DNA of 64,000 nucleotides from Candidatus Poribacteria bacterium (GTDB lineage Bacteria > Poribacteria > WGA-4E > JAJDTR01). Within the stretch, counting starts at the first letter, position 1; each line of letters begins with the position of its first letter. The position numbers and the translations under genes were made by a program. The notes under the pieces were generated by a model. That model was not told the DNA's origin, searched no databases, and saw only the letters and a list, made by a program, of their open reading frames with translations. The stretch is taken from positions 3,200,001-3,264,000 of the forward strand of contig CBDCTK010000002.1 in the NCBI GenBank assembly GCA_965222225.1. Direction: 5' to 3'. This document shows, piece after piece, positions 1 through 64,000 of the stretch.

Positions 1-547
1 GCCAGTGCGGCGGTCGCCAAGACACAAACAGCGCGAACGGATCTTCGGGTCGGGAATCCAGATGCCGTTCCATAAATCGAATCGCCAAATTCGTCTCCAC
101 CTCCGGCGCCCAACCTTCAAATACCGTTGGTCCCGACTCATTCTCGTAATAGCTGCGGTCGAAGAAACCGGAGCCGCCGTGGAGCGCGGCGAGATAATCA
201 AGACCGTAACGCTCCTCCTCCAGATAAGGTCCTTTGCCCAGATGGAACGTTCCCACGTGCGCCGTTCCATAGCCGTGTTCGCTCAAAGTGCCCGGCAATG
301 TCGGGATGTCGGTTCGCGGGCGATATTCGTTGTCAATCACAAAATTCTGCCACCCGTACCGCCCAGTGAGTAAAATCGCACGATACGGTGAACACAAGGG
401 ATGGTTGGAAAACATATTGTCGCACACCATCCCCTCCGACGCGAGACGGTCAATTGACGGCGTCTGAACAACGGGATTGCCGTTACACCCAAGAGCGCTG
501 TAGCGTTGCTGATCCGAAAAAACAAACAGAATGTTGGGACGTTGCAT
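1..547 (-). CDS. Sulfatase, N-terminal part (runs off the window start)
   Basis: Not in the ORF track; my translation from ATG 547 reads MQRPNILFVFSDQQRYSALGCNGNPVVQTPSIDRLASEG...NHPLCSPYRAILLTG. This has the PNILF start and a CxPxR formylglycine motif, and stays open to base 1. Confidence 0.9.
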   Translation of the reverse strand, partial: MQRPNILFVFSDQQRYSALGCNGNPVVQTPSIDRLASEGMVCDNMFSNHPLCSPYRAILLTGRYGWQNFVIDNEYRPRTDIPTLPGTLSEHGYGTAHVGTFHLGKGPYLEEERYGLDYLAALHGGSGFFDRSYYENESGPTVFEGWAPEVETNLAIRFMERHLDSRPEDPFALFVSWRPPHW

Positions 548-660
548 AAGAATTCTCACACGGAAAAATAGTCCGTAGCATCTCAAGCACAAGTCGCGTC
601 CAAAGACGTTGTGCGGCCAATAGGGACTAGGTAAGTAAGGGCAGGGACGCCAAATACGAA

Positions 661-1521
661 CTACTGGACACTGGCTTCCGAATCCTCTTGAGCGTAGGCT
701 TCCCAGAGATTGTTGATTTCCTTGGCGGGCAGCGGTCCGCTGTGGAGAATTAAGCGGTAGCGGTGACACATTGCCGATCCGGCGGGTAGATCGATGGATT
801 GCGGGATACAGGGTGAAGGGTTAATCCCTCGCTGCCCATCTACGCGCCATTTCACCGGATGACCGGGGTTTTCGGGATGATCGCAGACGGTGATTCCGGC
901 GCCAATCTCGCTCTTTTCTATGGGCATGTACAGGTCCACCCACGCCGCCGCCTGTTGCTCGGTGTCGTCATCCTGCATGCCGAAAGAATTGAGAACGGTT
1001 GCGCCGTAATCACTTCGATACGGCATACGGACGAACAATCCGCCGTACCCGTGCTGCTCGATGCACACATCCGAGACGGAGCGGAGGGTCCAATCCAAGT
1101 CTAGCAAGAGCAAATCGCCGTCAGCGCGTAACGACCAATCTTGCCGCTCAGCAAGCACGTGGCTGCCATCCGCATGATGCCAAACGGTCTCAATCCTCCA
1201 ACGCGGCGGTTCCGTTTCCAAGATACGCGGCATGCTAGGTTTAATCAGACCGACCACCTGATTGGGGCGCTGCCCCGGATAGTGCCAAAAGTCGCAGCCA
1301 TTGACGTCGGTGAACGCCGTCTGTATCCCGTGCTGGTGCGGATGGTGCCACGGGCTATCCGCGGTGAGGCAGATGCTGCCGTCCGCGGTGCGCAGCGGAT
1401 GGATGTAAGGTAACATGCCCGGTCGGGCATTGTGCTGCAACACCACCTTGCCGAGAGAGGTGTCATCGACGAACAGACAGTCGTTCTCGGCGCGGAGGTT
1501 CCATCGTGAAGCCACAGACAT
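661..1521 (-). CDS. DUF6807/'PmoA-like' family protein (not a methane monooxygenase)
   Basis: PYIHPL...DSPWHHPHQHGI...YGGLFVR...CDHPENPGHP motifs; paralogue of 57394..58236; GGAG upstream. Confidence 0.7.
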   Translation of the reverse strand: MSVASRWNLRAENDCLFVDDTSLGKVVLQHNARPGMLPYIHPLRTADGSICLTADSPWHHPHQHGIQTAFTDVNGCDFWHYPGQRPNQVVGLIKPSMPRILETEPPRWRIETVWHHADGSHVLAERQDWSLRADGDLLLLDLDWTLRSVSDVCIEQHGYGGLFVRMPYRSDYGATVLNSFGMQDDDTEQQAAAWVDLYMPIEKSEIGAGITVCDHPENPGHPVKWRVDGQRGINPSPCIPQSIDLPAGSAMCHRYRLILHSGPLPAKEINNLWEAYAQEDSEASVQ

Positions 1522-1963
1522 AAAATCTTCTCCTTGGTTAACAGCGATTTATCGTAAGTGTTTAGTGTCTAGAAAAAACTGGCGTCCATAAAACGGCTAT
1601 GGAATACGGAGTCCATCTTGATTTGATGGTCAAATTAGGTTGATTGGACATTCACAATCGTCCCCTACAATTTTCGAATTCGGAAGCGCGGCTCTTGTGC
1701 GTATCTGCGAACCGAAAGCGTGAAAAGAGATGCCAACAGAGCGTCGATTTAGGCGGTGCGTTGGCATTATCCAAAACGAAGGTTTCCTTTGCTGGTGCGG
1801 GTTCTCAGAAATCTGAGTGCTAACAAAATACTAACAGAAAAAAAGTTTGGCGGCGATCACGGATTCGCGGCGGTACGAACGGCAATGGCGATAATACTTA
1901 CCTCACGCAGCCGGAAATTATGCTTTTCAGGTTTAAAACTGCCTTCCTGAGGCAACACCCCAA

Positions 1964-2085
1964 GGGGATTTCTATGCAAGCACTATCGGGATTTACTATG
2001 GGAGTTCTATCGCACTCCTTATTCGGTCGTTTGATCCTTCCTTAACTGTCAGTTGATCGCTCGATATTCATTCGTTTAGTGCTCA
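1964..2085 (-). mobile_element. Nested cluster (3 levels) of the 35-37 nt GA-hairpin micro-element
   Basis: The minus strand parses as ACTAA AC GA AT GAATA TC GA GC G[ATCAA CT GA CA GTTA AG GA AG G[ATCAA AC GA CC GAATA AG GA GT GCGATAG AACTCC]CATAG TAAATCC]CGATAG... Confidence 0.7.
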
Positions 2086-2096
2086 GACTTAGAGGC

Positions 2097-2118
2097 TGGT
2101 GGGCAGTGCCCACCCTAC
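2097..2118 (-). repeat. GTAG-type REP-like palindrome
   Basis: GTAG GGTGGGCA C TGCCCACC A on the minus strand; exact reverse complement of 25350..25371. Confidence 0.8.
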
Positions 2119-2120
2119 AA

Positions 2121-2178
2121 TATTCTGTCGGTTAATCCTTATTCTGTCGGTTGATCCTTATTCTGTCGTTAGATTCTT
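2121..2178 (-). repeat. Three tandem half-copies of the micro-element
   Basis: Plus strand tattctgtcggttaatc / cttattctgtcggttgatc / cttattctgtcgttagattc. Confidence 0.65.
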
Positions 2179-2876
2179 CAGTGGTTTGGGAGATTTAAAT
2201 CGCAGTTAATGCGTTACGACTCGAAAATTGCGTCGAAGCATGTCATAGCTTGGCTTCGTAGATGCTTTTGGCGTCGTGATTGAGTGTGCGAAATACTGCG
2301 ATAAACTGCGAATATGTCTTCGATCGCGTTCACCGCGGTACTGCGACGATTGCCCAAAACAGCGGCAGGCGCTCCGACTGGATGCCACCTAGATTCGCTC
2401 ATGCGCCGATAGTTTCGGCGCCGAAAAGGGACGAAACCCGGCGAACTGGAATAGCGGTTTAGACTCAGATTCGACATTTGGCTCAGTGGTCTTTTCTATT
2501 CTCACGTCACAAAGCGCGCACATAGGTGAACGAGTTCGACACTCGGCGGCATGCGTTGGAGGCGCGTACACTCTTTCAAAGACCGCGGGCAGCATTTGAC
2601 AGCGCCGTTTTAGAGGAAGCGCGAGTGAACGGAATCCAATTAAAACTGATGGGATTCTCGTCCCTGCAGCTCAACCCCAGAAGAAACAAGTGCACAACTA
2701 TCACTAGCCGGCATTGACGATTCGGCATCATTATACTATACCTCTGTATAGTTATCAATCTAAAACAATGGAGGAGTTGCCAGAGGGAAGTGATGGCTCA
2801 AGCTGCACATGAAATTGCGTTAATAGCTCAATCTATCCTTCGGAGACCGATTATTTTAAATACACATGTCGATATG

Positions 2877-3761
2877 TCATTCTAAATGACGTGTCTTGAT
2901 GCCGCCCCACATCAGAGGCAACTTCTCCAACGGACTGACGGCGAGGCTCATTATTCCCCTTATTTCTTCATCATTCATCGGTCTATTCCAGAAACGCACT
3001 TCATCATATCTCGCAGGAAAGAACCCGGTGCCCGGATTGCCTCCATCACCGACCGCATGAATCCCCATCCATATCTTTTTTCTGGCTTTATCGCTATCCG
3101 GCTTGTCGTTAAGCGCTCTTGAGAAATCTCCCGCCCGTCCGATGAACTCCCCATCAATATAGGCTCTAAGTTCTTTGGCGCCTTCATCGCGCACCCCTGC
3201 GATATGGTGCCATTCCCCGTCGTTCAATTTCGGCTTATCCGTTATGACGCCGGGGGTGCCGGCACCCGAAGCTACAAACACATTCACTGCCGCAAATCGA
3301 AACTTGTCGTCCCCGTCAATATCCGAAAAGAAGAACATCGACCAGTGCCCTTTATTGTGTCCGTCAGTCCCATGTCCTCCGAAAATGAGATGCCCGTGGA
3401 AGCCGCTAACAACAGCCTCCGGCACCTTGGGAGCTTTAGCCGTGGTCATCAGCCACAGTTCGGCAGTGAACGAGCCACGCTCCGCCTCAATCAGCTCTGG
3501 TGTTAAATTGATTTCCACATACCCGGTTTCGCCGTCCAGTTGTAAAGCCCTCCCCCGTTTCCCCTGAAGGATTTTCGTCCCGCCGATAATCTTGCCGCCT
3601 CCCGTTTTGCCCGTGAGATCTCTCGCTATCCCGCCCGTGCTGTCGTCAAAGGGCAGATAAAGCAACAAGCTATCATCAAAAGCGTTGATAGGCAGAACGA
3701 TGGCTATGAAAAGTACGCCGGATGCCATTGCGATGAATAGGTTCATCCTGTTTCTCGACAT
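2877..3761 (-). CDS. Secreted LamG/concanavalin-like domain protein
   Basis: Signal peptide, LLLYLPFD, SFTAELW, DGEWHHIAGV, YDEVRFWN, C-terminal AVSPLEKLPLMWGGIK. Start placed at ATG 3761 behind GGAG (the track uses TTG 3776). Confidence 0.85.
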   Translation of the reverse strand: MSRNRMNLFIAMASGVLFIAIVLPINAFDDSLLLYLPFDDSTGGIARDLTGKTGGGKIIGGTKILQGKRGRALQLDGETGYVEINLTPELIEAERGSFTAELWLMTTAKAPKVPEAVVSGFHGHLIFGGHGTDGHNKGHWSMFFFSDIDGDDKFRFAAVNVFVASGAGTPGVITDKPKLNDGEWHHIAGVRDEGAKELRAYIDGEFIGRAGDFSRALNDKPDSDKARKKIWMGIHAVGDGGNPGTGFFPARYDEVRFWNRPMNDEEIRGIMSLAVSPLEKLPLMWGGIKTRHLE

Positions 3762-3908
3762 TTCGTTCTCCCACAACTTAGAACAACTTTGATTAACCCA
3801 AGCCAGTTTGACATACTGTCCATAGGGGGTAAATGCCTTGGGCTTCGACGGTTTTGCCCCCCAAGTAACGAACTTTTTTGGTTGTGCTAACTGCGTTTCA
3901 GATAGGTT

Positions 3909-4727
3909 TTAAACAGACTCCTCCCGATCAAAGAGAGCCAATTGATCCTCATTCAGAGTATCGGCACGAAGGTGAATCAAATGCAAGGCTTGCTCGGCAG
4001 TAGATTCCTTCTCGTCGCCGTCTTGGTCTACAAGGCACTTCACAATTATACCTTTGCCCCTCACATGTACAAGCAATACCATCTGAACGGTGAGAAGAAC
4101 AATGCGCGTGCAAGTATCAATGAGTTTCAAATGACGATGCTCGGAAGATTGCAAGTTCGTTTTGCCTTCCCCCCAATCGTCTGGACGAGGTAGATATGCG
4201 CTACCATGCGCGAGGTCGTTGCGGATATCTTTAACGACGTTCAAACCAAGCCCGTTCAAATCGTCGGAGTCGTTTAGTTTGAACGCGTCACTACGCACTT
4301 CGTAAGTAGCATCCTCCTCTATGAATTTACGTAGGGAATATAAAGTGTCTTTGTAACCAGCAATGGGACGGCTTGGGCTATAGTTTTGCTTCAAGAACTT
4401 GATTGTTTTATCCACGACGCCGTATCGCTCTATACCTAAAAAAACCTTAGCTACAGTCTCAAAACTACCCCACACGAAATTAAAAATTATGAGTCTTGTG
4501 GTGAGATTTGACAGCAACTCACTGCGCTTATCTTCGTAAGCCATAGCTGTTCCACAATACGCTAGGGTGTCATCGTGCTTTGCTGTTGTCACCTTGACGC
4601 TTTCAACGCCAGCGGCGATGTCTAGCCAAGCCATTGCGTTCAAAAACGGGACCTGATCCCATTGGCTTAGAAACTCCTTTAATTCAAAACAGTGTTCTTG
4701 TAAATCAATAAGTTGATTGCGGCGCAT
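3909..4727 (-). CDS. Hypothetical protein with HEPN-type RxxxxH motif
   Basis: 272 aa with strong RBS (AGGAAGGAG); IRNDLAHGS matches the HEPN R-x4-H motif; divergent from sspB. Confidence 0.55.
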   Translation of the reverse strand: MRRNQLIDLQEHCFELKEFLSQWDQVPFLNAMAWLDIAAGVESVKVTTAKHDDTLAYCGTAMAYEDKRSELLSNLTTRLIIFNFVWGSFETVAKVFLGIERYGVVDKTIKFLKQNYSPSRPIAGYKDTLYSLRKFIEEDATYEVRSDAFKLNDSDDLNGLGLNVVKDIRNDLAHGSAYLPRPDDWGEGKTNLQSSEHRHLKLIDTCTRIVLLTVQMVLLVHVRGKGIIVKCLVDQDGDEKESTAEQALHLIHLRADTLNEDQLALFDREESV

Positions 4728-5316
4728 TTCTTCTCCTTCCTCCTTATCAATAATGAAGTCTTAGTTAGGTTGGCCTTGTAGCGGCCCGTCTGAATTTTTG
4801 AAATTAGTCTTTGCGAACAGTCATCTTCGGCTAAATGCTTTGAGACTCCCGTGAATCTGCCAATTGAACCACGAAAAAACACCTTGCCATCTACGTTTCA
4901 AAGCCAATCTGAAGTCTGTAAATCACTTGAATGCGTGAATTGCCATTGCGACAATAATCAGTGGACTTGCAATGAAATGACAAAAAATCTCTCAGGCAGT
5001 TGGAATCCTAAGAGTTGCTCACCATGGCACTATACTCCGTGCATAAGGTCACCGGAACCCCATCTGCCTACTCAATACCTCAATTCATTTCTGTTGATCC
5101 GCTGTCGTAATTGTGCTACACTAAACATCTAATAATACGATAATAAAGAGCATTCTTCAATAATAAAAAACAGACATGTAATTATCCACTGGGACGTCAT
5201 GTTAGAAAAGCTAGTGGAATTGAATCTCCAGCTAGTGTTCTCAGTCATGAACGTAACATCACTAGAGATATGGGACGATTGACATATTCTGATGTTTTGT
5301 TGGTTGCAGGTTGTGA

Positions 5317-6246
5317 GTGATGAAGTATAGATATTCTGGACACGGTACATTCCCTTGCCGGTATACTTGGCTCCCTAAAGCAGTCGTTGCCTTGAAAAAT
5401 AAACCTCATCTATTTAGCGATGTAGATGAGGCGATGGTTGAGCTGGGCGTTGGCAGGCAAATGGTGCGCGCGATAAGATTTTGGGTTGAAGCCGCAAAGG
5501 TTGTCAAGAAAGACGGAAAGGACGAGTTTAAAGTAACTTCATTGGGCAGAATGGTAATTGGAGAAGACGGTCTAGATCCATATCTGGAAGATTCCCAAAC
5601 GCTTTGGCTAATTCATTGGAATTTCTCAACTCACAGTGAAAATCCTATCTTCGCTTGGGATTTCCTTATGAATCAGTGGCAAGAACCAGAGATAATTCCA
5701 TCGCTCGCGGTCAAAGCCTTTGAAAAAGAGGCTGTCCAGCATGATAAACGACGGTCAAAGGTTACACTCAAGGAGCACTTTGATGTTTTTCTTCATACTT
5801 ACCTACCAACACGGGGAACGAAAGGTGATATACTTGAGGATAACCTTGATTGTCCTTTGATCGAACTGGATTTGATTCGGCAAGTAGGAGAGCGGATTTC
5901 GGACGGCCAAAACGGGAAACGAGAACCGGTATATGCTTTCAATCGTGATCATAAGCCGCAAATCAGCCAGGCGCTTTTTGTCTACTGCTTGAATGATTTC
6001 TGGAATACCCATCATGATCGAGAAGGGACTTTGCCATTTCGTGAAGTTGCTTCTGGACGTGGCAGTCCAGGTCAGGTTTTCAAATTGCCGGAACAAGAAA
6101 TTGTGAATCGCCTAGAAAACATCGAAAACAGTACGAACGGTGCGATAAGTTTTCACGAATCAGTGAATTTGAGTCGAATTCAAAGACATCAAGAAATTGA
6201 TCGGGACGAGTTGTTGGCAGCTATTTATCCTCCTGAAGAGGTTTAG
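5317..6246 (+). CDS. sspB: DUF4007 family protein, SspB-like nickase
   Basis: YSGHGTFPCRYTWLPK, LGVGRQMVRAIRFW and DPYLEDSQTLWLIHW are DUF4007 signatures; first gene of the ssp operon. Confidence 0.85.
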   Translation: MMKYRYSGHGTFPCRYTWLPKAVVALKNKPHLFSDVDEAMVELGVGRQMVRAIRFWVEAAKVVKKDGKDEFKVTSLGRMVIGEDGLDPYLEDSQTLWLIHWNFSTHSENPIFAWDFLMNQWQEPEIIPSLAVKAFEKEAVQHDKRRSKVTLKEHFDVFLHTYLPTRGTKGDILEDNLDCPLIELDLIRQVGERISDGQNGKREPVYAFNRDHKPQISQALFVYCLNDFWNTHHDREGTLPFREVASGRGSPGQVFKLPEQEIVNRLENIENSTNGAISFHESVNLSRIQRHQEIDRDELLAAIYPPEEV

Positions 6247-6249
6247 ATA

Positions 6250-9200
6250 TTGAACCGCACTGTCGCCCACCTATTTCGCATCAACCCTCGCTTCCTGCGC
6301 TCAACACACCTTGAGCGAGATTTTTCCAACCCAGACAGTTGCGCGGGGTACATACCGACGGATTTTACTAGGACCTGCCTAAAGCGCTTGGCAGAAGGAC
6401 TAGCAACAAATTCGACTAACCGAGCATGGCGACTCACCGGAGATTACGGCACAGGAAAGTCAAGTTTCGCCTTAGTTCTAGCCCACCTGTTTTCAGGTCA
6501 GCAAAATGGACCGCTGGAAAAACTGCGAAAATCCGTTAACATTGACGATTTCGGCTTTGAAAACCAGAGCTTGGTACCCATCCTAGTCACGGGAAATCGG
6601 TTGCCGTTGGGTTTTGACCTTCAATCGGCTTTACGGAAATCCCTCGCCACCGGCAACGATGTTTCTTATACAAAATTACCCTCCAAACTCCAACACTTTG
6701 CAAAGGTTTTGGATAAAGATACACCGCCGCAGCTTGAGTTTAGACCAGCAGAGGGCGAAATCCCGGGAATCGGAGATCAGGAGATTGTCGACGCTCTCAT
6801 TCTCTATAGCGAGTTCATCAAATCGGATTCGAAAGGGTCAGGAGTTCTTCTCATCATTGATGAATTAGGGAAATTCCTCGAATATGCGGCAATGTATCCA
6901 GAGCGTCAGGACATCTATCTACTGCAACAGTTGGCAGAAGCCGCATCGCGTAGCGGAGAAACACCTTTTTTCGTCTTGGGGCTTTTACATCAAGGGTTTA
7001 GTGCCTATACTGATCGTTTGGATACGACTTCCAAACAGGAATGGGAAAAGGTTGCTGGACGATTTGAAGAAATTATATTCAATCAACCGCTTGATCAGGT
7101 TGTTCTGTTGCTTTCGTCTGCTTTGGGCGTTCGGAAGAATGGCGTTTCAGTAACGCACCAAGAAGAGACAGCCGCACAAATGACTTTTGCCCTTCGGCGA
7201 GGGTGGTTTGGCCCCGCACCGCCACGCAAGAGTTGGCAAAATAAAGCAGCGCGGTTATTTCCGATTGATCCTCTGGCTGTGCCTATTATCGTCCGAACGA
7301 TGCATCGCTTTGGCCAGAACGAGAGGTCACTGTTTAGTTTTCTTCAATCCTCAGAACCATACGGTTTACAAGCCTTTTCTTCACAACTGTCGCTTCAAGA
7401 TGCGCGACTGTACCGAATCCACGACTTTTACGATTATGTTCGAGCGAATTTGAGCCATTCGATCAATCTGAGCAGCACGCAGACACATTGGATGACGGTC
7501 GAGTCGATTGTCTCAAGTTGCGTGACCGACGACATTTTAGAACTGCAAGTTCTGAAAACAATTGGGATGTTGAATCTGCTGAACGCCAATGACTTACTTC
7601 CAACAGAGTCGATTGTCGTGCAGGCAGTGGCGGGAACGCAGGACGACTTGCGTAGTCGTGCCACCCATACAATAGACACCCTGAAGGATGAAAAACGCAT
7701 ATTATACGACCGCGGCATTGCCGGTGGGTTATGTCTTTGGCCTCACTCCAGTGTGGACTTGGACTCTGCTTACAAAGACGCGGAGCGTGCAATCGGCAGT
7801 ATTGATAAGGTGAGCGAACGAATCCAAGCCTATCTTGAGCCTAGACCAATCGTTGCTCGCAGGCACTACATAGAAACCGGGAATCTGCGCCACTTTCGGA
7901 TTCAGTATCTGACCGCATCTGCATTTGCTCAAATTGTACCTCAATCGGAGGGAGGTGACGATGGCACGATCATCGTGGTGCTATGCGACTCGCCTCAAGA
8001 ACGACAACAGACATTGCAGACGGCTAAAAACTCAGTATTCACGAACCATCCTCAGATAATCATCGCCGTTCCAGATCCGCTGCACAACGTCGCCGACTAT
8101 CTTCGAGATTCCCTGTGTTGGGAATGGGTTGGAAAAAACATATTAGAACTCAACACCGATCCTTACGCACGCGATGAAGTATCGCGTCAGCGCAAGGCGG
8201 CTCTTGAGCGCCTTGAAAAACGAATTAGCGACCTAATTAATCTGCGCGACTATTCAGGAAAAATGGCGTTCGATTGGTTTTCCGAAAGGAAATCACTACC
8301 AATTTCTAACTGTAAACAACTATTAAAGCATCTTTCCGATGTTTACAATCGGGTTTTCCCGCAGGCACCCAGAATTCAAAACGAACTTATCAATAGACAA
8401 AACTTGAGTGTCGCTGCGGCCGCCGCGCGATTGCGGTTAATTGGGGGGATGTTAGAGAGAGAATCCCAGTTGAACCTCGGCATGCCCACGAACAAACGAC
8501 CGCCTGAAATGTCGATGTACCTTTCAGTCCTGAAACAGGGAAATATTCATGTCAAAGCGGAAAAAACATGGTATATTCAAGAGCCCCTTCCCGATGCGGA
8601 CTCGTGCCATATCTTACCGGCGCTGAGGCAGATTGAATTGGTATTGAAGTCAAAACCAGACAAGAAAATAGCCGTATCTGAGTTGTTTGTAGAACTTCGA
8701 AAACCGCCGTTTGGAATTCGAAACGGACTAATTCCTTTACTGCTGGCAATCTACATTGCTGCTCATAGGCAAGACATCGCAATATTTGAAGATGGCACGT
8801 TCGTGCGTGAGGTTAGACGAGATGATTTCCTGCGACTGACGAAGGCACCTGAATACTTTGAAATCCAACACAGTGAGATTGAAGGGATTCGTGCCTCAGT
8901 TTTCGATCAACTCATTAAGGTGCTTGGCATTCAGCGAACATCAGGAGAGCGAACTTCTCGAATTCTTGATGTTGTCCGACCCCTGTGTACTTTTGTCGTG
9001 GAACTGCCTGAATATGTCCATAACACAAAGAAACTCTCTCAAGAAGCCATCGCCGTCCGCAACACGCTCATGTCGGCGGGCGAACCTGCGCCTCTACTTT
9101 TCCGGGATCTGCCAATTGCCTGCGGTGATGCTCCGTTTGATGCAACCGAATCCATTGGCGATAGTCGGGTGCAAGACTTTGCAGAAAAACTCAAAACCTA

Positions 9201-9768
9201 TCTGACTGAGCTGCGGAATGCCTATACCGAGTTACTTGAACGTCTAAAATTTGCCATTTTCGAGGCATTTGAGGTGTCAGGTAGTTTTTCACAAGCGCGA
9301 GGTTCTCTTTCAAGCCACGCCGACGCTTTACGGATTAATGTTACGGAATCCCAACTTAAAGCCCTCTGCGGCCGCTTGAGTGACAGGACGCTGTCTGAAA
9401 CGAAATGGATTGAGTCGGTTGCCAGTTTTATCGCTTCAAAACCTCCATCCTATTGGTACGATTCGGATGAAGTCGCGTTCCAAAATGAACTTTCAGACTT
9501 CGCAGAGCGTTTCAAGCATGTTGACGGTATCTATTTCGGGACGGAAGATAGATCTGCACGTGGAGAAGGAGTTCGCCTTGCAATCACGCGCTCGGACGGG
9601 AGTGAAAGGGCTGCGGTCATGTATCCCCGACCTGAAGAAGAGAGGATATTGGACGATATCCAAAAGCAAATTCGCGCCTTAATGAGAGATCGCCCTCGTT
9701 TGGGCTTGGCTGCCATCGCACGGACAGTGTGGGATGAACTCAACGAAGGTTCTGAAAAAACACGATAA
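6250..9768 (+). CDS. sspC: Large ATPase, SspC-like
   Basis: Walker A GDYGTGKS, Walker B LLIIDELGKFLE, EWEKVAGRF, FGQNERSLFSF; 1172 aa between DUF4007 and a PAPS reductase. Confidence 0.85.
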   Translation: MNRTVAHLFRINPRFLRSTHLERDFSNPDSCAGYIPTDFTRTCLKRLAEGLATNSTNRAWRLTGDYGTGKSSFALVLAHLFSGQQNGPLEKLRKSVNIDDFGFENQSLVPILVTGNRLPLGFDLQSALRKSLATGNDVSYTKLPSKLQHFAKVLDKDTPPQLEFRPAEGEIPGIGDQEIVDALILYSEFIKSDSKGSGVLLIIDELGKFLEYAAMYPERQDIYLLQQLAEAASRSGETPFFVLGLLHQGFSAYTDRLDTTSKQEWEKVAGRFEEIIFNQPLDQVVLLLSSALGVRKNGVSVTHQEETAAQMTFALRRGWFGPAPPRKSWQNKAARLFPIDPLAVPIIVRTMHRFGQNERSLFSFLQSSEPYGLQAFSSQLSLQDARLYRIHDFYDYVRANLSHSINLSSTQTHWMTVESIVSSCVTDDILELQVLKTIGMLNLLNANDLLPTESIVVQAVAGTQDDLRSRATHTIDTLKDEKRILYDRGIAGGLCLWPHSSVDLDSAYKDAERAIGSIDKVSERIQAYLEPRPIVARRHYIETGNLRHFRIQYLTASAFAQIVPQSEGGDDGTIIVVLCDSPQERQQTLQTAKNSVFTNHPQIIIAVPDPLHNVADYLRDSLCWEWVGKNILELNTDPYARDEVSRQRKAALERLEKRISDLINLRDYSGKMAFDWFSERKSLPISNCKQLLKHLSDVYNRVFPQAPRIQNELINRQNLSVAAAAARLRLIGGMLERESQLNLGMPTNKRPPEMSMYLSVLKQGNIHVKAEKTWYIQEPLPDADSCHILPALRQIELVLKSKPDKKIAVSELFVELRKPPFGIRNGLIPLLLAIYIAAHRQDIAIFEDGTFVREVRRDDFLRLTKAPEYFEIQHSEIEGIRASVFDQLIKVLGIQRTSGERTSRILDVVRPLCTFVVELPEYVHNTKKLSQEAIAVRNTLMSAGEPAPLLFRDLPIACGDAPFDATESIGDSRVQDFAEKLKTYLTELRNAYTELLERLKFAIFEAFEVSGSFSQARGSLSSHADALRINVTESQLKALCGRLSDRTLSETKWIESVASFIASKPPSYWYDSDEVAFQNELSDFAERFKHVDGIYFGTEDRSARGEGVRLAITRSDGSERAAVMYPRPEEERILDDIQKQIRALMRDRPRLGLAAIARTVWDELNEGSEKTR

Positions 9769-9800
9769 AATGGAGCGCACCAAAAGGAGAATCAAAAAAG

Positions 9801-10610
9801 ATGGCTCAAAAAGACCGGCACATCCTTAGCCTTTCAGGTGGAAAAGACAGCACGGCATTAGCCATCTATATGCGTGACCGCGTTCCGGAGATGGAGTACA
9901 TCTTCCATGATACCGACAAAGAGTTGCCCGATACGATTGAATATCTCAAGCGCTTGGAAGCCTATCTTGGCATGCCTATTGAGCGAACCACGAAGCACAC
10001 CGGTTTTGACAAAATGCTGAGGGTTTATGGTGGTATGCTCCCTTCAAATCATCGACGCTGGTGTACCAGAATGCTGAAGCTCAAGCCATTTGAGGCTTAT
10101 GTGGGCGATGACCCCGTCATTAACTACGTCGGACTACGTGCAGACGAAAATCGAACCGGCTATATTAGTCACAAACCCAACATCAAGGTTGTTTATCCGT
10201 TCAAAGATGATGGAATTGTTTATGAGGACGTGGTTCGCATCTTAGAGGAGTCCGGGTTGGGAATGCCTCCCTATACGGATTGGGGACGAACACACTCAGG
10301 TTGCTTTTTTTGTTTTTATCAACAGAAGATTGAGTGGGTCAGGTTGAAACAAAAGTATCCCGAACTGTATGAGCAAGCAAAGGAATACGAAAAACCAAAT
10401 AAGATTAACGGGAATATTTTTTACTGGAATGATGACGAATCTCTTGAAGAACTTGAGCAACAGGAACGGACTGCAGAGATTATTACCAACTGGGAAAAGA
10501 ATCAAGAACGTTTAAAGACCAAGCGAAAAAATAGACCACTAGTGTCTGTGTTGGCTGGATATGAGTCCGAGGAGGATGAAGATCAGGGCTGTCTAACGTG
10601 CTTTTTGTAA
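9801..10610 (+). CDS. sspD: PAPS-reductase-family ATP pyrophosphatase, SspD-like
   Basis: PP-loop SLSGGKDS, RWCTRMLKLKPF, GCFFCFYQ, C-terminal CLTC. Confidence 0.88.
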   Translation: MAQKDRHILSLSGGKDSTALAIYMRDRVPEMEYIFHDTDKELPDTIEYLKRLEAYLGMPIERTTKHTGFDKMLRVYGGMLPSNHRRWCTRMLKLKPFEAYVGDDPVINYVGLRADENRTGYISHKPNIKVVYPFKDDGIVYEDVVRILEESGLGMPPYTDWGRTHSGCFFCFYQQKIEWVRLKQKYPELYEQAKEYEKPNKINGNIFYWNDDESLEELEQQERTAEIITNWEKNQERLKTKRKNRPLVSVLAGYESEEDEDQGCLTCFL

Positions 10611-10614
10611 TGCG

Positions 10615-11115
10615 ATGAATGCAATCGAACTCCACGATTTTGACGAACAAGTTGATATGATGAAAGCCCACGCATGGGATCGCGTTTTGATGTGGCCTCA
10701 ATTGTGGTCTGAGTTCAAAACGCCGCCAAACCATGTTTGGAACTGGGGTTCTGTACCTTTTGAAAAAAGTTACTCAGATGCTGTCCCCGGTGACCGGCAT
10801 GGTGTATATACTTTCGCGATTGCTCCCGGCGTTGCTCAGCATCCTTTGCTTTACCTCGTGACTTATGTGGGTAAAGCGGATCAAATGACATTGCAATCAC
10901 GCTTCCTTAGTTATTTTTACGAACGATCCAGTATTAAAAGACCACAGATTGGTCGGTTTCTTCGGCAATACGATGGGTTCATAATGTTTAGTTTTTGTCC
11001 CATCGCGGATGTTTCGACAATTCATGAAATCTAAAATCAGCTAATTAACGCATTGATCCCACCTTTGTGTAGACGATACCCGGATAAGGTTTCGGCACCG
11101 CGACGAGCCTTTTAG
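10615..11115 (+). pseudogene. GIY-YIG nuclease-like gene with an in-frame TAA at 11032-11034
   Basis: GVYTF...YVGKA...LQSRFLSY motifs; the frame continues after the stop as NQLINALIPPLCRRYPDKVSAPRRAF* to 11115. Confidence 0.7.
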
Positions 11116-11146
11116 CGATCGCGAGAGGCCGAGACGAAAGGTCAAG

Positions 11147-12420
11147 ATGTGTAAAGAACTCAACCTACCTGCACTAAAGGGCATTATCGGGGATTGGGTT
11201 TACTACGTTACATTGCTTCCGTTCCTAGAAGTGCGAAAACGAATCCGAAGAACCCGTGATATTCACGAGGCACAAGTATTAGAGGATTGGTTACAACGTG
11301 ACTTGACGGATCGAGGTGATGAAATAGCTGACTATTTGGCGACCCAGAAACAGTGCTTCTTCAATGGGGTTGTCGTAGGGGTCTATGGCGGAGAACCGCA
11401 GTGGTACCCCCTCTCCTTGCAACCCTCTACGTACCTAGATCCGATTACGGTTGGTGAGAGTGTTGAAGCCGGTATGGGCATACTGAAATTGACTGGCAAC
11501 GAAAAACTTTTTGCGCTTGATGGTCAACATCGTGTCGAAGGGGTTAAACGCCTTGTCGATCAAATAGGAGAAGAAGGATTTGAGAAAAGACCCGACGAAC
11601 TGTGTGCGATATTCGTAGCTCATAAACAGTCGCGCTCCGGAATGCAAAGATCCCGACGCCTATTTTCCACGCTGAATAGGTATGCAAAGCCTGTAAGTCT
11701 CACTGATTTGATTATTCTTGATGAAGACGACATCGTTGCGATTACGTGCCGACGTTTGATTGAAAAGCATCCGTTATTTGCGGACGGCAAGATTTCGTTA
11801 CAACAACAGAAGGCCATAAACACTACAGATCGCCGTAGTTTTACATCGATTGTTGCGCTATATCAATCTATGGACATGTATCTGGGCATCAGATTCACGC
11901 CGAATCGCCATTGGAAGAAATTCAAGTTGATGCGCCCGGACGAAAACGCCGTTAAACAGTATGTCTCTAGAGCTAGCCGGTTTTGGGACAACCTGGTTGA
12001 ACAGCTTTCAGAACTCCAATTTGTAGTAAATATGAAGCCGGACGATGAGCTCCCAGATAAATTTAGGAGCGTATATGGGGCGGAAATCTACTTTTCCGCC
12101 CCATATTGCCCTTGATCCTCACGAAAGCCCTCAAGAATGCCATGGCCCTCGGAATGAGCGAAGATGCCTTTCTATCACGATTTTGTCGGATTCCGAAAGA
12201 GTTAAATCGTCCGCCGTGGCGCGGCGTTTTGTGGACCGACTCTATGGTGACGCGAGCGAAAAACCAAAACATCGCAGAGCGTCTTATTCTATGGATGGTC
12301 AATGCTGATCCACAGGAGAAGAAAATCAAGGCGCGAACACTTTGCCAAGATATTGCCGCCCTTCAGGATAAGCAAATCGCAGATATCCAATTGCCAGAAA
12401 AAGTCATGAAAGCACCATGA
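11147..12420 (+). pseudogene. DGQHR-domain (DndB-like) protein, frameshifted near 12077-12080
   Basis: LQRDL, FALDGQHR, RRLFSTLNRYAKPVS. Adding one G to the GGGG run joins 11147.. to the 12106..12420 frame (YGGGNLLFRPILPLILTKAL). The stop overlaps the sspF ATG. Confidence 0.75.
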
Positions 12421-14288
12421 AAGCTGCCGAAGACTGGATCCGTTTCCTTCGCAAGTACGGCCCCATTGCCCAAAACGGAAACATGTTTGATGAGGAAATT
12501 TGGCGGGCGGCCAAGCGGACAGGTATCGAGCCAATCACGTTTGACCATCCTTTAGCCGAACGGCTTCTCCGCTGCTTCGGTCTCTCCAGCGATGAATGGA
12601 AATCCGTTATCCTCACCGGAACAGCAGGTGATGGCAAAACGCACCTATGCCGTACTGTATGGGAAAAACTTGGCGGAAGTGGTGAGGAATGGGCATCAGA
12701 CGAACCTTATGTTATGATAACAGTTCAACATCCGAACAGAGGAAAAGTCCAAGTTCATGTGATTCGAGATCTCAGTGCTTGGGTGCCGCAACAAGGAATG
12801 GCATGGCCTCAAGAGAAGGCACAACTGTTGTTGAAGTTCAGTAAACTACTTTCTGAGGCTGACCCAACCGATTTTTTTCTAATTGCGGCTAATGATGGTC
12901 AACTCATTGAAGCATGGCGACGATTGGCAGAGCATACAGAAGACGAAGATGTTGAACTGGCACTTCTGATATTTGACGATTTACTTTTCAAGGGAGAAGA
13001 AGAGAGGAGCGGCCTAAAGTTCTTTAACCTCAGCCAGATGAAATCTTCCGACTTGTTTGAACTGGCTTTGGGGAAACTTCTCTCACACGAACGATGGCAG
13101 GAGTGTTTTGAGGGAGAAGCCGCACAATCGGTTACTTTCGGTCCGCGATCACCTATCCGGCGAAATTACGAATTACTTCGCGAGCCATTGATACAGACCC
13201 GTCTTAGAACGCTTTTTGAATTTTTCGACTACAATGAACTCCATGTGCCAATTCGGGAAATTTTACTGCTTTTAGCAAACGCGATTCTTGGTCATCCCGA
13301 CTGTCGGGAAAGGTTGATGATTCCCAAGGATGTCGAACGAGTTCTCAACAACGGGACATTGGCAAGAGCCAGTTTATACAGCAACATCTTCGGCGGAAAT
13401 CTGTCTGCTACTCGTCAAGAGTCTATTCCTGTCTTCCGTTATCTGAACCTGCTACGCATCGGCTACGAAACGACCAACCGTATTGACAATATCCTAATCT
13501 TCGGCGACACAGATGAACGGCTGCGTCTCTATTTCCAGAAGTTGGTTGACGACGATGCGTTTTATGGGGCAGACAAATCTTATGGGGAGGCGCGAGATGC
13601 CTACATTGAGGGGCCCGAAGAGGATGAAGAGAAAAGTGTAGAATTCTTGGAAGCGTTGGTCGCGCAACGCCGTGCGTTGTTCTTCAAAATCCCAACTGAA
13701 TGGGAAGATGAACTAAAGCTATGGGATTTAACGGTGTTCAAACACGCCGGCACCTATCGGACGAAGGTATTCCTAGCGTTGAAAGAAGGTAAGAAGGTTG
13801 AAAGGCGAATCGTCCGGCGTTTGGTCAAGGGCCTCAACCGCATCTGGGTGGGTATGTTGATTGATAGAGATCAAGATGTCTATCTGGCAACCGGACTTGC
13901 ATTCTCTAACGCACGGGTGAGTCGCATTCTTGAGGAGCAAATTTCGGTCGCGCCCCGATTGGGACAGAAGGTTGAGATTATCTTGAGAAAAAGTGATGAG
14001 ATGCCAATGATTCAGGTCGTGTTGTCCCCAACAATTGACCGCTCTTTTGCGCTGACTTTGACCCGTTTCGAGTTTCTCAACAGAGTTGCCGACGGTGCGC
14101 TCCCCAACAGTTTCTCCAAAGAATGTTACGAAGATGTAATGACTTTCAAGAGTCGGGTTTTGGCGGCGCTTGCGGAGCGCCGTGTGCGGGATGAAGAAGA
14201 ACAAGATGCAGAACTAACCCTTCGTCTCCTAGGTGTTGACGAACACGGAAATCCCACCGAAGAAACCGTGGAGTTGCCAAATGTCTGA
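12417..14288 (+). CDS. sspF: P-loop NTPase, SspF-like
   Basis: VILTGTAGDGKT, IAANDGQL; first of three coupled genes ending in an FtsK ATPase. Confidence 0.78.
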   Translation: MKAAEDWIRFLRKYGPIAQNGNMFDEEIWRAAKRTGIEPITFDHPLAERLLRCFGLSSDEWKSVILTGTAGDGKTHLCRTVWEKLGGSGEEWASDEPYVMITVQHPNRGKVQVHVIRDLSAWVPQQGMAWPQEKAQLLLKFSKLLSEADPTDFFLIAANDGQLIEAWRRLAEHTEDEDVELALLIFDDLLFKGEEERSGLKFFNLSQMKSSDLFELALGKLLSHERWQECFEGEAAQSVTFGPRSPIRRNYELLREPLIQTRLRTLFEFFDYNELHVPIREILLLLANAILGHPDCRERLMIPKDVERVLNNGTLARASLYSNIFGGNLSATRQESIPVFRYLNLLRIGYETTNRIDNILIFGDTDERLRLYFQKLVDDDAFYGADKSYGEARDAYIEGPEEDEEKSVEFLEALVAQRRALFFKIPTEWEDELKLWDLTVFKHAGTYRTKVFLALKEGKKVERRIVRRLVKGLNRIWVGMLIDRDQDVYLATGLAFSNARVSRILEEQISVAPRLGQKVEIILRKSDEMPMIQVVLSPTIDRSFALTLTRFEFLNRVADGALPNSFSKECYEDVMTFKSRVLAALAERRVRDEEEQDAELTLRLLGVDEHGNPTEETVELPNV

Positions 14289-15861
14289 GTATTTACAGTC
14301 GGGAAATATCGTATCGAATATGCATTGTCGAAGTGACCATCCGAGCATCTCCCCTTGGTTGGACGAACAGATTTGGGGACACCGCATTTGGGACAACCAG
14401 AGTCCATGGCTACTTTTTCTGGAATTCTTAAGCGTCGCCGAAGCCTGCCATCGTGAGAATAGACTATTTGACGAATGCGGCGTGTCCTATCCGTTACAAT
14501 TTCGGCCTTATCAGCGACTTTACTTGAGAAACATCCTTTTCAAGAATGGGTTTGTTGATGGTATTGACGCGACACGCAGCGATGGTGGCGCATGGGAGGA
14601 GTGGATTCAACGAATGAACACCGAAGCGGATGGGGTCACAGCACGGACTTTTGTGTATCTCAAAGACAAGTTTTCATCATTTCATGATTTCGCGACCATC
14701 GTCGGAACACTTCGTGACACTGCTGTTGAAGGTGACAGGAATAGGAGATGGTCGTCCCGTTTTGTATTTCCTTTCGGGCCGCACGGTCTGTACGAAGACC
14801 TTAATGTAAGAGGTAGCAGTGTTTCTCGCGAATACATCAACTTCGGGCGGACCGGTGAACTCCTCTACCTGATGCTCTGTCGCTCAAAGTCCGCAGAAGA
14901 TCTGCGAGAGCCTATAAAATTGTTGTTTGATGAGGATAACTACCTCAATAAGTTGCTCAAACGCCTTCAACCTGATGAAGATGACGACCTGCATCGTAGA
15001 GGACAGAGCTATCTTCCTTATATTAAACATCACTGCTTTGATTTTCTTGGTGAGGATTGGAAGAACATCTTCGACCTGAAACTGCCGGGATTTGATGCCT
15101 ATCAGTTTTTGGTAGAACTCAGTGCCTTCCATGTGATGCTGTACCAGCTTAACACCGCCACGTGGTTCATACCGGAGAGCCGGAAGGTTCGCTTCATCTG
15201 CGAGGTGATTGCTCCTCAAAAAACACTCATCCGAGAATTGTCGATTGCCAATTACCAACAGAACAACGTGTTGACAGCGCAGGCTGTTGACTCATACGTC
15301 TCCCGTATTTCGGAGTCCGAGGATTGGTTGGCGGCAATTGAAGGTTCTACGGGAGCAGATGCCTTCATTAAATGCAAGGAGATTCTGCAAAATGAACTCC
15401 GGTGGCCCCCAACCCGACCCAACGCTTCCAATAGGTACGACGGTCCATCAAACCCATTCGATCTCCTCAAACAACTCAGAGAGACTGCTCGAAAAGGACA
15501 TCGGCAACATGTAGGGAATGTTCATCGCGTTTATGGAGGGGCAACCGGGTTGATCTCTCGGCGCGGCACAAATCGACTTCGCTACGCTCCAAACGATACC
15601 TTCCTCAAAACCATGGTGGTCGCCAATGTTGGAGAACGTAAGGAATTCAACAAATTCTTAAGCGATCTCTATAGGCGGTATGGGCTAGTTTTTGGAGAGC
15701 AAGAAGCCTCGGATGCTCTTCCCTCTAAAGCATTTGATCAGAAAGTCTTTCAAGCGAATACCGAGCGTTTGGAACGGCGTCTTTCCAGCATGGGTATGTT
15801 ACGCCGCCTTTCCGACGCCTGCGCTTACGTCATCAATCCTTTTGGGAAGGAACAAAAATGA
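14281..15861 (+). CDS. sspG: SspG-like protein
   Basis: WLDEQIWGHR, RWSSRFVFPFG, C-terminal LRRLSDACAYVINPF; lies between sspF and sspH. ATG 14281 preferred over TTG 14233. Confidence 0.75.
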   Translation: MSEYLQSGNIVSNMHCRSDHPSISPWLDEQIWGHRIWDNQSPWLLFLEFLSVAEACHRENRLFDECGVSYPLQFRPYQRLYLRNILFKNGFVDGIDATRSDGGAWEEWIQRMNTEADGVTARTFVYLKDKFSSFHDFATIVGTLRDTAVEGDRNRRWSSRFVFPFGPHGLYEDLNVRGSSVSREYINFGRTGELLYLMLCRSKSAEDLREPIKLLFDEDNYLNKLLKRLQPDEDDDLHRRGQSYLPYIKHHCFDFLGEDWKNIFDLKLPGFDAYQFLVELSAFHVMLYQLNTATWFIPESRKVRFICEVIAPQKTLIRELSIANYQQNNVLTAQAVDSYVSRISESEDWLAAIEGSTGADAFIKCKEILQNELRWPPTRPNASNRYDGPSNPFDLLKQLRETARKGHRQHVGNVHRVYGGATGLISRRGTNRLRYAPNDTFLKTMVVANVGERKEFNKFLSDLYRRYGLVFGEQEASDALPSKAFDQKVFQANTERLERRLSSMGMLRRLSDACAYVINPFGKEQK

Positions 15862-18800
15862 CGACTGACGAACTGATTGGACAAGTTGGCGCCAAATATT
15901 TGCGAATAAAACTTGATGAAGCCGACGACTCCGACGACACTGCTCGATACCTCATTGATCGGCTCTCAGAGGGACAGACCGCAGACATTGCAAAGGCGAT
16001 ATTGGCTGATGCAGTGCTTAGCAAAAAGGTTGAGATTAAGTTGCCAACTCGTTTCATGCAAGGGCAGAAGCTACCCGATTTGATTCTGACCGATGAGAGG
16101 GCAACATACTATCGTAATGCTCAATGCAGGAAGGCAGCTCTCTTGCTCGCGACGACGGGCGATGACGAAGCGCAATCACTGAATCACCTCACCCCGATTG
16201 GTATTGCCCAACTGATGGATAACCCCAAATTTTGGGTCGATGTTGCCTCAACCGATGCAGATCTTTCGGAGAGTAATCGGAAATGGTGGGAGAAGGCGCT
16301 CAAGGGATTATTCGAGTTAAACATCTGCTCACTAGAGCAGATTGCTCAGTACATTCTGCAAACCCGCAACGCTATTGTCGATGATGGACACCCCATTGTA
16401 CATGCGCTTGACGCGGCACTACCAGCGCTACAGATTCCCAGAGGCACCGGGGATTTCAACGGAATCAAGGACAATTATCGAGGCTATACCGCCCAATGGC
16501 GGAGACGTTACGAGTCTGCTCACCGCAAATATGCCTGTTACCTTCGCAAATATACCCCAAACCAGACCCTCCTGAATGAGGATGACCTCAAGGCTGCTTT
16601 CGACGCGGCAAAGGATGCCATCCCTGAAAATTACCATTCTCTGATTGTCGCGTTCATCGGAGCCCCAACCGGGTGGAATGACCACGCCCAGGAATTGGCT
16701 GAATGTGAATGGGACATCGTTGGTCAACCGTTGTTTGAGGGGTTGAAGCCGGAAAAGAAGGGCATTGGGGAACTGACCTTTGCATTCTATGATGAGCGTG
16801 AACCGGAACTTCTCACTGAATCCGAGCGGGATTATTTGCAGCGACTCAAGCAGCGCGGGAGACTTCCAAGAAACGATGATGAAGAGGATAAACAGTTTTA
16901 CGAAGACCACCGAAATGAACTCAAGGAAGACCGCACACTCAAGTCACTGTGGGACCGGTTTATTTTCAAAACCCCGCTGGAGTCCGACGATTTCTTGGTT
17001 GGGCTAATACAATGCATCGAAAGACTCCTTGGCGCGAAATCGGCCAGCGGGGAAACGCGAATGACAATTCGTTGTGATCGTCGATCTAGAAGAGATCTCA
17101 GAGACCTCAATGTTGAGGCAGGGCTTTATTTTGCTACGCGCTATCGTGGATTGCCAACGTTGTTCGGGCCGAAAGTGACGTGGGCACCGGAGCTCGATCA
17201 ACTCTTTTCTTTTTCAGAATTGGTAGAAACTTGGCGCGGTGAAAGTGGTTCCAGGCTGTGTGAGTCAACGGCGAAAGCAGCGCGACAGATCAAATTCACA
17301 ATCGAACTTAGTGCCTCAGATGATACTGCAAAGCACGCGACCCAACTTATTTGGGAATTTGACCTGAGTAGCATCACCACCCAATTTCACAGCGATTTTA
17401 ACCGTCTTGTGGAACACCCGCTAGTCTTCTGTCACACGACACGCGAACCTATCAGCACCAAAGGCGAATTCCAGCCCCTTAACCTGTCCAATGTGAAGTC
17501 GTTTGGCCCGGCCTATGGAAATGAGCGCGGTTCTTTTATCGCCATTTACCAAGAGGACAACGATATCGCTGAAATATGGCTTAGAAATTTGGAAATAGCA
17601 AAACAGGAGCACCTGCGGACCGACGCAGACGCACAACAGATTCGGTCAAGATTTGAAATCTTTCGCGCATCCTACGCGGCGGCAATAGCGGGATTCATGA
17701 AGCGTGGAGTGGCTTGCGCTGAACTCCTAGAACAGTTATCCGATTACGCGGAACTTCTGGAGACATTATGCCATCACGCCAAAGGTGACCGCAATCGGGA
17801 GTTGTTGTTAAACCCACTTCTGAAAATCGGTGCTGTTGCCGTGGAAGGCGGACCGCTTGCAACAGTTGTTACCCCGTGGCATCCGCTTCGTCTGGCCGCA
17901 ATGACGGTAAAGGCAAAACAGGTGGCAGAACTCCTTCACCGTCTGCTCGCCGCTGAAGACCTAGCTTTTGGCAATGCAGAGCGATTCTATTTCCGAGAGA
18001 TTGAAGAAGCGTTGGCGCATGCCTATTACCCTGAAGTTGTCCCAGGTTGGGACCGCGGTGAACCGAAACTGTTGTCGCTGACCGATACTGTGGGAGATTA
18101 CAGTCTGCACGAACACCCTGTTGTGACCGACGAAGCTAGCGATGGCACAAATGACAACCCTGAAGGAGCTGCCAACCTTGTCACCGATCAAGTTGACCGT
18201 TATTTGCAACTTCAACCCCATGCTCAAACTAACCTCTCTGTCGCCCTCTACAACTGCGATTCTGTGCGCCTTCTGCAAGCGGTTGTCGAGAAGATTCGTA
18301 AGAAGTACGAAGAAAACGAAGATGTACTTTGCCAGATTGTGCTTCGGCATCGGAACAAGAAACGCCTGCGTGGGCTCTATGAGCAGATTATTCAAAGTAG
18401 TGGTGAAGAAGTTGATGCCTTCAGTGCCAGCGAAGCAACCAAGGATTTCATGGCTCGTTTGCGCATCAATATCATCGCTGATCAGGTGTCGCAGCCAGAT
18501 AAACGGGATGGCTGCCCGATGGACATCGTGTTCTCCCAAGATGTTATCGCTCGCCATGCCGGAATCGAGTGGTACAGTGAAGATGCTCGACCTGTCGAAC
18601 TTCTCAAGTTGTTCCCTTCTCGCTGGTCCCGCCGCCGGCCCGCCTCCAAAGACGATATGAAGTCTGTTGTTTACCTCTGCTGTCCTGTTCAAAGCCGTGA
18701 AGTTTGGACGTATTTGACAGCAATGGCAACTGTACTAAAAGGTGATTGGGACGAAAACGAAGCAAGTCGACTATTGCCCGCAAGACAATTAGACTTCCAA

Positions 18801-21179
18801 AAACAAGAAATGACCAGCATTTTTGAAGAGACGCACAATCTTGGAAACTGGGTAATTAACTACGATGAACTTCTTGACCGCCGCCAAGTGGAGAATCAAA
18901 ATGCTCGTGTCATTCGATACAAGCAGTCTGCCACACAGGGACGGAATACAATCATTTCGTCAAAGGCGAATCTCGAATTTCTCGAAAACATGCTTGTCCG
19001 TCGCTTAAAGGCACTCGCGCTTGATTTGGACGAAGCCGCTTACCAACGACTTGCAGGGGAGTTTTGTGACGATGCCAATAGGATTTCTGGCGACATTGTG
19101 CTCCGTGCCGCCAAACGGGGACGGAACGCGAGTGAGCTTATCGGCGTGGTTTTGAGCCGATTCCTCATCCGGCATGAGTTGAGAGATAATGACTACTTTG
19201 GCTGGTACTTTCTTGACGATTATGCGGAATGGTTGGGGTTACGAGAAGGACGAATCGCTGATATTCTGGCAATGAGTCCATCTCAGACACAAGACGGGAA
19301 ATTGAGACTAGACATCGTTGTTTCAGAAGCGAAATACATCAGTGCTAGCGATCTGTCAAGAAAAAAGGAAGAATCTCAAAAGCAACTCCGCGACACTCTT
19401 AACCGAATCGCTGACGCACTCTTCGGTCAACCGGAGCGTTTGGACAAGCCGCTTTGGTTGTCACGGTTATCCGACCTAGTTCTTGACGGACTCCGGTTGC
19501 CGGCCAGTGCGCATATTAATCTTTCCGACTGGCGAGGATTTATTCGAGAGGGAAAATGTCAGATTTTCCTGCGAGGTTATTCTCATGTGTTCGTTTCAGG
19601 CCCCCCGGCTGCGGAGTGTTCGGAACTGATTTCGGTAGCGCATTGCGAAGAGGCATACCAGGAAGTGTTCTCACACGCAAAGGTTCGGGATCTTGTTCTG
19701 TTTTACAAGGAGGACGCCGATCCGATTTCAATCAGGCGAGATAATGTCGGCGAGGAGATTTGGTCGACAAAAACTTATCGCGGACCAGTGGGTGACACGC
19801 TCACGGTTGAAAGACCGCCACGCTCTGCCGAATCTCGTGACATTCAACCCGAAGCAGAATGCGAAGAACTCGAATCTGAAGCACAAACGGTTACTGAAGC
19901 AGCTACCCTGAATGATGAATTGATTTCTGCAGACACGGTCGAAAGCCAAAATCAAAACGCTGACACACGGCATGCCGCCATTTCGGAAAGCTGGGCTTAT
20001 AAGGGAGTTGCTCGTTTTCTAGCTGAATATCAGGGAAACGAAGTTGAAACCCAAGACGCAGAACATTGGTTGGTTGAAACAGCACGGCAGTGCAGAGGCG
20101 CGCTTCAACAGTTCCAGCTTCAAGCCAAACTGCTTGACAGCATTCTCACTCCGAACGCCGCACTGCTGAAGTTCCAGGGAAGCGCGGATCTGACCGTGGA
20201 ACTGGTGTCAAGGCGACGCAGTGAGTTCTTGACAACTTATGGACTCAATCTAATTTCAGTACGACCTGAGCCGGGGAAAGTAACGATCTCAGTTGCCCGT
20301 CCAGAACGCCGGATCTTGTACCTGCCACAAATCTGGCGAAACTGGGCTAAGGACGCACCCAACCACGATGAGGGAGATCGCAACAGAGGCAACCAAAAAC
20401 TCCTAATCGGTCTGAAGGAAGAAGACAGTAGTCCGCTTTTTTTATCACCCAGAGAGAATGCCCCACACACGTTGATTGCAGGTTCGACCGGTAGCGGCAA
20501 GTCTGTTCTGATGCAAAACATTATTCTTGGCATCGCCGCCACCAATACGCCGGAGCAAGCCCACATCGTTCTAATAGATCCGAAGATGGGCGTGGATTAT
20601 TTTGCGTTTGAGGATTTACCTCACTTGCAAGGAGGTGTGATCGACGACCAAGAAACGGCCGTTGAGCATCTGAACCAACTGATATCAGAAATGAATCGTC
20701 GATACAAAGTGCTTCGGCAGAACCGGGTGAGCGACATATTCGACCTTAATGCCAAGCCAAGGGCGACGGAACATTTGCCGGTCCTTTGGATCATCCACGA
20801 TGAATTTGCGGAGTGGATGATGACTGAAGAATACAAAAACACCGTTACCAATGTTGTGTCACGGTTGGGCGTTAAGGCAAGGGCCGCAGGAATCTTCCTT
20901 GTTTTTGCTGCCCAGCGCCCGGATAATCACGTTATGCCAATGCAGTTGCGGGCAAACCTAGGCAACCGTCTAATCCTTCAGGTTGATGGTGAAGGCACAT
21001 CTGAAATTGCCCTAGGTGAACCGGGGGCAGAACGTCTCTTAGGCAAAGGGCATTTGGCGGCAAAATTGGTGGGCGAATCCACCATCATTACTGCCCAAGT
21101 GCCGTTCGTTACCGCAGAAAACCTGGAAGAGATTGTTATACGGATCCAAATGGAAGAGATGCACGAAGCCGCCCCATGA
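15858..21179 (+). CDS. sspH: SspH-like protein with C-terminal FtsK/HerA ATPase
   Basis: 1773 aa; PHTLIAGSTGSGKS, LIDPK, IIHDEFAE, ARAAGIFLVFAAQRP, GAERLLGKG; putative PD-(D/E)xK segment ADIL...VSEAKY. Confidence 0.82.
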   Translation: MTTDELIGQVGAKYLRIKLDEADDSDDTARYLIDRLSEGQTADIAKAILADAVLSKKVEIKLPTRFMQGQKLPDLILTDERATYYRNAQCRKAALLLATTGDDEAQSLNHLTPIGIAQLMDNPKFWVDVASTDADLSESNRKWWEKALKGLFELNICSLEQIAQYILQTRNAIVDDGHPIVHALDAALPALQIPRGTGDFNGIKDNYRGYTAQWRRRYESAHRKYACYLRKYTPNQTLLNEDDLKAAFDAAKDAIPENYHSLIVAFIGAPTGWNDHAQELAECEWDIVGQPLFEGLKPEKKGIGELTFAFYDEREPELLTESERDYLQRLKQRGRLPRNDDEEDKQFYEDHRNELKEDRTLKSLWDRFIFKTPLESDDFLVGLIQCIERLLGAKSASGETRMTIRCDRRSRRDLRDLNVEAGLYFATRYRGLPTLFGPKVTWAPELDQLFSFSELVETWRGESGSRLCESTAKAARQIKFTIELSASDDTAKHATQLIWEFDLSSITTQFHSDFNRLVEHPLVFCHTTREPISTKGEFQPLNLSNVKSFGPAYGNERGSFIAIYQEDNDIAEIWLRNLEIAKQEHLRTDADAQQIRSRFEIFRASYAAAIAGFMKRGVACAELLEQLSDYAELLETLCHHAKGDRNRELLLNPLLKIGAVAVEGGPLATVVTPWHPLRLAAMTVKAKQVAELLHRLLAAEDLAFGNAERFYFREIEEALAHAYYPEVVPGWDRGEPKLLSLTDTVGDYSLHEHPVVTDEASDGTNDNPEGAANLVTDQVDRYLQLQPHAQTNLSVALYNCDSVRLLQAVVEKIRKKYEENEDVLCQIVLRHRNKKRLRGLYEQIIQSSGEEVDAFSASEATKDFMARLRINIIADQVSQPDKRDGCPMDIVFSQDVIARHAGIEWYSEDARPVELLKLFPSRWSRRRPASKDDMKSVVYLCCPVQSREVWTYLTAMATVLKGDWDENEASRLLPARQLDFQKQEMTSIFEETHNLGNWVINYDELLDRRQVENQNARVIRYKQSATQGRNTIISSKANLEFLENMLVRRLKALALDLDEAAYQRLAGEFCDDANRISGDIVLRAAKRGRNASELIGVVLSRFLIRHELRDNDYFGWYFLDDYAEWLGLREGRIADILAMSPSQTQDGKLRLDIVVSEAKYISASDLSRKKEESQKQLRDTLNRIADALFGQPERLDKPLWLSRLSDLVLDGLRLPASAHINLSDWRGFIREGKCQIFLRGYSHVFVSGPPAAECSELISVAHCEEAYQEVFSHAKVRDLVLFYKEDADPISIRRDNVGEEIWSTKTYRGPVGDTLTVERPPRSAESRDIQPEAECEELESEAQTVTEAATLNDELISADTVESQNQNADTRHAAISESWAYKGVARFLAEYQGNEVETQDAEHWLVETARQCRGALQQFQLQAKLLDSILTPNAALLKFQGSADLTVELVSRRRSEFLTTYGLNLISVRPEPGKVTISVARPERRILYLPQIWRNWAKDAPNHDEGDRNRGNQKLLIGLKEEDSSPLFLSPRENAPHTLIAGSTGSGKSVLMQNIILGIAATNTPEQAHIVLIDPKMGVDYFAFEDLPHLQGGVIDDQETAVEHLNQLISEMNRRYKVLRQNRVSDIFDLNAKPRATEHLPVLWIIHDEFAEWMMTEEYKNTVTNVVSRLGVKARAAGIFLVFAAQRPDNHVMPMQLRANLGNRLILQVDGEGTSEIALGEPGAERLLGKGHLAAKLVGESTIITAQVPFVTAENLEEIVIRIQMEEMHEAAP

Positions 21180-22321
21180 AATCAGTTTACGCAGACAACA
21201 ACGCCACAACCCCTGTTGCACCAGAAGTGATAGAGGCGATAATTCCATACTTCAACAACAAGTTTTACAACCCGAGCGCGATCAGTGGACGCGCATACGG
21301 TATTGATTCAGCAATCGCCAAAGCCCGTCGGAGCGTGGCGGAATCTCTAGGTGCGTCAGACGCGAAGGAAATTGTCTTTACTTCCTGTGCAACCGAAAGC
21401 AACAACTGGACGATTTTCGGGACAACTCGGGCAAATCCTGAACGCCGGCATATCATCACATCTCAAGTAGAACATCCCTCTATACTAGAAGCGTGCAAGT
21501 CTCTATGTAAGAACGGCTATGACGTTACATTTCTCAGTGTAGATTACGATGGCAATTTGAGTACGGATGAGCTACTGGACTCCATTCGTTCTGATACCCT
21601 TTTGGTCTCGTTAATGGCAGCAAACAATGAGACAGGCGTAATATTTCCGGTTGACCTCTTATCGGCTGCTGTCAAGGAACGGGATACGAACATCATATTT
21701 CACACGGATGCCACACAGTACGTCGGAAAACTGTCCGTTAATCTCAACCGAGAGTTTGAACACATCGATCTGATGTCGTTCTCCGCCCACAAATTTCATG
21801 GACCGAAGGGAATAGGCGGGCTTTTCATTCGGAAGGGGACACCGCTGCCTCCGCTCCTGTATGGAGGAAATCAAGAGAATGGTCGTCGGAGTGGCACTGA
21901 GAATGTGCCGGGAATAATTGGCTTGGCGGAAGCGTGCAAGTTAGCTGACCGCAACATCGAAAATCTGCAACGGGTCGGCGCTTTACGCGATCAATTGGAA
22001 AGAGAACTGCTTGACCTATTCCCGACTTCCTTAATTAACGGTAAGAAGGCGAACCGCTTGCCCAATACACTTAGTATCGCTTTCGAAAATAGCGATAGTG
22101 AAACACTCCTACATCAGCTTTCCCAGAGTGGGGTGTACGCCGCAAACGGTTCGGCGTGTTCCACAGGTTCGTTGGATTATTCTCACGTCCTTTCGGCGAT
22201 GCAAGTGCCGTATGATTATATTGCCGGCAGTATACGATTTAGTTTCAGTTATCTAAATTGTCCGGAGGACGTGAAAACAATCGCAGAAAAAATGAAACAG
22301 ATTTGTGGTACAGCCTTTTGA
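21176..22321 (+). CDS. sspA: Cysteine desulfurase (IscS/DndA/SspA family)
   Basis: YADNNATT, HTDATQ, SAHKFHGPKGIG (PLP lysine), GSACS; ATGA overlap with sspH. Confidence 0.9.
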   Translation: MKSVYADNNATTPVAPEVIEAIIPYFNNKFYNPSAISGRAYGIDSAIAKARRSVAESLGASDAKEIVFTSCATESNNWTIFGTTRANPERRHIITSQVEHPSILEACKSLCKNGYDVTFLSVDYDGNLSTDELLDSIRSDTLLVSLMAANNETGVIFPVDLLSAAVKERDTNIIFHTDATQYVGKLSVNLNREFEHIDLMSFSAHKFHGPKGIGGLFIRKGTPLPPLLYGGNQENGRRSGTENVPGIIGLAEACKLADRNIENLQRVGALRDQLERELLDLFPTSLINGKKANRLPNTLSIAFENSDSETLLHQLSQSGVYAANGSACSTGSLDYSHVLSAMQVPYDYIAGSIRFSFSYLNCPEDVKTIAEKMKQICGTAF

Positions 22322-22364
22322 CATCTGGGCGGCGACGAAATTAAACTCACCACTCCATACCTAC

Positions 22365-23237
22365 CTAATATTCCGCCACGCGCCGCGCTTTTATCTCTCC
22401 CCAAGTCAGAGATAGTTTATCCAACGGATCCACCGCGAGCGTCATGTGTCGCTTAGCGTCGTCTTGAGTCATGGCTATATTCCAGAAGCGAACCTCGTCA
22501 ACTGTGGCGGGAAAGAACCCGGTGCCGGTCTGTTCGGCGTGGTTCGGAATATGAATCCCAATCCAGATGTGCTTGCGTCCGCCGTCAGCCTTGTTAAGAC
22601 TTCGGTTGCGCTCGTCCTCCACGCCAACCAAACGTCCGTTGATAAAAAGCCGAATCTCTTTGGCATCTTCGTCGCGAACCGCGGCGATGTGATGCCACTC
22701 CCCGTCGTTCAGGTGAAATGTGTTGTCCGCGACAACACCCTGCGGGCCGCCACTTGTATGGGAATTCACGTTAATGTTGTAGAAAGAGAGGTTGTTGCCG
22801 TTTTGCAGGAACATAGACCAATGACCGTGAAAGTGTTCCTCAGGCCCATATCCCCCGAAAACCAGATATCCGCGTAGTCGTTTGACCGGCTGCTCGACCG
22901 CAATTTCCGGGCCCACGGCTTTAGTTTTGAACCAAAGTTCCGCAGTGAAGGAGTTTCTCTCCGCCTCAATCATCTCGGGAGTGAGTTCAATCTGCAGGTA
23001 CCCGCTTTCACCATCCAGTTCCAGCGCTTTGCCGCGAAGACCCGGAACAATCTTTGCGCCCCCGTTGATGACCCCACCCTTCGTTTTTCCGGTCAAATCC
23101 CGCGCGACCTTCCCGTCGCCACTGTCGAAAGAAAGATAAAGCAGCAAGTTCTCATTCACGGCTTTAACAGACGATACCGAGGCTACCAAGCATATGCAGG
23201 CGCCCATTGCGATGGCGAGGTTGTTTGTTACTCTCAT
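22365..23237 (-). CDS. Secreted LamG-like domain protein, paralogue of 2877..3761
   Basis: Shares ARDLTGKT.GG.I.GG.KI, LTPE.IEAER.SFTAELW and NDGEWHHIA.VRDE with the left copy; ends AVDPLDKLSLTWGEIK. Confidence 0.85.
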   Translation of the reverse strand: MRVTNNLAIAMGACICLVASVSSVKAVNENLLLYLSFDSGDGKVARDLTGKTKGGVINGGAKIVPGLRGKALELDGESGYLQIELTPEMIEAERNSFTAELWFKTKAVGPEIAVEQPVKRLRGYLVFGGYGPEEHFHGHWSMFLQNGNNLSFYNINVNSHTSGGPQGVVADNTFHLNDGEWHHIAAVRDEDAKEIRLFINGRLVGVEDERNRSLNKADGGRKHIWIGIHIPNHAEQTGTGFFPATVDEVRFWNIAMTQDDAKRHMTLAVDPLDKLSLTWGEIKARRVAEY

Positions 23238-23380
23238 GAATTCCTCCCCGGTCGGTCAATCCTCACGGTCCGGTTTCTGATTCTGTAGGTTCCCGCCGTC
23301 AAGTTAACCAATATCCTAGCGATATCTACTTAACGTGTCAAGGAAGATGTTCAAACCCAAGGCAATAACGACGTTTACCT

Positions 23381-25294
23381 CTACATCGTGCCGCCGAAGA
23401 ATATGAACCGATGCATAATATCGCCGATTATCGTCCAGATGCTCCCCACGACGTATTCCCCCAAAATGAGTCCCAAGAATAGAGGTCGCGCGCGGCGGTA
23501 CTGTCCAACCCCGCCGTACCTTATCAGTAACCACTTCATCGCGAAGCCGATAAACATGGAGAACCAGAAGTGGTTGATGTCTAGGCTGTTCGCTATCGCA
23601 TACCCACCCGGGTGCAGCCGCCACCAGAGGAACCGCTGGCGCATGGCAATCAGAAAGACTGAAACGCCAAAACCGATGCCTATGGTCTGTATACCTGAAA
23701 TCTCGATTTTTTTGGAGGGATAGGCGATCCAGTCTGCCACCCGCGTGTAGATAACATCGGCGAACCGTTGCAGGGAGCTGCCGCCCGAAGTGTAAGCCAC
23801 ATGCAGATAAACCCAGAACAGACTGAGTGTGCCGACAACCAACGCGGCTGTCATAGCCAGAAATATCCGCTTGTTGCCTACCCCGGCACGGTCAAGCAGC
23901 GCCAATCCCTCCATCTGATGCGGCTGCGGATGCCCCCGGTACGTGAAGTTGAAGAACCCCAGCATCGACATCACCGTTAAATTTCGATACCCTATACGGC
24001 GCGCCCCAAGAACATCGGGCAGAATCTGATCCGGTCCAGTGAAATGGAAGTCGTGCATGGGGACCCCCATCTCGGCTCGAAATCGGGTTAATCCAAGGGA
24101 CACCAGATAGTAGAGCAGAAAGAAAGTGAGGCTCAACCAGATCGCCATTCCCGCCTTCCACAGGAACAGGGTCATAAATCCAATCCCCAGAACTATGGTC
24201 AATACCGCTTTACGATAATTCGCTTGCTCCTCGGAATCAATTCCGGATGCACGCCTGAACATAACATTGAAGTATTTTCTGTTCACCCAGATTGCAATCA
24301 CCGCCATTCCGACCAATGCGCCGAACGACTGCTGATTGAGCGAAACCAGATACCCGGTATACGCAACACGCCGCGCGCCCAGCATTTCCGCGACAATCCG
24401 TTGCACCTTGCTCAGAAAGAAAAAGAATGCGCAAGAGAACGACATATCTAACGGCATGAAGAATCCCAAGCCAATGACGGGAAAGGCGAATCCGAGTTGT
24501 AGACTGCCGATGGCGCTCCACGGCTTGGTCGTGAAAAAATTGGACAATTCGTTTTCGTACGGATGGATACGTAGCCTCGGAACAGCAGGGTAGAGCGAAG
24601 CCAAACCGTTAATCAGCGCTATTCCGCCAGAGATGCCGAAGCCAATCCATAATAACCGACTCTTCAAAATGGGAGTTCTGGGATTCGTTATCTCAAGCGG
24701 CAACTGAATAATCGGATAGGATAGCCTCTCATTTTCCACCCACGGACGTCTGAACAACACGGCGATAGCGCCCATCACCAAGACCAACATCACGACAAAT
24801 GCCGACCAGCACAAGGCGGGGATGAGCCAGGGTTCAATGTGTTGCTTGATGTATAGCGTGGATTCTCCCCGATAGTAGGTTTGTAGCACGCCTTTATCGC
24901 TCACCGATAACCACGATGGAATATATCGGGCGAACAGGTTCTGCCAGTCGTTCTCCCGTGAGGCAACTCGAAAGGGATATTCCATGACCGGCACCAGCGT
25001 TTGCATCATCTGAAACGATTGTATCGCCGAGGTCAGGCTTAACATAATGTAAATGGTTATCAATTCCCCGTGCGTTAGAGACAGCCGCGGCGCAAACTTC
25101 GCCATTGGACGGTTAAACAGGGCTAACACAAACACGATGAACACAACATTAAAGAATGGGGAGATGATAGTGGGAATTGACTGGTACTGATAGGGTTGGC
25201 GGGAGATGACTAACCAATAACAGTTAATCGGGATAAGGATCATCCCGATTAAGATGATCCGAAGTGAAATTCCTGGCGGCTGGCTTTGTTTCAA
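23381..25294 (-). CDS. Polytopic membrane protein, DUF6785/DUF6784-like (putative transporter)
   Basis: Many TM segments; WVENERLSYPI, RFRAEMG, PQPHQMEG, WWRLHPGGY, RYGGVGQYRRARPLFLGLILG. Confidence 0.75.
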   Translation of the reverse strand: MKQSQPPGISLRIILIGMILIPINCYWLVISRQPYQYQSIPTIISPFFNVVFIVFVLALFNRPMAKFAPRLSLTHGELITIYIMLSLTSAIQSFQMMQTLVPVMEYPFRVASRENDWQNLFARYIPSWLSVSDKGVLQTYYRGESTLYIKQHIEPWLIPALCWSAFVVMLVLVMGAIAVLFRRPWVENERLSYPIIQLPLEITNPRTPILKSRLLWIGFGISGGIALINGLASLYPAVPRLRIHPYENELSNFFTTKPWSAIGSLQLGFAFPVIGLGFFMPLDMSFSCAFFFFLSKVQRIVAEMLGARRVAYTGYLVSLNQQSFGALVGMAVIAIWVNRKYFNVMFRRASGIDSEEQANYRKAVLTIVLGIGFMTLFLWKAGMAIWLSLTFFLLYYLVSLGLTRFRAEMGVPMHDFHFTGPDQILPDVLGARRIGYRNLTVMSMLGFFNFTYRGHPQPHQMEGLALLDRAGVGNKRIFLAMTAALVVGTLSLFWVYLHVAYTSGGSSLQRFADVIYTRVADWIAYPSKKIEISGIQTIGIGFGVSVFLIAMRQRFLWWRLHPGGYAIANSLDINHFWFSMFIGFAMKWLLIRYGGVGQYRRARPLFLGLILGEYVVGSIWTIIGDIMHRFIFFGGTM

Positions 25295-25349
25295 GACATT
25301 CCTTTTACGGTTTATGGCACGAATTCTCGATTATCAGATCGAAGTTCTT

Positions 25350-25371
25350 GTAGGGTGGGCACTGCCCACCA
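25350..25371 (+). repeat. GTAG-type REP-like palindrome
   Basis: GTAGGGTGGGCACTGCCCACCA. Confidence 0.8.
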
Positions 25372-25458
25372 TTCCCGGTTGAGTTCATACTAATACCATT
25401 TCTATATATTTTCAGTGCATAAATTGCGTCAATCAAGTCGTTCCAAGGCAGGGCAAGG

Positions 25459-25508
25459 GGATCTCTATCGCGGTCGTTATCCACTCCCTTGATCTATTCG
25501 CTCAGTTT
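25459..25508 (-). mobile_element. Micro-element inserted into the left half of another copy
   Basis: Minus strand AA CT GA GC GAATA G[ATCAA GG GA GT GGATA AC GA CC GCGATAG AGATCC]C. Confidence 0.7.
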
Positions 25509-25565
25509 GCGCATCACGAGCACAATCTAACAGATTATGCTACAAAGGCGGCAACTTGGGTTATC

Positions 25566-25665
25566 TAACAAGTGAACGCCAATGTTCATTTTTTGTGCAA
25601 GAGGGGCGTTGGCAGATCTCGCAACAGTGCCTGTGTCTTACAAATCTGGTAGAGCACCAGTGCTG
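25566..25665. repeat. ~100 bp dispersed repeat, copy 1
   Basis: taacaagtgaacg.caatgttcat...ggggcgttggcag.tctcgc.acagtgcctg...tacaaatctggtagagcaccagtgctg recurs at 31774..31872. Confidence 0.8.
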
Positions 25666-25736
25666 ACCTACCCTCCTGCTGGTAATACCATTTCTTACAG
25701 TGATAGGGTATCAATGATGTGAATTTCAGAAAAAAA

Positions 25737-25801
25737 GCTATCGCCTTCGCTATGGGATCTTCTATCGCGTTCGTTATTCACTCACTTGATCTCAGTTGAT
25801 C
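25737..25801 (-). mobile_element. Nested micro-element pair
   Basis: Minus strand G ATCAA CT GA G[ATCAA GT GA GT GAATA AC GA AC GCGATAG AAGATCC]C ATA GC GA AG GCGATAG. Confidence 0.75.
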
Positions 25802-25857
25802 GGTTTTGGGGCAGATGGTTCTACTTTTTTAGGCTAATATAACAAAAATTTTTTAGA

Positions 25858-25886
25858 TTGATAACTTAACGTATGTGTGGTATATT
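25858..25886 (+). promoter_or_regulatory. Sigma70-like promoter, copy 1 of a duplicated promoter
   Basis: TTGATA-17 nt-TATATT; flanks match 26585-26620 (ttttagattga.aacttaac). Confidence 0.5.
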
Positions 25887-26093
25887 TTAGTAGAATTCAA
25901 GCGGTTATGCGAGAAAATTGACGCTTGCGAGATTTCGATAGGAGAAAAAGGCTATAGACAATTTGGATAGTTTGCCACAACAGCCTACCGAAAGACAATA
26001 TGTTTCTGTGTTGCTATCCCACAATGTACTGGCGGCATAGGCACTCAAAAACGGAGGTGCCCGCTTGCAGGATAATATTGGAGTCATTGGATT

Positions 26094-26384
26094 ATGACCG
26101 AGGAAAAAGATGTTGGCTTAAAGCAATGGGTACGCGAGATAGATAAAAAGGTGGATAACATACTTGAATTCATGCACAAGATGGAAGTCCATCTCGACTA
26201 CACATCCAAGCGTATCGATACCCAGTGCGAAAAGTTGGCAATTCAGGACAATCGGCTTAAAGCGGTCGAGGACGAAATCCAAAAGCACAAGGGGGAGCTC
26301 ACGATGCTCAAGTGGATTTTGTCCGGGATTGGCGTAATTGTGGCGGCGGCGGTTCCGATTGTTATGATAGCAAAAGGTGGTTAA
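26094..26384 (+). CDS. Small coiled-coil protein with C-terminal TM helix (XhlA/holin-like architecture)
   Basis: 96 aa; heptad-rich region followed by WILSGIGVIVAAAVPIVMIA. Confidence 0.55.
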   Translation: MTEEKDVGLKQWVREIDKKVDNILEFMHKMEVHLDYTSKRIDTQCEKLAIQDNRLKAVEDEIQKHKGELTMLKWILSGIGVIVAAAVPIVMIAKGG

Positions 26385-26477
26385 TAAAAAGAATAAACAT
26401 CTTTCCATAATGTCCCGGAACCCGACGGCATTACAGACAACCTCGTTGATCGCGGCTTGGACTTGGCAATACAAGCC

Positions 26478-26544
26478 AATCAGTCGACCAGATAGGAAGG
26501 GATCAACTGAACGAATAGTGAAGGCGATAGCAAATCATAGTCTC
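26478..26544 (+). mobile_element. Nested micro-element pair
   Basis: AATCAG TC GA CC AGATA GG AA GG G[ATCAA CT GA AC GAATA GT GA AG GCGATAG CAAATC]ATAG TCTC. Confidence 0.7.
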
Positions 26545-26591
26545 GATGAAAGTTACTATGAGAGTTTTATATATTTTTGATAATTTTTAGA

Positions 26592-26620
26592 TTGACAACT
26601 TAACATATATATACTATACT
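26592..26620 (+). promoter_or_regulatory. Near-consensus sigma70 promoter
   Basis: TTGACA-17 nt-TATACT in an AT-rich stretch. Confidence 0.6.
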
Positions 26621-26957
26621 TATGTATAGTATATTTTGGTAGTAGTTGATACTTCCGAAGTGATGGTTCCAAATTCTGTGTTTTTCATTTAGAGCTTGTT
26701 TCAAATGTACAAAGTCCAGCCAAGATGATGTCGACGAAATGGAGTCCAGCGGTTAAGTACCAGCAAAGTATGCGGCACAGTGCGAAAAGCAAGGCGGCAT
26801 TCTGCTTCAGTTTCAAGTAGATTCCTTTAGCATGTTTCATTTCAGAGCAATTTGCCGAATACCTTTCATGCTGTTTTATCCGCTACCCTATAAAGGGTGG
26901 CAATTTCAACCACGTAGCCTACATTGTAGGCTACGACTACCATAAGGAGGCAGCACA

Positions 26958-27203
26958 ATGCCAAACTCAGTTCACCCCGACTACCACGACAAGTGGCAAG
27001 GAAGTTGCGCGGTTGTAGGTATCTACCACACGAGCAACTCACCGGGAGAAATAACCGTGTACTCAACGCACACGTTTAATCTCTATAATAACACGACCAA
27101 GAAGCAGACGTTCAACTGCGAGTATAGTCATAAAAGGTTCGCCGCGGGCACTGAGAAACGGACACTACGACATAAACGAACGACTTCACCTAATGTTCAG
27201 TAA
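26958..27203 (+). CDS. Hypothetical protein (possibly a remnant)
   Basis: Perfect RBS TAAGGAGG before the ATG; 81 aa; no recognised family. Confidence 0.4.
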   Translation: MPNSVHPDYHDKWQGSCAVVGIYHTSNSPGEITVYSTHTFNLYNNTTKKQTFNCEYSHKRFAAGTEKRTLRHKRTTSPNVQ

Positions 27204-27362
27204 GGAATTATTGAAGCGAAACCAACGCGTATTCCTGGAAATACGTGGTACCGCCGACACTCGAAATCATGATGCCCCTAAACACGTTAATTGAATGGAA
27301 GTTTCTCATGTAAATGTTCAGCTACCAAATCTTTGCCCCCACCTTTCTTAGGAGACCACTGC

Positions 27363-27758
27363 ATGAAACGTCTATTCATTCAATCCCACTGTACCATGCT
27401 TAATCTAGACCACGTAAGTTCCATCCGAATTGAACCCGAATATATCAGGCCTGAATCCGGGGGTTATCGCGATCCCGGGGAACGCCAACGCACCGATTAC
27501 TACGTCGTTCACGCCGAAAACGTAGCTATATATCGATCGCGCATAGAGCAAAAGTGCGAAGAGTTTATGATGCGCCTCGGCAACGCCGTCTGCCGATCGC
27601 CTGCAGATGCGGTCATCATAGCCACAATCAATGGCAAATTCATGTACCGCGCGCCATCTGACAAGATTGTGCTAATCCCCGACGAACAGTTTCATGCGGA
27701 AATGGAACAGATCGCGACGTATGCCGAGTTGCCGGACGAGTTAGGACCGGAAGATTAA
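27363..27758 (+). CDS. Hypothetical protein
   Basis: AGGAG RBS before ATG 27363 (MKRLFIQ...); next ORF starts 6 bp after the stop. Confidence 0.5.
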   Translation: MKRLFIQSHCTMLNLDHVSSIRIEPEYIRPESGGYRDPGERQRTDYYVVHAENVAIYRSRIEQKCEEFMMRLGNAVCRSPADAVIIATINGKFMYRAPSDKIVLIPDEQFHAEMEQIATYAELPDELGPED

Positions 27759-27764
27759 AGAGCA

Positions 27765-28091
27765 ATGAACCCAATCATCGACATCCCGGCAGAGGAGACC
27801 TACTCCATCCCGGACATCGTCGACCGCCTCGTCCCCCTGGTCGACGGCGTCGCACACCACCGCGCAGAAAGCGAGCTCCGCTATTCCGCCAGCGACATCT
27901 ACTGGTTGCTCCGGGACATGTTGAAGCGGGCGAACAAAGACATCGAAGGCGAGTTCTACATGCAAAGACTCAAAAAAGGAGACTGGCGGCTCGCCTATCG
28001 CCGCAGAACAGCCGACGAACAGAAAGCCGATATGCGCCACAAACGCCAAGTCGACGACACAAAGAAGCTAATCGAACGCCTGAAGTTTTGA
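27765..28091 (+). CDS. Hypothetical protein
   Basis: 108 aa, GC3-rich codons, operonic spacing. Confidence 0.5.
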   Translation: MNPIIDIPAEETYSIPDIVDRLVPLVDGVAHHRAESELRYSASDIYWLLRDMLKRANKDIEGEFYMQRLKKGDWRLAYRRRTADEQKADMRHKRQVDDTKKLIERLKF

Positions 28092-28309
28092 AAGGAGGGG
28101 ATGCGTTATGCCTGTCTAGTGCGTTGTTTTCTTAGGGATATGCCCGACATGTAACAGCCTCGGCGAATCCACACGCCGGGGCTTCTTCGCAAATTGACAT
28201 TCTGCGGAAAAACCCCGTCTATTTGCGAAAAAATAGCCTGAGTTGCACCCTATGCCGCGATGAAAGCGGACTGAAAGTAACACGAACACCAGAAGGAGTG
28301 GTTTAATCA

Positions 28310-29161
28310 ATGAGAAAATTGTTGTGCGTTTCACTCGCTTTGCTCATCATATCGTTGTCCAACCTGTATGCCGCTTGGACCAGAGAATTCCAAGAGGGCT
28401 ACCAACTGTTGAAAGCCCTCGAAATGAATCAACTCGTCGTTGTCGGCCGCGTGTCCGGTATCGAGTATCTTACCCGTTCAAATATAAGGGGTAGCCATAC
28501 CACCGATGTTACCGTGACCGTGGACGAGACGCTCAAAGGCAGTCCGAACCTCGGCACGGATCGTGTCAAATTTATGATTAAGGGCGGTGTGGGAATCGAC
28601 ACGTTAACCGGAGAACCGATCCGCCTAAACGTTAGCTTCCAGCCCCACTTTAAACTCGGGGAGCGTGTCCTGCTCTTCCTTACCAACTCTGCCTCTAGAG
28701 ACCCCGATGCCGCCAATTACCCCCATGGTCGATACCGACTGGTGCGAGGTAAATTCGGCAAACGCCTCGTCGTCAACGGTAAGGTGTACATGCGCTATCT
28801 GGACAGCGACACCGGCAATACGCTGAAAGCTGTGGAATTGCCTCTCGATATGGCGGTAGACCTGGCAAAGGCGTTTAAGCGGGATAAAGACGCAGCCATC
28901 CTGCTCGAGAACAGCATAAAAGCGTTGGCGAAAAGCGCGGCAGATGATTTGGTCACGCTCGACTCCACCACCATCCAGAACATCAAAAGCGGCGCCAAAC
29001 AGATTCTCGATCGACCCGAAGGAGGGAATTACCATGTTCCGAACCATCGCTTTCACACTAATAGCCATCGCGATCTCGTGCGGCCTCGTATGGGCAACCT
29101 GTCACAACACGCCCGACTGTGCGGATTTAATCAACCACCTCGTTTCCGGCGACTATTTTGA
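28310..29161 (+). CDS. Secreted hypothetical protein (3' end uncertain)
   Basis: AAGGAG RBS and signal peptide; the last ~40 codons overlap the next gene, so the real stop may be near 29030. Confidence 0.6.
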   Translation: MRKLLCVSLALLIISLSNLYAAWTREFQEGYQLLKALEMNQLVVVGRVSGIEYLTRSNIRGSHTTDVTVTVDETLKGSPNLGTDRVKFMIKGGVGIDTLTGEPIRLNVSFQPHFKLGERVLLFLTNSASRDPDAANYPHGRYRLVRGKFGKRLVVNGKVYMRYLDSDTGNTLKAVELPLDMAVDLAKAFKRDKDAAILLENSIKALAKSAADDLVTLDSTTIQNIKSGAKQILDRPEGGNYHVPNHRFHTNSHRDLVRPRMGNLSQHARLCGFNQPPRFRRLF

Positions 29162-29594
29162 CGAGTCTAACAGCAATACCATAGACTACAATGTCAACAC
29201 AACGTACCACGCGGAAATGCCTAATTTAACCGCCGATGTGGACGTGGCGGCCGCGACGTGGTCCGAAGCCGAGCACACCGGACAAGAGATAGATTTTAAT
29301 CTCAATAACGCAGGTACCACAACTCAGCACGCCCACGTTCGAGATAATCGAAATGTGATCGCCTATGGCGGCACACTGCCAAGTGGATGGGCCGCCGGCG
29401 TCTATACCTGGATACAGAACGACGTCATCCTGGAAGCGGATATGATGTTCAATTACTATCTGGATTTCGAACTGCATCCGGATTGGCAGCAAGGCGATGT
29501 ATGCATCCGCAACGTGGCAACCCACGAATTCGGACACTTCGTCCACCTGCTCGATTTGGCCCGGGTTGCCATAGTTCACCCGGATAGGTCTTGA
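29034..29594 (+). pseudogene. Matrixin-like secreted Zn metalloprotease, C-terminally truncated
   Basis: GGAGG RBS, signal peptide, EADMMFN, VATHEFGH; fused to IS630 sequence just after HLLDL. Confidence 0.65.
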
Positions 29595-30297
29595 CTGCAA
29601 TTGGCCCCATTTCATCAATGCAAATTGTTCGCGTGTCCGGTGGAGGCGCGATGTACGCCGAAATTATGGCCCCCTTTTTTCCACGAACTGTTCGTCCTGT
29701 TTTTCCGCATTATGAAACCAACTCTGCTGACGTTTCCAATTCAGCCCTTCTTCAGTTATCCAGCTCCATATTGTTGAATCGGAGAGATGAATCCCTTCTC
29801 TTTCTTTGAAGCTAATTTGCAGACGTTCTAGCGTCCACAACTCAAATGGATAATCCAGACTCGACGGTCTTTGCATCGCTAAATCAATCAGTTTACTGCG
29901 AACCTCTATCGAATGCGTTTTCGGTGCGCCGCTCCGGGGTTTATCAGCAAGTCCTTCAATGCCTTCGTCGTTGAAGGGATTTTCTATCGCGCTCCTTATT
30001 CAGTCGCTTGATCGCTTAATCCATTGCGCTCCGGAAACCCCCGTTTGAATCCAGCTTGTAGGGCGGCTTTGGAACTCGTTAGTTGGTTGTCATCAATCAT
30101 ATTGACGATGAGTTGAGCTCTTTGGACGAGCTGGTGAGATTGGGTACGTGAGTTAGCTAGAGTCCTAAGTTGGTGTTCTTCTGTTTCACTAACCGTACGA
30201 ACATAATGAACTCGTTTTCCCATTATGAATTCTCCTTTCCATTTCGGTTGAATGGGCAGGAGAATTATATCATAATTACTTGCCGAGAGAACCACTA
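29548..30297 (-). mobile_element. IS630-family transposase remnant
   Basis: Reconstructed MGKRVHY...QRAQLI...[22 protein letters not shown]...WTLERL...EK(A6G slippery site at 29674-29680)GAII...ICIDEMGP; TA end at 30296-30297; remainder of the DDE domain missing. Confidence 0.85.
29977..30012 (-). mobile_element. Single 36-nt micro-element inserted in the IS630 ORF
   Basis: AAGCG[ATCAA GC GA CT GAATA AG GA GC GCGATAG AAAATCC]CTTCAAC; removal restores W-I-K-R-F-N-D-E-G. Confidence 0.85.
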
Positions 30298-30379
30298 AGT
30301 ATCCAGCCGAAAATTAGAAGGTCACGTGCCATGATGTTACTCCAACTTAAAAATGTCCGATAACAAACCGTATCGGACG

Positions 30380-31470
30380 TTATTGTTTTATAGCCCCCCA
30401 CGTTGTAGCGGCTTTGGCGTAGGGGTTGACGACGGGAATCGAGGCGCGGAAGATGCCCCCGATGCTGTGTGGGAGGTAGAATCCTTGTTCTTCGTCCAGG
30501 GCGTAGAAAGTACGGCTAGCGGTGGCGTAAAGCCGGTCTTGATGGGATATCAGCTGACCGACACCGAACTCCGGCAGGCCGGCGGGAAACCAGGTTTCGT
30601 AGCGGTCGTCAAACACCCAGATTCCCTTTTTCCGAAGCCCGGCGAAGATACGGCCGCGATGGACGGCGAGGGCCGAGATCCTCGGCTCGTGCGGCAGTCC
30701 GGCGCTAAGATCGTCCCACGCGAGTTCGCCTTCGTCCCAGCGCCCAAAGGCGTATGCGGCGCCGACGTATAAGCGATCGTCATGCGCCAGCCAATCGCCC
30801 GGCGCTCCGTAATCGGTGAGGGCACGGCGGTGGCCGCCCCAAATTGGCATCAGTTCCCATGTGTCGCCCAGGTGGGGGTACGGTATAGGTCGGGGAAACC
30901 GACAAAGGCGGAGGCCCAGAGGTAGCCGTCGAACTCGGTCATCGTATGGCTACGAAAAGCGATGTGAGTTGACACATGCGGGCCGACGTGCACCCACTCC
31001 TCGTACGGGTAGTGCCAGGTCTCGCCTCGATCGCGGGATATGTGTGTGCCGGAGTGGTAGCCCACGGCGACGACCATACGGGATTCCGTGACGAGTATTT
31101 GGTTAATATAGGGGTGGTAGATGGGGCCGTCTATGCGATCCTCCTTATCAAGCCTGGTCAGACCGGCGTTTTTTGGAGCCCATGTCTCGCCGCAGTCATC
31201 GGATCGAAACATCCCGAATTCGGTGCCGGTATAGGCGTACACGGCATCGTCGCCGATTCCAAGGCAGTACACGCGGTGCGTCATGCCGGTCGGGCGCCAG
31301 GTGTCGCCGTCATCGTCGGAGATGTAGAGTCCGGTCCGGTCGGCGGCGTAGAGGCGTTCGCCGTCGCTTTCAAGCAGCGCCGCATCAATGTTGGGCAGGA
31401 ACTCCCAGTCGGCGCGGGCGCAGGCGGTCATGAGCAGGGCGATGGCGAGAATTGGGTATAGTGTTTTCAT
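30380..31470 (-). pseudogene. Secreted BNR/Asp-box beta-propeller protein with one frameshift near 30874
   Basis: Signal peptide MKTLYPILAIALL; Asp-boxes SDDDGDTW, SDDCGETW, SRDRGETW; adding one base gives LGDTWELMPIW... ending VNPYAKAATTWGAIKQ. Confidence 0.7.
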
Positions 31471-31773
31471 TTTATCCTTTCGGCGCGGATATTCGCATCC
31501 GATTCGTTCGCTAACATAGTCATCGTTACTACGAAAATGAAAGCGGTTCGCATTAAACGTCGAGTCCACATCATCGGAACGTCTCCCTTGGAGCTGATGG
31601 TTATCGGATTGATTGCGTTATTGGAGTGTATGCAAGTTATGCGCCACTATCTATCACGCGCCAAGGCTGTCCTAGTCCATAAGTTACCCTGAATTGGCAC
31701 GATCCCACGAATTGCATCAAACTCGCCCCCCGATGTGTCATGGAAACTCAATGGCGTTTCGTGATTTCGTGTA

Positions 31774-31872
31774 TAACAAGTGAACGACAATGTTCATATT
31801 ATGTACAAGGGGGCGTTGGCAGTTCTCGCTACAGTGCCTGGGTGCTACAAATCTGGTAGAGCACCAGTGCTG
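31774..31872. repeat. ~100 bp dispersed repeat, copy 2
   Basis: Direct-orientation match to 25566..25665 with scattered substitutions. Confidence 0.8.
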
Positions 31873-31902
31873 GCTTAACTAGCGGTAGGTTCGGCTGAAA
31901 AT

Positions 31903-31961
31903 GGATCTCTATGGGATTTCTATCAGGATTTGCTATCGCATTCGCTGTTCGCTCATTTGAT
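31903..31961 (-). mobile_element. Micro-element followed by two orphan 3' ends
   Basis: Minus strand G[ATCAA AT GA GC GAACA GC GA AT GCGATAG CAAATCC]TGATAGAAATCC CATAGAGATCC. Confidence 0.7.
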
Positions 31962-31980
31962 CGCCACGGGCGCTCTTAAA

Positions 31981-32042
31981 GGCTGGTGTGATCTCTATCG
32001 CGCTCATTATTCATTTGCTTATGATCGCAGTGCGCACCCTAC
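31981..32042 (-). repeat. GTAG REP palindrome interrupted by a 37-nt micro-element (31989..32025)
   Basis: Removing 31989..32025 restores GTAG GGTGCGCA C TGCGCACC AGCC, the same family as 2093..2118. Confidence 0.8.
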
Positions 32043-32145
32043 GAATGTACAGATCCAAGCTAACTGCGTAAATCCTATAAGTGAAATTCTTAATTGAAAT
32101 GGCCATAACCACGAACCACCAGTCACTGACCACTGTCTTTTCGAG

Positions 32146-33417
32146 CTACAGTTGAGCGCGTTTTACACCGTGCGTGAGCCTTCCGGTGGTGCCGTAAAAC
32201 GGATCGTCCTTATCCAAGGGCAGCGTCACCGGCTGGCGCTCCTCGGCAGATTTGTATATCGCTCGCACTACCTCCACATGGTGGCGCGGCACATCGATCG
32301 GCACGAGCGGCTCCGTGTTATCAGCAATGCTTTCCAAGAAGAGTCGGCTCTGATAGGCTTCGGTCGCGGTTTCCGGGACACCCTCCACCTCCGACCTTAG
32401 GTTTTCCAACGCCTCTACCACAGCCGGATTGTCGCTCGATCCGAACGTGGTCTCTGCCCGCCAATAGTTGCTCCTCCCCAATCCCGTGTTATGCGGAGGA
32501 GAGTAATAGGCTTCACCAACCAACATAGAGGCGTCGTAACCCAATACTTCGATGCGCCCTTCCGGTGTCAGCGGCTGTTTGTGGTTTAGCAGAGACGCAT
32601 GGATGCTGCCGGTTGCGCCGTTGTCGAACTTGACGACTGCCTGACTTAGGCTCTCGTGTTCAATCTCGCGCAGCGTAGGTCCCGAATAAGCAAAGATTTC
32701 CACGATTCGCGAACCGAGTACCCACAAGAACGGATCGATAATGTATCGGCCGTGATGGAACGAGGCTCCGCCTCCCTCACCATCCCATGTGCCGTGCCAG
32801 CGCTTGTAGTATCGTTGTGGACGATACCAGTTCAGTTCTACGCGAGCGCTGCCGATTTTGCCGAGTTTCCCGCTTTCCGCAACTTTACGCGCCAGAACCA
32901 TCCCCCGCGGGTAGCGAGCGCCGCACTGGGAATGAAATTTGACTCCCGTTTTCCGAATGGCTGCTGTCATGGCATCAGCCTGCGCCACGCTGCACGCCAT
33001 AGGGCCCTGAGTGAAGACATGGCGCCCCGTTTCAGCCGCGGCAACCGTCGGTTCCTGCCGTATCGGGGGCGGCGTGAGCAGCACTATTGCCTGCACGTCA
33101 CTATCCTTGAGCAACTCTTCATGAGTGCGATACTTCCGAATCTTTGTCCTAGCGGCGGTTTCAGCCGCTTCCACCATTTGTTGCCGACGCTCGCGTTCCT
33201 CAGGGGTGCGCGCCTCCGAAAGCATCATTCGCGCACGATGGGCTTCCATGGCATACCCCTCGCTGAGCGTAGTTCGCTTCCTTTCAGCCAGTTCATCTAC
33301 GAAATCTGCGACCGCTACCACCTGCGCGATGTCTACCAGACTTGCATAGATGTCCGCGTACAGCCGCGAGATTCCTCCGCATCCGACAAACCCGACGCGA
33401 ATTCGTTCATCTGTCAT
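32146..33417 (-). CDS. Gfo/Idh/MocA family oxidoreductase
   Basis: RVGFVGCGGI Rossmann motif, GRHVFTQGPMA, WHGTWDGEGGG, AIYKSA. Confidence 0.88.
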   Translation of the reverse strand: MTDERIRVGFVGCGGISRLYADIYASLVDIAQVVAVADFVDELAERKRTTLSEGYAMEAHRARMMLSEARTPEERERRQQMVEAAETAARTKIRKYRTHEELLKDSDVQAIVLLTPPPIRQEPTVAAAETGRHVFTQGPMACSVAQADAMTAAIRKTGVKFHSQCGARYPRGMVLARKVAESGKLGKIGSARVELNWYRPQRYYKRWHGTWDGEGGGASFHHGRYIIDPFLWVLGSRIVEIFAYSGPTLREIEHESLSQAVVKFDNGATGSIHASLLNHKQPLTPEGRIEVLGYDASMLVGEAYYSPPHNTGLGRSNYWRAETTFGSSDNPAVVEALENLRSEVEGVPETATEAYQSRLFLESIADNTEPLVPIDVPRHHVEVVRAIYKSAEERQPVTLPLDKDDPFYGTTGRLTHGVKRAQL

Positions 33418-33514
33418 ATCGATTTCTCCTATTTTCCGGTAAAAGTAACGGGCAATGAATGGGATAAGATGGGATTTTCAAAATGTATAGCAACGCCGAT
33501 CGCATGCACACTAA

Positions 33515-33735
33515 AGTCCCAGCGGGGCGACACTTGGATAGCGACCAAATCAAAAATATCAGCTGTGTGGTTGTTGTAGCATTTTCTGTTGAATTCTGAG
33601 GAGTTCGGATTGCCTATCATTCATAATTTTTCCTTGTTTGAACGATGCATTGAGACACGATCCACCTGTCGCCCCTCCGGGGCTTGGGGATGAGAACATT
33701 CGCTGTTTCTATACACCTGTCGCGCCGCTGGCGCT
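33515..33735. repeat. Three copies of a second REP-like hairpin family
   Basis: cacctgtc-gcccc-tcc-ggggc-t (33663..33684), ctatacacctgtc-gcgcc-gct-ggcgc-t (33709..33735), and an inverted copy at 33515..33541. Confidence 0.65.
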
Positions 33736-33828
33736 GTACGGTGCGAAACCTATAAAGCCAACAACATCTGCATGGTTACTTTCATCCTGAGGAGATCGAA
33801 GGATTTTAGATGCGATTGCCCTGCTGCT

Positions 33829-35760
33829 CTACGGGAATAATGTATACATATTCTTGCTAAGGATCACGGCAATTAGGCTCCACAGACTGCCAGCGAGAAA
33901 TTGACCGAAGATTAAGCCGAGGAAGAAGGGCAATGCGCGGCGATAGGATTTGACCCCGCCGCCGGCAAACAACAGCTGCTTGAACAACCAACCGAGAAAG
34001 ATAGAAAACCACAACCAACCCATCGCCCAACCGTCACCCACTGCGTATCCCACGGGGTAAAAGGGCCACCACAGGAATCCTTTTTTGAGTATGGTCAGGA
34101 TAATCGTAAATACAAACCCGAAGGTCATGTGCTGAATTGAAGCGATGTCCGTCGTTTGGGGAAATGCAATCCAGTTTTGAAGACGCCCAAACTCGCCGAC
34201 ACCCCAGCGTTGAAACTGATACTTGTGGTAAATGGCGACATGCGCGCCGATTGACATGATCGCGCCAACGATTGACGCCACAATCATTGCCACAACCAGG
34301 CGATTCTCACTCAATTTGAAGGACGATCCAATTTTGAATCCTTCTAACTGATGGGGCATCGGATGAGAACGATAGCCGTACGCCAACCACGACAAAAGTG
34401 TGGTGTTCGTCAAATTCGCGGCGCCGAGAGGCCTCGTCCCCATGAACCATACCATCATCTGATCCGGATGCGCGCCGTGCAACTCGTGCGTTGGGGGCCC
34501 GAGTTCCGCTCGCATTCGCGTGATTGCGGTGCAGAGCACATAATAGATAACGAAGTAGCTAATCACCACCCAAGGTGACAGACCGGCAAGAAGCCAGAAG
34601 ACCACGACGAATGTTATTCCTAGAACCAGACCGACCACGGCAAACGGGTATAAGGGGTCGGCGTCCCTGTTGGTAAACATCCCGCGTAAACCGCGCATGA
34701 TATGCCGTCTGCTCGTCCAAACAGCCATAACTCCGATGCCAATCCAAGCGCCTGCCCGTTGTTGTGTCTGCATAGCTGAGGCGGTCGTCCAACCCGTCGC
34801 GTTGAAAAAGACATCTTGCGCCTGCCAAAACAGAAAGAAGAGCCATAACGACAACGACAAATCCAGGGGCATCAGATACCCGAATCCAATAGCGAAGGGG
34901 TAGACGTAAACTGGCAACACCCCCACTCCGCCCCAACCGATGGTGTTCCACGGTTTCTCGGTAAACTGAATAATATACTTCGCTTTCAGAGCAGGAACAA
35001 TGGGATAGAGAAAATTGAAGCCGGCAAGGATCTCTAGCGTAAAAGCAAGCCCAAAACTAATCCAGATAAATTTGTTGGAGAACAGTCTTGACGTGTTGCC
35101 GATGACTTCAACGGGCATCACCGTCAGCGGATAACTCAGTTTTTCATGCTCTATCCACTGCTTCCTGATGATTATGTTCATGCAGAGCATCACGAAAAGC
35201 AGCACTATTACGAGCGCGGTCCACGCTAGCACTGGCGTCAGCCACGCATTGAGATAATCGGCAGTCCAAAAACTCTCAAACGCGCTCTTGTCGCCCTCGA
35301 AATAACCTTGCAAGATACGTCGATTCTCGACGGCAAGCCATGTTGGAATGAATCGAAAAAAAAGATCTTCCCACTCATTCTCCGGAGTTGCGTACCAGAA
35401 GGGATTCGCCATCAACGGTACCAACTGCCGGATGATGTCGTGCCCGGCAAGCGCCGTCGCAACGGAAACCATGATGTAGGTCATCGCTAGTTCGGCTTCG
35501 CTCAGCGCCAGACCTTTGAAAAAGCGCTTTAACAGCAGATTGACGCCCGCCAAACTGAATAGCGTAAAAAGCACCGTGGGAAAGATGGAAAAGTCCGTTA
35601 GCTCATAGACAACTCGATTCTCTGCGGATATAATCCAGTAACAGTTGAGGATGATTAGGATAGATCCGAAAATAAGCGTCCGGACGATGAAGCGGCCCGT
35701 TGTGCTCGTATCCGCATGAGTTAAAGTGTCTTTTCCCTGTCTCATAGTATCTATTTGCAA
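33829..35760 (-). CDS. Polytopic membrane protein, DUF6785/DUF6784-like, paralogue of 23381..25294
   Basis: WIEHEKLSYPL, RMRAELG, PMPHQLEG, WWPFYPVGY, YRRALPFFLGLIFG; start may be ATG 35745. Confidence 0.75.
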   Translation of the reverse strand: MQIDTMRQGKDTLTHADTSTTGRFIVRTLIFGSILIILNCYWIISAENRVVYELTDFSIFPTVLFTLFSLAGVNLLLKRFFKGLALSEAELAMTYIMVSVATALAGHDIIRQLVPLMANPFWYATPENEWEDLFFRFIPTWLAVENRRILQGYFEGDKSAFESFWTADYLNAWLTPVLAWTALVIVLLFVMLCMNIIIRKQWIEHEKLSYPLTVMPVEVIGNTSRLFSNKFIWISFGLAFTLEILAGFNFLYPIVPALKAKYIIQFTEKPWNTIGWGGVGVLPVYVYPFAIGFGYLMPLDLSLSLWLFFLFWQAQDVFFNATGWTTASAMQTQQRAGAWIGIGVMAVWTSRRHIMRGLRGMFTNRDADPLYPFAVVGLVLGITFVVVFWLLAGLSPWVVISYFVIYYVLCTAITRMRAELGPPTHELHGAHPDQMMVWFMGTRPLGAANLTNTTLLSWLAYGYRSHPMPHQLEGFKIGSSFKLSENRLVVAMIVASIVGAIMSIGAHVAIYHKYQFQRWGVGEFGRLQNWIAFPQTTDIASIQHMTFGFVFTIILTILKKGFLWWPFYPVGYAVGDGWAMGWLWFSIFLGWLFKQLLFAGGGVKSYRRALPFFLGLIFGQFLAGSLWSLIAVILSKNMYTLFP

Positions 35761-35876
35761 GCGTTGAGGGCAGTGTCAGTGATTTCGATCCGAGGTGTTT
35801 ATGGCAGGCAGATGAGGGGAGTTGCAAGCACAAGCAGCTTGTAAACACTCCACTGACCACTAATCACTCTGCAGTA

Positions 35877-37460
35877 TTACTGATCATTACCCATTCTCTC
35901 GGACCAATCACGCCATGCACTTGCCATCTGATCCATGATCTCTGGATGCTTCCGCCCCAAGTCCTTCGATTCTGTGCGGTCTGTTTCGAGGTCGTAGAGC
36001 TCCCAATTTCTCATGTCCCCGAGATTGCCGCGTCCAATGCTTTTCCAGTTTCCGTGCCGTACCGCTCTGTTGCCGCGGTGCTCCCAGAACAGCCAGTCAT
36101 GCCCTTCTCGATGATTGCCTTGGAGAATGGGTATGAGGCACTTTCCCGCACAGGGAGTGAGTTCTCGTCCGTTGTACTCCCTAGAATACTCAATGCCAGC
36201 TGCCTCGCAGAGCGTGGGTAGGATGTCCATTGCGTGTCCAAATTCGTGGGTAATGGCTCCCCCGCCACTGGTGACACCGGGCCAACGAACGACAAGCGGT
36301 GAGGCGATACCGCCTTCGTACAAACTGCCCTTGAAACCGCGCAACGGGGTGTTGTGCAGAGAACCCCACCCGGGTCCAGGCGAGCAGTAGGTGCCAATTC
36401 CGCCGGGGATAATATCCGGTCTATCGCGTTCCTCATTCTCGTACCCATCGCCGCCGTTATCCGACAAAAAGAGGACAATGGTATTCCGGTCCGCGCCGCA
36501 ATCCCCGAGAGCCTGTAGAATGCGTCCAATCCCCTGATCCATGCAGTCAATCATGCCCGCGTAGATCGTCATGCGTAAATCCTGCCACTCCTTATGTTCC
36601 TCGTTAGCCCATGAAGGAAGATTCGGAACACGATCCGGCAACCGAATTTCCGGGTTCAACAATCCCATGCTGAGTTGCCGTTCGTAGCGATTCCTTCGCA
36701 GTTCCTCCCATCCCGCCATGAATTTTCCGCGATACTTTTCGACATCTTCCCGTTTTGCTTGGAGCGGGCTATGCGGCGTCAAATGGGCAACGTAGGCGAA
36801 AAACGGATCTCCCTGTTTGCTGAAACGCTTGATTGTTTCAACCGCATGATCGTTAATCGCATCGGTGAGATAATAATCCTCGGGAAACTCTGACACAACT
36901 TCCTCATTGTGCATAACCGGAGGTCGAAAGCCTACGAATTTAAGATCGCGCAACGCCGGATTGAAATAGTTCGATGGAATATCGGCAAAGCCGTAATACT
37001 CGTCAAAACCCCAGTCTAACGGACTGCCCTGCACCGGCACATTCCATTTTCCGCTGATGGCGGTACGATAACCCGCCGAACGCAGGAGTTGCGCGACAGT
37101 GACTAGATTCGGAGATAATCGAGTGTTTCGCTCATCCACGTAACAATATAACCCGGTCATTAGCGAGGCGCGAGAGGGAACGCAGACCGGATTAACGCAG
37201 AACTGGCTGAAACGCAAACCTTCGGCAGCCAGCCGATCCAGGTGCGGCGTTTCGATTTCGCCCCCGTAACAGCCCGCATCCGACCAGCCCATGTCGTCCG
37301 CCATAATCAGAACGATGTTCGGCTTATCCGTCTCTGCCGCAGCCCCGTTCTTTCCTCCATTGGAAGCGGCATTAACGGCAAATGGTGCGAACGCCGATGC
37401 CGTAGCTGCACCCCCGGCCAGCCTTAGCAATTCTCGTCGAGTCAGTTTATTCCCCGCCAT
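35877..37460 (-). CDS. Tat-exported arylsulfatase
   Basis: TRRELL twin-arginine signal, PNIVLIMADDMG, CVPSRASLMTG (CxPxR), SDNG, ELYDL. Confidence 0.92.
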   Translation of the reverse strand: MAGNKLTRRELLRLAGGAATASAFAPFAVNAASNGGKNGAAAETDKPNIVLIMADDMGWSDAGCYGGEIETPHLDRLAAEGLRFSQFCVNPVCVPSRASLMTGLYCYVDERNTRLSPNLVTVAQLLRSAGYRTAISGKWNVPVQGSPLDWGFDEYYGFADIPSNYFNPALRDLKFVGFRPPVMHNEEVVSEFPEDYYLTDAINDHAVETIKRFSKQGDPFFAYVAHLTPHSPLQAKREDVEKYRGKFMAGWEELRRNRYERQLSMGLLNPEIRLPDRVPNLPSWANEEHKEWQDLRMTIYAGMIDCMDQGIGRILQALGDCGADRNTIVLFLSDNGGDGYENEERDRPDIIPGGIGTYCSPGPGWGSLHNTPLRGFKGSLYEGGIASPLVVRWPGVTSGGGAITHEFGHAMDILPTLCEAAGIEYSREYNGRELTPCAGKCLIPILQGNHREGHDWLFWEHRGNRAVRHGNWKSIGRGNLGDMRNWELYDLETDRTESKDLGRKHPEIMDQMASAWRDWSERMGNDQ

Positions 37461-37550
37461 TCTATTCTCGCCCATTTCCTCACATTGAGATCCTGTTTGA
37501 AAACTAGATGGAAAAGTCATTTAGGGCATTTGGAGTGATAGTACCTGCGA

Positions 37551-37698
37551 GAGTTCTATCGATCAACCGAGTGAATAGCGAGGGCGATAGCAAATCCTGC
37601 TCATTTGATCTATTCGCTCGGTTGAGGGATCTCTATCGGAATTTGCTATCGCGTTCCCTATTCGGTCACTTGATCCCTCCTTATTCAGTCGGTTGATC
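37551..37698. mobile_element. Composite of at least five micro-element copies in both orientations
   Basis: Plus-strand unit 37562..37597; minus-strand nest G ATCAA CC GA CT GAATA AG GA GG G[ATCAA GT GA CC GAATA GG GA AC GCGATAG CAAATTC]CGATAG AGATCC; additional half units. Confidence 0.8.
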
Positions 37699-39559
37699 CC
37701 ACGGTATCGACAAAGCTTGTATACCCGGGCCCACCGGCGCCCACATAGCCATGACTCGCGCCGGATTCGTCCGGGCTTACCCAAAACGAATAGAGCTCCC
37801 CCAGCCTCAGATGAAAGCGAAATTTAACGGGTTCACCCGCCACGCTTGATAGGTCGGCTCCGCCTTTCCACTCCACCCGATGCGATGTTCTGTTGGCCGT
37901 GAGAGGCACACAGTTATCCACTGTGAACGGCTCAACGACGTTGCCATCCTCATCAAGTACCTCCACCCGCAGTTCACCTTGATCGCAGTCCGTGTTCGCA
38001 AACAAGTACTTACCGGAAAACTTGAGCGGCCTTGTCGTCAGTGTACCGGTGTTCCGGACCGAGCCCATAGAGGCGAACCCGTCGCGCCTCAAGAACGCAA
38101 GCCCCGTATTCACGAACCCGTCCCATAGCTTTCCCTTTTCCGGGAGGTTGCGCCCCGTGAAATACAGGTACAATTTATCTCCGACAACCAGACACGCACC
38201 GCTTGCCGACTGTACATTTCCCCAGTTCCATGCGCCGGGGCTTTCCGTTGCCTCAAAAAAAGGCCGGCGATCCGGGCGGTCGTAATGGAACCCGTCCCTG
38301 CTGTAACCGAGCAGCACCTCGTTCCGCTTCGGTATGTGTTTTACGTGGCACACGTCGTTATCCGGCCCCTGCCAAATCGAAAAGTACCCAAGCATTAAAC
38401 TCTCATAGGCGACCGTGTCGAAATGATACAACTGCGGCAATATTTCTGCACTATCCGGGTTCGGGTTGCGAGGATCGAGCCGGTCCGCACCCAGCCACGG
38501 AACCACCTCACCACCAGGTCTAACCTCTGCCAATTTCACGGCTTCGACAGGGGTATCCCCCTCAACGTACGCACGCGCCCGACCGGTCTCTCGTCCACTG
38601 CGTATGTTAATAATCCACTTGTCCCGGAAGGGGTTGTAGTGCGCGTTCGTGTGGTCCCCGACCACCCCTGCTGAGCTGGCTATCGGCTCAGACCAGTGTA
38701 TGCCATCGGCTGAAGTCCTGTAGGCAACAGCGGAGTCTTCACCGAGGCGCTCAGGTAAGCCTATATGCCACGTTGTGTAGAAAATCTTGTATCGGGCTAA
38801 CCGGTCGCTGGTGTCGTAGTCAATCCAAACGCTTGTGGTATCAATCGGTCGTATGTGCTTCTTTTCTGGCCACTGCGGCGGTATCGGCGGCAACTCCACC
38901 CCGTGGTCAATCACGATGTTCGTTCCCGGCAGCACGTCCTGCTCGGTCTTCTCCCAGTGAACCCCATCCTTGGACGTTGCGTAACAACTGTACTTGATGT
39001 AACCGCCGACGTACCACATCTTGAATAGCTCGTCCTTCGGGTCGTACCAGACGCCGCCGCTGAAGGGACCGGCAAAGGGCGCGGGCCCATGATGTTCCCA
39101 CTCCCTGTCCGGCTTGATGATCGGGTTTCCCTCGTAGTAGGTTGGCTGGTGGAACGTGCGTTGCAGCGTGGTCTCCTCAATCAAGAAATCGTCCACGAAT
39201 AGTTGTCTTCCAACGTCAATGTTGATAACCTCGGGCGGATTTTCGAGATACGGGACAGGCATCGGATCCCGCGTCCATCCGCCGTAATCCGGCGGCCATT
39301 TCTCAGGCAGAACGATACCGTTGTAAAGTTCCTCGCCTGTGTCGTTCTGCTTGTCCTTCATTCTTACCTCCGATTGTCCTTCTCGCCCGGAATCTTGGTC
39401 GGTTTCCGTGACCGCAGCGAGCACTATGTGAGGACCAGATTTGCTGGAAATGTATTCTGTCGACGAACCTGATGGGGCGTTCCCGATCGCCATGGTATTC
39501 ACGAGCCAAACGCCCACAAAAGCTACCCCAAGGATTCCGTAGATTTTAATCGTTCCCAT
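37685..39559 (-). CDS. Secreted GH32/GH43-like five-bladed beta-propeller protein
   Basis: GRQLFVDDFLI, YATSKDGVHWEK, YSRDGFHYDRP, LRRDGFASM, LYSFWV; start taken at MGTIKIY. Confidence 0.75.
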   Translation of the reverse strand: MGTIKIYGILGVAFVGVWLVNTMAIGNAPSGSSTEYISSKSGPHIVLAAVTETDQDSGREGQSEVRMKDKQNDTGEELYNGIVLPEKWPPDYGGWTRDPMPVPYLENPPEVINIDVGRQLFVDDFLIEETTLQRTFHQPTYYEGNPIIKPDREWEHHGPAPFAGPFSGGVWYDPKDELFKMWYVGGYIKYSCYATSKDGVHWEKTEQDVLPGTNIVIDHGVELPPIPPQWPEKKHIRPIDTTSVWIDYDTSDRLARYKIFYTTWHIGLPERLGEDSAVAYRTSADGIHWSEPIASSAGVVGDHTNAHYNPFRDKWIINIRSGRETGRARAYVEGDTPVEAVKLAEVRPGGEVVPWLGADRLDPRNPNPDSAEILPQLYHFDTVAYESLMLGYFSIWQGPDNDVCHVKHIPKRNEVLLGYSRDGFHYDRPDRRPFFEATESPGAWNWGNVQSASGACLVVGDKLYLYFTGRNLPEKGKLWDGFVNTGLAFLRRDGFASMGSVRNTGTLTTRPLKFSGKYLFANTDCDQGELRVEVLDEDGNVVEPFTVDNCVPLTANRTSHRVEWKGGADLSSVAGEPVKFRFHLRLGELYSFWVSPDESGASHGYVGAGGPGYTSFVDTVGSTD

Positions 39560-39593
39560 ATAGCAATCTTCTTTTCTGTTTGCTTCACTTATT

Positions 39594-41103
39594 TCAGTTG
39601 CAACTAAACGAATACAATTTCGCGTTCTGCAACTCAAACCTTAATCGAACGTCCGTGCCTCTCGCGGCAGTCGGATCCCATCCTGCCCTCCACGTTACTT
39701 TGCCATCGGTGACGCTATTGTGGATGAGTTCGCCCTCGACGATTGGCGCTCCCTGCTCTCCAACAACCGCAGCACGGACAGACCCGCCTTCCTGCACATC
39801 TGCTGTAATCCGGAGCGACGCGAAATAACTCGTTACCAGTCTGGTCGTAATGACGGCGGGTATACCCGACGATATCTGTTCGTAACCGGCAAAACCGTCG
39901 GGACGCAACGTCGCCAAACAGAAAGAGCCGACCCGCCAACCGGAATGCGGGCCGTCGCTGGCACCGTAGTACAGACGAATCTCTTCATCCAAAAAGACGG
40001 GATTTGCAGCGGCGTACACGCACCCCCAATCGTAATCGGCTCGCTCGCTGCCTTGTGGAATTAGTGGCGAACCGGGGCATACCCGATGCCACCGAATCGT
40101 ATCCGGGCTCCAAGCCAACTCCGTATGCGTTCGATCGGTTTCCGTATTGTAGATCGCCGGTAATCCGAGATAAATCCCCTGATACCGAAACACCGGCATA
40201 CATATAGATTTGCAGATGGGGCATCTCTCCTTCAAACGCCTGCTCGACCTGCTTCCACTTGAGGAAATCCTTGCTGGCGACCCGTCCTACGGCGCGCACT
40301 CCCTGTTCCTGTCCGTTCACCGTAACCTTGGTTTCGCTGCTTATTCGGGTAAAACCGACATACTCGCCAAGTTCTGGAGACCAAAGAGCGTTGTTGGCGC
40401 TGTCCCATGCAATACCCGCTTCGGGGCATGGAATCTGTTGACTCCAGCGCACGCCATCGGCGGAGAACGCCACCGCCAACATTTGGTGCCCTGTGGTGTG
40501 GCCAATCATGAACGCCTTGTAGCGCCGAGCGGGATCCGGATCGTGCAAATCTTTGAACACGCTCGCACCATGGGGTCCGCGTACGGCAATATTATTTTCG
40601 CTGTTCCCGAGAAATTCAACAACTCCCAGCCTCGGCTTTTCCCAACGCAGACCGTCCTCGGAAACGGCATAGCAGATACCCTCATCCCTGTCCTCCGGGG
40701 ATCTGTAGAGAGTTTCTTCCCGCTCTTCAAGCGTCATGCCCTTTGCGGAGTTGTCGATGATGAACGGCATGTACCAGCACTTGTACAACTGTTCCTCTTC
40801 GTCATAAATGACCCTTGCGTAGAGGTTGTCATAGCGTTTCTCCCACGGCTCGTCTTCACCAAAAAGAGGATTGGAGGCGTGTTTCTCCACCACCCCGAGA
40901 GTCAATTGTGCATTTTGAGTGTTCGCAACAACACGCGAATCAAGCAGAAGGTATCTTTCTTTTTTCACGTCTTCATCCTTCTTTCCGTGGGCGCTGTTCG
41001 TCGAGAGACTATAGATTGCCATGGTGAGAATGACTGTCGCTGCCACCACCGTTTTACCATCGAACCTTGTGCGCCGTGCCTTCATGATAACATCCCACAA
41101 CAA
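39594..41103 (-). pseudogene. GH32-like beta-propeller protein with a +1 frameshift near 40203
   Basis: ORFs 39985..41103 and 39594..40235 together match intact 44363..45880 (QIYCMPVFRY); one extra base here. Confidence 0.8.
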
Positions 41104-41623
41104 TATCCACTAGACTTGTGCTTTTAACAGGTTACTCCAAACAGATGCCAATGACGGTGCCGCCGGCAACAAGTTGATGCGTCTCGGTAACAGGCAGGTC
41201 GCGAATTACGGCGTTTCCAGACGGTAGGGCTTGAGGAAGAGCGGTAAATCAATCCGGTGCAAGTCCGGCAAAAATCGGATTCTTCACGCACATCCCTAAA
41301 CTATAGTTTAACCTTACTTAAATAATACGTCAACACAAAGAATCACTTGCGAAAAGTGTTATCATCAACGAGACTCCCTACTTGCAGGGGCATAGCCACG
41401 ACCGCTTTTTCTCGACACAATTCGTTGAGCGTGTTACAATGAAAGCTATTCGGTGGAGATTGTTTTCACACGCTATAAACCGGAGTTTTTTCTTGAGACT
41501 CGGTTGCTGTCGCTTTATTAGCGACAGGGCAGTTCCATGTGTTGCAATCCTTATAAATTGAAACTCGGATGTTCCGTAAAAAACATCCCTATCAAAAAAC
41601 TCTATCGCGAAGGAGCGTTGTCA

Positions 41624-43285
41624 ATGAAATTCTCAAAAATACTCACTGTTTGCTTGATGCTTGGATTTGGGCAACTCACTGCGACTTTCGCGGAGTCCAA
41701 GCTAGTATCTGGCGATCCGAACATGGATGATCGGTTTGCGAACATGGATGATCGGTTTGGCTGGTCGGTAGACATCAGCGGGCATACGATAATCGTTGGC
41801 GCCCCTAATAACCACGAGAACGACGTTATTGAGCATGGATCAGCGTATATCTTTGCACTCAAAAGAGAGGGAAACAAGGACAACTGGGAACAGCAGGCAG
41901 TGCTCGATCCCCAGGAGGACGGACGCCTGAACGATAACTTTGGTTACTCTGTGGGAATCGATGGCGACTATGCCGCAGCCGGATCCCCCGGAATTAATAG
42001 TTCCACCGGTGCCGTGTATACCTACAAGCGCACCGGAGGTGTTTGGAAGCAACAGCAGAAACTCATTCCCGCCGACGCAAAAAAGAGAGACAATTTCGGA
42101 TATTCCGTTGATATGCTAGGAGAGCATCTTATCATTGGCGCTTACCTTGACGATAGCAAAGCAGGATCTGTCTATATTTTCAATCGCAACGGGGATAGAT
42201 GGCGGCAGCAGGCAAAGCTGACCGGCAACGACACTGCCAAAGGCGACAATTTCGGCGTCGCGGTTGCCCTCGGTGGCAACGAGAACGGCGTCGACTTCGC
42301 CATTGTTGGTTCGCCCAACAACACGCACAACGGGAAAAAGTCGGGCGCCGCATATATCTTCGTTCATGACGGAGGAAAATGGACGGAAGAGGCTAAACTA
42401 GTGCCCGCAGACGCTCAAACCTCCGACTTCATCGGAGATGCCGTATCTATTAGTGGGTACCGCGGCATCAAGCGTTACGCCCTCGTCGGAGCGCCGCATT
42501 TGGACTTGGCGCAGGACGTGGAGGGAAGGAACAGCGCCGCCTACATCTTCTCAAGCGATGGAGGCGCGTGGACCGAGGAAGCCAAGCTTAAGGCTAAGGA
42601 TCCGGAGAAGGCAGACGGCTTTGGATCAGGCGTGTCAATCAACCGTAATATCGCGCTAGTCGGCGTGCCGCGTCACGGGGAAGGCGCTATTCTGGACGGT
42701 GAACTCAATGCGGGAATTGTCTATCCTTATCTTCGGGAAGGCGACGGCTGGACTAGGCAACAAGCGCGGGCAACCACGGTAGCTCCGGACTTTCCGGAAC
42801 AGAGTTTCGGAAATGTAGTAATAGCCACGCAGGAGTTTATTGTCATTGCTGCGTACGGCTTGGGAAAGGGGAACCCCGGTCGCGGCGATCCAATGGGAGG
42901 TGCGGTGTATGTCTATCACACCCAAAGGGATTGGAAGCTGCCCTACGCCGTTGAACCGTCTGTACTAAGGGCGGCAACGCTGGGCGGAATAAAGCGAACG
43001 GCGCTATTCCAGAATTTTCCGAATCCATTTAATCCGGAGACCTGGCTGCCGTATCAATTGGGGCGCAAGTCAAATGTGACTCTCCGCATCTATAACACGC
43101 GAGGGCATCTTGTGCGCCGATTGGATGTAGGGCTTCAGCCGGCGGGCAGTTATCAGAACAAAGAAACCGCTGTCTATTGGGACGGTCGAGATCGATTGGG
43201 ACAGCCCGTCTCCAGCGGCCTCTATTTCTACACACTAACCGCAGGCACATCTCAAATCACGCGCAGAATGCTAATTTTGAAATAG
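41624..43285 (+). CDS. Secreted FG-GAP repeat protein with C-terminal FlgD-Ig/CTD-like domain
   Basis: Repeated FG.SV.I.G..IVGA...GAVY; LFQNFPNPFNPETW...WDGRD..GQPVSSGLYFY; AAGGAG before ATG 41624. Confidence 0.85.
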   Translation: MKFSKILTVCLMLGFGQLTATFAESKLVSGDPNMDDRFANMDDRFGWSVDISGHTIIVGAPNNHENDVIEHGSAYIFALKREGNKDNWEQQAVLDPQEDGRLNDNFGYSVGIDGDYAAAGSPGINSSTGAVYTYKRTGGVWKQQQKLIPADAKKRDNFGYSVDMLGEHLIIGAYLDDSKAGSVYIFNRNGDRWRQQAKLTGNDTAKGDNFGVAVALGGNENGVDFAIVGSPNNTHNGKKSGAAYIFVHDGGKWTEEAKLVPADAQTSDFIGDAVSISGYRGIKRYALVGAPHLDLAQDVEGRNSAAYIFSSDGGAWTEEAKLKAKDPEKADGFGSGVSINRNIALVGVPRHGEGAILDGELNAGIVYPYLREGDGWTRQQARATTVAPDFPEQSFGNVVIATQEFIVIAAYGLGKGNPGRGDPMGGAVYVYHTQRDWKLPYAVEPSVLRAATLGGIKRTALFQNFPNPFNPETWLPYQLGRKSNVTLRIYNTRGHLVRRLDVGLQPAGSYQNKETAVYWDGRDRLGQPVSSGLYFYTLTAGTSQITRRMLILK

Positions 43286-43313
43286 ACTTCCAAGAGATTC
43301 GAAGATGGTTATC

Positions 43314-43343
43314 GGCAGGGCACGCGGGTGTCCTGCCTTTTTT
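43314..43343 (+). terminator. Rho-independent terminator
   Basis: GGCAGGGCAC-loop-GTGTCCTGCC followed by T6. Confidence 0.75.
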
Positions 43344-43466
43344 GTAATCACTAAACGGGAGCACTTCATGATTTAGACCAATTTTATCAAGCATTTGGCG
43401 GTATGCCTGCCCCAATGGTGGGAATCGTTCCTAAATTATGGAATTGCTAACATTGCCTATTTTGGC

Positions 43467-43495
43467 TTGACAATCTATAGAGCCAACAGTATCAT
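43467..43495 (+). promoter_or_regulatory. Sigma70 promoter of the accD fragment
   Basis: TTGACA-17 nt-TATCAT; equivalent to 48472..48500. Confidence 0.55.
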
Positions 43496-43560
43496 AACTT
43501 TTTCCTACGAACAAGAATCGAATATGTAGTAAAACCCGGACGCGAGGATGGTGGCGATTC

Positions 43561-43791
43561 ATGGAATTGATTTCCTGTCGGAAATGCGACGCACAACTTG
43601 CCAAACAGGAGTTCATTAAGAGGCACCATAGAGTCTGCCCGGAATGCGATCATCATGACTATTTGAGCGCATTTGAACGTCTTGAACTATTGGTTGATGA
43701 CGGCAGTTTTGAATCGCACGACGACGGGCTTTATTCGCTCGATCCACTAGAATTTCCGGATTACGTGGAGAAACTGGAAAGAGACGCCGCC
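43561..43791 (+). pseudogene. accD: 5' fragment of accD (reads on into antisense sequence to 43935)
   Basis: MELISCRKC...CPECDHH...EKLERDAA matches the N-terminus of the intact accD, then switches at AGACGCCGCC. Confidence 0.85.
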
Positions 43792-44301
43792 GCTGAACGG
43801 ACCGGCGAAAGGCGCGGGACCATGATGCTCCCACTCCCTGTCCGGCTTGATGATCGGGTTTCCCTCGTAGTAGGTTGGCTGGTGGAACGTGCGTTGCAGC
43901 GTGGTCTCCTCAATCAAGAAATCGTCCACGAATAGCTGTCTTCCAACGTCAATGTTGATAATCTCGGGCGGATTCTCAAGATACGGCACAGGCATTGGCT
44001 CCCGTGTCCACCCGCCGTAATCCGGCGGCCACTGCTCAGGTAGAAGGATACCGTTGTAAAGCGTCTCGCCCTTCTGTGTTTCGTCTTTCTCCTCCTGTCT
44101 GATGCGCATGCTTACCTCCGCTTGCCTTTCCTGCCCAGAATCTGGGTCGGTTTCCGTGCCGACTGCGAGCATCACATGAGGGTTCGAATCGGTGGAGAAG
44201 TCTAGTGTCAACGAATCTGTTGGACCACCCCCAAGTGCTATGTTACTCACAAGCCATATTCCAACACAGACCAGCATCAAGATGTCGTTAACTCTAATCA
44301 T
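43782..44301 (-). pseudogene. 5' fragment of a paralogue of 37685..39559
   Basis: LYNGILLPEQWPPDYGGWTR...PFAGPFSGGV, truncated at the duplication junction. Confidence 0.85.
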
Positions 44302-44362
44302 TCCCGTCTAGTCCTTATGAGCCAAGCTGTTAGCAATTTCTCCTCTTTTTGCTTCGCTTATT

Positions 44363-45880
44363 TCAATTGCAACTGAACGAATAAAGTTTCGCGTTCCGCA
44401 GTTCAAACTTCAATCGTATTTCCTTCCCGTTAGCGCCGTTAGCGCCGATAGGATCCCATCCAGCCTTCCATGTTATCACGCCGTTGGTGATGGTACTCCA
44501 GACGGGTTCACTGTCTACAAGTGTCGCACCCTGTTCATCAACAACCGCGGCGCGGACGAACCCGCCAGTCTTCACGTCTGCCGTGATCCGCAGCGACCCG
44601 AAATAGCCTGTTATCGGTTTGGTCGTAATGCTGGCAGGCTTATCCGCCGATATCGGCTCGTAACCGGCGAAACCGTCGGGCCGCAGTGTCGCCAAACAGA
44701 AAGAGCCGACTCGCCAACCGGAATGTGGACCATCGCTAGCGCCGTAGTACAGACGCACCTCCTCATCCAAAAAGACAGGATTCGCGGCAGGGTACACGCA
44801 CCCCCAATCGAAATCATCTCGCTCGCTGCCTTGTGGAATCAGCGGCGAACCGGGGCATACCCGATGCCACTGAATCGTGTCCGGGCTCCAAGCCAACTCC
44901 GTATGAGTTCGATCGGTTTCCGTGTTGTAGATTGCCGGTAATCCGAGATAAATCCCCTGATACCGAAACACCGGCATGCAATAGATTTGCAGATGGGGCA
45001 TCTCTCCTTCAAACGCCTGCTCGACCTGCGTCCACTTGAGGAAATCCTTGCTAGCGACTCGTCCTACCGCGCGCACTCCCTGCTCCTGTCCATTAACCGT
45101 AACCTTGGTTTCGCTGCTCATGCGGGTAAAACCGACGTCTTCCCCACGTTCGGGAACCCACAAAGCGTTGTTGGCGCTATCCCAAGCAATACCCGCTTCC
45201 GGGCAGGGAATCTCTCGGCCCCAGCGTACCCCATCGGCGGAGAACGCAACCGCCAACATCTGGTGCCCTGTGGTATGCCCAATCATGAACGCCTTATAGC
45301 GCCGCGCGGAATCCGAATCCCGTAAATCTTTGAACACGCTTGCCCCATGCGGTCCCCGCACGGCAATGTTATTTTCGCTGTTCCCGAGAAACTCCACAAA
45401 CCCCAGTTTCGGTTTCTCCCAGTGGAAACCGTCTTTAGAAAAAGCGTAGCAAATCCCCTCGTCCCTATCTTCCGGCGATTTGTAGGGAGTTTCTTCCCGC
45501 TCTTCGAGCGTCATGCCTCTGGCGGAGTTGTCAATGATAAACGGCATGTACCAGCACTTGTATAACTGTTCCTCTTCGTCATAAATGACCCTTGCGTAGA
45601 GGTTGTCATAGCGTTTCTCCCACGGCTCGTCTTCACCAAAAAGAGGATTGGAGGCGTGTTTTTCTACCACCCCGAGAGTCAATTGTGCATTTTGAGTGTT
45701 CGCAACAACACGCGAATCAAGCAGAAGGTATCTTTCTTTTTTCACGTCTTCATCCTTCTTTCCGTGGGCGCCGTCCGTCGAGAGACTATAAATTGCCATG
45801 GCGAGCACAACTGTCACTGCCGCCGCCATCTTACCATCGAACCTTGTACGCCGTGCCTTCATGATAACATCCCACAACAA
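44363..45880 (-). CDS. Secreted GH32-like beta-propeller protein (intact copy)
   Basis: 505 aa; YAFSKDGFHWEKP, SADGVRW, LAWSPDTIQW, LRPDGFAG, NAKLYSF; start may be ATG 45862. Confidence 0.78.
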   Translation of the reverse strand: MLWDVIMKARRTRFDGKMAAAVTVVLAMAIYSLSTDGAHGKKDEDVKKERYLLLDSRVVANTQNAQLTLGVVEKHASNPLFGEDEPWEKRYDNLYARVIYDEEEQLYKCWYMPFIIDNSARGMTLEEREETPYKSPEDRDEGICYAFSKDGFHWEKPKLGFVEFLGNSENNIAVRGPHGASVFKDLRDSDSARRYKAFMIGHTTGHQMLAVAFSADGVRWGREIPCPEAGIAWDSANNALWVPERGEDVGFTRMSSETKVTVNGQEQGVRAVGRVASKDFLKWTQVEQAFEGEMPHLQIYCMPVFRYQGIYLGLPAIYNTETDRTHTELAWSPDTIQWHRVCPGSPLIPQGSERDDFDWGCVYPAANPVFLDEEVRLYYGASDGPHSGWRVGSFCLATLRPDGFAGYEPISADKPASITTKPITGYFGSLRITADVKTGGFVRAAVVDEQGATLVDSEPVWSTITNGVITWKAGWDPIGANGANGKEIRLKFELRNAKLYSFSCN

Positions 45881-46397
45881 TATCCACTAGACTTGTACTT
45901 TTAACAGGTTACTCCAAACAGATGCCAATGACGGTGCCGCTAGCAACAAGTTGATGTGCCTCGGTAACAGGCAGATCGCGAATTACGGCGTTTCCAGACG
46001 GTAGGGCTTGAGGAAGAGCGGTAAATCAATCCGGTGCAAGTCCGGCAAAAATCGGATTCTTCACGCACATCCCTAAACTATAGTTTAACCTTACTTAAAT
46101 AATACGTCAACACAAAGAATCACTTGCGAAAAGTGTTATCATCAACGAGACTCCCTACTTGCAGGGGCATAGCCATGACCGCTTTTTCTGGACACAATTC
46201 GCTGAACGTGCTACAATAAGATTTATTCGGTTAAGATTGTTAGCACGCTATAAACAGATTTTTTTGAAAACTTGGTTTCTGTCGCTTTATTCTAGCGACA
46301 AGGAAGTGCCATTCATTGCGATCCTCTAATTAAAATGCGAAAGCGGCGTAATAAAATTTTTCCGCCCAAAAAACTCTATCAAGAAGGAGGAGTGTTA

Positions 46398-48041
46398 ATG
46401 AGAATCTCGAGAATACTTACTGTTTGCTTGATGCTAGGATTTGGGCTGTTAAACACGGCTTCCGCGGAGTTCAAGCTGGTATCTAGCGACCCGAACATGG
46501 GAGATCAGTTTGGCTGGTCAGTAGACATCAGCGGGCATACGATAGTCGTTGGCGCACCAATAAACAGCGAGAATAACCTCATCGAGCACGGATCGGCGTA
46601 TATCTTTGAGCTCAAAAGAGAAGGAAACAAGGACAACTGGGAACAGCAGATAGTGCTTGATCCCAAGGAGGATGGACGCCGCAACGACAACTTCGGATAC
46701 TCTGTGGCGATTGATGGAGATTATGCGGCAGTCGGATCCCCTGGCATTAACAGTTCGACCGGCGCGGTTTACATATACAAGCGCAGCGAGGGTGTTTGGA
46801 AGCAACAGCAGAAACTCGAACCCGCCGACGGCGCAAAGAGGGACAATTTCGGATATTCTGCTGATATGCTAGGTGAGCACCTTATCGTTGGCGCTTACCT
46901 CGACGACAGCAAAGCCGGATCGGTCTATATTTTCAATCGCAACGGGGATAGGTGGAGACAGCAAGCAAAGCTTACCGGCAACGACACCGCCAAAGGCGAC
47001 AATTTCGGCGACGCGGTTGCACTCGACGGCAACGAGAATGGCGTCGACTTCGCAATTGTTGGCGCGCCTAACAACACTCACAACGGGAAAAAGTCGGGAG
47101 CCGCATATATCTTCGTTCATGACGGAGGAACATGGACCGAAGAAGCCAAATTGGTGCCCGCAGATGCGCAAAGCTCCGATTTCTTCGGAGATGCCGTTTC
47201 CATAAGTGGGCACCGCGGCATCAAGCGCTATGCTCTCGTCGGGGCGCCGCATTTGGACTTGGCTCAAGACGTAGAGGGAAGGAACAGCGCCGCCTACATC
47301 TTCTCAAGCGATGGCGGAGTTTGGACGGAGGAAGCCGAGCTTAAAGCCAAGGATCCGGAGAAGGCAGACGGCTTTGGATCGGGCGTTTCAATAAACCGTA
47401 ATATAGCACTAGTCGGCGTTCCTCGTCACGGCGAAGGCGCCATTCTGGACGGTGAACTCAATGCGGGAATCGTCTACCCGTTTCTGCGGGAAGGCGACCA
47501 ATGGGTTAGACAAAAGGCTCGTGCAACCACGGTAGCCCCGGAATTCCCGGAACAGAGTTTCGGAAATCTGGCAATAGCCACGCAGGAGTTTATTGTCATC
47601 GCTGCATACGGCTTGCAAAAAGGGAACCCCGATCGCGGCGACCCGAACGGCGGTGCCGTATACATCTATCACACCCAAAGGGACTGGAAGCTTCCCTACG
47701 CCGTTGAACCGTCTTCTGTACTAAGGGCGGCAACACTGGGAGGAATCAAGCGGACGGCGCTATTCCAAAACTTCCCGAACCCGTTCAATCCGGAGACTTG
47801 GCTGCCCTATCAATTGGAACACAAGTCAGATGTGGCTTTCCGCATCTACAACACGCGGGGGCAGCTTGTGCGCCGACTAGACGCTGGGATTCAGCCCGCG
47901 GGCAGTTACCGGAACAGAGATACCGCTGCCTATTGGGACGGTCAGGATCAGTTTGGGCAGTCCGTCTCCAGCGGCCTCTACTTCTACACGCTGACCGCAG
48001 GCACATCCCAAATCACGCGCCGAATGTCAATTTTGAAATAG
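46398..48041 (+). CDS. Secreted FG-GAP repeat protein with C-terminal FlgD-Ig/CTD-like domain (copy 2)
   Basis: Close paralogue of 41624..43285; AGGAGG before ATG 46398. Confidence 0.85.
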   Translation: MRISRILTVCLMLGFGLLNTASAEFKLVSSDPNMGDQFGWSVDISGHTIVVGAPINSENNLIEHGSAYIFELKREGNKDNWEQQIVLDPKEDGRRNDNFGYSVAIDGDYAAVGSPGINSSTGAVYIYKRSEGVWKQQQKLEPADGAKRDNFGYSADMLGEHLIVGAYLDDSKAGSVYIFNRNGDRWRQQAKLTGNDTAKGDNFGDAVALDGNENGVDFAIVGAPNNTHNGKKSGAAYIFVHDGGTWTEEAKLVPADAQSSDFFGDAVSISGHRGIKRYALVGAPHLDLAQDVEGRNSAAYIFSSDGGVWTEEAELKAKDPEKADGFGSGVSINRNIALVGVPRHGEGAILDGELNAGIVYPFLREGDQWVRQKARATTVAPEFPEQSFGNLAIATQEFIVIAAYGLQKGNPDRGDPNGGAVYIYHTQRDWKLPYAVEPSSVLRAATLGGIKRTALFQNFPNPFNPETWLPYQLEHKSDVAFRIYNTRGQLVRRLDAGIQPAGSYRNRDTAAYWDGQDQFGQSVSSGLYFYTLTAGTSQITRRMSILK

Positions 48042-48069
48042 GCTTCCAAGAGAATCGAAGATGGGTATA

Positions 48070-48101
48070 GGCAGGGCATCCACGGGTGCCTTGCCTTTTT
48101 T
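48070..48101 (+). terminator. Rho-independent terminator
   Basis: GGCAGGGCATC-loop-GGTGCCTTGCC followed by a T-run. Confidence 0.75.
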
Positions 48102-48187
48102 GTGACCTGTAAACGACTTAGAAGAGTAAACTCCAATTATAGCATGCTTGCATCCGAACTCAAGGAAATCGCATCTGATGATGGGAG

Positions 48188-48223
48188 ATCAAGCGACCAG
48201 ATTGGGAGTGGGATAGAGATTCC
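48188..48223 (+). mobile_element. Degenerate micro-element copy
   Basis: G[ATCAA GC GA CC AGATT GG GA GT GGGATAG AGATTCC]T. Confidence 0.6.
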
Positions 48224-48328
48224 TCCGCAGTGCCGTCCCATGATTGTAATTGTAACGAACAATCACGGCTGTCCCGACTGGACGGCGTGCATTCTTCAAT
48301 GATCAACTGATGATTGCCCATTACGAAA

Positions 48329-48354
48329 GGGCGAACCTAGAGGTTCGCCCCTAC
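48329..48354 (-). repeat. GTAG-type REP-like palindrome
   Basis: GGGCGAACCT-AG-AGGTTCGCCC-CTAC on the plus strand. Confidence 0.75.
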
Positions 48355-48471
48355 AGAAGAAACAGGGACCGTCTTGTTCGCTAGGAACCAGGGACGGGGT
48401 TTGGAGCAAAATAATCATGACACGTTCACGAGATTTCTGCTGCGCTTACGTGGAGCGGACCCTATTTTGGC

Positions 48472-48500
48472 TTGACAATCTGAATAGTCAACAGTAATAT
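48472..48500 (+). promoter_or_regulatory. Sigma70 promoter of accD
   Basis: TTGACA-17 nt-TAATAT. Confidence 0.55.
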
Positions 48501-48526
48501 AATTTTCCTGTTAACCAGAATCACAT

Positions 48527-49330
48527 ATGCAGCAGAACCCAAGCGTGAAGATGGTGGCAACCATGGATGCAATTTCCTGTCGTAAATGCGGCGCACAGCT
48601 TGCCAAACAGGAGTTTATTGAGAAGAATCATAGAGTCTGCCCGGAATGCAATCATCATCACTATTTGAGCGCATTTGAACGTCTTGAACTATTGGTTGAT
48701 GACGGCAGTTTTGAATCGCACGACGACGGGCTTTATTCGCTCGATCCACTGGAATTTCCAGACTACGTGGAAAAACTGGAAAGAGACGCCGCCAAAACCG
48801 GATTAAAATCGGAAGTGCTCGCCGGTATTGCGAAAGTCGGAAGCTATCCGGTGGCAATTGCAATCGGCGATGTCGGGTTCATTGGTGGAACATGTGGATC
48901 CGTTATGGGTGAAAAGGTGACGCGCTGTATCGAACGGGCAACCGAAAAAAAACTGCCCCTAATCGTCGTCTCCGTAAGCGGCGGGATGCGAATGCAGGAA
49001 GGTACGCTCGCTCTGTTGCAAATGGCGAAAACGGCGGCGGCATGCGTGAAACATTCCCAAGCGGGACTCTTTTTCATTTCCGTATTAACTGATCCGACCT
49101 TCGGAGGAGCAACCGCAAGTTTCAGCTCGCTCGGTCATGTCATTGTCGCTGAACCGGGGGCACGCATCGGATTCGCGGGACCTCTCGCAATTGCGAGCAT
49201 CCGCGAAAAGTTGCCCGACAACTTTCAAACCGCTGAATTCCTGCTTGAACATGGGTTGTTGGATCGAATCGTGCACCGTAACGAGATGCGGCCGCTTCTC
49301 ATAAATCTCCTGGAATTCAGTGCGTCGTAA
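48527..49330 (+). CDS. accD: Acetyl-CoA carboxylase carboxyltransferase beta subunit
   Basis: Zn-ribbon CxxC...CxxC, GSVMGEK, SGGMRMQEG, DPTFGGATASF, FQTAEFLLEHG; likely start ATG 48563. Confidence 0.95.
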   Translation: MQQNPSVKMVATMDAISCRKCGAQLAKQEFIEKNHRVCPECNHHHYLSAFERLELLVDDGSFESHDDGLYSLDPLEFPDYVEKLERDAAKTGLKSEVLAGIAKVGSYPVAIAIGDVGFIGGTCGSVMGEKVTRCIERATEKKLPLIVVSVSGGMRMQEGTLALLQMAKTAAACVKHSQAGLFFISVLTDPTFGGATASFSSLGHVIVAEPGARIGFAGPLAIASIREKLPDNFQTAEFLLEHGLLDRIVHRNEMRPLLINLLEFSAS

Positions 49331-49348
49331 TTTCAACTACGCGTTACG

Positions 49349-49413
49349 ATCAAACGAGTGAATAGCGAGTGCGATAGAAGATCCCATAGTAAATCCCGTG
49401 CGATAGCAATCCC
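49349..49413 (+). mobile_element. Micro-element plus two orphan 3' ends
   Basis: G[ATCAA AC GA GT GAATA GC GA GT GCGATAG AAGATCC]CATAGTAAATCC CGTGCGATAGCAATCC. Confidence 0.75.
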
Positions 49414-49542
49414 ATCACGCATTAGCTTTATGACATGATAAACTACAAGGTTTTCAGCGTTTGGCCGCGGACGTACTACTTATATCAGCACTACTAGCTC
49501 ATTTTTTCTTATAAACATCGCAATTATAGTGGAGATTAGATA

Positions 49543-51834
49543 ATGCCCAAATCATTAATCGTTGTAGAATCGCCTGCCAAGGCAAAAACAATCAATAAGT
49601 TCCTTGGTAGAGATTTTGTTGTGAAAGCCTCTATGGGGCACATTCGTGATTTGCCTTCCAAGGAACTTGGAGTAGATGTGGACAACGAATTTGCTCCCAA
49701 ATATACGCTTATCCGCGGCAAGGGTAAGGTTATAAAGGAGCTTCAGGCGGCAGCCGAAAAAGTTGATTCCATTTACCTAGCAGCCGATCCTGATCGAGAG
49801 GGTGAAGCCATTTGTTGGCATCTCGCCCATGAATTGAGGAAGACGAAGAAACCCGTCTTTCGCATTACCTACAACGAAATCACAAAAGGAGCAATCCAGG
49901 CTGCCGTTGATAATCCTGGAGAAATCAACCAATCACTCTTTGACGCCCAGCAGACGCGGCGGATTCTGGATCGACTGGTCGGCTACCAGATAAGTCCAAT
50001 CCTGTGGCAAAACGTAAAACCGGGACTAAGCGCCGGTCGTGTGCAATCCGTTGCAGTGCGATTGATTTGTGAACGGGAGGAAGAGATTGAAGCTTTTGAA
50101 GCACAAGAGTATTGGACAATTACGGCAACGCTAAAAGGTGAAGATGCTGCACCATTCGGCGCAAAGTTGCTCCAGATTGGTTCGGAGAAAGGGACAATTA
50201 GCACCTATGGCTTTACGATTGATGAAACGCGCGCGCATGAAATTGTTAATGACGCAAAGACAGAGAAATACGTCGTAAAGGAGATCCAGAAACGTGAACG
50301 AAAACGCCGACCTGTTCCGCCGTTTATCACAAGCACATTACAGCAGGAAGCCGCACGAAAACTGAAATTTACGGTGAGGCGTACGATGTCTATCGCCCAG
50401 AAACTTTATGAAGGACTGGAAGTTGGCTCTCAAGGATCCATCGGCTTAATCACTTACATGCGTACGGATTCAACGCGCGTCGCCGACGAAGCGCTCAACG
50501 AGGCTCGCGGATACATTCAGAAGACCTACGGCTCGGAGTATCTTCCGTCGAAGGGGGTTCAGTATAGGAGCAAAAATTCTGCTCAAGATGCGCATGAGGC
50601 AATTCGACCTACATCCGCCGACCGAACACCGGAATCGCTGCGGTCACACCTGAGCTCAGAACAATATCGCCTTTACGATCTTATCTGGAAACGTTTTATC
50701 GCCAGCCAGATGACCCCGGCAGTTTTGGATCAGACAACAATCGACATTTCAGCCGGGGGCTATTTCTTTCGAGCAACAGGCTCTGTTATTAAATTCAATG
50801 GATTCATGGCTGTTTACATGGAAAGCAACGATGAGGTGCCGATACAGAATAGAGGAAATAGTGACGAAGAGGCTATACTGCCGCCGGTCAAGGTTGGCCA
50901 AGTGCTATCCCTGCTTAAGCTGGATCCCAAGCAGCATTTCACGCAGCCACCACCCCGCTATACCGAAGCAACGCTCGTCAAGGAACTCGAAGCTAAGGAG
51001 ATTGGTCGTCCTAGCACTTATGCGGCAATTATCTCCACAATTCAAGATCGCGAGTATGTCGTCAAGGAAAAAGGCAGTTTTATGTCAACCGATATTGGCA
51101 AACTCGTTAACCAACTGTTGATTAAGGGTTTCCCCAATATTCTTGAGGTTCAGTTCACCGCAAAAATGGAAGAACTGCTTGATACCATTGCCGATGGAAA
51201 AGTGGACTGGGTTAAGGTTATGAGGGATTTTTATCAACCATTTCTTCTGTCTTTGGCAGCCGCTCCCGACAAGATGTACAAAGCTCGCAAAGACATGGAG
51301 GAGGAGTCGGAGGAGATTTGCGAAAAGTGCGGAAGTAATATGATTGTTAAATGGGGCAGATATAGTCGTTTTCTCGGTTGCTCAAACTATCCTGAATGCA
51401 GAAATACCAAATCTTTGGAGGCTGAATCAGCGCAACCTGCCGAGCCTGAAGAGACGGATGAGGTTTGTGACAAATGTCAGAAGCCGATGGTTATCAGAAC
51501 CAGTCGCTCCGGCGGTAAATTCCTCGCGTGCACAGGATACCCGAAATGCAAGAATGCGAAACCGATTAACATTGGAATCGACTGTCCGGAGCCGGGTTGT
51601 GACGGATATCTCGGCGAACGGCACAGTCGCCGCGGGAAGCCGTTTTACGGTTGTAGCAACTATCCCGACTGCGATTTCGCCGTCTGGGATAAACCGCTTC
51701 CACAGAAATGCCCAGACTGTAACGCTCCGTTCATACTTGAGAAGACGACGAAAGCCAAGGGAAAGCATCTCGCATGTTACAATAAAGAATGTAGCTACAC
51801 GCAATCGTTGGGCGATCCGGAGTCTGACGAATAG
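49543..51834 (+). CDS. topA: DNA topoisomerase I
   Basis: VVESPAKAKTI, DPDREGE, SAGRVQS, ITYMRTDS, QDAHEAIRPT, C-terminal Zn ribbons. Confidence 0.97.
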   Translation: MPKSLIVVESPAKAKTINKFLGRDFVVKASMGHIRDLPSKELGVDVDNEFAPKYTLIRGKGKVIKELQAAAEKVDSIYLAADPDREGEAICWHLAHELRKTKKPVFRITYNEITKGAIQAAVDNPGEINQSLFDAQQTRRILDRLVGYQISPILWQNVKPGLSAGRVQSVAVRLICEREEEIEAFEAQEYWTITATLKGEDAAPFGAKLLQIGSEKGTISTYGFTIDETRAHEIVNDAKTEKYVVKEIQKRERKRRPVPPFITSTLQQEAARKLKFTVRRTMSIAQKLYEGLEVGSQGSIGLITYMRTDSTRVADEALNEARGYIQKTYGSEYLPSKGVQYRSKNSAQDAHEAIRPTSADRTPESLRSHLSSEQYRLYDLIWKRFIASQMTPAVLDQTTIDISAGGYFFRATGSVIKFNGFMAVYMESNDEVPIQNRGNSDEEAILPPVKVGQVLSLLKLDPKQHFTQPPPRYTEATLVKELEAKEIGRPSTYAAIISTIQDREYVVKEKGSFMSTDIGKLVNQLLIKGFPNILEVQFTAKMEELLDTIADGKVDWVKVMRDFYQPFLLSLAAAPDKMYKARKDMEEESEEICEKCGSNMIVKWGRYSRFLGCSNYPECRNTKSLEAESAQPAEPEETDEVCDKCQKPMVIRTSRSGGKFLACTGYPKCKNAKPINIGIDCPEPGCDGYLGERHSRRGKPFYGCSNYPDCDFAVWDKPLPQKCPDCNAPFILEKTTKAKGKHLACYNKECSYTQSLGDPESDE

Positions 51835-51899
51835 CGGCTCATGAGCAGCTTTTCACGTTGCGCTTGGCGTCGGAAGGTGAAAATTGAAGAAGGTAGAAC

Positions 51900-51934
51900 G
51901 AAACCGAGTTTCTCCTTGGAAGCTCGGTTTCTTT
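51900..51934 (+). terminator. Probable terminator after topA
   Basis: GAAACCGAGTTTC...GAAGCTCGGTTTC followed by TTT. Confidence 0.55.
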
Positions 51935-52080
51935 AACTGCCGGTCTGAAGCAGGTACTCATGATTATGCCGCGAACTCGACCTGCAAACCTCCGCTGCTA
52001 GCTATGTCAACCCCTAATAAATAGTGCACGACCGCATCTAAAATGCGTTAACTTCACTTGTACTCAAAAGCGGTGTTCAC

Positions 52081-53805
52081 GTGACAAACGACCAAATCGG
52101 CACAGTATTCCTCAATATCGGACATCTCCTCCAAATTCAGGGTGAAGACTCCTACCGCGCAAGAATTTACGAGCGCGCGGCAGATACGATTGAAAATCTT
52201 GATGTCGATCTCGCTCAACTGGCAGAGGAAGGCAGACTTCAATCAATTCCCGGCATCGGCAAAGCCATTGAGGGAAAAATTGTCGAAATGCTGGAGACCG
52301 GTCAATGCCGTTTCTATGAAGCCTTGATTGCGGAAATGGGAGAGGAAGTGCTCGACCTGCTGCGAATTCGGGGTGTTGGGGTAAAAACGTCATCAAGGTT
52401 TTACAACGAACTCGGCGTGAGAAATTTTCAAGATTTGCGGGCAGCAATTGATGGCGGCAAATTCAAGCTACTAAAGGGTATCGGTTCAAAGACCATCGCT
52501 CAGATTGATGAAGGCTTGCGTTTCCTTGAAATCCAAGACGGCATGCGCCCACTCTGGCGAATCTTGCCGATTGCACAAGCAATTATTCAAATATTGAGGG
52601 ACGCGCCCGAGATAGCGCGAGTGGACTTTACGGGTGAGATGCGGCGGCACGAAGAGATGCTTAATCAACTTGAGCTAACAGTTGAGTGCACCTCCCCCAC
52701 GATAATTGTCGAGGCGCTTTCCAAGGTTGGTGGCGTGAAGGAGTTTGAATCCAAAGAAAGCACTATCTCCGGGGGACAGTGCATTAAGGCATCCGTCGAC
52801 GATGGGTTCCCGCTCCGTGTTCACGCATTCGGTAGCGAGGAATACGAAGCAGGACTGCTGATAACAACCGCTACCGCTGAACACCTAGCGGCATTCGATC
52901 GGATTGTGGGAACGCACAATCGGGAGAAGAGCGAAGGGCGTTTGCCGGATTGGATGAGGGGCAAAACAGAGTCTTCAATCTATGATGCAGTCGCTTTACC
53001 CTTTATCCTTCCGGAATTGCGGCGAGACGAGGACTCAATTGAGGTGGCTGCCGCCGGGGCGCTGCCAACCCTGATTGAATTAATCGACATTCGCGGAGAT
53101 TTGCACACGCACACCGAGTGGAGCGATGGCAGGCACTCGATACGCGAAATGGTGGAAGCCGCAAAAGCATGTGGACACGAGTACATTGCCATTACCGACC
53201 ATTCGGTGTCATCGCGCGTGGCAAACGGATTAACCCCCGATCGGCTACTGGCGCACATGAATGAGGTTCGAAGCATAAACAAAGAAGTGAGTGGCATTGA
53301 GGTTCTCGCAGGTTCCGAAGTGGACATCCAAAATGATGGAAGCCTCGACTTTACCGACGATGTTCTGGCACAACTTGATATCGTAGTCGCTAGTGTGCAC
53401 GCCGGATTTAACATGAGCGAAGCGGAAATGACGAAGCGAATGATTTGTGCAATCGAGAATCCGTTCGTTAACATCATCGGACACCCTACAGGTCGATTGC
53501 TTGGTCGACGCCCCGGATACGCATTAAACCTTGATGCGGTAATTCAAGCGGCGGCTGAACACCATGTCGTCTTGGAAATCAATTCCTCTCCAAACCGACT
53601 GGACTTGGAGCCGGACATGGCAAGAAAGGCAAATGAAGCAGGCGTGCTATTGACGATGAACACCGATGCCCACGCAGTGCCTCAGCTTCAACAAAGCCGT
53701 TTTGGAATCAACGTTGCGCGTCGCGCATGGCTAACAAAAGACGCGGTCATCAACACATATTCGCTGGACGCCTTGCATAAACTATTGCAAGTCCGAAATG
53801 CGTAA
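52081..53805 (+). CDS. polX: PolX/PHP family protein
   Basis: HhH motifs IPGIGKAI and IRGVGVK; PHP motifs DLHTHTEWSDG, ITDHS, GHPTGR, NTDAH. Confidence 0.9.
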   Translation: MTNDQIGTVFLNIGHLLQIQGEDSYRARIYERAADTIENLDVDLAQLAEEGRLQSIPGIGKAIEGKIVEMLETGQCRFYEALIAEMGEEVLDLLRIRGVGVKTSSRFYNELGVRNFQDLRAAIDGGKFKLLKGIGSKTIAQIDEGLRFLEIQDGMRPLWRILPIAQAIIQILRDAPEIARVDFTGEMRRHEEMLNQLELTVECTSPTIIVEALSKVGGVKEFESKESTISGGQCIKASVDDGFPLRVHAFGSEEYEAGLLITTATAEHLAAFDRIVGTHNREKSEGRLPDWMRGKTESSIYDAVALPFILPELRRDEDSIEVAAAGALPTLIELIDIRGDLHTHTEWSDGRHSIREMVEAAKACGHEYIAITDHSVSSRVANGLTPDRLLAHMNEVRSINKEVSGIEVLAGSEVDIQNDGSLDFTDDVLAQLDIVVASVHAGFNMSEAEMTKRMICAIENPFVNIIGHPTGRLLGRRPGYALNLDAVIQAAAEHHVVLEINSSPNRLDLEPDMARKANEAGVLLTMNTDAHAVPQLQQSRFGINVARRAWLTKDAVINTYSLDALHKLLQVRNA

Positions 53806-53926
53806 CTCTCCTCTCGCATGAATCCAAACAATTTGACTCTCCGCACGTTAAATTATATGGCGCAACCGTTCGCTACGCGCCTATCCATAGAATTCTGAAT
53901 GAATAGTCACAAAATCGGGGATACCC

Positions 53927-55759
53927 ATGAAGATCCAAATAGACAACCAAATCTACGATATTGACGAAGAAATCTTGCGCCTCTGGTTGCGAGTTGGGTC
54001 TATCCCTGTTGAAACTTTCGTTTTCTCAGAGACGCTCACGGATGGCAAGTGGGTGCCGATTCACGAACTAGGCTGGAATAACGAGCAGAATTGGGCACAA
54101 GCTGCCGACGAACCGCATCCATTTAGGCGAGAGTTCGAGAAGGAGAGGCAATTTCTTTCCTATCAAAGACGGATGCCGATTGTTACCCTTGCTCTGATAA
54201 CCCTGAATACAATCGCCTTTATCTTGTTAGACCAATTTGTTGGGCGTTCACAGGACGTAGCGAACCTTATCCGGTTTGGAGCGTATTCCTACCCCTTAAT
54301 AGTCGAGAATGGGGAATACTGGCGGCTGATTACGAACACCTTCCTGCACATCGGGAGTTTTCATTTCCTTCTTAACATGGGAATCCTATTCATACTAGGA
54401 AACCTGCTTGAAGGGTTGTACGGAAGGTCACGTTTTATCATTCTCTATTTGATTTCAGCCATTGGAGGCAGTTTGGCGAGCCTGATTTTTGTCCGAGTCG
54501 CCATTGGAGCGGGCGCTTCCGGCGCGATTTTCGGCCTCATGGGCGTGGTCGTCGCTCTCGGATTGCGCCATCAAGACCGCCTGCCGTTACGGCGAGGACG
54601 AGTCTTTGGAATGCGTCTGCTGCCTTTCATTGCGCTTGATGTTGTTCTCGGTTTTGTCATTCCTCACATTAACATCGCCGCCCATATCGGGGGGTTGGGG
54701 GTCGGATTCGCCACAGGCTTGATTTTGTCGCCGGCTATATACGCCGATGGCGAACGCGAGAGCTACGGCGTGAAAGCGATTGCGGCGGTATTCGTTGGCT
54801 TGACAGTTCTGAGCGGCGCTGTGACGATACAACGATTCTTTAATCCTTCCCAAATTGCCGAAAGGCGTGCGAATGACGGTTTTCGGTCATTGCCATCTTC
54901 TGCCGAACTTCCAGAGTACATTGAGCGTGTCGAGCAGATGTTGCGTAATCGCGATTACACACGAGAATCGTACAGTCTCCTTGCGGGACTCTACTGGGAG
55001 GCGCTACGTACCGATCCGGAGAATTCGTCTTGGGTTCAAAAACTTAGGGGATTTTATGAGCGAGCGCTCCTTGAAGAGCCCAACTACTCGAATTGGAATG
55101 ACGGTCTTCTGAGATTATATCTGTATCAAGCCGAGGTTGTGGGACGGAAGAACGAGACGGAAAACCTCTCAGACTACACTGGACTATGCGAGAAGGTCAT
55201 ACGCAAGAAAGGCTACCATCAAATCCTGTGTCGGAATCTGGAGTATTTCTACACACGTGGAAAATCCTTGAACCCCGATCAGATTTCCGACTGGGATGCG
55301 GAACTTGAAAAACTGTATCGGGAAGCCATCGTCGGTGACCCCGAGTACGCAAATTGGTACAATAACCTCGCGTGGCTCTATGTTGAACAGGGAGAGAATT
55401 CTGGACAGGCGGTTGAATTGGCACGGCAGGCAGTCAAACTCGATTCCAAAAACTCAACAATGCTGGACACACTCGCGTGGGCGTACCTGCAAAATGGTCA
55501 ATTTCGAAAATCTCTGAGAACCTACGAGCAAGTGCTTTCAATCCGTTCCGACTCCGACGAAAATAAGCTTGCGAGAGAGAGTAGCTGGAACGGCGTGAAC
55601 GAGTGGGTACAGACGGGAGTTTCGCCGTCAAAATCGGAGGAACACGTTCAAGTCTTTGAGAAATTCTACTCCTACATGTCCCGCCAATTCACTAATCGTC
55701 CGGAGGAACAGGCAAAGCTGGATGTCGCCTTCGAGAAATTCCAAGCGAATTATTATTAG
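53927..55759 (+). CDS. Rhomboid intramembrane protease fused to a TPR region
   Basis: WRLIT..FLH, GASGAIFG, AHIGG; C-terminal NNLAW...LDTLAWAY TPRs. Confidence 0.85.
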   Translation: MKIQIDNQIYDIDEEILRLWLRVGSIPVETFVFSETLTDGKWVPIHELGWNNEQNWAQAADEPHPFRREFEKERQFLSYQRRMPIVTLALITLNTIAFILLDQFVGRSQDVANLIRFGAYSYPLIVENGEYWRLITNTFLHIGSFHFLLNMGILFILGNLLEGLYGRSRFIILYLISAIGGSLASLIFVRVAIGAGASGAIFGLMGVVVALGLRHQDRLPLRRGRVFGMRLLPFIALDVVLGFVIPHINIAAHIGGLGVGFATGLILSPAIYADGERESYGVKAIAAVFVGLTVLSGAVTIQRFFNPSQIAERRANDGFRSLPSSAELPEYIERVEQMLRNRDYTRESYSLLAGLYWEALRTDPENSSWVQKLRGFYERALLEEPNYSNWNDGLLRLYLYQAEVVGRKNETENLSDYTGLCEKVIRKKGYHQILCRNLEYFYTRGKSLNPDQISDWDAELEKLYREAIVGDPEYANWYNNLAWLYVEQGENSGQAVELARQAVKLDSKNSTMLDTLAWAYLQNGQFRKSLRTYEQVLSIRSDSDENKLARESSWNGVNEWVQTGVSPSKSEEHVQVFEKFYSYMSRQFTNRPEEQAKLDVAFEKFQANYY

Positions 55760-55867
55760 TTCAGGATTTTCGCACTCTCGCTTGTTATTGGAGGGCACCT
55801 ATCCCTGGAAGAAATCGTCGAACAACGAGATTTTGAGGCGTCACGCCGCAAGTCAAAAAAACACCTT

Positions 55868-56347
55868 ATGAAAAACTTAACACATTTCGACGAGGAAGGA
55901 CACGCGCGAATGGTTGATGTCACCCCCAAGCCGGAGACCAAGCGCATTGCGATAGCCTGCGGGCATGTAACTGCCAAACCGGACACGATTCGCTTGATTG
56001 CCGATCGAGGTTTCAAGAAAGGGGACGTCCTTGAAGTGGCGCGTCTAGCTGGCATCATGGCGGCAAAGCGAACGGGCGATCTCATCCCGCTGTGCCATCC
56101 GCTAACACTTACCTCCGTCAAAGTTGACCTCTCCATTAACAACGCTGAAAACCGGGTTGAAATTGAAGCCGAGGTGCAAACGCTTGGACGCACAGGCGTG
56201 GAGATGGAAGCTCTCACTGCGGTTGCCGTTGCCGGTTTAACCGTCTACGATATGTGTAAAGCCGTTGACCGAGAGATGGTCGTTTCTGAAATACGACTAC
56301 GTAAAAAGATGGGTGGCAAGAGCGGTACATTCGAACGACGCGAATAG
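55868..56347 (+). CDS. moaC: Cyclic pyranopterin monophosphate synthase
   Basis: LTHFD..G.ARMVDV, LIPLCHPL, TGVEMEAL, YDMCKAVD. Confidence 0.96.
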   Translation: MKNLTHFDEEGHARMVDVTPKPETKRIAIACGHVTAKPDTIRLIADRGFKKGDVLEVARLAGIMAAKRTGDLIPLCHPLTLTSVKVDLSINNAENRVEIEAEVQTLGRTGVEMEALTAVAVAGLTVYDMCKAVDREMVVSEIRLRKKMGGKSGTFERRE

Positions 56348-56460
56348 TCAACTGTGTGGAAAACCCGCATTCGCACTATTAAACCATACAGTTGCGATAA
56401 ATCTCGCCGTTGGTCTTTCGCTAGCGCGGATACCTAGCTATCTCCCTTCGCAGGTCAATC

Positions 56461-56859
56461 TCATCGAAGAGTATTCCAAGGCGACTCATCACCGACTTCT
56501 ACTAACTGATATCCTTCATCCCCGCTGCACGGTCCCAAAGTAACAAACAGTTTCGCCGGTGCCGATGAAATGTTGAATGATGCATGCACGACATCCGCCG
56601 GAATGAATACCGAATCGCCTGCGTTCAACTCCTGTCGCCGATCTTCCAACCACTGTTCGATGCTCCCCTTTATAACGTAAATAACCTCCTCCTGAGCCGG
56701 ATGTTTGTGAAAATTGTGGCCGCCACCGGGCATAAGATTAACCTCAATTGCCACAAGATCTTTTGCTCCGGTTGTTTGAGGACGACTTAACCACGTCATC
56801 GTTCCCCAGTCCAGTTCGTCCCGCTCGGCTTCGGATGCCGCGACGAATTTTCCCTGCAT
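56461..56859 (-). CDS. Cupin domain protein
   Basis: HNFHKHPAQEEVIYV...GDSVFIPADVVH. Confidence 0.85.
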   Translation of the reverse strand: MQGKFVAASEAERDELDWGTMTWLSRPQTTGAKDLVAIEVNLMPGGGHNFHKHPAQEEVIYVIKGSIEQWLEDRRQELNAGDSVFIPADVVHASFNISSAPAKLFVTLGPCSGDEGYQLVEVGDESPWNTLR

Positions 56860-57015
56860 AACATAGTCTCCTTGGTCGTTTTCGTTACCATTGGTACGTA
56901 CGAAAAATGCTCTTCATATCTTTAATTTTGGTAGCTTCCCACACGGCGGATTATATCACGATCAATCGATGGCGTCAATTGCTGAATACAGAGCAATCGC
57001 ATCTGATTGTAGGCG

Positions 57016-57081
57016 ATTCAATGAGCGAATAGATCAATCAAACGAATAGCGCGCGCGATAGTAATCCTGCGATAGAGATCC
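57016..57081 (+). mobile_element. Nested, degenerate micro-element pair
   Basis: ATTCA AT GA GC GAATA G[ATCAA TC AA AC GAATA GC GC GC GCGATAG TAATCC]T GCGATAG AGATCC. Confidence 0.6.
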
Positions 57082-57393
57082 TTCTGAGATATCGATCGAT
57101 AGTCTCCAAATCGTCGATTGCCCACTTGTAACGGATACCGCCCTCGCCAATCTTCAAAGATTGCACGCCGTTCAGTCGGGATAGCTTACAATCATGAGAC
57201 GGCACAGGCGCCGTCCCCCACAATCAGGTGTGATTGCCCTTGTATGCCTAATTCGCTTGCATCGGATGCGGCTGCACGTTATAATATCAATCACTGTGCC
57301 CATGACACATAGCGAGTGGATGGCTTGCGTGCGACTGACGCAGCAGACTATATCATACGATATCCGAAATTCCGTGTTGCAGACTAATTCCGA

Positions 57394-58236
57394 TTGGTGA
57401 TGACACTTATACTGGAAGAGCGTTCCGGCTCCGAGCTATCTATTATGGATGACGAGGCGCCGATTCTTACATATCACCACGGACATGAACTCCACAAGCC
57501 GTATTTTCATCCCATCTACAGTCCTAACGGATTAATTGTCACAGATGATGCTCCCGACGATTGTCCCTATCACCACGGTTTGTGTTTCGCGTGGGAGAAT
57601 GTGGATGGGATTAACTATTGTCGAGAAACCGACTGCGATGAATCGGATCGTGGGCGGATTGTGCATCGAGAGTTTCGCGACAAGGGCGTCAATGGACACA
57701 TCGCACATTTCACAGTTGTCAATGACTGGGTCACCCCCGATAATTCCAAACCAATTGAGGAACTCTGTCGGATTGAGGTTCATCAACCGCAGGAAGATCG
57801 ACAACTGATAGATTTACAATTTAATTTTTGCGCTCAATCTCGGAACGTTTCAATCAGCCCTTCTCCCGAATCCCAAGGTCTTTGCTTTCGCGGTACAGAG
57901 ATGGAATATCGGAAGGTTACGAATTCCGAATATTCTATCGGTCAATCCGAGGTAAGCGGGAAAACGGGCAAATGGTGTTCGCTCAACGGTGTCCTTTCAG
58001 ATGAGGCGATTGGAGCGGTCATCTTCGACCACCCGTCAAATTTGGGACATCCAACCCCTTTTCTCGCACTGGATGACACAATCGGATTTATCTCTACAAC
58101 CTTTGCCTATGCCAAACCGTACACCATTGCGGCGGGTGAAACACTGTCGCTCCAATACCGGATAGTAGTTTACCTGGGAGATCTTTTTACGTTCGATTTG
58201 TGGAAGTGCTATGACGAGTATGCAAAACAGGGGTGA
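57394..58236 (+). CDS. DUF6807/'PmoA-like' family protein
   Basis: KPYFHPI, DDAPDDCPYHHGL, IFDHPSNLGHP; overlaps the start of the pantoate kinase gene. Confidence 0.7.
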   Translation: MVMTLILEERSGSELSIMDDEAPILTYHHGHELHKPYFHPIYSPNGLIVTDDAPDDCPYHHGLCFAWENVDGINYCRETDCDESDRGRIVHREFRDKGVNGHIAHFTVVNDWVTPDNSKPIEELCRIEVHQPQEDRQLIDLQFNFCAQSRNVSISPSPESQGLCFRGTEMEYRKVTNSEYSIGQSEVSGKTGKWCSLNGVLSDEAIGAVIFDHPSNLGHPTPFLALDDTIGFISTTFAYAKPYTIAAGETLSLQYRIVVYLGDLFTFDLWKCYDEYAKQG

Positions 58237-59072
58237 AAATGGATCGAGTCAGTGCATTTGCGCCTGGCAACATTTCAGGTGTATTCAAAATCATTTACCA
58301 TGAAGATGCCACTAAGATGCACTCGCTCGGCACGGGATTCACGGTCAAGGAAGGGGTAGTTGCCACGGTTTCCGGGGACAGTCGGACGGCCGTCCTGTTT
58401 AATGAAGAGAAGATTCGTTTCCCAACGGTTTCAGCCGTTGTCCGGGAATTGACATCACAACCGATACGGATAGAAATTTCCTCTCTGCTGCCGCTAGGGT
58501 GTGGATTTGGTCTAAGTGGCGCATCGGCGCTTGCTGCCGCATACGCGGTGAATGCTCTATTGAGCTTGGGCAAATCTGAATCGGAATTGGCGATGATTGC
58601 GCACGTCGCTGAAGTGGAGAATCGCACCGGATTGGGCGATGTATGCGCGCAATATCATGGTGGTTGTCTCGTTAAACTGAGAGAGGGCCACCCATTGGAT
58701 GCCCAACAGTTGCCTGTTCAAGAACAGCCGATTTTCTACAGATACTTTAGCCCAATCCAGACCAAAAAAGTTCTTGATAATGTCGAACAACGCGCGCGTA
58801 TAAACAACGCGGCGGATGAAGCGCTGGAATGTTTGGAAGAATTCACGAGATCGAACGCGGTTGATTTCAGCACCTACGTTCGCGTATCCAAGACATTCGC
58901 CATCAATAGTGGACTGTTAACAGACGCAAACGTCCAACGAACTATTGAAGAAATTGAAGGTAACAAAGGGGTTGCATCAATGATTATGTTGGGTAATGCA
59001 GTATTTGGTACCCATTCCTTTGAAGGTGCCGAAGTGACAACACTGGCTAAACACAGGGCGAAAATATTGTAA
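58233..59072 (+). CDS. Archaeal-type pantoate kinase (GHMP family)
   Basis: AFAPGNISGVF, PLGCGFGLSGA, AHVAEVENRTGLGDV, ASMIMLGNAVF. Confidence 0.85.
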   Translation: MKMDRVSAFAPGNISGVFKIIYHEDATKMHSLGTGFTVKEGVVATVSGDSRTAVLFNEEKIRFPTVSAVVRELTSQPIRIEISSLLPLGCGFGLSGASALAAAYAVNALLSLGKSESELAMIAHVAEVENRTGLGDVCAQYHGGCLVKLREGHPLDAQQLPVQEQPIFYRYFSPIQTKKVLDNVEQRARINNAADEALECLEEFTRSNAVDFSTYVRVSKTFAINSGLLTDANVQRTIEEIEGNKGVASMIMLGNAVFGTHSFEGAEVTTLAKHRAKIL

Positions 59073-59813
59073 ATGACGGATGTCTCCGAAAGCCACCCCC
59101 GGTATGTGTCCTTGAGAATCCGAGATGTGATGGCGGCTGGAGTGGAACGTGGAATCACTTCAGTCCACGGTCTGATTGCTCATGGTCGCGGGGAAGCCTT
59201 TGACTACCTTATCGGGGAGAGAACACAGTCGTTCGCTAAGGAAGCGATACACGCATCAGCGGCGATGCTCCTTCTGGCGAAGGAGCCGGTGATTTCTGTA
59301 AACGGCAATACAGCAGCGCTTGTACCCCATAATTTGGTCGAATTGGGTAAAATTCTCAATGCACCGTTGGAAGTAAATATCTTTCACGCATCGGTGTCTC
59401 GCGAACAGGTGATACAGCGCCATCTCCTTAAAAACGGCGCGGTTGAGGTGTTAATGCCTACTAAGGAGGTACAGCTTTCGTACATCGACTCGAACCGAAA
59501 ATTCGTTCATCCGGACGGCATTTTTAAGGCCGATGTTGTGTTCGTGCCATTGGAAGATGGCGATCGCTGCGAAGCGCTGCGAAAGATGGGAAAAGAGGTC
59601 GTGACGGTAGACCTGAACCCGATGTCGCGAACGGCGAAAAAAGCAAGTGTAACCATCGTCGATAATGTAGTGCGAGTTTTGCCGGCACTCATTCAGGAAA
59701 TTCAGACTCTAAGAAAATCGGCACCACCGGTTTTGCAAGAAATCGTGTCTGGATATCGTAACGAAAGCGTTCTGGATTCCGCCCTTGAATGGATTCGTAG
59801 AAAGCAAGAATAA
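59073..59813 (+). CDS. Archaeal-type phosphopantothenate synthetase (4-phosphopantoate-beta-alanine ligase)
   Basis: SHPRYVSL, GLIAHGRGEAFDYLIGERT, ISVNGN, VPLEDGDR, VDLNPMSRTA. Confidence 0.9.
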   Translation: MTDVSESHPRYVSLRIRDVMAAGVERGITSVHGLIAHGRGEAFDYLIGERTQSFAKEAIHASAAMLLLAKEPVISVNGNTAALVPHNLVELGKILNAPLEVNIFHASVSREQVIQRHLLKNGAVEVLMPTKEVQLSYIDSNRKFVHPDGIFKADVVFVPLEDGDRCEALRKMGKEVVTVDLNPMSRTAKKASVTIVDNVVRVLPALIQEIQTLRKSAPPVLQEIVSGYRNESVLDSALEWIRRKQE

Positions 59814-60083
59814 TCCCCAAATAAAGAGTTTTTTCGTAATCTGTAATAGTCAGACAGATGAAAGACGCTCACAGCTGTTTCCTGCTCGGCTTGGATTGCC
59901 AAATCCAAGCCTTTACCGATAAGATTATCAATCCGCGGAGCAGAGCGGTGTGTAAACCATCTCGTTGACTAATGCAAGTTTTTTCGTAATCGTAGTAATC
60001 AGCAACAGAATCGGGAACTGGATAATCCGGACTTCCATTTTTGCCCCGACAATTGGCAGTGAATCCACATTAAAAGCACAAGA

Positions 60084-61481
60084 ATGACTACACAGAGAAT
60101 CCAGACTAAAAACCCTATTCGATTATACCAACCAACCCCGACAGTTGCCCCAGTCATCGGACTGGACATTCTGGCACCTAGACGTGTCTATATCGAAACG
60201 TATGGCTGTCAAATGAATGTAAGTGACAGCGAGTTGATGACAGGCATCTTGACCAGAAGCGGACACCAAATTGCCAATCGAATTGAAGATGCCGATGTCA
60301 TTCTGCTCAACACATGCGCTATCCGGGAAAACGCCGAAACAAAGGTTATCAACCGTCTCAAGCAACTTAGCCACCGAAAGCGGAGACAGGATGACCTGAT
60401 TCTCGGCGTGTGTGGCTGTATGGCTCAGCACCTGCGCACAAAACTGGTAGAAGCTGCGCCATACGTGGATCTCGTGATGGGACCTGATGCTTATCGCGAC
60501 CTGCCGCGGGCGATAAACTCCGTAGCAAATGGCGACCCGTTCATCAACCTAAGACTAGATAAAACCGAGGATTACGCTGACATTGCCCCAATCCGCAAGG
60601 ATGGGCTGCGAGCGTGGTTGACAATTCAGCGAGGCTGCGACAAGATGTGCACCTTCTGTATCGTACCTTTCGTGCGGGGACGTGAACGCAGCATCCCGCT
60701 TCCGATCTTGGTCGACGACGTTAAACGACTTGTGGACGAAGCATTCAAGGAGATTGTCTTACTCGGTCAAACAGTGAACTCCTACAATGACGGAAAACAC
60801 AATTTCGCCGATCTTTTGTTTGCTGTGAGCAATGTCGAAGGAGTCGAGCGAGTACGTTTCACGTCACCTCACCCAAGCGACGCCACCGATGGGATGATTG
60901 ATGCGATGGCAAACTGCGCTCATGTGTGCAAGCACATTCATTTGCCGCTGCAATCAGGATCGACCAAAATCCTCAAGAAGATGCACCGCACCTACACAGC
61001 GGAGGAGTACCGCGCACTTGTCACGACGATGCGAGAGCGTGTTCCAAATCTGGCAATCTCCACGGATGTTATTGTCGGCTTCTGCGGCGAGACAGAGCAA
61101 GATTTCACGGAAACGTGTGATTTAATGCGCGAGATACGATACGACTGGGCGTTCATGTTCAATTACTCGCCCCGAGAAGGAACGCTCGCGCACAGAAGCC
61201 TTAACGACGACGTTAGCGAAGAAGAAAAAGGACGACGGCTGAGAACTGTCATAGAGCTACAGGAGGATATCTCCTACGAGATTAACCAAGAATCGGTCGG
61301 GAAACCCGTAAAGGTATTGGTTGAGGGTGAATCTCGACGGGAATCTGACAAATATCAGGGAAAATCCGACAACTTCAAAACAACGGTGTTCCCAAAGGAA
61401 AATGCTCAGATTGGTGACATTGTGAATGTGACCGTCGAGTCCGCCTCCGCACACACGCTAGTCGGAAGAATCACGATTTGA
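60084..61481 (+). CDS. miaB: tRNA methylthiotransferase MiaB
   Basis: TYGCQMNVSDSE, NTCAIRE, CDKMCTFC radical SAM motif, RFTSPHP, C-terminal TRAM. Confidence 0.95.
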   Translation: MTTQRIQTKNPIRLYQPTPTVAPVIGLDILAPRRVYIETYGCQMNVSDSELMTGILTRSGHQIANRIEDADVILLNTCAIRENAETKVINRLKQLSHRKRRQDDLILGVCGCMAQHLRTKLVEAAPYVDLVMGPDAYRDLPRAINSVANGDPFINLRLDKTEDYADIAPIRKDGLRAWLTIQRGCDKMCTFCIVPFVRGRERSIPLPILVDDVKRLVDEAFKEIVLLGQTVNSYNDGKHNFADLLFAVSNVEGVERVRFTSPHPSDATDGMIDAMANCAHVCKHIHLPLQSGSTKILKKMHRTYTAEEYRALVTTMRERVPNLAISTDVIVGFCGETEQDFTETCDLMREIRYDWAFMFNYSPREGTLAHRSLNDDVSEEEKGRRLRTVIELQEDISYEINQESVGKPVKVLVEGESRRESDKYQGKSDNFKTTVFPKENAQIGDIVNVTVESASAHTLVGRITI

Positions 61482-61611
61482 GGCAGTTTCAAGCGGCGCC
61501 GGTCATCCACAGTCTCAAGGCCATTCACTTAAACGGGTTATATGTATCCTTTAGGTCTTCAAGTTCAGCAACGTTAGCAAAAACAACGGGATTTCCACGA
61601 AAGGACTTCTA

Positions 61612-62553
61612 ATGTCTGCGACTGTTGCAATTGTCAAGTGCTCGACCTATTCTCAAGAAATGGTTGACCAAGCCATCTCTAATCTGCTGGAATTTCTCGG
61701 CGGAATCGGAAACTACGTGAAACCGGGAAACCGTGTTCTTCTAAAACCGAACCTTCTCGGGGCCTCTCACGCCGATGATCCGACAGCCACTCATCACACC
61801 GTGATGCACTCGCTAATTCGCCAAATACAGTCTGTCGGTGGAAAACCGTTTATTGGCGATTCGCCGGCATTTGGAAACGTAACAACAGTTGCGAGACAAT
61901 CGGGACTCATGAAGGTCGCCGAGGAGTTAGGCGTGCTGATCACCGATTGGACCGGCGGAGTGCGAGTGCCTGCCCCGAAATCCTACAGTCTACGAACTTA
62001 TAAGTTGGGGCGCGAGGTCGTAGAGGCGGATGTCGTGATTAACGTGCCAAAACTGAAAGTGCACCAGCAGATGCAACTGACCGCGGCAATCAAGAATAAC
62101 TTTGGTTGCGTACCCGGCAAGCGGAAAGCGCGTCTCCATTTCTCCCGTGGGCAGGACCGCGTCACATTTGGAAAGATGCTAATCGAATACTGCCAACTGA
62201 TTAAGCCTACGCTCACAGTTGTCGACGCAATCACTGCGATGGATAAAATGGGACCGCGTTACGGAAATCCCTATCCGCTCGGCATTTTGACTGCCGGGGT
62301 GGATGTAGTTGCATTGGACCGCGTGCATGCGGAAATAATCGGTCTACCAAATACGCAGTTCGATTTGATGAACGCTGCACGAGAACTCGGTGTCGGCGAA
62401 ACCGACTTGAAGAAGATTGAGATTCTAGGCGATCCTCTTTCGGAGGTGCAAGTGTCTGATTTCCAATTCCCGGGCCCGGTGCCGGTGAATTTCTCGCCGC
62501 TTCGAATTGCCAAGAGTACGCTCAAGCATCTTTGGGCAAAGCGTGTTGCCTAA
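61612..62553 (+). CDS. DUF362 family protein
   Basis: VLLKPNL, IGDSP, INVPKLKVH, AIKNNFGCVPG, DVVALD. Confidence 0.85.
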   Translation: MSATVAIVKCSTYSQEMVDQAISNLLEFLGGIGNYVKPGNRVLLKPNLLGASHADDPTATHHTVMHSLIRQIQSVGGKPFIGDSPAFGNVTTVARQSGLMKVAEELGVLITDWTGGVRVPAPKSYSLRTYKLGREVVEADVVINVPKLKVHQQMQLTAAIKNNFGCVPGKRKARLHFSRGQDRVTFGKMLIEYCQLIKPTLTVVDAITAMDKMGPRYGNPYPLGILTAGVDVVALDRVHAEIIGLPNTQFDLMNAARELGVGETDLKKIEILGDPLSEVQVSDFQFPGPVPVNFSPLRIAKSTLKHLWAKRVA

Positions 62554-62610
62554 CTTCGGACCGTGAGATGGCTGATGGTGAGGAGAAAATAAACAAATTC
62601 TCGGGGAAAT

Positions 62611-63405
62611 TTGATGTCAAAAATTAGAATCAAATCTCGACCTGAAATCGAAGCCATGCGACGTAGCGGTAGAGCAGCGTCCATTTTGTTACAAAGAATT
62701 GGAGAGGGTGTAGCGCCCGGTGTTTCAACCTACGAATTAGACCAAATTTCACGCACGACCATTGAAGAACTCGGTGGAATGTCATCATTTCTAGGCTACC
62801 AGCTTCCCGAACACGCCCCATATCCGGCAACGATTTGCGCCTCGATTAACGAAGAGATTATCCATGGCATTCCAAGCAAAGAGGTTATCCTGAAGGAAGG
62901 TGACATTATTGGTATTGATACCGCAATTTTTCTCGGCGGTTTCCATGGTGACAACGCTTTTACCTTTAAGGTAGGAGAAATTTCCAAAGATGCGCGAAAA
63001 TTGCTTGATGTGACCAAAGATTCGCTTTACGCCTCTATTAATGAGGCAAAACCGGGCAACCGATTGGGCGATGTATGCTACGCCGTGCAGGAATGTGTTG
63101 AAGCGCACGGATTCTCCGTCGCTCGAGATTTCGTTGGCCATGGAATCGGGCGCAGTATGCACGAATCTCCACAGGTGCCAAACTTTGGTGAACCCGGCAA
63201 GGGCATTCGGCTGAAACCCGGGATGGTACTTGCAATTGAGCCAATGGTGAACGCAGGGAGTTATGAGGCGGCCGTCCGTGAGGATGGGTGGACCACTGTT
63301 ACTGCGGACTCGAGTTTGTCCGCACACTTTGAACACACGGTAGCCATTCTCTCTGATGGACCGGAAATCTTGACTTACAATCCGGAACTTTGGGAAAGAG
63401 TCTAG
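62611..63405 (+). CDS. map: Type I methionine aminopeptidase
   Basis: CASINEEIIHGIP, GHGIGRSMHESP, AIEPM, SAHFEHT. Confidence 0.96.
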   Translation: MMSKIRIKSRPEIEAMRRSGRAASILLQRIGEGVAPGVSTYELDQISRTTIEELGGMSSFLGYQLPEHAPYPATICASINEEIIHGIPSKEVILKEGDIIGIDTAIFLGGFHGDNAFTFKVGEISKDARKLLDVTKDSLYASINEAKPGNRLGDVCYAVQECVEAHGFSVARDFVGHGIGRSMHESPQVPNFGEPGKGIRLKPGMVLAIEPMVNAGSYEAAVREDGWTTVTADSSLSAHFEHTVAILSDGPEILTYNPELWERV

Positions 63406-63413
63406 GCAAAAAA

Positions 63414-64000
63414 ATGAAGCTATCTCAAGCTCTCGGGGTAATTGCGACAGCGTTTCTGTTTTTGGCGATTTATCTCGTATTTAGCTATGCGCCAATCGAG
63501 AAGACCATGCTTGAAGTTCAAAAGATCTTCTATTTTCACGTTTCTTCTGCGTTCACCGTCTTCCTTGCTTTTGGCGTGACGTGTCTGTTCAGCCTCCTCT
63601 ATTTGATTAAACGAAATGACAAATATGACATGGTCGCTGCCGCATCCGCGGAGCTTGGAATTGTTTTCTGCACGATCGTGCTGCTCACGGGACCGATATG
63701 GGCGAAACCTGCATGGAATACGTGGTGGAACTGGGAACCGAGACTAACAAGCACGCTCATTCTCTGGCTGATGTATAGCGGCTACTTTATCTTGAGATCT
63801 GCGCTGACGGGGGAGAAGAAAAGAGTTTATGCCGCCGTATTGGGTATTCTCGCCTACTTGGATGTCCCGATTGTGTATTTCTCGGTGGAAGTCTGGCAAG
63901 GCAACCTGCACCCGGACACTAGCACGAAGATGAATCTACATCCGATGATGATCAAAACATGGATGTTGACTTGGCTTGCTTTAACGGTGGTCTATGTCTT
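63414..64000 (+). CDS. ccmC: Heme export/cytochrome c biogenesis protein CcmC (partial, runs off the window end)
   Basis: Not in the ORF track; my translation gives MKLSQALG...IFYFHV...TGPIWAKPAWNTWWNWEPRLT (WWD motif)...LHP. Confidence 0.88.
   Translation, partial: MKLSQALGVIATAFLFLAIYLVFSYAPIEKTMLEVQKIFYFHVSSAFTVFLAFGVTCLFSLLYLIKRNDKYDMVAAASAELGIVFCTIVLLTGPIWAKPAWNTWWNWEPRLTSTLILWLMYSGYFILRSALTGEKKRVYAAVLGILAYLDVPIVYFSVEVWQGNLHPDTSTKMNLHPMMIKTWMLTWLALTVVYV

Follow-up and report, generated by a model that had tools for sequence, protein, structure and literature searches.

A short element scattered through the genome of a Candidatus Poribacteria bacterium is mobile DNA, as is evident from sites that are filled in some cases and empty in others, both within REP hairpins and, between sister species, at orthologous loci. 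It is probably (we would put the chance at about 0.55) an ultra-small, non-coding mobile DNA of approximately 36 nt whose single-strand shape is recognised by an enzyme acting in trans. The element is read here as belonging with the REPs and the small dispersed repeats, on a mechanism that we infer.

The Repeat Unit and Its Copies in the Window

The repeat unit (approximately 36 nt) is formed by ATCAA, a hairpin, GCGATAG and a short tail, which follows the layout AG-NNN-TC-YY in the source genus and is TCTT-like in a second genus. The source genome, a Candidatus Poribacteria MAG (G000), holds 809 copies with exactly ATCAA-N17-GCGATAG and between about 1000 and 1420 on looser criteria; the distance of 17 nt between the two motifs is that of the 809 copies, and any other spacing occurs 0–9 times. 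With 973 copies of approximately 36 nt in 5.7 Mb, the element takes up about 0.6% of the genome. The copy number overstates independent insertion events, because many copies have been amplified inside larger repeats (50 copies of one stem type, for example, lie within a single REP context). The arrangements seen among neighbours are HT, HTT, HHTT and HHT.

In the window, that is, the whole stretch of 64,000 nucleotides that was analysed, the relaxed pattern ATCAA..GA..GAATA..GA..GCGATAG (up to two mismatches) has 10 matches, against none in 100 dinucleotide-preserving shuffles of the same DNA, and a covariance model trained on 137 copies from other Poribacteria gives 12 full-length matches (E 3e-13 to 9e-6) and four partial ones (E 0.14–0.55). 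An earlier note on this DNA had claimed a dispersed element with 12 full copies in the window, and the covariance model bears this out at the sites that it named, with positions that are off by a few bases because the tail was counted. The same sites were found for the twelve copies listed, with the correction that the entry at 37676 is a host copy split by a nested copy at 37637-37676. The table of dinucleotide pairs proved correct on re-reading, down to its one C-A mismatch (2007) and its two T-G wobbles (37562, 49349), and the copy at 57031 is degenerate, as had been said, as are those at 31986 and 48186. The genome-wide pattern check that had been proposed gave 310 exact matches, and the covariation persists at that scale. 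The family, which the note did not recognise, has no match in Rfam at gathering score in the 64-kb window; a search at E <= 10 on 37480-37720 had a top match of 19 bits against a threshold of 75, and a literature search found no paper describing the element. Its mobility, its nesting within itself, its use of REP hairpins as targets and its belonging to Poribacteria are observations that go beyond the note.

The first copy of the window (1998..2037, minus strand, 50.9 bits) has an AC/GT outer pair and a CC/AG inner pair with one C-A mismatch, and it is followed on the same strand by two stacked orphan tails at ~1963-1997, where the model makes a partial match (1963-1988). Full copies also lie on the minus strand at 25456..25495 (GG/CC; GT/AC; loop GGATA; 58.8 bits), 29975..30014 (GC/GC; CT/AG; 58.5 bits) and 31924..31963 (AT/AT; GC/GC; loop GAACA), and on the plus strand at 26500..26539 (CT/AG; AC/GT; 50.8 bits). 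The full copy at 25753..25792 (minus strand, 54.4 bits) sits inside the 5' half of another copy, whose head, gatcaactgag, lies upstream and whose remainder, catagcgaaggcgatag, lies downstream. A slightly degenerate copy at 31986..32027 (minus strand, 37.9 bits), which has ATCATAA and a 5' GA read as AA, interrupts the 3' arm of a GTAG-type REP hairpin after CACTGCG (GGGTGCGCACTGCG^..ACCAGCC).

Further along, the full copy at 37560..37599 (plus strand; CC/GG; GT/GC with a T-G wobble; 56.2 bits) is inserted at G^C of a minus-strand tail, in the opposite orientation, and is also present in species G005. The neighbouring copy at 37637..37676 (minus strand; GT/AC; CC/GG; 53.8 bits) is nested at the G^CGATAG of its host, and the head of this interrupted host (gatcaaccgactgaataaggaggg) is found at 37675..37698 on the minus strand (partial match 37677-37691) and its tail remainder, cgatagagatcc, at ~37627-37638. 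The remaining copies lie on the plus strand: a degenerate copy at 48186..48225 (loop AGATT; GGGATAG replaces GCGATAG; 34.1 bits), a full copy at 49347..49386 (AC/GT; GT/GC), after which the orphan tails catagtaaatcc and cgtgcgatagcaatcc extend to ~49412, and a degenerate copy at 57031..57070 (30.1 bits), which is nested in a second degenerate copy and adjoins a GTAGG tag. Differing arrangements occupy the site orthologous to 49347..49386 in G005, G001 and G009, and no alignable empty counterpart of this site (49349) was found in G004 and G002, because the spacers are unrelated there.

A Hairpin Defined by Covariation

In the 809 copies, in which only ATCAA and GCGATAG are fixed, each of the four variable stem positions is paired in 773–784 cases (96–97%), against 406–639 (50–79%) in a shuffled control. 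The outer stem of the 310 exact matches is fully Watson-Crick in 210, departs from it by wobbles only in 78 and contains a mismatch in 22, and the corresponding figures for the inner stem are 246, 47 and 17. The 137 distinct copies from other genomes have 92.3% of their stem cells paired; 238 cells are double-changed where shuffles give 58 ± 14, and with the register slid only 19–47% are paired. Across about 800 copies 95% of stem cells are intact, and 37 distinct all-Watson-Crick stem combinations are present where the position alphabets allow 54. The idea of a one-strand hairpin with G-A mismatches, selected for shape over sequence, is supported by the pairing in the 809 copies, the covariation in the 137 and the excess of G-T over A-C in the stems (343 vs 41); it is because of this excess that the ATCAA strand is taken as the folding strand.

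The G-A pairs G3/A4, G7/A11 and G14/A15 are 94–98% invariant, and in their neighbourhood A is avoided on the 5' side and T on the 3' side. Sheared G-A pairs favour such a context. The ATCAA strand would form a rod of 2 bp, a tandem G-A/A-G, another 2 bp and a 3-nt loop closed by a G-A pair, and the invariant ATC/GAT may clamp the base of this hairpin; the latter never varies among copies and hence gives no covariation signal either way. The predicted energy averages −1.1 kcal/mol under DNA parameters and −4.1 under RNA parameters, the standard DNA parameters predict no stable hairpin for the element, and three window copies are predicted to fold no better than shuffles. The proposed fold is one that rests on covariation and not on energy, and the ATCAA strand would adopt it as DNA rather than as RNA.

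Filled and Empty Sites

Within one genome, identical REP hairpins of three target types are found empty and filled in 16 vs 23, 63 vs 50 and 67 vs 23 cases. The REP located downstream of a Y1 gene is filled in three species of the genus (G000, G001 and G005) and empty (cacctgt-cg-cccc) in three further congeners, one g4 genome and three g6 genomes, where the empty state is given by orthologous comparison across species. One unique site carries the element at G005:C1:5219328-5219356 and lacks it at G000:C2:5278876-5278896. When the 72 G005 copies that lie in syntenic spacers are compared with G000, 16 are absent, 23 face an element and 33 have no clear call, and about 13 of the 72 are opposite a copy whose stems differ. 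Where the stems agree between two species (about 10 pairs), the copies differ by 0–1 base, in spacers that are 87–96% identical.

Position −1 is a G in 95% of 321 copies, and 271 of 283 nested insertions lie directly after a G, concentrated at host positions 23, 19, 12 and 17. Junctions are exact on the left and ragged on the right, where two pyrimidines are added and 1–3 target bases are usually lost; there is no target duplication in the filled/empty pairs, and the target is only 1–3 nt. Insertion prefers other hairpin repeats (REPs) and, within resident copies, their 3' half, and it is this preference that produces nests, stacks of orphan tails and arrays. Two other proposals were rejected: a GATC target with a restriction-ligation route (GATC occurs 18912 times where 22011 are expected, and the empty targets are not GATC) and the notion that orphan tails are empty targets (the empty REPs have no tail).

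Distribution and the Search for an Enzyme

Exact copies number 191–470 per genome in genus g1 and 93–125 in genus g4, and none were found in 26 other relatives; the reversed pattern gave none either. The covariance model detects the element in 17 of the 151 genomes, which fall in 5 of 22 genera, namely in g1 and g4, with few copies in g2 and g12, and in 2 of 20 g6 genomes. In a scan of a genome collection, among the 80 matches listed, 78 are Poribacteria MAGs and two are single Clostridia matches at about chance level, which rejects the cyanobacterial origin that GCGAT motifs might suggest; the viral contigs that were searched with the pattern gave no match.

No Y1 transposase was found that tracks this patchy distribution (5 of 22 genera). 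The source genome has five Y1_Tnp matches, and two of these genes are flanked on either side, at no more than about 150 nt, by copies of the element in inverted orientation, and these copies sit inside the genes' own, different REPs. The IS200-like Y1 gene P0001 has a REP of its own, unlike the element, and the two have a common layout of a hairpin followed by ATAG. Homologues of P0001 are present in 9/9 genomes of g1, 2/4 of g4, 7/7 of g6 and 5/10 of g3; all seven g6 genomes searched carry it but have no exact copy of the element, and it was not found in two of the four g4 genomes that carry the element. A second Y1 type is present in only four of nine congeners (g1). No TnpB was found in the source genome, and one weak reverse-transcriptase-like ORF is located at C2:4500547-4501089 (27.5 bits).

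Genomic Position and Orientation

Most copies (825/970) are intergenic, in a contig of which crude ORFs cover 81%, and their orientation is independent of that of the flanking genes (295 co-oriented, 258 opposed). Orientation is linked to GC skew in G000, both in 10-kb bins (54/100 vs 112/51, p = 2e-9) and with strand-balanced skew (140/293 vs 394/143), and the link has the same direction in 1.2 Mb of G005, by copies (54/133 vs 79/63) and by bins (11/34 vs 18/17, p = 0.019). The ATCAA strand is found mainly on the C-rich strand, the template of the leading strand, with a polarity of only about 70:30. No significant link was seen in 40 scattered 20-kb loci of G005 and G001 (10/10 vs 9/7, p = 0.75), a design with a power of 29% by resampling G000, or in 8-kb loci (44/48 vs 43/61), windows so small that they are noisy. 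Neighbours less than 100 nt apart share their orientation in 158 cases and oppose it in 23, and at 1–5 kb the figures are 196 and 103.

Contigs from three metatranscriptome runs and one other run reach into copies and break there, and depth piles up over the repeat by a factor of ~10–15 (RNA libraries) or ~20 (the fourth run). Since contigs cannot show strand, ends or expression level, those of the RNA libraries are uninformative on expression.

Comparison With Known Systems

Like REPs and REPINs, the element is short (20–40 nt), non-coding and extragenic, has a high copy number and forms an imperfect palindrome; a single-stranded hairpin is the presumed active form of both, and Y1 transposase genes are present in the genome. 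In the REP/REPIN-RAYT literature (PMC3116915, PMC3733652, PMC8266576, PMC2817692), REPs are described as having a conserved GTAG or CGTC tetranucleotide tag at one end (PMC3733652). The element, in contrast, ends in ATCAA and in GCGATAG plus tail, and GTAG is found only in the neighbouring true REPs that host its insertions. Its stem differs as well, being made of conserved G-A pairs with only 2+2 covarying Watson-Crick pairs, and it nests in itself and inserts into the true GTAG-type REPs of the genome. Unlike REPINs, it does not form inverted doublets at fixed spacing, and no cognate RAYT was found; a RAYT would be a single-copy gene that lies between its own REPs and follows their distribution, and the Y1 genes are flanked by other REP types.

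The small dispersed repeats SDR4-6 of Nostoc are reportedly the subject of Elhai et al. 2008, Genome Res 18:1484. They resemble the element in being very small, dispersed and thought to be mobile and in nesting within each other, with a short G/C-rich target and no known enzyme or function, and differ from it, in a comparison made by description only, in phylum and in size (21–27 nt vs 36 nt). In the portions of three papers that bear on them (PMC5861425, PMC13756078, PMC2884548), SDR4-6 are dispersed families of 21–27 nt, SDR5 is associated with HIP1, no SDR-like repeat is reported outside Nostocaceae among HIP1-rich cyanobacteria, and neither a grammar of G-A pairs nor a test of strand asymmetry appears to be reported. 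HIP1 is rare in the source genome (120 GCGATCGC in 5.7 Mb).

The IS200/IS605 family (IS608, ISDra2 and miniature derivatives) inserts 3' of a specific short target without duplicating it, which the insertion of the element after a G, likewise without duplication, resembles in part; like the element, the family depends on hairpins of one strand and has an orientation tied to replication. The element differs from it in having one hairpin rather than two end hairpins and a target that is little more than a G, and neither a TnpB nor a matching TnpA was found for it; the ragged right junction and the 1–3 lost target bases misfit the exact chemistry of the HUH transposases of this family. In PMC6006769, the active strand of IS608 is placed on the lagging-strand template, and the orientation bias of the element is opposite in sign. 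The element is also unlike a MITE, since its ends (ATCAA and ..TCC) are not inverted repeats and the filled/empty pairs have no duplication.

Integron attC sites are 57–141 nt long, have R/L boxes that contain GTTRRRY and border gene cassettes adjacent to an integrase. They share with the element the nature of a single-strand-folded imperfect palindrome in which shape is conserved more than sequence; set against these general features, the element has only ~36 nt, and neither R/L boxes with GTTRRRY nor bordered gene cassettes were seen.

How the Element May Move

In the reading preferred here, the single-strand shape would be what a trans-acting enzyme recognises, and only copies that keep this shape would be copied again, from which it would follow that the stems covary freely and that the G-A pairs and the frame are fixed. 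The enzyme would most likely be a single-strand-specific nuclease or transferase of the HUH type. A bolder form of the proposal, in which the element represents a new class of ultra-small mobile DNA with a zipper of three sheared G-A pairs and freely covarying 2-bp spacers, an undescribed replication-coupled mechanism (insertion 3' of a G in other DNA hairpins or beside them, with a ragged 3' junction and no target duplication) whose polarity is opposite to that of IS200/IS605, and an enzyme other than the known Y1 transposases, is tentative and rather doubtful. It is less likely still that a resident Y1 transposase (RAYT or IS200-like) serves the element as one special class of REP, that is, as an ordinary member of the REP/RAYT group: the five Y1_Tnp matches, the inverted copies within about 150 nt of two Y1 genes, the hairpin-then-ATAG layout shared with the REP of P0001 and the general character of a high-copy, extragenic, imperfect palindrome of roughly 36 nt all fit this idea, but the copies next to Y1 genes are inside different REPs and are absent from the same REP in sister species, the phyletic patterns of Y1 genes and element are mismatched, there is no GTAG or CGTC tag, neighbours within 100 nt mostly have the same orientation or are nested (158 vs 23) and are not inverted doublets, and the orientation bias is opposite to that of IS608. 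The mismatch with any transposase has another possible explanation, namely that short single-stranded copies, cut out or else synthesised by a polymerase or reverse transcriptase, are joined at a nascent lagging-strand 3' G, or captured by repair, with no classical transposase. The exact left and ragged right junctions (two pyrimidines, 1–3 target bases lost), the location of the ATCAA strand, mostly on the strand that has the nascent lagging-strand sequence, and the reverse-transcriptase-like ORF at C2:4500547-4501089 are consistent with such a route, which we nevertheless hold to be very unlikely; the match of that ORF is weak (27.5 bits). The strand bias, moreover, could equally reflect preferential loss of copies with a stable hairpin on the lagging-strand template, a loss that is known for stable hairpins so placed in E. 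coli.

Two further explanations assign the element a role other than its own spread. If the host kept the copies for a replication-linked function of chromosomal DNA (polar sites for protein binding or structure), with mobility only as the means of arrival, then the polarity of orientation with GC skew in two species, the shared orientation of neighbours at 1–5 kb (196 vs 103) and the 95% of intact stem cells in about 800 copies would be accounted for; yet the polarity is no stronger than about 70:30, no copy was found in most of the Poribacteria genera searched, turnover between species is heavy (16/72 absent in the sister species and about 13 with other stems), and the same-stem copies (about 10 pairs) have no clear excess of conservation over their spacers, all of which makes such a function highly improbable. 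The least probable of the alternatives is that the element acts as RNA, as a tandem G-A motif similar to a kink-turn or loop E that binds a protein, or stabilises or terminates transcripts, and spreads thereby. Under RNA parameters, 339 of 379 distinct copies have an ATCAA strand that is more stable than the complementary one, and for 278 of them the expected fold has the lowest energy, the tolerance of G-U suits RNA as well as DNA, and contigs of the RNA libraries run from flanking genes into copies, although read-through or carry-over of DNA would look alike. Against this, orientation is unrelated to the direction of flanking genes (295 vs 258) and follows GC skew once the gene-strand bias is controlled, insertion into copies and REPs takes place regardless of transcripts, there is no 3-nt bulge of the kink-turn kind, and Rfam gives no match at gathering score.

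Significance

The spread of the smallest bacterial repeats has long been a question: for REPs there is a candidate enzyme and little direct evidence of movement, and for the SDRs of cyanobacteria there is no candidate enzyme. The element described here offers a test case, since its filled and empty sites are clean, its nested events run to hundreds and follow a simple target rule, and the important positions of its fold are sharply defined by covariation, and binding or cleavage assays with 36-mer oligonucleotides can be designed directly from it. Sheared G-A pairs may be a conserved recognition feature in a natural DNA repeat, for which a literature search found no published report. Given that short-read contigs end at copies, the element also matters for the assembly and comparison of the MAGs of Poribacteria, which are sponge symbionts.

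The element in the window

The earlier note described, from the sequence alone, a dispersed repeat of about 36 nt that reads ATCAA, hairpin, GCGATAG and a short tail, and that observation is confirmed. The pattern ATCAA..GA..GAATA..GA..GCGATAG, with up to two mismatches, gives 10 matches in the window and none in 100 shuffles, and a covariance model built solely on element copies of other genomes recovers 12 full-length copies and 4 fragments at the sites first listed; the stem dinucleotides tabulated there also agree with the window sequences retrieved by the pattern search. The list itself stands with qualifications: the copy at 37676 is a host interrupted by a nested copy, and three of the 12 (31986, 48186 and 57031) are degenerate.

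The window holds other repeats and some variation. The segment of about 720 bp at 29550–30301 has many copies in the genus (for example, about a dozen in the sister species G005, with 79–91% identity), and its two short ORFs give the impression of transposase pieces. A multi-copy repeat of about 820 bp (25796–26617) bears element copies on both sides, inverted relative to each other, and contains a 96-aa ORF (26094–26384, plus strand) with a predicted coiled coil and hydrophobic tail. At 39559, contigs of two RNA-library runs hold a 24-nt insertion with respect to the window, probably a strain variation.

Anatomy, covariation and the strand that folds

When only ATCAA and GCGATAG are held fixed, a reading free of any assumed fold, the 17 positions between them can be compared in 809 copies of the window's own genome, G000. 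Positions 3–4 are G (94%) and A (98%), positions 14–15 are G (98%) and A (97%), and positions 7 (G, 97%) and 11 (A, 98%) enclose a loop of three bases, R-A-T. As for the variable positions, pair (1,17) is Watson-Crick in 581 copies, G-T in 192, A-C in 7 and of another kind in 29; the corresponding counts are 750, 23, 11 and 25 for (2,16), 758, 24, 11 and 16 for (5,13), and 680, 104, 12 and 13 for (6,12). Each variable pair is thus formed in 773–784 of the 809 copies, against means of 406–639 after partner shuffling, a comparison to be read in the knowledge that kin sequences can exceed shuffles even without structure. In a second set, of 137 distinct copies taken from a dozen or more other MAGs, 92.3% of stem cells are paired, 238 cells are changed on both sides (58 ± 14 in shuffles), and pairing falls to 19–47% when the partner is slid by 1–3 columns. 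The claim that the stems covary freely is supported in G000 and in other genomes. Three or four pair types are used at each variable pair, and 379 distinct copies contain 37 distinct all-Watson-Crick stem combinations (the position alphabets permit 54, by our own count), which rules out a few frozen subfamilies as the explanation. The outer ATC/GAT segments, proposed as a closing helix, are invariant across copies and give no covariation signal either way.

The notion that one particular strand folds into a GA-mismatch hairpin is supported by the covariation and by asymmetries between the strands. Read on the ATCAA strand, the 809 copies contain 343 G-T pairs and 41 A-C pairs, the latter being the G-T pairs of the complement. 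Immediately 5' of each GA, A does not occur and 76% of copies have a pyrimidine; immediately 3', T does not occur and 74–76% have a purine; the loop-closing pair is Y-R in 98%. Tandem G-A mismatches adopt the sheared, stacked form in the sequence context 5'-Y-GA-R-3'. One study describes two adjacent G-A pairs as stacking across strands, with a sequence-dependent geometry, and as not destabilising B-DNA (PMC11014236).

By nearest-neighbour energy the ATCAA strand ranks higher than its complement in 339 of the 379 distinct copies with RNA parameters and in 303 with DNA parameters; the mean fold energies are small (−4.1 and −1.1 kcal/mol, respectively), and three copies of the window, when folded as DNA, do not outscore shuffles. 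Because the parameter sets used give no credit for sheared G-A pairs in DNA, the putative fold of the ATCAA strand is supported by covariation and strand asymmetry and not by predicted stability, and the formation of the hairpin may require a protein.

Copy number and distribution

The assembly of G000 (5.7 Mb, two contigs) contains 310 exact full-pattern copies, 973 copies of the core pattern with up to two mismatches and, at the same tolerance, 1420 head halves (chance expectation estimated at about 36). ATCAA and GCGATAG are separated by 17 bases in 809 instances and by each of the other spacings from 12 to 23 in 0–9. Between about 1534000 and 1585000 of contig C2 the element is very dense and includes head-to-tail arrays with a period of about 38 nt, each GCGATAG being joined through TCTTGTAG to the GATCAA of the following unit.

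A scan that took one genome for each prokaryotic species gave at least 99 stretches; among the matches listed, 78 of 80 belong to Candidatus Poribacteria MAGs, and the other two are single matches in Clostridia MAGs, approximately the chance level for 19 fixed bases. In an exact-pattern search of 41 relatives, the element is present in all nine genomes of its own genus (191–470 copies each) and in all four of g4, a genus of another family (93–125 copies); one genome of the genus g2 has 2 copies, 26 of the 41 have none, and the reversed pattern has no match in any of them. Of 151 genomes of the phylum, 17 have covariance-model matches, as have 5 of the 22 genera, with none in 100 genomes of the largest family sampled. 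Two genomes of the genus g6 and one of g12 have 1–22 such matches and, since these MAGs are fragmented or slightly contaminated, binning carry-over is a possible source. The element is restricted to a few genera of Poribacteria.

Insertion, junctions and nesting

Among 321 copies, 95% have a G immediately before ATCAA, and conservation ends at that G on the left and continues through AG-NNN-TC-C on the right. Filled and empty forms of the same sites can be compared directly, in many cases at REPs, the different hairpin repeats in which the element inserts. In G000, the REP GTAGGCGGGG-CATCTTG-CCCCGCC is empty in 16 instances and has one element after GGGG in 23, while the REP GTAGGGTGCG-CACTGCGCACC is empty in 63 and filled after its first GCG in 50, its second GCG being filled in 23 and empty in 67. 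The REP immediately downstream of an IS200-like Y1 gene is filled in G000 and in its sister species G001 and G005; the empty form cacctgt-cg-cccc is found in three further species of this genus, one genome of g4 and three of g6. A unique site is filled in G005 (C1:5219328-5219356, GGAGGG-element-TTCCGATTC) and its orthologue is empty in G000 (C2:5278876-5278896, GGAGGG-AA-TTCCGATTC). Of 72 G005 copies whose spacers have unique flanks that are syntenic in G000, 16 are absent from G000, 23 face an element there (its stems being identical in about 10 cases and different in about 13) and 33 are unclassifiable. The left junction of insertions is exact; the right junction is ragged, with two pyrimidines (CC, CT, TT or TC) at the end of the tail and, usually, the loss of the 1–3 target bases that would come next, and no target duplication is present in any filled/empty pair compared. 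The element is mobile DNA.

At least two families of GTAG-tagged REPs, GTAGGCGGGGCATCTTGCCCCGCC and GTAGGGTGCGCACTGCGCACC, with dozens of copies in G000, are preferred landing sites of the element and do not belong to its own family. Examples of GTAG-tagged REPs are located at C2 1951670, 3668334 and 1553585 and, in the window, at 32013–32040 (minus strand) and about 57008–57016. In g4, where the same core has a different tail (TCTT or TTTT), the element is also located in or beside GTAG-type hairpins.

The element is itself a target: 283 of 1034 copies lie directly behind a truncated one of the same strand, and in 271 of these cases the nested insertion is located after a G. Host position 23 (G^CGATAG) received 124 insertions, position 19 (G of the 3' GA) 43, position 12 (the loop G) 38, positions 17, 18 and 10 received 32, 21 and 14, and position 8 (G of the 5' GA) 2. 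The G^C of GCGATAG is also hit by opposite-strand insertion, for example at window 37562, and where the original target G has been used again the junction reads ..TCC-C-TCAA... The arrangements of heads (H) and tails (T) are HT (346), HTT (73), HHTT (36), HHT (27) and HTTT (17). Surplus heads and tails would derive from nested insertion followed by deletion between short direct repeats (ATCAA heads or CGATAG tails), an origin that fits comparisons of G000 with G005, such as that at C2:2156xxx.

Action on DNA or on RNA

A repeat with a conserved fold could act in transcripts or in DNA. On a crude ORF map (81% coding), 825 of 970 copies are intergenic and, between co-directional genes, 295 run along the gene direction and 258 against it; because orientation relative to genes is approximately even, a cis-acting role in transcripts is unlikely. 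RNA-library contigs extend into element copies, an observation that does not discriminate between DNA and RNA.

Orientation is related to GC skew instead. The skew of contig C2 changes sign many times at a scale of 100–200 kb, with no two-replichore pattern, either the chromosome or the assembly being heavily rearranged. Element orientation on this contig flips along with the sign. With windows of ±25 kb, skew-positive regions of G000 contain 126 plus-strand and 239 minus-strand copies, and skew-negative regions 310 and 102. One vote per 10-kb bin gives 54/100 vs 112/51 (Fisher p = 2e-9), skew taken equally from genes of both strands gives 140/293 vs 394/143, and in a logistic model the effect persists with regional gene-strand bias included; the element's own composition would shift the skew in the opposite sense to the observed link. 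In 1.2 Mb of contiguous G005 sequence, with the same windows, the direction is as in G000 (54/133 vs 79/63 copies, p = 1.6e-6; by bins, 11/34 vs 18/17, p = 0.019). Nothing was seen in 99 loci of 8 kb from other species, nor at 40 scattered loci of 20 kb in two sister species (10/10 vs 9/7), a design with a power of 29%. The putative folding strand shows a preference for the C-rich strand, the template of leading-strand synthesis.

This bias may reflect loss, copies with a stable hairpin on the lagging-strand template disappearing more often, as palindromes in E. coli are preferentially lost when the hairpin forms on that template. Alternatively, the element may be incorporated in the lagging strand during its synthesis. 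Both possibilities put the action on DNA, at the replication fork. The orientation reported for IS608 and ISDra2 is opposite to the placement of the element's folding strand (PMC6006769).

Candidate enzymes and relation to known systems

No mobilising enzyme was identified among the Y1, TnpB and reverse-transcriptase matches of G000, which comprise five Y1_Tnp matches, no TnpB and one weak reverse transcriptase. The best Y1_Tnp match, the IS200-like gene P0001 (65.8 bits; NCBIfam IS200/IS605 transposase cut-off, 55), is flanked on both sides by element copies in G000. Across genera this gene has its own REP, GCCCCAGAGGGGCGACAGGTGTATAG, at its flanks, and the element is only inserted in that REP in some species. 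Homologues of P0001 are found in 9/9 genomes of the element's own genus, 2/4 of g4, 7/7 of g6, and 5/10 and 1/1 of two further genera (g3 and g9), and the RAYT-like Y1 type in 4/9 of the own genus; neither distribution matches that of the element.

The Y1 gene at C2:3080255-3080728 (minus strand) is a low-copy IS200-like gene conserved across several Poribacteria genera, whose homologues (loci L124–L138) always have their own flanking REP, which is GCCCCAGAGGGGCGACAGGTGTATAG or a variant peculiar to the genus and is often arrayed in tandem; gene and REP together resemble a domesticated system of the RAYT type whose tag is ATAG-like and not GTAG. The RAYT-like gene at C2:3088937-3089269 (plus strand), whose C-terminal ORF matches NCBIfam REP_Tyr_transpos at 92.6 bits, is split by an in-frame TAG and is probably a pseudogene.

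No Rfam family matches the element, and the literature searched gave no account of such an element in Poribacteria, nor of any G-A-zippered dispersed repeat; as far as found, it is undescribed. It is of the same general kind as REPs, very small non-autonomous dispersed repeats, but it lacks their tag, cognate RAYT and doublet features, and by description, not by sequence, it also resembles the small dispersed repeats (SDR) of Nostoc. The element is placed with the very small non-autonomous dispersed repeats, and its predicted single-strand fold is unusual and sharply defined. The general explanation, to which we give a little better than even odds (about 0.55), is that the element is mobile, folds as a single-strand hairpin and is acted on in trans.

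Follow-up and report, generated by a model that had tools for sequence, protein, structure and literature searches.

Our comparative analyses show that a 36-nt block lying within an IS630-family gene of a sponge-symbiont genome (Candidatus Poribacteria) is a genuine insertion of a very small and very abundant hairpin repeat, hereafter the micro-repeat, and that DNA this short can therefore move as a single unit. The block lies in a window of 64,000 nt (the whole stretch of DNA analysed, to which all positions refer). Judging from the comparison of filled and empty sites, the micro-repeat appears to be, or recently to have been, mobile as a single unit. This agrees with the preliminary description of this DNA, which had postulated a very small non-autonomous element, and further filled/empty pairs occur in the same genome and at orthologous loci of its relatives, where that description had required that empty sites exist.

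Insertion of a 36-nt block into an IS630 gene

The host sequence is a 3'-truncated IS630-family remnant on the minus strand (29549..30300; query 5549-6300), which retains the HTH region of orfA and the beginning of the DDE part, as indicated by a three-frame reading, Pfam HTH_32 and the extent of the homology. Its attribution to the HTH region of IS630, proposed from the sequence at the outset, holds: HTH_32 matches positions 29667-29975 (E 9.5e-13), the NCBIfam IS630 model NF033545 scores 65.2 bits on the N-terminal part of the closest homologous copy (L143) and 119.6 bits on the C-terminal part of the paralog in the same genome (cut-off 100), and homologous copies match Pfam DDE_3. The gene thus belongs to the IS630 family by both its HTH N-terminal part and its DDE_3 catalytic part. 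The remnant is broken twice, by the 36-nt insert and by a 1-nt deletion at 30040..30048 (minus strand), where alignment with the paralog reads GGATTCAAA-CGGGG and the orfA frame is shifted upstream of the insert. Where the frame changes between orfA and orfB, a slippery run of the A_AAA_AAG type (29674..29682, minus strand), also present in the paralog, is a likely programmed -1 frameshift site of the IS. The gene hosting the insert is a decayed IS.

Nine homologous IS630 copies were aligned with that of the window, namely the paralog of the same genome (C2:2540901-2541556, 77% identity) and eight copies from the congeneric genomes G003, G004, G005 and G008. As the preliminary description had anticipated, this alignment yields an empty site: all nine homologues lack the block, exactly 36 nt, which is therefore younger than the IS630. 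The closest of them, L143 in G005, has an intact orfA and reads AAGCGA/TTCAAC at the empty site, with flanks identical to those of the window (TGGATTAAGCGA/TTCAACGACGAAGG). Because of this reading, we place the insert at 29976..30011 on the minus strand, starting with TCAAG and ending with ATCCC (TCAAG...AAAATCCC), and the insertion point, in the HTH-coding part of the gene, at AAGCGA^TTC, with nothing duplicated. The insertion had originally been placed at 29977-30012, one base away and within the slip then allowed; it is real, but the empty site AAGCG^CTT given for it is not borne out by the closest homologue. Conversely, the absence of a target duplication is upheld by the identical flanks, and removal of the 36-mer does restore W-I-K-R-F-N-D-E-G. 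At the empty site, six homologues have CGA as the Arg codon, one has CGC and two have CGG. The inserted copy is a long-tail variant with its hairpin at about 29986-30012 and a stem type (GC/CT-AG/GC) common to 35 of 882 full-length copies. Within the window, the 36-mer is found once with up to three mismatches allowed, and matches occurred in none of 100 shuffles.

Sequencing data compared with 29600-30300 comprised contigs from two RNA libraries (X15 and X16), contigs of X4 and raw Hi-C reads of X21 (of which about 2% were read). Contigs in X15, X16 and X4 carry the filled allele, spanning 29600-30010 with no differences and bridging the 29975/29976 junction with 35 nt inside the block; further contigs, spanning 29987-30300, reach only 25 nt into the block across the other junction, short of the 31 nt that the bridging rule requires. 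An empty allele, a joint skipping the block or a circle junction was not seen on 29600-30300, where raw reads covered the unique flanks to a depth of 3 or less and power was almost nil; since contigs, in addition, drop rare variants, this absence is not evidence against polymorphism. One joint in X4 that goes back 42 positions belongs to a different repeat context. Contigs of three runs end inside the micro-repeat, which thus interrupts contigs when Poribacteria genomes are assembled and is also a practical marker.

That the 36 nt could be native to the IS630 gene, in the form of 12 additional codons or a segment resembling an intron, or could be an assembly artefact, is scarcely credible. The insert length is a multiple of three, but none of the nine homologues carries the block, it contains a TGA stop when read in the transposase frame, the filled allele recurs in the contigs of three further runs, and the block belongs to a family with 1,470 hits.

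A lineage-specific repeat family

A 38-position nhmmer model retrieves about 1,470 micro-repeat hits in the 5.7-Mb genome, 896 of them near full length, with the motif GATCAA NN GA NY GRATA RN GA NN GCGATAG ARATCC. The strict pattern occurs 486 times, against 0 for the reversed control. Only 333 of 1,467 chromosomal hits fall inside crude ORF calls, which cover about 84% of the genome. Strict copies vary from 274 to 752 among congeners, and 134 of the 151 Poribacteria genomes sampled yielded no copy of the micro-repeat. A scan of genome contigs with the strict pattern returned at least 101 stretches, those among the matches listed all coming from Candidatus Poribacteria MAGs, a result that carries no information on other phyla; the same pattern returned 0 stretches in viral contigs. 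The micro-repeat is lineage-specific in Candidatus Poribacteria and REP-like. Rfam at gathering thresholds yielded no family in the whole window and ARAGORN no tRNA on 24000-33000; the full-text literature searched, supplements excepted, held no description of such DNA repeats in Poribacteria.

The copies are distributed in several ways. Where neighbours lie less than 100 nt apart, 516 of 603 pairs are direct and many overlap or abut, whereas 362 of the 1,470 hits have no neighbour within 400 nt. Many copies are carried within larger composite repeats, and half-unit tandem arrays with a 19-nt period occur at window positions 2117-2176. Stem types are shared across species, and some sites are conserved and orthologous between species.

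Besides the inserted copy, the window holds micro-repeats on the minus strand at 2000..2036 (nhmmer E 2.2e-10), 25458..25494 (E 1.8e-10), 25755..25791 (E 6.9e-09) and 31926..31963 (E 1.8e-08), followed by a partial one at 31990..32020 (model positions 6-36; E 2.4e-06), and on the plus strand at 26501..26536 (E 4.7e-08), 48187..48223 (E 4.4e-06), 49347..49384 (E 1.5e-10) and 57032..57067 (E 2.8e-06). A further plus-strand copy, detected by nhmmer and compared with relatives (37560..37597), lies within a degenerate reverse-oriented copy, after ...TATCG, and the same left flank occurs in genome G009 without it. Nearby, two adjacent minus-strand copies (37642..37698; 37642-37675 full, 37676-37698 partial) have counterparts at the orthologous position in G001, G004, G002 and G009, the orthologous intergenic regions of window 37460-37740 being too rearranged for exact junctions.

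A weak but conserved hairpin

The hairpin claimed in the preliminary description is supported by covariation. It consists of four covarying pairs (8-24, 9-23, 12-20 and 13-19) and three invariant pairs, arranged as a stem of 2-bp steps around invariant tandem G.A pairs. Across 783 distinct copies, the four covarying pairs show standard pairing in 94.8% of cells, against 58.9% on average and 60.8% at most in shuffles (2-97% per pair with slid partners), and compensatory pairing is maintained over 215 stem combinations. In the same copies, G-T reaches 24.9% and 13.3% at two pairs, against 1.4-2.2% for A-C; this disparity implies that the hairpin is strand-specific, with one strand folded. A mutation bias behind the G-T excess was rejected by argument, as deamination of the G-rich strand would give A-C, not G-T, on the folded strand.

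The fold is thermodynamically weak. The covariation structure is the exact minimum-energy fold in 344 of the 783 copies (RNA parameters), and stability is no greater than that of shuffles, whether as DNA (z-scores of 0.16-1.34 in six of six) or as RNA (mean -5.6 versus -5.15 kcal/mol). Because of this weakness, a terminator or stabiliser hairpin was dropped as a reading. A K-turn was also dropped, two Watson-Crick pairs lying between the G.A pairs and the internal loop, as was a CRISPR repeat, the copies being solitary and forming no spacer arrays.

Mobility at other sites

Other filled/empty pairs indicate that a unit of 35-36 nt enters after G or GA, in two registers one base apart, G^[A...ATCC]^C/T (register i) or GA^[T...ATCCC]^N (register ii), with a preceding G in every case. 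When all 38 model positions were removed and 3-nt gaps were needed, the joined flanks matched another place in the genome for 120 of 882 copies; a strict gap-free test gave an empty-site match for 15 of 882, eight in register i and seven in register ii, two of the latter being trivial tandem cases. The targets include the IS630 gene, four different REP families, among them classic GTAG-type REP hairpins, and other micro-repeat copies. For instance, the REP beside an IS200-like Y1 gene carries the inserted unit in G000, G001 and G005 and is intact in G002, G009, G004 and G012. In 340 isolated copies, the four bases 5' of the hairpin foot approximate A(0.49) G(0.58) S(0.82) G(0.89), a preference that holds little information.

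The orientation of the copies follows GC skew, measured over ±25 kb: 249 plus and 443 minus under positive skew, 578 plus and 197 minus under negative skew (Fisher p 5e-51; p 1e-16 at the cluster level). About 70% of folded (G-T-rich) strands lie on the C-rich strand, which would be the template of the leading strand, with replication direction taken only from the skew, whose profile is patchy. In tandem-gene contexts the sense orientation is slightly favoured (386 versus 296), and orientation follows GC skew far more strongly than gene direction. The skew-linked bias fits a replication-coupled, single-strand process.

The filled/empty pairs matter because the movement of REP-type repeats has so far been based mostly on indirect evidence. 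Bertels and Rainey 2011 describe 18 insertions, all doubtful, and three excision reads, and hold that inverted doublets alone move (PMC3116915). Here, many exact before/after pairs document a single 35-36-nt hairpin in one genome and its congeners, and provide its ends, its target preference, its entry into REPs and into itself and its skew-linked orientation. With ends and target in hand, the mechanism becomes testable with short oligonucleotides and a few Y1 proteins.

Possible mechanism and alternative explanations

Single-strand transposition by a Y1 enzyme of the HUH class would be the best mechanism to account for these features. We lean, with modest confidence, towards reading the block as a copy of a lineage-specific, REP-like mobile hairpin of 35-36 nt that is moved in single-stranded DNA by a Y1 HUH enzyme acting in trans. 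In such a scheme, a Y1 HUH transposase of the IS200/IS605 or RAYT type would act in trans, recognising the tandem-G.A hairpin together with its invariant flanks, GATCAA and GCGATAG; the unit would be cut from single-stranded DNA and pasted or copied into single-stranded DNA, at a short G-rich target (about A-G-S-G) that would be the counterpart of the IS608 left-flank target. The micro-repeat, an apparent orphan, might borrow a resident Y1 enzyme. The insertion and excision of IS200/IS605 elements are described as taking place on the lagging-strand template, and TnpA-REP as cleaving and rejoining REPs (PMC6006769).

The genome has five Y1_Tnp matches, including an intact 157-aa IS200-like gene with HUH and Y motifs (G000:C2:3080258-3080728). 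Among the gene types traced, no Y1 gene is consistently flanked by the micro-repeat, which occurs near some of them only as insertions into their REPs, or irregularly. As a specific partner, we rejected the IS200-like Y1 (L001), whose own repeat is a GC-rich REP that flanks it in three other genomes, and the RAYT (L003; NCBIfam 104 bits), whose own repeat is a GTAG REP and which has intact orthologues, for instance in L019. The fragment L005, the only one tightly flanked by the 36-mer, was likewise rejected, nine of nine closer relatives having no 36-mer nearby. L002 and L004 have no full micro-repeat copy within 3 kb, the hits near L004 being limited to a truncated and a partial one. Genera that lack the micro-repeat likewise contain Y1 homologues, and a close RAYT-type homologue is absent from three genomes of the same genus that hold 274-620 strict copies. 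If the hairpin strand is the active one, the IS608 rule predicts a strand polarity opposite to that of the folded micro-repeat strand; moreover, IS608-type enzymes are not known to cleave in two registers. The fit to Y1/RAYT-type HUH chemistry put forward in the preliminary description thus gains from the GC-skew orientation bias but loses from the fact that the traced Y1 types carry other REPs and that the polarity would oppose the IS608 rule if the hairpin strand is the active one.

Several rival explanations have to be weighed against Y1-mediated movement. The micro-repeat might be moved by a different agent, either through an RNA intermediate and reverse transcription or by an unrecognised nuclease/ligase or recombinase that reads the structured strand. 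The wobble signature of the G-U type suits RNA no less than single-stranded DNA, RNA parameters yield the covariation structure as the minimum-energy fold in those 344 of 783 copies, the sense orientation is mildly preferred among tandem genes (386 versus 296), micro-repeat sequence is present in RNA libraries, and a cognate Y1 gene was not found among those traced. We nevertheless regard this as unlikely: the repeat/flank depth ratio is about 280-fold in the RNA libraries and about 290-fold in X4, a run of type not given, and this equality leaves no sign of an abundant small RNA, while GC skew outweighs gene direction in setting orientation. A more improbable reading dispenses with transposition altogether and invokes template switching at forks, microhomology copying or gene conversion among clusters, the IS630 copy being a one-off capture. 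The one-base ambiguity of the junctions in two registers does resemble microhomology joins, and the predominance of direct pairs among close neighbours (516 of 603), many of them overlapping or abutting, the 19-nt half-unit arrays at 2117-2176 and the copies riding in larger composite repeats would all follow naturally. Yet insertions with the same exact ends recur in IS630, in four REP families and in other copies, all of them unrelated unique sites, a constant start and stop at the element ends is more than a single base of homology can direct, and 362 of 1,470 hits stand isolated by more than 400 nt.

Slightly more improbable still is a functional site selected by the host, for example for protein binding on DNA or RNA, whose mobility would be incidental or long extinct. 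Compensatory pairing over 215 stem combinations and across species, the strong depletion in ORFs (333 of 1,467 hits) and the orthologous conservation of some sites would suit such a function, but selection for transposability would equally preserve pairing, the micro-repeat disrupts IS630 and REPs flanking RAYT genes and nests in itself, and its strict copies range from 274 to 752 among congeners, with none found in 134 of 151 sampled Poribacteria. Beyond Y1-mediated movement as formulated above, a bolder reading is possible, if rather doubtful: the 35-nt hairpin may be a self-contained 'nano-transposon' lineage, the smallest unit of DNA for which filled/empty pairs give direct evidence of movement, which would be not a decayed REPIN but a hyper-parasite homing into classic REP hairpins and into itself, in two registers and with a borrowed Y1 or other enzyme. 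If true, it would overturn the view of single REP units as immobile remnants and would give REP-type mobility a defined target rule.

Comparison with known systems

The micro-repeat resembles the REPs of REP/RAYT systems in being a high-copy, mostly extragenic and lineage-specific hairpin of the 20-40-nt class, with several subfamilies with compensatory stems and a host holding single- or low-copy Y1 HUH genes; REP insertions within genes are also reported (PMC3733652; PMC6006769). It differs from REPs in the absence, judging from position frequencies, of a GT[AG]G or CGTC tag, in its weak stem of 2-bp steps around tandem G.A pairs and in its insertion into the classic REPs of the same genome. 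Unlike REPINs, 93% of which are described as inverted doublets, with singlets regarded as immobile remnants (PMC3116915), its neighbours are direct in 516 of 603 pairs, and, unlike REPtrons, it has no cognate Y1 gene that it consistently flanks. It is thus REP-like but lacks three REP hallmarks, namely the tag, the inverted doublets and the flanked Y1 gene.

With the IS200/IS605 elements IS608 and ISDra2, the micro-repeat shares the lack of target duplication and precise ends. The hairpin-based recognition proposed here would be a further likeness, as might be a short adjacent target sequence, although the motif holds little information, and an orientation tied to replication direction, deduced here from a patchy skew profile. 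By contrast, it measures only 35-36 nt, has one hairpin instead of two different ends and encodes nothing, and it departs from IS608 in its two insertion registers and in a strand-bias polarity opposite to the IS608 rule. A further parallel may be found in the SDRs of heterocystous cyanobacteria, very small repeats of reportedly 21-27 nt for whose mobility Elhai et al. in 2008 are said to have argued on the basis of insertions that are precise and nested. For SDR5, one of these repeats, the insertion point is said to lie exactly between bases three and four of GCGATCGC, giving GCG^ATC (PMC4390886). The filled left junction of the micro-repeat reads (A)GCG/ATCAA; the SDRs belong to another phylum and differ in sequence and length.

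A palindromic repeat inside a protein-coding gene also recalls the Rickettsia palindromic elements and other intragenic REPs. These are mostly in-frame and tolerated, whereas the 36-nt insert has an in-frame stop and its host gene is a decayed IS. Finally, the micro-repeat is non-autonomous, short and abundant, as MITEs are. MITEs, however, measure 70-300 bp and have terminal inverted repeats and target duplications produced by DDE transposases, whereas the micro-repeat falls outside this size range, its ends GATCAA and ARATCC are not inverted repeats and its insertion leaves no duplication.

An insertion in a decayed IS630 element

The gene that carries the 36-nt block belongs to a decayed IS630-family element, traced by frame reading and homology on the minus strand from ~30300 down to 29549. 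Its orfA starts at 30222, is shifted in frame by a 1-nt deletion near 30044 and reads VSGAQWIKR, followed by 12 foreign codons, including a TGA stop, after which the transposase frame resumes. Pfam HTH_32 matches immediately downstream of the block (E 9.5e-13); the frame changes once more at an A_AAA_AAG run (~29674-29682) leading into the DDE part, itself truncated near 29549. Homologous copies match the NCBIfam IS630 model NF033545 in their N-terminal (65.2 bits) and C-terminal parts (119.6 bits, cut-off 100), as well as Pfam DDE_3. The A_AAA_AAG run lies exactly at the HTH/DDE frame change both in the window and in a paralog of the same genome (G000:C2 ~2541000), which suggests programmed -1 frameshifting in these elements.

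The preliminary description had read the block as a 36-nt insertion into this ORF without target duplication, and the comparison with intact copies that it proposed confirms the insertion. The paralog (C2:2540901-2541556), 77% identical to the window element, is shorter by exactly 36 nt at the block, and a 16-kb query against the nine other genomes of the genus retrieved many further IS630 copies, ~36 nt shorter over an equal span. In an alignment of the window copy with the paralog and eight copies from G003, G004, G005 and G008, all nine homologous copies lack the block. The closest, L143 in G005, has the same flanks as the window (TGGATTAAGCGA and TTCAACGACGAAGG on either side of the junction), and its intact orfA reading equals the uninterrupted protein that had been reconstructed. 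Measured against L143, the insert is TCAAG...AAAATCCC, at 29976-30011, so that the boundary first placed at 29977-30012 was one base off; the empty site is AAGCGA^TTC, with nothing duplicated. With 3 or fewer mismatches allowed, the 36-mer as first delimited is found a single time in the window, and none of 100 shuffles matched.

The filled allele is also present in contigs of three further sequencing runs (two RNA libraries and one other), which break within the repeat. No contig joint bypassing the block was seen. Raw-read flank depth, at 3 or less, was too shallow to reveal empty alleles or circles if these are rare. Depth over the repeat exceeds that over its flanks by a similar ratio in the RNA libraries and run X4, and thus nothing points to an abundant small RNA. 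Over the 5' end of the IS630 remnant (30248-30300), contig depth is ~400-fold the flank depth in two RNA libraries and only ~4-fold in X4; an RNA of high abundance or an IS end present in many copies across the community could account for this.

The stretch around the element (~25400-32100) is missing from the syntenic loci of nine congeneric genomes, where the flanking genes lie a few hundred bases apart. It contains the IS630 remnant and, running into the IS, a metalloprotease-like ORF of HEFGH type that is truncated (28944-29594, plus strand), is bracketed by 68-nt direct repeats (25603-25670 and 31810-31877, 90% identical), and no tRNA was found in it. Elsewhere in the window, a tandem duplication of ~4.75 kb (39049-43791 and 43782-48793, segments 76-93% identical) has a micro-repeat copy in one unit, at 48187-48223.

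A dispersed family with a conserved fold

Iterated nhmmer searches seeded with the block grew from 822 to 1,394 and 1,470 matches in the 5.7-Mb genome, 896 of them near full-length; the statistics below use the 882 ungapped ones. The copies share the motif (S)G ATCAA NN GA NY GRATA RN GA NN GCGATAG ARATCC(C), with a tail one base longer in some copies, that in IS630 among them. The genome under study is itself a Candidatus Poribacteria MAG; at least 101 strict-pattern stretches occur among species-representative genomes, those listed all being MAGs of this kind. Strict copies (reversed control 0 in every genome) number 486 in the genome under study, 274-752 in all nine others of its genus (g1), 110-125 in all four of genus g4, which belongs to a different family, 1-13 in four other genomes and 0 in the remaining 134 of a phylum sample of 151 genomes. 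The strict pattern was absent from viral contigs, and no Rfam family was matched. Half-unit matches (model positions 1-24 or 16-38) are frequent across the genome, and the 5' half forms a tandem array with a 19-nt period at 2117-2176 of the window.

Mutual information picks out four column pairs (12-20, 9-23, 8-24 and 13-19), each with 3-4 pair types, and pairing is standard in 94.8% of their cells over 783 distinct copies (500 shuffles: mean 58.9%, maximum 60.8%). When the 3' partner is slid by 1-2 columns, pairing ranges from 2 to 97% per pair, the high values arising where sliding brings in an invariant G as the partner. G-T pairs make up 24.9% (8-24) and 13.3% (13-19) of cells, far above A-C (1.4-2.2%), so that a single strand folds, namely the motif strand as written. 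Invariant G10.A22 and A11.G21 stand between the paired steps, the loop is GRATA and ATC/GAT closes the foot. Exactly this structure is the minimum-energy fold under RNA parameters in 344 of the 783 copies, and the 882 comprise 215 stem combinations, among which the type of the IS630 copy ranks third in frequency (35 copies). Fold stability does not exceed that of shuffles (DNA z-scores 0.16-1.34 in six of six folds; mean energy with RNA parameters -5.59 vs -5.15 kcal/mol), and we therefore read the hairpin as a shape for protein recognition rather than a stability element.

Insertion rule

When the joined flanks of the 882 copies were searched in the genome, 120 matched elsewhere across the junction, 51 of them anchorable on both sides. 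Clean independent insertions were found in three different GTAG-tagged REPs, short extragenic hairpin repeats (GGAGCGA^TCTCC, GTCGGG^CTTCC and GGGG^CATCT), in a GC-rich REP unit (CTGCG^CACC and GGGG^CGAC) and in a non-REP repeat (GACAG^TTTGCG), and copies also nest in other members of the family (...CGA^GTGCGATAG and ...GAACGA^ATAG). In a strict test, either A3..C37 was removed, for register i, or T4..C38, for register ii; each side then had to match without gaps over 20 nt or more, at an identity of 88% or higher, and the 10 nt spanning the junction had to be identical. This test was passed by 15 of the 882 copies, eight in register i only, seven in register ii only (two of them trivial tandem neighbours) and none in both; in register i the base following the insert agrees with the empty site, being C in six cases and T in two. 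From these registers and the matching junctions, the unit is 35 nt long (36 with the long tail) and enters after G in either of two one-base registers, without duplication; the IS630 insertion is in register ii. Across 340 isolated copies, the bases favored in the left flank are A(0.49) G(0.58) S(0.82) G(0.89).

Mobility without target duplication is supported by these sites and by comparison between genomes. The REP just downstream of an IS200-like Y1 transposase gene is filled in G000 (the genome under study), G001 and G005, and intact (CACCTGTCGCCCC...) in G002, G009, G004 and the g4 genome G012, while the upstream REP of the same gene has an independent copy in G002, with the exact right junction ATCC|CGACAGG. 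Downstream of a RAYT pseudogene of G000, a REP intact in G006 holds a nested pair of copies at GAGCGA^TCTC, the same site as in the GTAG REP.

Orientation

ORFs, crudely called, cover 84% of the genome and contain 333 of 1,467 chromosomal matches, 92 sense and 241 antisense. Of the matches lying between tandem genes, 386 have the sense orientation and 296 the antisense one. No other match lies within 400 nt of 362 of the 1,470. Of 603 pairs of neighbours spaced by under 100 nt, 516 are direct, in contrast to the inverted doublets of REPINs. Orientation follows local GC skew (+-25 kb, micro-repeat copies masked), with 249 plus and 443 minus at positive skew and 578 plus and 197 minus at negative skew (Fisher p 5e-51; p 1e-16 over 510 clusters), so that the C-rich strand carries the folded strand in ~70%. 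By gene-strand counts, too, the leading strand is the G-rich one in most bins. The orientation bias fits a link of the micro-repeat to replication or single-stranded DNA. The whole-chromosome skew of G000:C2 changes sign many times rather than twice, which could be due to rearrangements, assembly joins or weak skew and limits arguments based on replichores. The strand polarity of IS608 is the opposite of the bias observed here; more speculatively, this conflict would be resolved if trapped copies pile up in the inactive orientation.

Candidate enzymes

The genome has five Y1_Tnp matches, three of which were weighed as specific movers and rejected. L001, an intact gene of 157 aa that carries the HUH and Y motifs, scores 65.8 bits on the NCBIfam IS200 model (above cut-off) and 30.6 on the RAYT model (below the cut-off of 80); its homologues in three g6 genomes have an inverted GC-rich REP on both sides and no 36-mer, a fourth g6 locus lacks such a repeat, and the two homologues in g4 lie between GC-rich hairpin REPs of a related type. 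The GC-rich REP shares with the micro-repeat solely the GCGAYAG box beside the hairpin. L003, a RAYT by NCBIfam (104 bits) with an in-frame TAG, has a GTAG REP as its own repeat. L005, a fragment of 92 aa, sits tightly between two inverted 36-mers; none lies near its nine closer relatives, and across 15 relatives' loci the sole match is partial and ~0.8 kb away, in a g4 locus. Y1 homologues also occur in genera without the micro-repeat, and no close RAYT-type homologue was found in three of nine congeners, each with hundreds of copies. Judged from these gene neighborhoods, the micro-repeat appears to be an orphan without a Y1 gene of its own.

Single-strand HUH chemistry, as favored in the preliminary description, is still the best fit for a duplication-free, sequence-guided insertion, whereby the hairpin would enter single-strand-prone DNA. 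This mechanism is plausible, albeit unproven.

Comparison with known systems

Poribacteria carry several classic REP/Y1 pairs (L012-L015, L017, L019, L026, L028, L030, L031; G000:C2:3078758-3082228 and 3087533-3090847). They include an IS200-like Y1 gene flanked by a GC-rich hairpin REP (GCCCC-NNN-GGGGC + GACAKGT..TATAG) and RAYT genes flanked by at least three different GTAG-tagged REPs. At title and abstract level, we found no published description of repeats of the present kind in Poribacteria. Intragenic REPs and REP-in-REP associations have already been published (PMC3733652, PMC6006769), and REP singlets have been argued to be immobile (PMC3116915). In its workings the micro-repeat resembles a REP, or else a minimal passenger of IS200/IS605 type; it differs from REPs in having neither the GT[AG]G or CGTC tag, nor a cognate gene that it consistently flanks, nor inverted doublets as its main arrangement. 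In cyanobacteria, very small mobile repeats have been described that follow the insertion rule GCG^ATC (PMC4390886).

Follow-up and report, generated by a model that had tools for sequence, protein, structure and literature searches.

The 37-nt piece at positions 31989-32025 of the window, the whole 64,000-nt stretch of Poribacteria DNA analyzed here, probably (roughly three chances in four) belongs to a mobile micro-repeat family and stands as an insertion within a REP. The locus is best explained by a micro-element, non-coding and non-autonomous, of which an old and slightly decayed copy lies in a class-A GTAG REP. Very small mobile repeats such as REPs and SDRs are common, and how they move is largely unknown. 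The micro-element offers an unusually readable record of such movement: each genome holds about 1,000 copies, filled/empty pairs run to dozens, the junctions have a clear polarity, the hairpin is proven by covariation, and the invaded REPs share its replication-strand bias. These features make the spread of a micro-repeat testable as predictions about strand, primer and junction. The micro-element also breaks or lengthens genes, having split one RAYT gene and added 11 and 24 codons to two others, and its units are a marker for strain-level variation in uncultured sponge symbionts.

A GTAG palindrome interrupted by 37 nucleotides

Window positions 31981-32042 are made up of three pieces: GGCTGGTG (31981-31988), the 37-nt piece (31989-32025) with TGATCTCTATCGC at its 5' end and TTATGAT at its 3' end, and CGCAGTGCGCACCCTAC (32026-32042). 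When the 37 nt are excised, the two flanks join into the 25-mer GGCTGGTGCGCAGTGCGCACCCTAC, which on the minus strand reads GTAG followed by GGTGCGCA-C-TGCGCACC and AGCC, a perfect 8-1-8 palindrome after the GTAG tag. The earlier note had claimed that excising 31989-32025 restores a GTAG palindrome, and this is borne out by the same 25-mer standing intact at 54 other places in the whole 5.70-Mb genome. The host is likewise confirmed as a GTAG REP that is present intact elsewhere: beyond the 54 exact copies, a regular expression for the looser class, GGTG[CG]GCAnTGC[CG]CACCCTAC, finds 126 intact copies genome-wide. The 3' half of the REP gives 220 matches in the genome, and class-A copies number 76-273 per genome in all nine same-genus genomes. 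As in other GTAG REPs, where the tag directly precedes a palindrome of 20-40 nt, GTAG lies directly 5' of the palindrome once 31989-32025 is set aside, and the copies of the interrupted host palindrome are dispersed and mostly intergenic. The sister REP proposed at 2093..2118 exists and is uninterrupted, but it ends at 2117. The features of the locus are as follows.

31903..31925, plus strand: two stacked unit 5' heads (GGATCTCTAT, then GGGATTTCTATCA) without the 3' remainder, read from the sequence
31926..31962, plus strand: neighboring full-length unit, 27 nt upstream of the split REP (hmm 1-37, E 5e-07)
31981..31988, minus strand: split REP, distal end; the minus strand reads CACCAGCC
31989..32025, plus strand: micro-element copy, 37 nt (nhmmer match 31990-32020, E 9e-05)
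32026..32042, minus strand: split REP, GTAG-proximal part; the minus strand reads GTAGGGTGCGCACTGCG
32146..33417, minus strand: upstream gene, an oxidoreductase-like ORF of 423 aa (sub-threshold NCBIfam matches only, to Gfo/Idh/MocA-type dehydrogenases)
2093..2117, minus strand: uninterrupted sister REP, a GGGC/GCCC stem variant

The split REP lies about 100 nt past the stop codon of the oxidoreductase-like gene and has the polarity of that gene, which is conserved in 9/9 same-genus genomes. Stacked 5' heads of units, like those at 31903..31925, occur at other loci too.

The contribution of chance was gauged from 100,000 random genome positions, each tested for the presence elsewhere of its two 12-nt flanks, 33-37 nt apart, joined directly (12+12). 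Such a join was found for 13 of them versus 76 of the 845 copies of the micro-element family. The split-REP observation is thus real and far beyond chance, since the random control gives so few joins.

The micro-element family

The family consensus is RRRATYT-CTATCGC-nn-TC-nn-TATyC-nn-TC-nn-TTGATC, with a length of 35-37 nt. Its fixed core of 30 nt comprises CTATCGC (positions 0-6), 17 nt and TTGATC (24-29), and is preceded by the purine-rich head RRRATYT. A regular expression finds 845 strict copies in the genome, 432 of them distinct, while nhmmer returns 1,073 profile matches with E up to 0.01 and 1,419 with E up to 1; all except three lie on the chromosome. These strict copies, together with the profile match over 31990-32020, uphold the identification of the 37 nt as an inserted member of a micro-repeat family. 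Across the 845 copies, conservation begins at -7 (G 65%) and ends after +29 (C 92%), with drops at -8 and +30. After ...TTGAT, 779 of the copies have C, 54 have T and 12 have G.

Two statements about the left end did not survive. The base before ATC had been described as almost always G; ATC/ATT is preceded by G in 503 and by A in 305 of the 845 copies. The boundary of the window copy had been placed at G|ATC, which conflicts with the excised interval itself, as 31989-32025 begins TGATC.

Profile matches number 14 in the 64-kb window. Besides those at the locus, they include the following units.

25458..25494, plus strand: full unit, inside a GCGGGGCAAG...CCCCGC-type hairpin context
29977..30013, plus strand: full unit
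37561..37597, minus strand: full unit
37640..37698, plus strand: nested pair, one unit having entered the other behind CTATCG; the 3' remainder of the invaded unit is at 37675-37698
49348..49384, minus strand: full unit

No Rfam family matched window positions 25000-38000, which hold eight units; at E<=1 the search gave just an unrelated sRNA model at 25160-25261 (E 0.43).

Filled and empty sites

The exact 12+12 comparison yields an empty counterpart elsewhere for the 76 copies given above. BLAST searches for split HSPs extend this to 151 of 858 near-full copies, with 92 empty sites resolved to the base. A net gain of 33-37 nt is seen at 84 of these 92, in 52 distinct contexts. Targets include class-A REPs at two sites, GGTG^CGCAG (site 1) and CAGTG^CGCACC (site 2), at least four further GTAG REP families and a GCCCC...GGGGC hairpin. 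The element also inserts into its own copies, after CTATCG, after CGCAC or after CTAT.

Units are also found in frame inside protein-coding genes. One example is an ORF of 2,418 codons (C2:2917913-2925169) with 72 extra nucleotides that end in a canonical unit and are absent from six same-genus genomes, one of which has flanks 98-99% identical. The empty site reads ...CCGA|ACTTGATCC..., a 7-nt likeness to the 3' end of the unit. This is not a clean gain of a single unit, in that the last 37 of the 72 extra nucleotides are the unit, the first 35 are unrecognizable, and the 9 nt before them also differ. A second example is a gene family in which three paralogues carry a unit, a net gain of 33 nt in frame at GGG^C, and two are empty. 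Taken together, the paralogous-repeat pairs, the one orthologous pair (against six genomes) and the one gene-family case show that the 35-37-nt repeat is a discrete insertion module.

The junctions have a clear polarity. Target duplication is absent from the 52 distinct empty-site contexts, as the earlier note implied, and microhomology is just 0-3 nt: 34 contexts have none, 12 have 1 nt, and three each have 2 nt and 3 nt. The constant 3' junction reads TTGATC, its last 1-4 letters (C, TC or GATC) coming from the target. At the ragged 5' junction, the first gained base falls anywhere from -4 to -8, and purines of the element often stand in filled copies where the target had its last 1-3 bases. 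For instance, GCAGTG at REP site 2 has become GCAGGG in most filled copies and is unchanged in a few, and among self-targets CTATCG has become CTATGG.

The net breakpoint at the window locus is G^C, as originally read, and 29 of the 52 empty sites are also G^C. The wider proposal of a G^Y target rule holds in its second letter, with Y at +1 in 50/52 contexts (C 36, T 14), and more weakly in its first, with G at -1 in just 31/52. Part of this -1 G signal stems from the element's own purine-rich 5' end, by which 1-3 bases of the target are often overwritten. No fixed word stands at positions -6 to -2 of the 52 empty sites. An origin of the insertions by cutting and ligation at GATC was considered and rejected: it predicts a 31-nt gain at GATC sites, whereas the gains are 33-37 nt and fall mostly at sites without GATC.

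REPs as targets and the history of the window copy

The use of REPs as targets was counted over 1,127 units with an intact 3' end. Site 1 is adjoined by 33 units with 21 distinct variable cores, and site 2 by 58 units with 30 cores, one of which occurs 23 times. The mirror of site 1 has no units, and the mirror of site 2 has six doubtful matches that lack a unit-like 5' part. The unit thus enters REPs in one orientation only. A palindrome offers the same local word on both strands, and the single orientation therefore reflects strand rather than sequence.

For the window locus, a different history has to be weighed, in which no insertion took place here. A REP already carrying its unit would have spread as one composite through the process that mobilizes REPs or the longer repeat to which it belongs, and the empty-site reconstruction would record an older event elsewhere. 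The core GCTCATTATTCATTCGC is found in 8 of the 33 units at site 1 and a one-letter variant in two, the window copy and one more, while the same core accounts for only 17 of 845 copies genome-wide. A core common to the same REP site at eight or more other loci means that a REP-plus-insert composite may have spread as a unit. Indeed, the composite recurs at no fewer than 12 loci with 85-92% identity over 63-70 nt, and its upstream context (unit, small hairpin, TTTCAAAGGCTGG) is repeated too. However, the junction dinucleotide before GATC is G-T in the window copy and A-G or A-A in the eight others, the right flanks differ among composites, and the other 21 site-1 units have 19 further cores, so that the site has been hit repeatedly. 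Spread as a composite is accordingly a reading that comes close to even odds without reaching them, and it concerns this locus alone.

Whichever route brought it, the window copy is an inserted unit whose state can be read against the consensus. It carries two additional nucleotides, AT, ahead of its final GAT, has T for C at the second invariant TC, and has T instead of the family's purine at -6. With these three departures and all four covarying pairs intact, it is therefore an old copy. An empty allele of the locus was not found in the same-genus relatives, where the orthologous spacer is not alignable, or in four public runs. In genome G005 this spacer is occupied by another REP family, which has a unit of its own, and G000 has about 6.3 kb at the locus that is absent from G005. 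Contigs of public runs X3, X5, X9 and X13, from four studies, all bridge 31989-32025 in the filled state, and no joint skips it. At this locus the insertion is fixed and no longer canonical, and it may have arrived already inside the REP.

Two side observations concern these runs. The rows marked "2 left out at 32020" stem from paralogous copies with loose ends. One of the bridging contigs (run X9, record 28) comes from a metatranscriptome library; a contig in an RNA library does not show transcription.

An interrupted hairpin supported by covariation

Among the 432 distinct copies, mutual information is high only for the position pairs 7-23, 8-22, 11-19 and 12-18 (0.67, 0.79, 1.04 and 0.31 bits), with all remaining pairs of variable positions at 0.15 bits or less. 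Watson-Crick cells make up 80% of these pairs, compared with 13-28% when the partner is slid by 1-3 columns and at most 43% in 500 column shuffles. The paired dinucleotides are separated by the invariant TC/TC mismatches, which are tandem G.A on the complementary strand. On the plus strand the non-Watson-Crick cells are mostly A.C (212), fewer being G.T (40), and the complementary strand therefore carries G.T wobbles. The four variable dinucleotides thus covary as an interrupted hairpin that is favorable on the complementary strand.

Folding energies agree weakly with this structure. With RNA parameters the covariation structure has -4.99 kcal/mol on the minus strand versus -0.85 on the plus strand, and the minimum free energy of the minus strand is -5.15 versus -4.77 for shuffles, so that shuffled sequence is about as stable as the hairpin. 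DNA parameters predicted no stable fold for the ten strands tested (z about 0). A pairing that is shown by covariation and not by energy suggests a hairpin that is protein- or process-bound.

Strand bias and taxonomic spread

The orientation of the units follows the sign of local GC skew in 593 of 855 cases (69%), rising to 73% where |skew| > 0.02. When same-strand neighbors are merged into 633 clusters, 67-70% agree, and the bias is present in every class of flanking-gene arrangement. Intact class-A REPs share it, with 94/126 (75%) in agreement. The link to replication is drawn from GC skew. In the usual reading of skew, the C-rich strand has the sequence of the nascent lagging strand. On that reading, the folding strand of the micro-element, which starts GATCAA, lies mostly on the C-rich strand and hence corresponds to nascent lagging-strand sequence.

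Within the phylum, the family is confined to a minority of genomes. All nine same-genus genomes have 280-770 pattern matches each, and each of the four genomes of g4, one genus of another family, has 110-130. In the phylum, 19 of the 176 genomes searched have any match and 157 have none. Five low-count genomes have 1-13 copies (up to 19 with one mismatch), in three of them on short contigs only. These genomes were considered as a pointer to the source of the element and set aside, since their copies lie on short contigs, are probably binning carry-over and give no clue to an enzyme. In a prokaryote scan with one genome per species, all of the matches listed (80 of at least 125 stretches) are Candidatus Poribacteria. 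The class-A REP, among the phylum genomes searched, is restricted to the genus of the window except for one match elsewhere, and the element therefore does not depend on that REP. The host genome is that of a sponge-symbiont member of the Poribacteria, with about 1,000 units per genome.

It is also conceivable that the unit is not mobile at all. It would then be a functional motif, such as a protein-binding site, a terminator or an RNA-stability element, that selection maintains and that owes its dispersal to recombination or slippage between repeats. Its unpaired positions are almost invariant (94-100%) while the paired ones covary, as for a selected structure; 875 of 1,070 copies lie between proxy ORFs; and tandem arrays exist, such as one with a 38-nt period at C2:1578440-1578590. 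However, the contexts of the units exceed 50, are unrelated and have no homology in their flanks, and units also lie in frame within genes and break a RAYT gene. Orientation shows no bias relative to flanking genes (255 sense versus 317 antisense in co-directional spacers), and the distribution joins two genera of different families while sparing 157 of 176 phylum genomes. A purely functional, immobile motif is thus very improbable.

Candidate machinery and mechanism

For a mobile element without a gene of its own, the host genome was searched for enzymes. It encodes five Y1 (PF01797) proteins, none of whose genes is bracketed by units. The first gene, C2:3080260-3080739, is of the IS200 type and has a GCCCC-TCY-GGGGC hairpin repeat on its flanks in this genome and in three relatives. 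Two further genes are RAYT-like and have flanking GTAG REPs that belong to classes other than A (GTAGGCAYAC..., GTAGGAGCGATC...); no Y1 gene was seen between two class-A REPs. A unit has broken the fourth, a RAYT gene, and the fifth lies next to no repeat. Units lie near only two of the five, the broken gene and the gene with the GCCCC-TCY-GGGGC repeat. The latter was rejected as a driver suggested by neighborhood, the units beside it being incidental and the gene going with its own hairpin repeat.

The element could nonetheless be a REP-like substrate of a Y1/HUH tyrosine transposase (RAYT or IS200-type) that acts in trans. Acting on single-stranded DNA, such an enzyme would recognize the interrupted hairpin, make its cuts in the GATC-containing ends and join the released 35-37-mer to single-stranded targets at the replication fork, as is thought for IS200/IS605 elements and REPINs. 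The hairpins at IS200/IS605 ends also have conserved mismatches, and the covariation-supported hairpin of the micro-element fits this pattern. Lack of target duplication, an orientation bias with GC skew equal to that of GTAG REPs and sharp element boundaries, which suit an excised discrete molecule, point the same way. So does the presence of Y1 genes in all element carriers of the same genus (9/9) and of g4 (4/4). Yet Y1 genes are also present in 3/3 g6 and 5/6 g3 genomes that lack the element, and none of the five genes here has units as its own bracketing repeat. The ragged 5' junction with overwritten target bases is unlike precise HUH cleavage, and a conserved target word of 4-5 nt 5' of the insert is absent from the 52 contexts. 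A Y1/HUH enzyme in trans is therefore on balance unlikely, but it is a serious candidate.

The polarity of the junctions, with 1-4 nt of 3' microhomology and variable, sometimes extra 5' bases, would also fit retroposition. In such a process a plus-strand small RNA would be reverse-transcribed from its 3' end at a target nick (target-primed). The metatranscriptome-library contig of run X9 spans the locus, which agrees with an RNA but does not show transcription. The only RVT_1 match in the genome is an ORF of 679 codons that scores as an AbiA-type defense reverse transcriptase (PADLOC PDLC03741, E 4e-76) and was set aside as a driver; no retroelement-type reverse transcriptase was found in the genome. 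In addition, 3/9 same-genus and 2/4 g4 genomes have no RVT_1 match, so that several element-bearing genomes lack one. The folding, G.T-tolerant strand is moreover the complement of the presumed RNA. Retroposition is the least probable of the readings.

A parent IS with unit-like ends was also sought. Among 455 inverted unit pairs 0.5-4 kb apart there are four small clusters with similar interiors, none of them multi-copy, and no such parent emerged. Among the genes examined (Y1, RVT_1 and IS with unit ends), no enzyme is tied to the micro-element.

The mechanism preferred here, put forward tentatively and with the odds somewhat against it as a whole, is that new copies would be made as single-stranded DNA in step with replication. 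The strand starting GATCAA would be synthesized first, primed by a microhomology of 1-4 nt to GATC. Synthesis would end at the purine-rich end, with imprecise rejoining. The actor may be a host polymerase that switches templates or a Y1/HUH enzyme in trans. A constant 3' junction that bears microhomology, a ragged 5' junction that overwrites the target and the strand bias together fit such primer-started, replication-coupled synthesis of the GATCAA strand. The sharp 5' boundary of the element is hard to obtain from a chromosomal donor by template switching and argues for a discrete donor molecule or a programmed stop, which keeps the Y1/HUH enzyme in trans as a serious rival.

A bolder and rather improbable version of this replication-coupled synthesis is a replicator that needs no transposase. 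The template would be a discrete single strand of about 37 nt, or the chromosomal copies, and nascent lagging strands would take up a copy whenever a 3' end with G, GA or GATC as its last letters switched to the element's TTGATC end. The polymerase would be ejected at a fixed point by the tandem-G.A hairpin just made, and imprecise re-annealing would follow. If true, this would be a new, enzyme-poor form of DNA mobility and would explain micro-hairpins in many phyla without a partner gene.

Comparison with known systems

Full-text literature searches on small dispersed repeats, Poribacteria REPs and REP/RAYT strand bias gave no description of the micro-element. Despite several likenesses, it falls outside REPs, MITEs and the IS200/IS605 elements by the features that define each of these groups.

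REPs and REPINs are associated with RAYT (Y1 HUH) transposases and are short, non-coding, intergenic hairpin repeats with hundreds of copies (Bertels & Rainey 2011, PMC3116915; Di Nocera et al. 2013, PMC3733652). The same papers report that REP-type repeats are sometimes found in frame in genes or inside other small palindromes, and that G.T pairing in the stem is used to argue for the folding strand (PMC3116915; PMC3733652). The micro-element resembles them in being short, hairpin-forming, non-coding, present in many copies and sometimes located in genes or other palindromes, and its strand bias equals that of the genome's own GTAG REPs. However, the consensus of its 845 copies has no GTAG or CGTC tag, the nearest likeness being GATAG on the folding strand, 3' of the hairpin. 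Its hairpin consists of four stems of 2 bp or shorter broken by invariant mismatches, unlike the near-perfect palindrome of a REP. No Y1 gene is bracketed by the micro-element, and REPs serve as its targets.

A comparison with insertion sequences that target REPs bears on this last point. In the account of Tobes and Pareja 2006 as cited in later work, elements of the IS1397 type prefer REP hairpins, which they enter at fixed positions and in one orientation. The micro-element does likewise, but the invader is only 35-37 nt long and has no gene, no inverted ends and no target duplication.

The orientation of IS200/IS605 elements is tied to the direction of replication. Their single-strand transposition creates no target duplication and needs a folded single strand, according to PMC6006769. 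The micro-element is similar in lacking target duplication, in having a hairpin that folds on one strand and in an orientation that follows GC skew (69-73% of units, 67-70% of clusters). In contrast, it does not have left and right subterminal hairpins on one strand, its 52 sites hold no conserved tetranucleotide target, and it has a ragged 5' junction. It neither contains nor adjoins TnpA, and its folding strand is mostly the C-rich strand.

Unlike MITEs, the micro-element has ends with only GATC in common, with neither terminal inverted repeats nor duplication in the 52 contexts, and a parent IS with the same ends was not found in the genome. It also differs from target-primed retroelements, the sole RVT_1 match of the genome being the AbiA-type defense enzyme.

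Rickettsia palindromic elements (RPEs) are longer than the 35-37-nt micro-element. They occur in frame within genes (Ogata et al. 2002, as cited in PMC3733652). The micro-element is like them in being a small repeat tolerated in frame in coding sequence, with gains of 33 nt and 72 nt here. It is unlike them in its shorter length, going by the usual size of RPEs, its unrelated lineage and its mostly intergenic location.

The small dispersed repeats of Nostocaceae, SDR1-8, reportedly described by Elhai and colleagues in 2008, are said to be 21-27 nt long and inserted in other repeats. They are also said to form predicted hairpins, to have no known enzyme and to be restricted to their lineage. 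The micro-element, at 35-37 nt, is longer than the 21-27 nt ascribed to the SDRs and belongs to another phylum. It is nevertheless like the SDRs in measuring a few tens of nucleotides, inserting into other repeats, having a predicted hairpin and being restricted to its lineage.

Repeat arrays and chromosomal orientation

The micro-element, a dispersed hairpin repeat of 35-37 nt, also occurs in an array in the window's own genome (G000, chromosome contig C2). Successive cores in this array are linked by GATCCTACAAGA, and the variable core differs from repeat to repeat. Another tandem repeat immediately follows the intact sister of the split class-A REP, a GTAG-tagged palindrome.

G000:C2:1578440-1578590, head-to-tail array of at least four micro-element cores, 38-nt period
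Window 2119-2180, short TTCTGTCGGTTRATCCTTA-like tandem repeat, period about 19 nt, 3 copies

Over the whole contig the sign of the GC skew flips repeatedly: it is positive at 0-0.8, 2.4-3.2 and 4.2-4.6 Mb and negative in between, and micro-element orientation tracks these patches. The patchy skew could reflect large rearrangements or assembly joins.

Comparison with other genomes

Two conserved genes are separated by about 6.3 kb in G000 (window 25393-32124) versus 439 nt in the same-genus genome G005 (C1:5915792-5916231). Within the extra sequence, window 29549-30301 corresponds to a multi-copy segment of G005 and is probably the insertion sequence that the earlier note named IS630. A giant-gene stretch (G000:C2:2920690-2921890; G005:C1:4390903-4392031) is 98-99% identical between these species-level genomes, whereas the remaining genes compared are only 82-89% identical; recent exchange of the stretch is possible. 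Five same-genus genomes carry ORFs resembling a reverse transcriptase-like ORF of G000.

G000:C2:4499563-4501599, 679-codon ORF matching an AbiA-type defence reverse transcriptase (PADLOC PDLC03741, E 4e-76)

Genomes of other genera with just 2-19 micro-element copies hold all of them on a few short contigs (G057:C72, C83, C91 and C116; G146:C61 and C362; G010:C38, C42 and C43). This distribution suggests that the copies were carried over from co-resident Poribacteria during binning and are not truly present in these genomes.

Tyrosine transposase genes beside repeats

Two HUH tyrosine transposase (Y1) loci of G000, one of the REP-associated type (RAYT), lie beside repeats.

G000:C2:3560213-3560573, RAYT-like gene represented by its C-terminal half, with an open frame of 92 codons
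G000:C2:3080260-3080739, outside the window, IS200-type Y1 gene (NCBIfam NF033573, 65.8 bits)

A stacked head and a full micro-element cut off the RAYT-like gene at the 5' end of this half, and the element appears to have broken the gene. The IS200-type gene is flanked, in G000 and in three relatives, by the hairpin repeat GCCCC-TCY-GGGGC / CCGCTCC-nnn-GGAGCGG, which is also contained in a long repeat ending in the class-A REP. This gene and its hairpin look like a separate Y1/repeat pairing.

Follow-up and report, generated by a model that had tools for sequence, protein, structure and literature searches.

A 36-nt hairpin repeat of Candidatus Poribacteria nested in its own copies after G: a probable family of very small mobile DNA

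The spacer studied here, at 37,550-37,698 of the window (the whole 64-kb stretch of DNA analysed), lies between two minus-strand open reading frames (ORFs; 35877-37520 and 37685-39637) and is filled almost wholly by copies of a 36-nt repeat unit. The repeat families of the window, together with a genome-wide scan, gave the consensus GATCAA-NN-GA-NN-GAATA-NN-GA-NN-GCGATAG plus a tail of 6-7 nt, in which a fixed head, (G)ATCAA, is followed by a miniature hairpin, a fixed GCGATAG box and the pyrimidine-ended tail, for example AGATCC or NNNATCC. The hairpin has two variable 2-bp stems, formed by positions 7-8 with 22-23 and by 11-12 with 18-19, on either side of an invariant GA/GA internal loop; the hairpin loop is GAATA or GGATA.

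On the minus strand, an outer (host) unit begins at 37675..37698 with its positions 1-24, comprising GATCAA, the whole hairpin (CC/GG, CT/AG) and G24, as read from the sequence and returned by automatic parsing. The parser placed an inner 36-nt copy (ATCAA...ATTC, stems GT/AC and CC/GG, 1 mismatch) directly after outer G24 at 37639..37674 of the same strand, and recovered positions 25-36 of the outer unit, CGATAG plus the AGATCC tail, at 37627..37638 (minus). The initial annotation, which had described a 36-nt minus-strand copy lodged between the G and C of another copy's GCGATAG, was therefore accurate, with 37674..37639 lying inside 37698..37675 plus 37638..37627. Its statement that excision restores a perfect covarying unit holds in that a unit is restored, but the restored unit carries 2 mismatches, both from a short tail, and although its hairpin does pair, the whole hairpin lies 5' of the G24^C25 cut (positions 7-23 are all on one side), so that covariation at 37627..37698 cannot test nesting. 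The outermost unit (37675-37698) sits beside a conserved GTCGATACCGT, and its stem, CC/GG here, is GC/GC or GC/GT in three congeners, which reflects either an in-place compensatory double change or independent hot-spot insertions.

The remainder of the spacer holds a partial unit on the minus strand, identified by eye at 37610..37626 (TCAA..GAATAG, positions 3-18), which is joined head-to-tail to the preceding tail without a GA of its own and has no right part. Next to it, also on the minus strand and read by eye, the left part of an internally deleted unit (37598..37609, ATCAA-AT-GA-GC-A) ends at an intact copy in the opposite orientation (37561..37597, plus strand, 0 mismatches), and the right part of the interrupted unit, GATAG with an AACTCT tail, was read at 37550..37560 (minus). 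This opposite-orientation copy had been reported to interrupt a further copy at the same GC, and indeed its flanks (GA-NN-A and CGATAG, around 37561/2-37597) fit 21 genome-wide events with the same type of junction; the host at this site is without ~11 nt of its hairpin. Just downstream of the spacer, the window also contains a tandem duplication of ~4.75 kb (39049-48800), the copies of which are 76-93 % identical with start-to-start distances of 4733-4778 nt and one block of 5002 nt.

A scan of the assembly (5.70 Mb in two contigs) revealed 955 copies of the unit with at most 4 mismatches in the 25 fixed positions, of which 55 are perfect and 11 lie in the window, including solitary intact copies with 0 mismatches at 29978..30013 (minus) and 49348..49383 (plus). 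Crude ORF calls contain 65 of 952 copies, the remainder being intergenic; the genome holds 69 stem combinations, and the copies lie scattered, 611 of 810 groups consisting of one copy. Exact matches, sought in one genome per species, fell only in Candidatus Poribacteria records among the 80 listed of 116 loci. We then scanned 81 sampled Poribacteria genomes, allowing up to 2 mismatches and using the pattern written backwards as a control. There were 939 matches in the source genome, 661-1345 per genome in four congeners, 221-238 in each of the 4/4 genomes of a second genus from a different family (g4), and 1-3 in each of three further genomes, while all 53 of the 53 sampled genomes of family f2 had zero; in total, 69 of the 81 genomes were free of matches. 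The backwards pattern gave 0 matches in every one of the 81 genomes and, set against the 939 forward matches in the source genome, this excludes a chance origin of the unit. No Rfam family reached its gathering score across the 64-kb window, and the matches at 37300-37900 were at chance level only (E above 1); the HIP1 octamer was not enriched in the genome (120 found compared with ~174 expected). The searchable literature on repetitive, palindromic and intergenic repeats of Poribacteria yielded no description of the 36-nt unit, and that pairing REP sequences with nested insertion yielded no paper.

Each of the four stem pairs is a standard one in 89-98 % of the genome copies (n = 955, at most 4 mismatches). 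To a sample of 80 copies from other Poribacteria assemblies, chosen on the fixed positions alone, the same pairing applies: 96.1 % of cells pair compared with 62.1 ± 2.0 when shuffled (0/500 shuffles reach the observed value), both sides vary in 4/4 pairs, and partners slid out of register pair in 22-57 %. Among the 3820 stem cells of the genome copies there are 404 G.T and 60 A.C combinations. An A.C pair on one strand is a G.T pair on the complementary strand, and the frequent G.T and rare A.C thus indicate that the strand as written is the one selected to fold. Thermodynamic support was sought and rejected, in that single-strand DNA folds of six units under standard parameters (-0.2 to -2.2 kcal/mol, z -0.6 to +1.5) were no better than those of shuffled sequences. 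The argument for folding is the covariation, which suggests that the hairpin is recognised by a protein.

Several of the other nests that had been cited in the window were recovered. At 25732..25801 on the minus strand, an inner copy (25754-25791) lies in a host cut after G11 (G^C of the inner stem), with 2-3 nt lost on the 3' side; the automatic parse placed the same cut, and this agrees with the earlier reading of 25737-25801 as splitting the inner GC/GC stem. The plus-strand nest at 57015..57081, cited as 57016-57081, has its inner copy at 57032-57066 in a host that the parse cut after G18, with 3-4 nt lost. The cited nests were mostly right, including the losses of 1-4 nt reported for their 3' junctions. 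At 1964..2085 (minus), two degenerate left parts, an intact copy (2001-2036) and three stacked tails (CATAG.., CGATAG.., CATAG..) form a layout consistent with the three levels proposed there, but the automatic parse gave one level. The nest at 26478..26544 (plus), in which an intact copy (26501-26536) follows a degenerate left part and precedes an ATAG tail remnant, is plausible, but its host is degenerate and has lost "CG". The one described at 25459-25508 is incomplete: a left part (positions 1-18) and an intact copy are followed by the right half of a REP hairpin, and there is no host right part.

The initial annotation had proposed a genome-wide parse by recursive excision, and this procedure, with 0-3 missing host bases allowed, returned 210 nesting events in 715 clusters, which divide into 532 of one level, 163 of two, 17 of three and 3 of four; in the four-level examples the heads are stacked in one order and the tails in reverse (last-in, first-out). 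Informative events are those cut inside the hairpin, and merging of near-identical composites left 142 event clusters. Of 164 base pairs split by an insert, 138 are standard once it is removed, compared with 107.5 ± 4.3 when right parts were exchanged within the cut class (maximum 124 in 2000 permutations). The inner and outer stems were also found to differ, as had been claimed: both 5' stem dinucleotides are shared in 1 of the 142 event clusters, with ~5 expected at random. Since inner and host stems are almost never shared, slippage duplication is rejected for the bulk of the clusters, and opposite-orientation inserts exist that local slippage or tandem duplication of one unit would not produce. 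This makes it extremely improbable that such a process builds the clusters, even though it accounts for the exception that had been singled out at 2121-2178, where three 19-nt truncated heads with the same stems form a tandem duplication. That array of truncated heads directly abuts a GTAG REP.

The proposal that repeated self-targeting builds these clusters and records the order of insertion is borne out by the 210 genome-wide events as far as building is concerned, but the record is not a clean one. Among the 268 intact copies preceded by a recognisable left part, the right part matches in 161 (60 %) and is absent in 107; in the latter, what comes after the junction of left part and inner copy is half of a REP or a tail beginning at a later host position. 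The ~40 % of such junctions that are unmatched mean that the clusters cannot be read as a clean record of insertion order, and the missing right parts could require secondary deletions between short direct repeats or one-event chimeric products. We also considered whether mismatch counts identify inner copies as younger. Across all events, inner copies had 2.04 mismatches and outer copies 2.56 (p 2e-6), but the gap vanished in events with intact junctions (2.49 vs 2.47, n=55), and the criterion was rejected, the difference being probably due to junction damage. Comparison of head and tail motif counts was likewise rejected as a test of pure nesting because the two motifs differ in stringency.

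The choice of insertion site was investigated by counting junctions at which a host unit runs up to a given position and is followed directly by ATCAA-NN-GA-NN-G, a right part not being required. Junctions were found after G24 (102), G20 (60), G13 (56), G18 (38), G11 (22) and G19 (17), more rarely after G8 (8), G26 (5), G9 (4), G22 (3) and G23 (1), and not after G7 or G30 (0 each), while there were 0 at each non-G host position and control patterns gave 0-1 matches. The 36-nt block is therefore always preceded by G. The annotated rule that the element inserts into its own GC dinucleotides captures the commonest site, since G24^C25 takes 107 of the 210 parsed events in both orientations (followed by G20^A with 32 and G13^A with 25), but the target is the position after G and is wider than GC. 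All 21 of the 21 opposite-orientation events are at the complement of C25, and G24^C25 is the sole site used in both orientations because GC reads alike on both strands. The 5' junction is exact and there is no target duplication, with 0-3 target bases missing at the 3' junction; first-level G24 events retain the host C in 34 instances, whereas 46 show its loss or alteration, often by replacement of C with T or of CGATAG with CATAG. The local sequences of G9 and G20 are similar, yet G9 is hardly used, and a GA-NN-G or pyrimidine-G context was rejected as the site rule since neither explains why G9 is avoided and G20 used. In addition, some heads are joined straight to a preceding tail without GA, in 38 cases after CC.

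Self-insertion is real, but the self-targeting described initially is part of a broader pattern, as the same G^C rule is used in GTAG-type REP hairpins, and outside its own copies the 36-nt unit mainly targets GTAG-headed REPs. Three REP target types are represented by 147, 28 and 93 empty sites and by 22, 22 and 18 sites filled with exactly 36 nt; the filled sites read ATCAA...GCGATAG plus a 7-nt tail, with 2, 3 and 1 target bases missing, respectively. Within one target type the inner sequences differ and the junction is identical, which could equally mean that one ancestral insertion spread with the REP and that gene conversion between units followed. Anchor matches for the three target sites numbered 201, 69 and 133. 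Classical GTAG-headed REP families occur genome-wide (GTAGGGTGCGCACTGCGCACC, GTAGGCGGGGCATCTTGCCCCGCC, GTAGGAGCGATCTCC and others), an example in the window being GTAGGGTGGGCACTGCCCACC at 2060-2090 of the minus strand. There are also recurring units (4-13 copies) in which GCGATAG is followed by CTATATGTAGGG or TCTTGTAG, the GTAG REP directly replacing the tail.

Larger paralogous repeats of the genome contain the same host unit both empty and filled, with flanks that are 90-96 % identical (u230, u285, u391 and u550). Such filled and empty partners were found for 49 units, and 45 alignments, from pairs that are partly non-independent, were read by eye. Of these, 10 were ambiguous; in all of the other 35 the empty site has a G immediately left of the gap, 30 of them being G^C, 4 being G^A and 1 being G^T. 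The G24 nesting junction occurs 74-353 times per genome in nine congeners and 53-65 times in each of four g4 genomes, compared with at most 6 per genome elsewhere in the sample. The orthologous spacer holds one un-nested unit in congener G003, a host resembling the present one but carrying another inner copy, placed after G22, in G004, and a host with yet another inner copy at position 24 and extra tails in G009, and no unit was found there in G006 and G008. The state of the spacer thus differs between species, whether or not a hot spot was hit independently. The G003 spacer also carries a tandem array with a period of ~70 nt (CGATTCA.GAC...TGCTACTAC.AACCT...), unrelated to the 36-nt unit.

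These observations bear on whether the nests might instead have formed by recombination, gene conversion or template jumping between registers, or be composites amplified in larger repeats. The filled and empty host pairs with 90-96 % identical flanks argue against it, as does the finding that a host of the same type holds different inner copies in different species; moreover, 142 distinct event clusters remain after merging, their left and right parts match far better than permuted ones, and the three- and four-level dolls are strictly last-in, first-out in their tails. Such processes would fit the 40 % of left-part/inner junctions without a right part, the G13-cut class, which is dominated by one composite that is itself amplified and has similar flanks, the heads set on a preceding tail without GA (the 38 cases after CC), and the identical junctions in a REP target type despite different inner sequences, but we consider them a decidedly improbable source of the nests as a whole.

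The orientation of the clusters is related to local strand asymmetry. Regions of positive coding GC skew hold 120 clusters in plus and 188 in minus orientation, compared with 205 plus and 87 minus in regions of negative skew (Fisher p 1.5e-14). Orientation shows no link with transcription, with 312 copies running with co-directional flanking genes and 272 against them.

Taken together, these data point to a Candidatus Poribacteria family of mobile DNA repeats, very small and non-autonomous, that nests in itself after G, which we regard as the probable explanation. The 36-nt block integrates strand-specifically, directly 3' of a G in G/C-rich, hairpin-forming DNA, and since the unit itself carries several usable Gs, new copies land in old ones and nests up to four deep result. 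The active form would be single-stranded, with the strand written as the consensus being the one that folds, as the balance of G.T over A.C implies, and insertion may be coupled to replication because the orientation of the copies follows local GC skew. The shared 5' G or GA, the fixed length of the block, the ragged far end and the orientation bias favour a replication-linked single-strand reaction. The leading candidate for its chemistry, which we hold to be possible although short of likely, is a copy-in reaction. A discrete 36-nt single strand would serve either as the template on which a target 3' end in G or GA is elongated or as an intermediate to which that end is joined, followed by imprecise resolution at the far side, with the enzyme acting in trans. 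A less likely possibility is that the unit represents a new kind of minimal mobile DNA, a 36-nt single-stranded module that is copied by a host or trans-acting polymerase or nuclease into a nascent or nicked 3'-G end. Such a module would have one protein-recognised GA/GA hairpin, a preference for one replication strand and no dedicated transposase of a known family, and if this were so, self-nesting and REP targeting would be by-products of where 3'-G ends arise.

An RNA route would start from a small, folded RNA copy of the unit that undergoes target-primed reverse transcription at a nick, the ragged junction and the shared G/GA then being microhomologies used in priming or joining. We consider this improbable. 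The G.U-tolerant covariation on one strand, the shared 5' G/GA, the variable last 1-2 bases and the small losses of target at the 3' side are all compatible with it, but the orientation of the copies is unrelated to neighbouring genes (312 vs 272) and follows the asymmetry of the DNA strands, and there are no Rfam family matches. A candidate enzyme for this route would be a 670-aa reverse transcriptase (RT)-like ORF (L160, C2:4499563-4501572), present in 5 of the 9 unit-bearing sampled genomes (with in-frame stops in two) and in 1 of the 72 others. However, its RVT_1 match of 26.8 bits is below the Pfam cut-off of 29.6, its distribution across unit-bearing genomes is incomplete and confounded by phylogeny, which makes it a weak lead as the driver; it may be a defence-type RT.

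The main rival to a copy-in reaction is single-strand peel-and-paste by a Y1 (HUH) transposase, either a RAYT or an IS200-like TnpA, for which the unit would be a REP-like substrate. It would fit, in outline, the variable hairpin of conserved shape, the strand specificity, insertion 3' of a fixed base without duplication, and the orientation bias, and the genome has 5 Y1_Tnp matches, 3 of which have units within ~200 nt, two of them in an inverted flanking arrangement. Nonetheless, these nearby units occupy GTAG-REP hairpins, which are their usual targets, and a deletion junction. The distribution of the IS200-like protein (L117) disagrees with that of the units across the 81 sampled genomes: it was found in 53, including 35 of the 53 unit-free f2 genomes, and was not found in 2 of the 4 g4 genomes that carry ~230 units. 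At the same locus in G001 and G005 the orthologues of the RAYT remnant are intact, and the 3.2 kb around them is free of units; with protein and unit distributions in disagreement and synteny in these genomes lacking units, RAYT was left unsupported as the driver. Furthermore, the unit has one hairpin instead of two subterminal ones, no GTAG/CGTC head and no REPIN doublets. The IS608 reaction is precise, which is unlike the loss of 0-3 nt at the 3' junction of the unit. The strand/skew polarity of the unit also appears opposite to that of IS608-type elements, in that its folding strand lies on the C-rich side of the skew, a polarity assigned by the usual skew rule in a metagenome-assembled genome with an irregular cumulative skew. 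On balance, a Y1 reaction therefore seems doubtful.

None of the enzymes sought by protein distribution, synteny and Y1/RAYT or RT-like matches was tied to the unit family. Two degraded RAYT genes were noted in the course of this search. One (L121, C2:3560268-3560543) has lost the N-terminal half, 36-nt units marking the breakpoint of the deletion, and is intact in G001 and G005; the other (L119, C2:3088937-3089269) is interrupted by a TAG in frame and lies between GTAGGAGCGATCTCC-type REPs in inverted arrangement.

Of the defining features examined for REP/REPIN-RAYT systems, derivatives of IS200/IS605, MITEs and CRISPR arrays, the unit lacks at least one in each case. Like the REP, BIME and REPIN-RAYT systems, it is a short extragenic hairpin repeat with hundreds of copies that probably acts single-stranded, and it conforms to the description of a REP as an imperfect palindrome of 20-40 nt, extragenic and in high copy number. 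REPs are characterised, as in PMC3733652, by a hairpin whose base carries a conserved tetranucleotide, GTAG or CGTC. The position profile of the unit instead has GATCAA 5' and GCGATAG 3' of the hairpin, and no cognate, flanking and co-distributed RAYT was found for it; there are no inverted REPIN doublets, since among inverted copies just one spacing is enriched (25 nt, in 23 cases) and this is the opposite-orientation nest at G24^C25. The unit thus inserts into REPs and is not one. Features common to the unit and IS200/IS605 elements are strand-specific placement 3' of a short fixed target that is not duplicated, recognition of a hairpin by its shape and a replication-tied orientation, but the unit is 36 nt long with a single-base target, its strand polarity is apparently opposite, and in place of hairpins at both ends and precise junctions it has one hairpin and an imprecise 3' junction with 0-3 nt lost. 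Bacterial MITEs such as Correia, ERIC and Nezha are tabulated in PMC3184786, and resemble the unit as non-autonomous intergenic repeats with filled and empty sites. MITEs measure 100-400 bp and have terminal inverted repeats and target duplications, neither of which is seen in the unit profile or in the filled/empty alignments. Unlike CRISPR arrays, the copies are dispersed and nested and are not regularly spaced.

The closest likeness may be to the SDR4-6 repeats of Nostoc punctiforme, which Elhai et al. in 2008 reportedly described as 21-27 nt long, intergenic, lineage-specific and nested in one another, and which they are said to have argued to be mobile by a mechanism then unexplained. The 36-nt unit is likewise far below 100 nt, intergenic, lineage-specific and nested; it differs in phylum and sequence, in its length and in its covarying hairpin with a GA/GA loop, and, going by what is reported of SDR4-6 and not by comparison of the sequences, in its G target, exact 5' junction and ragged 3' junction. 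Small dispersed repeats (SDRs) are also named in a passage of PMC3116915.

Repeats of this size tend to be written off as relics or as immobile. In this family, each insertion can be read for the G that was hit, its orientation and the loss at the far junction, over hundreds of events in ~thirteen related genomes, which makes the spread of sub-100-nt repeats without coding capacity testable, and a candidate enzyme would have to account for the site spectrum and the strand bias as well as the covariation of the stems. By interrupting REP hairpins and occupying the point at which a deletion truncated a RAYT gene, the unit shapes the intergenic architecture of an uncultivated sponge symbiont. In practical terms, the units break short-read assemblies at every cluster. 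We examined four public short-read runs (Logan contigs) over 25000-38500 of the window; the joints between these contigs link different repeat copies and are hence silent on single inserts, and the contigs themselves break off in the repeat clusters, as at 37589/37590 and 37682.
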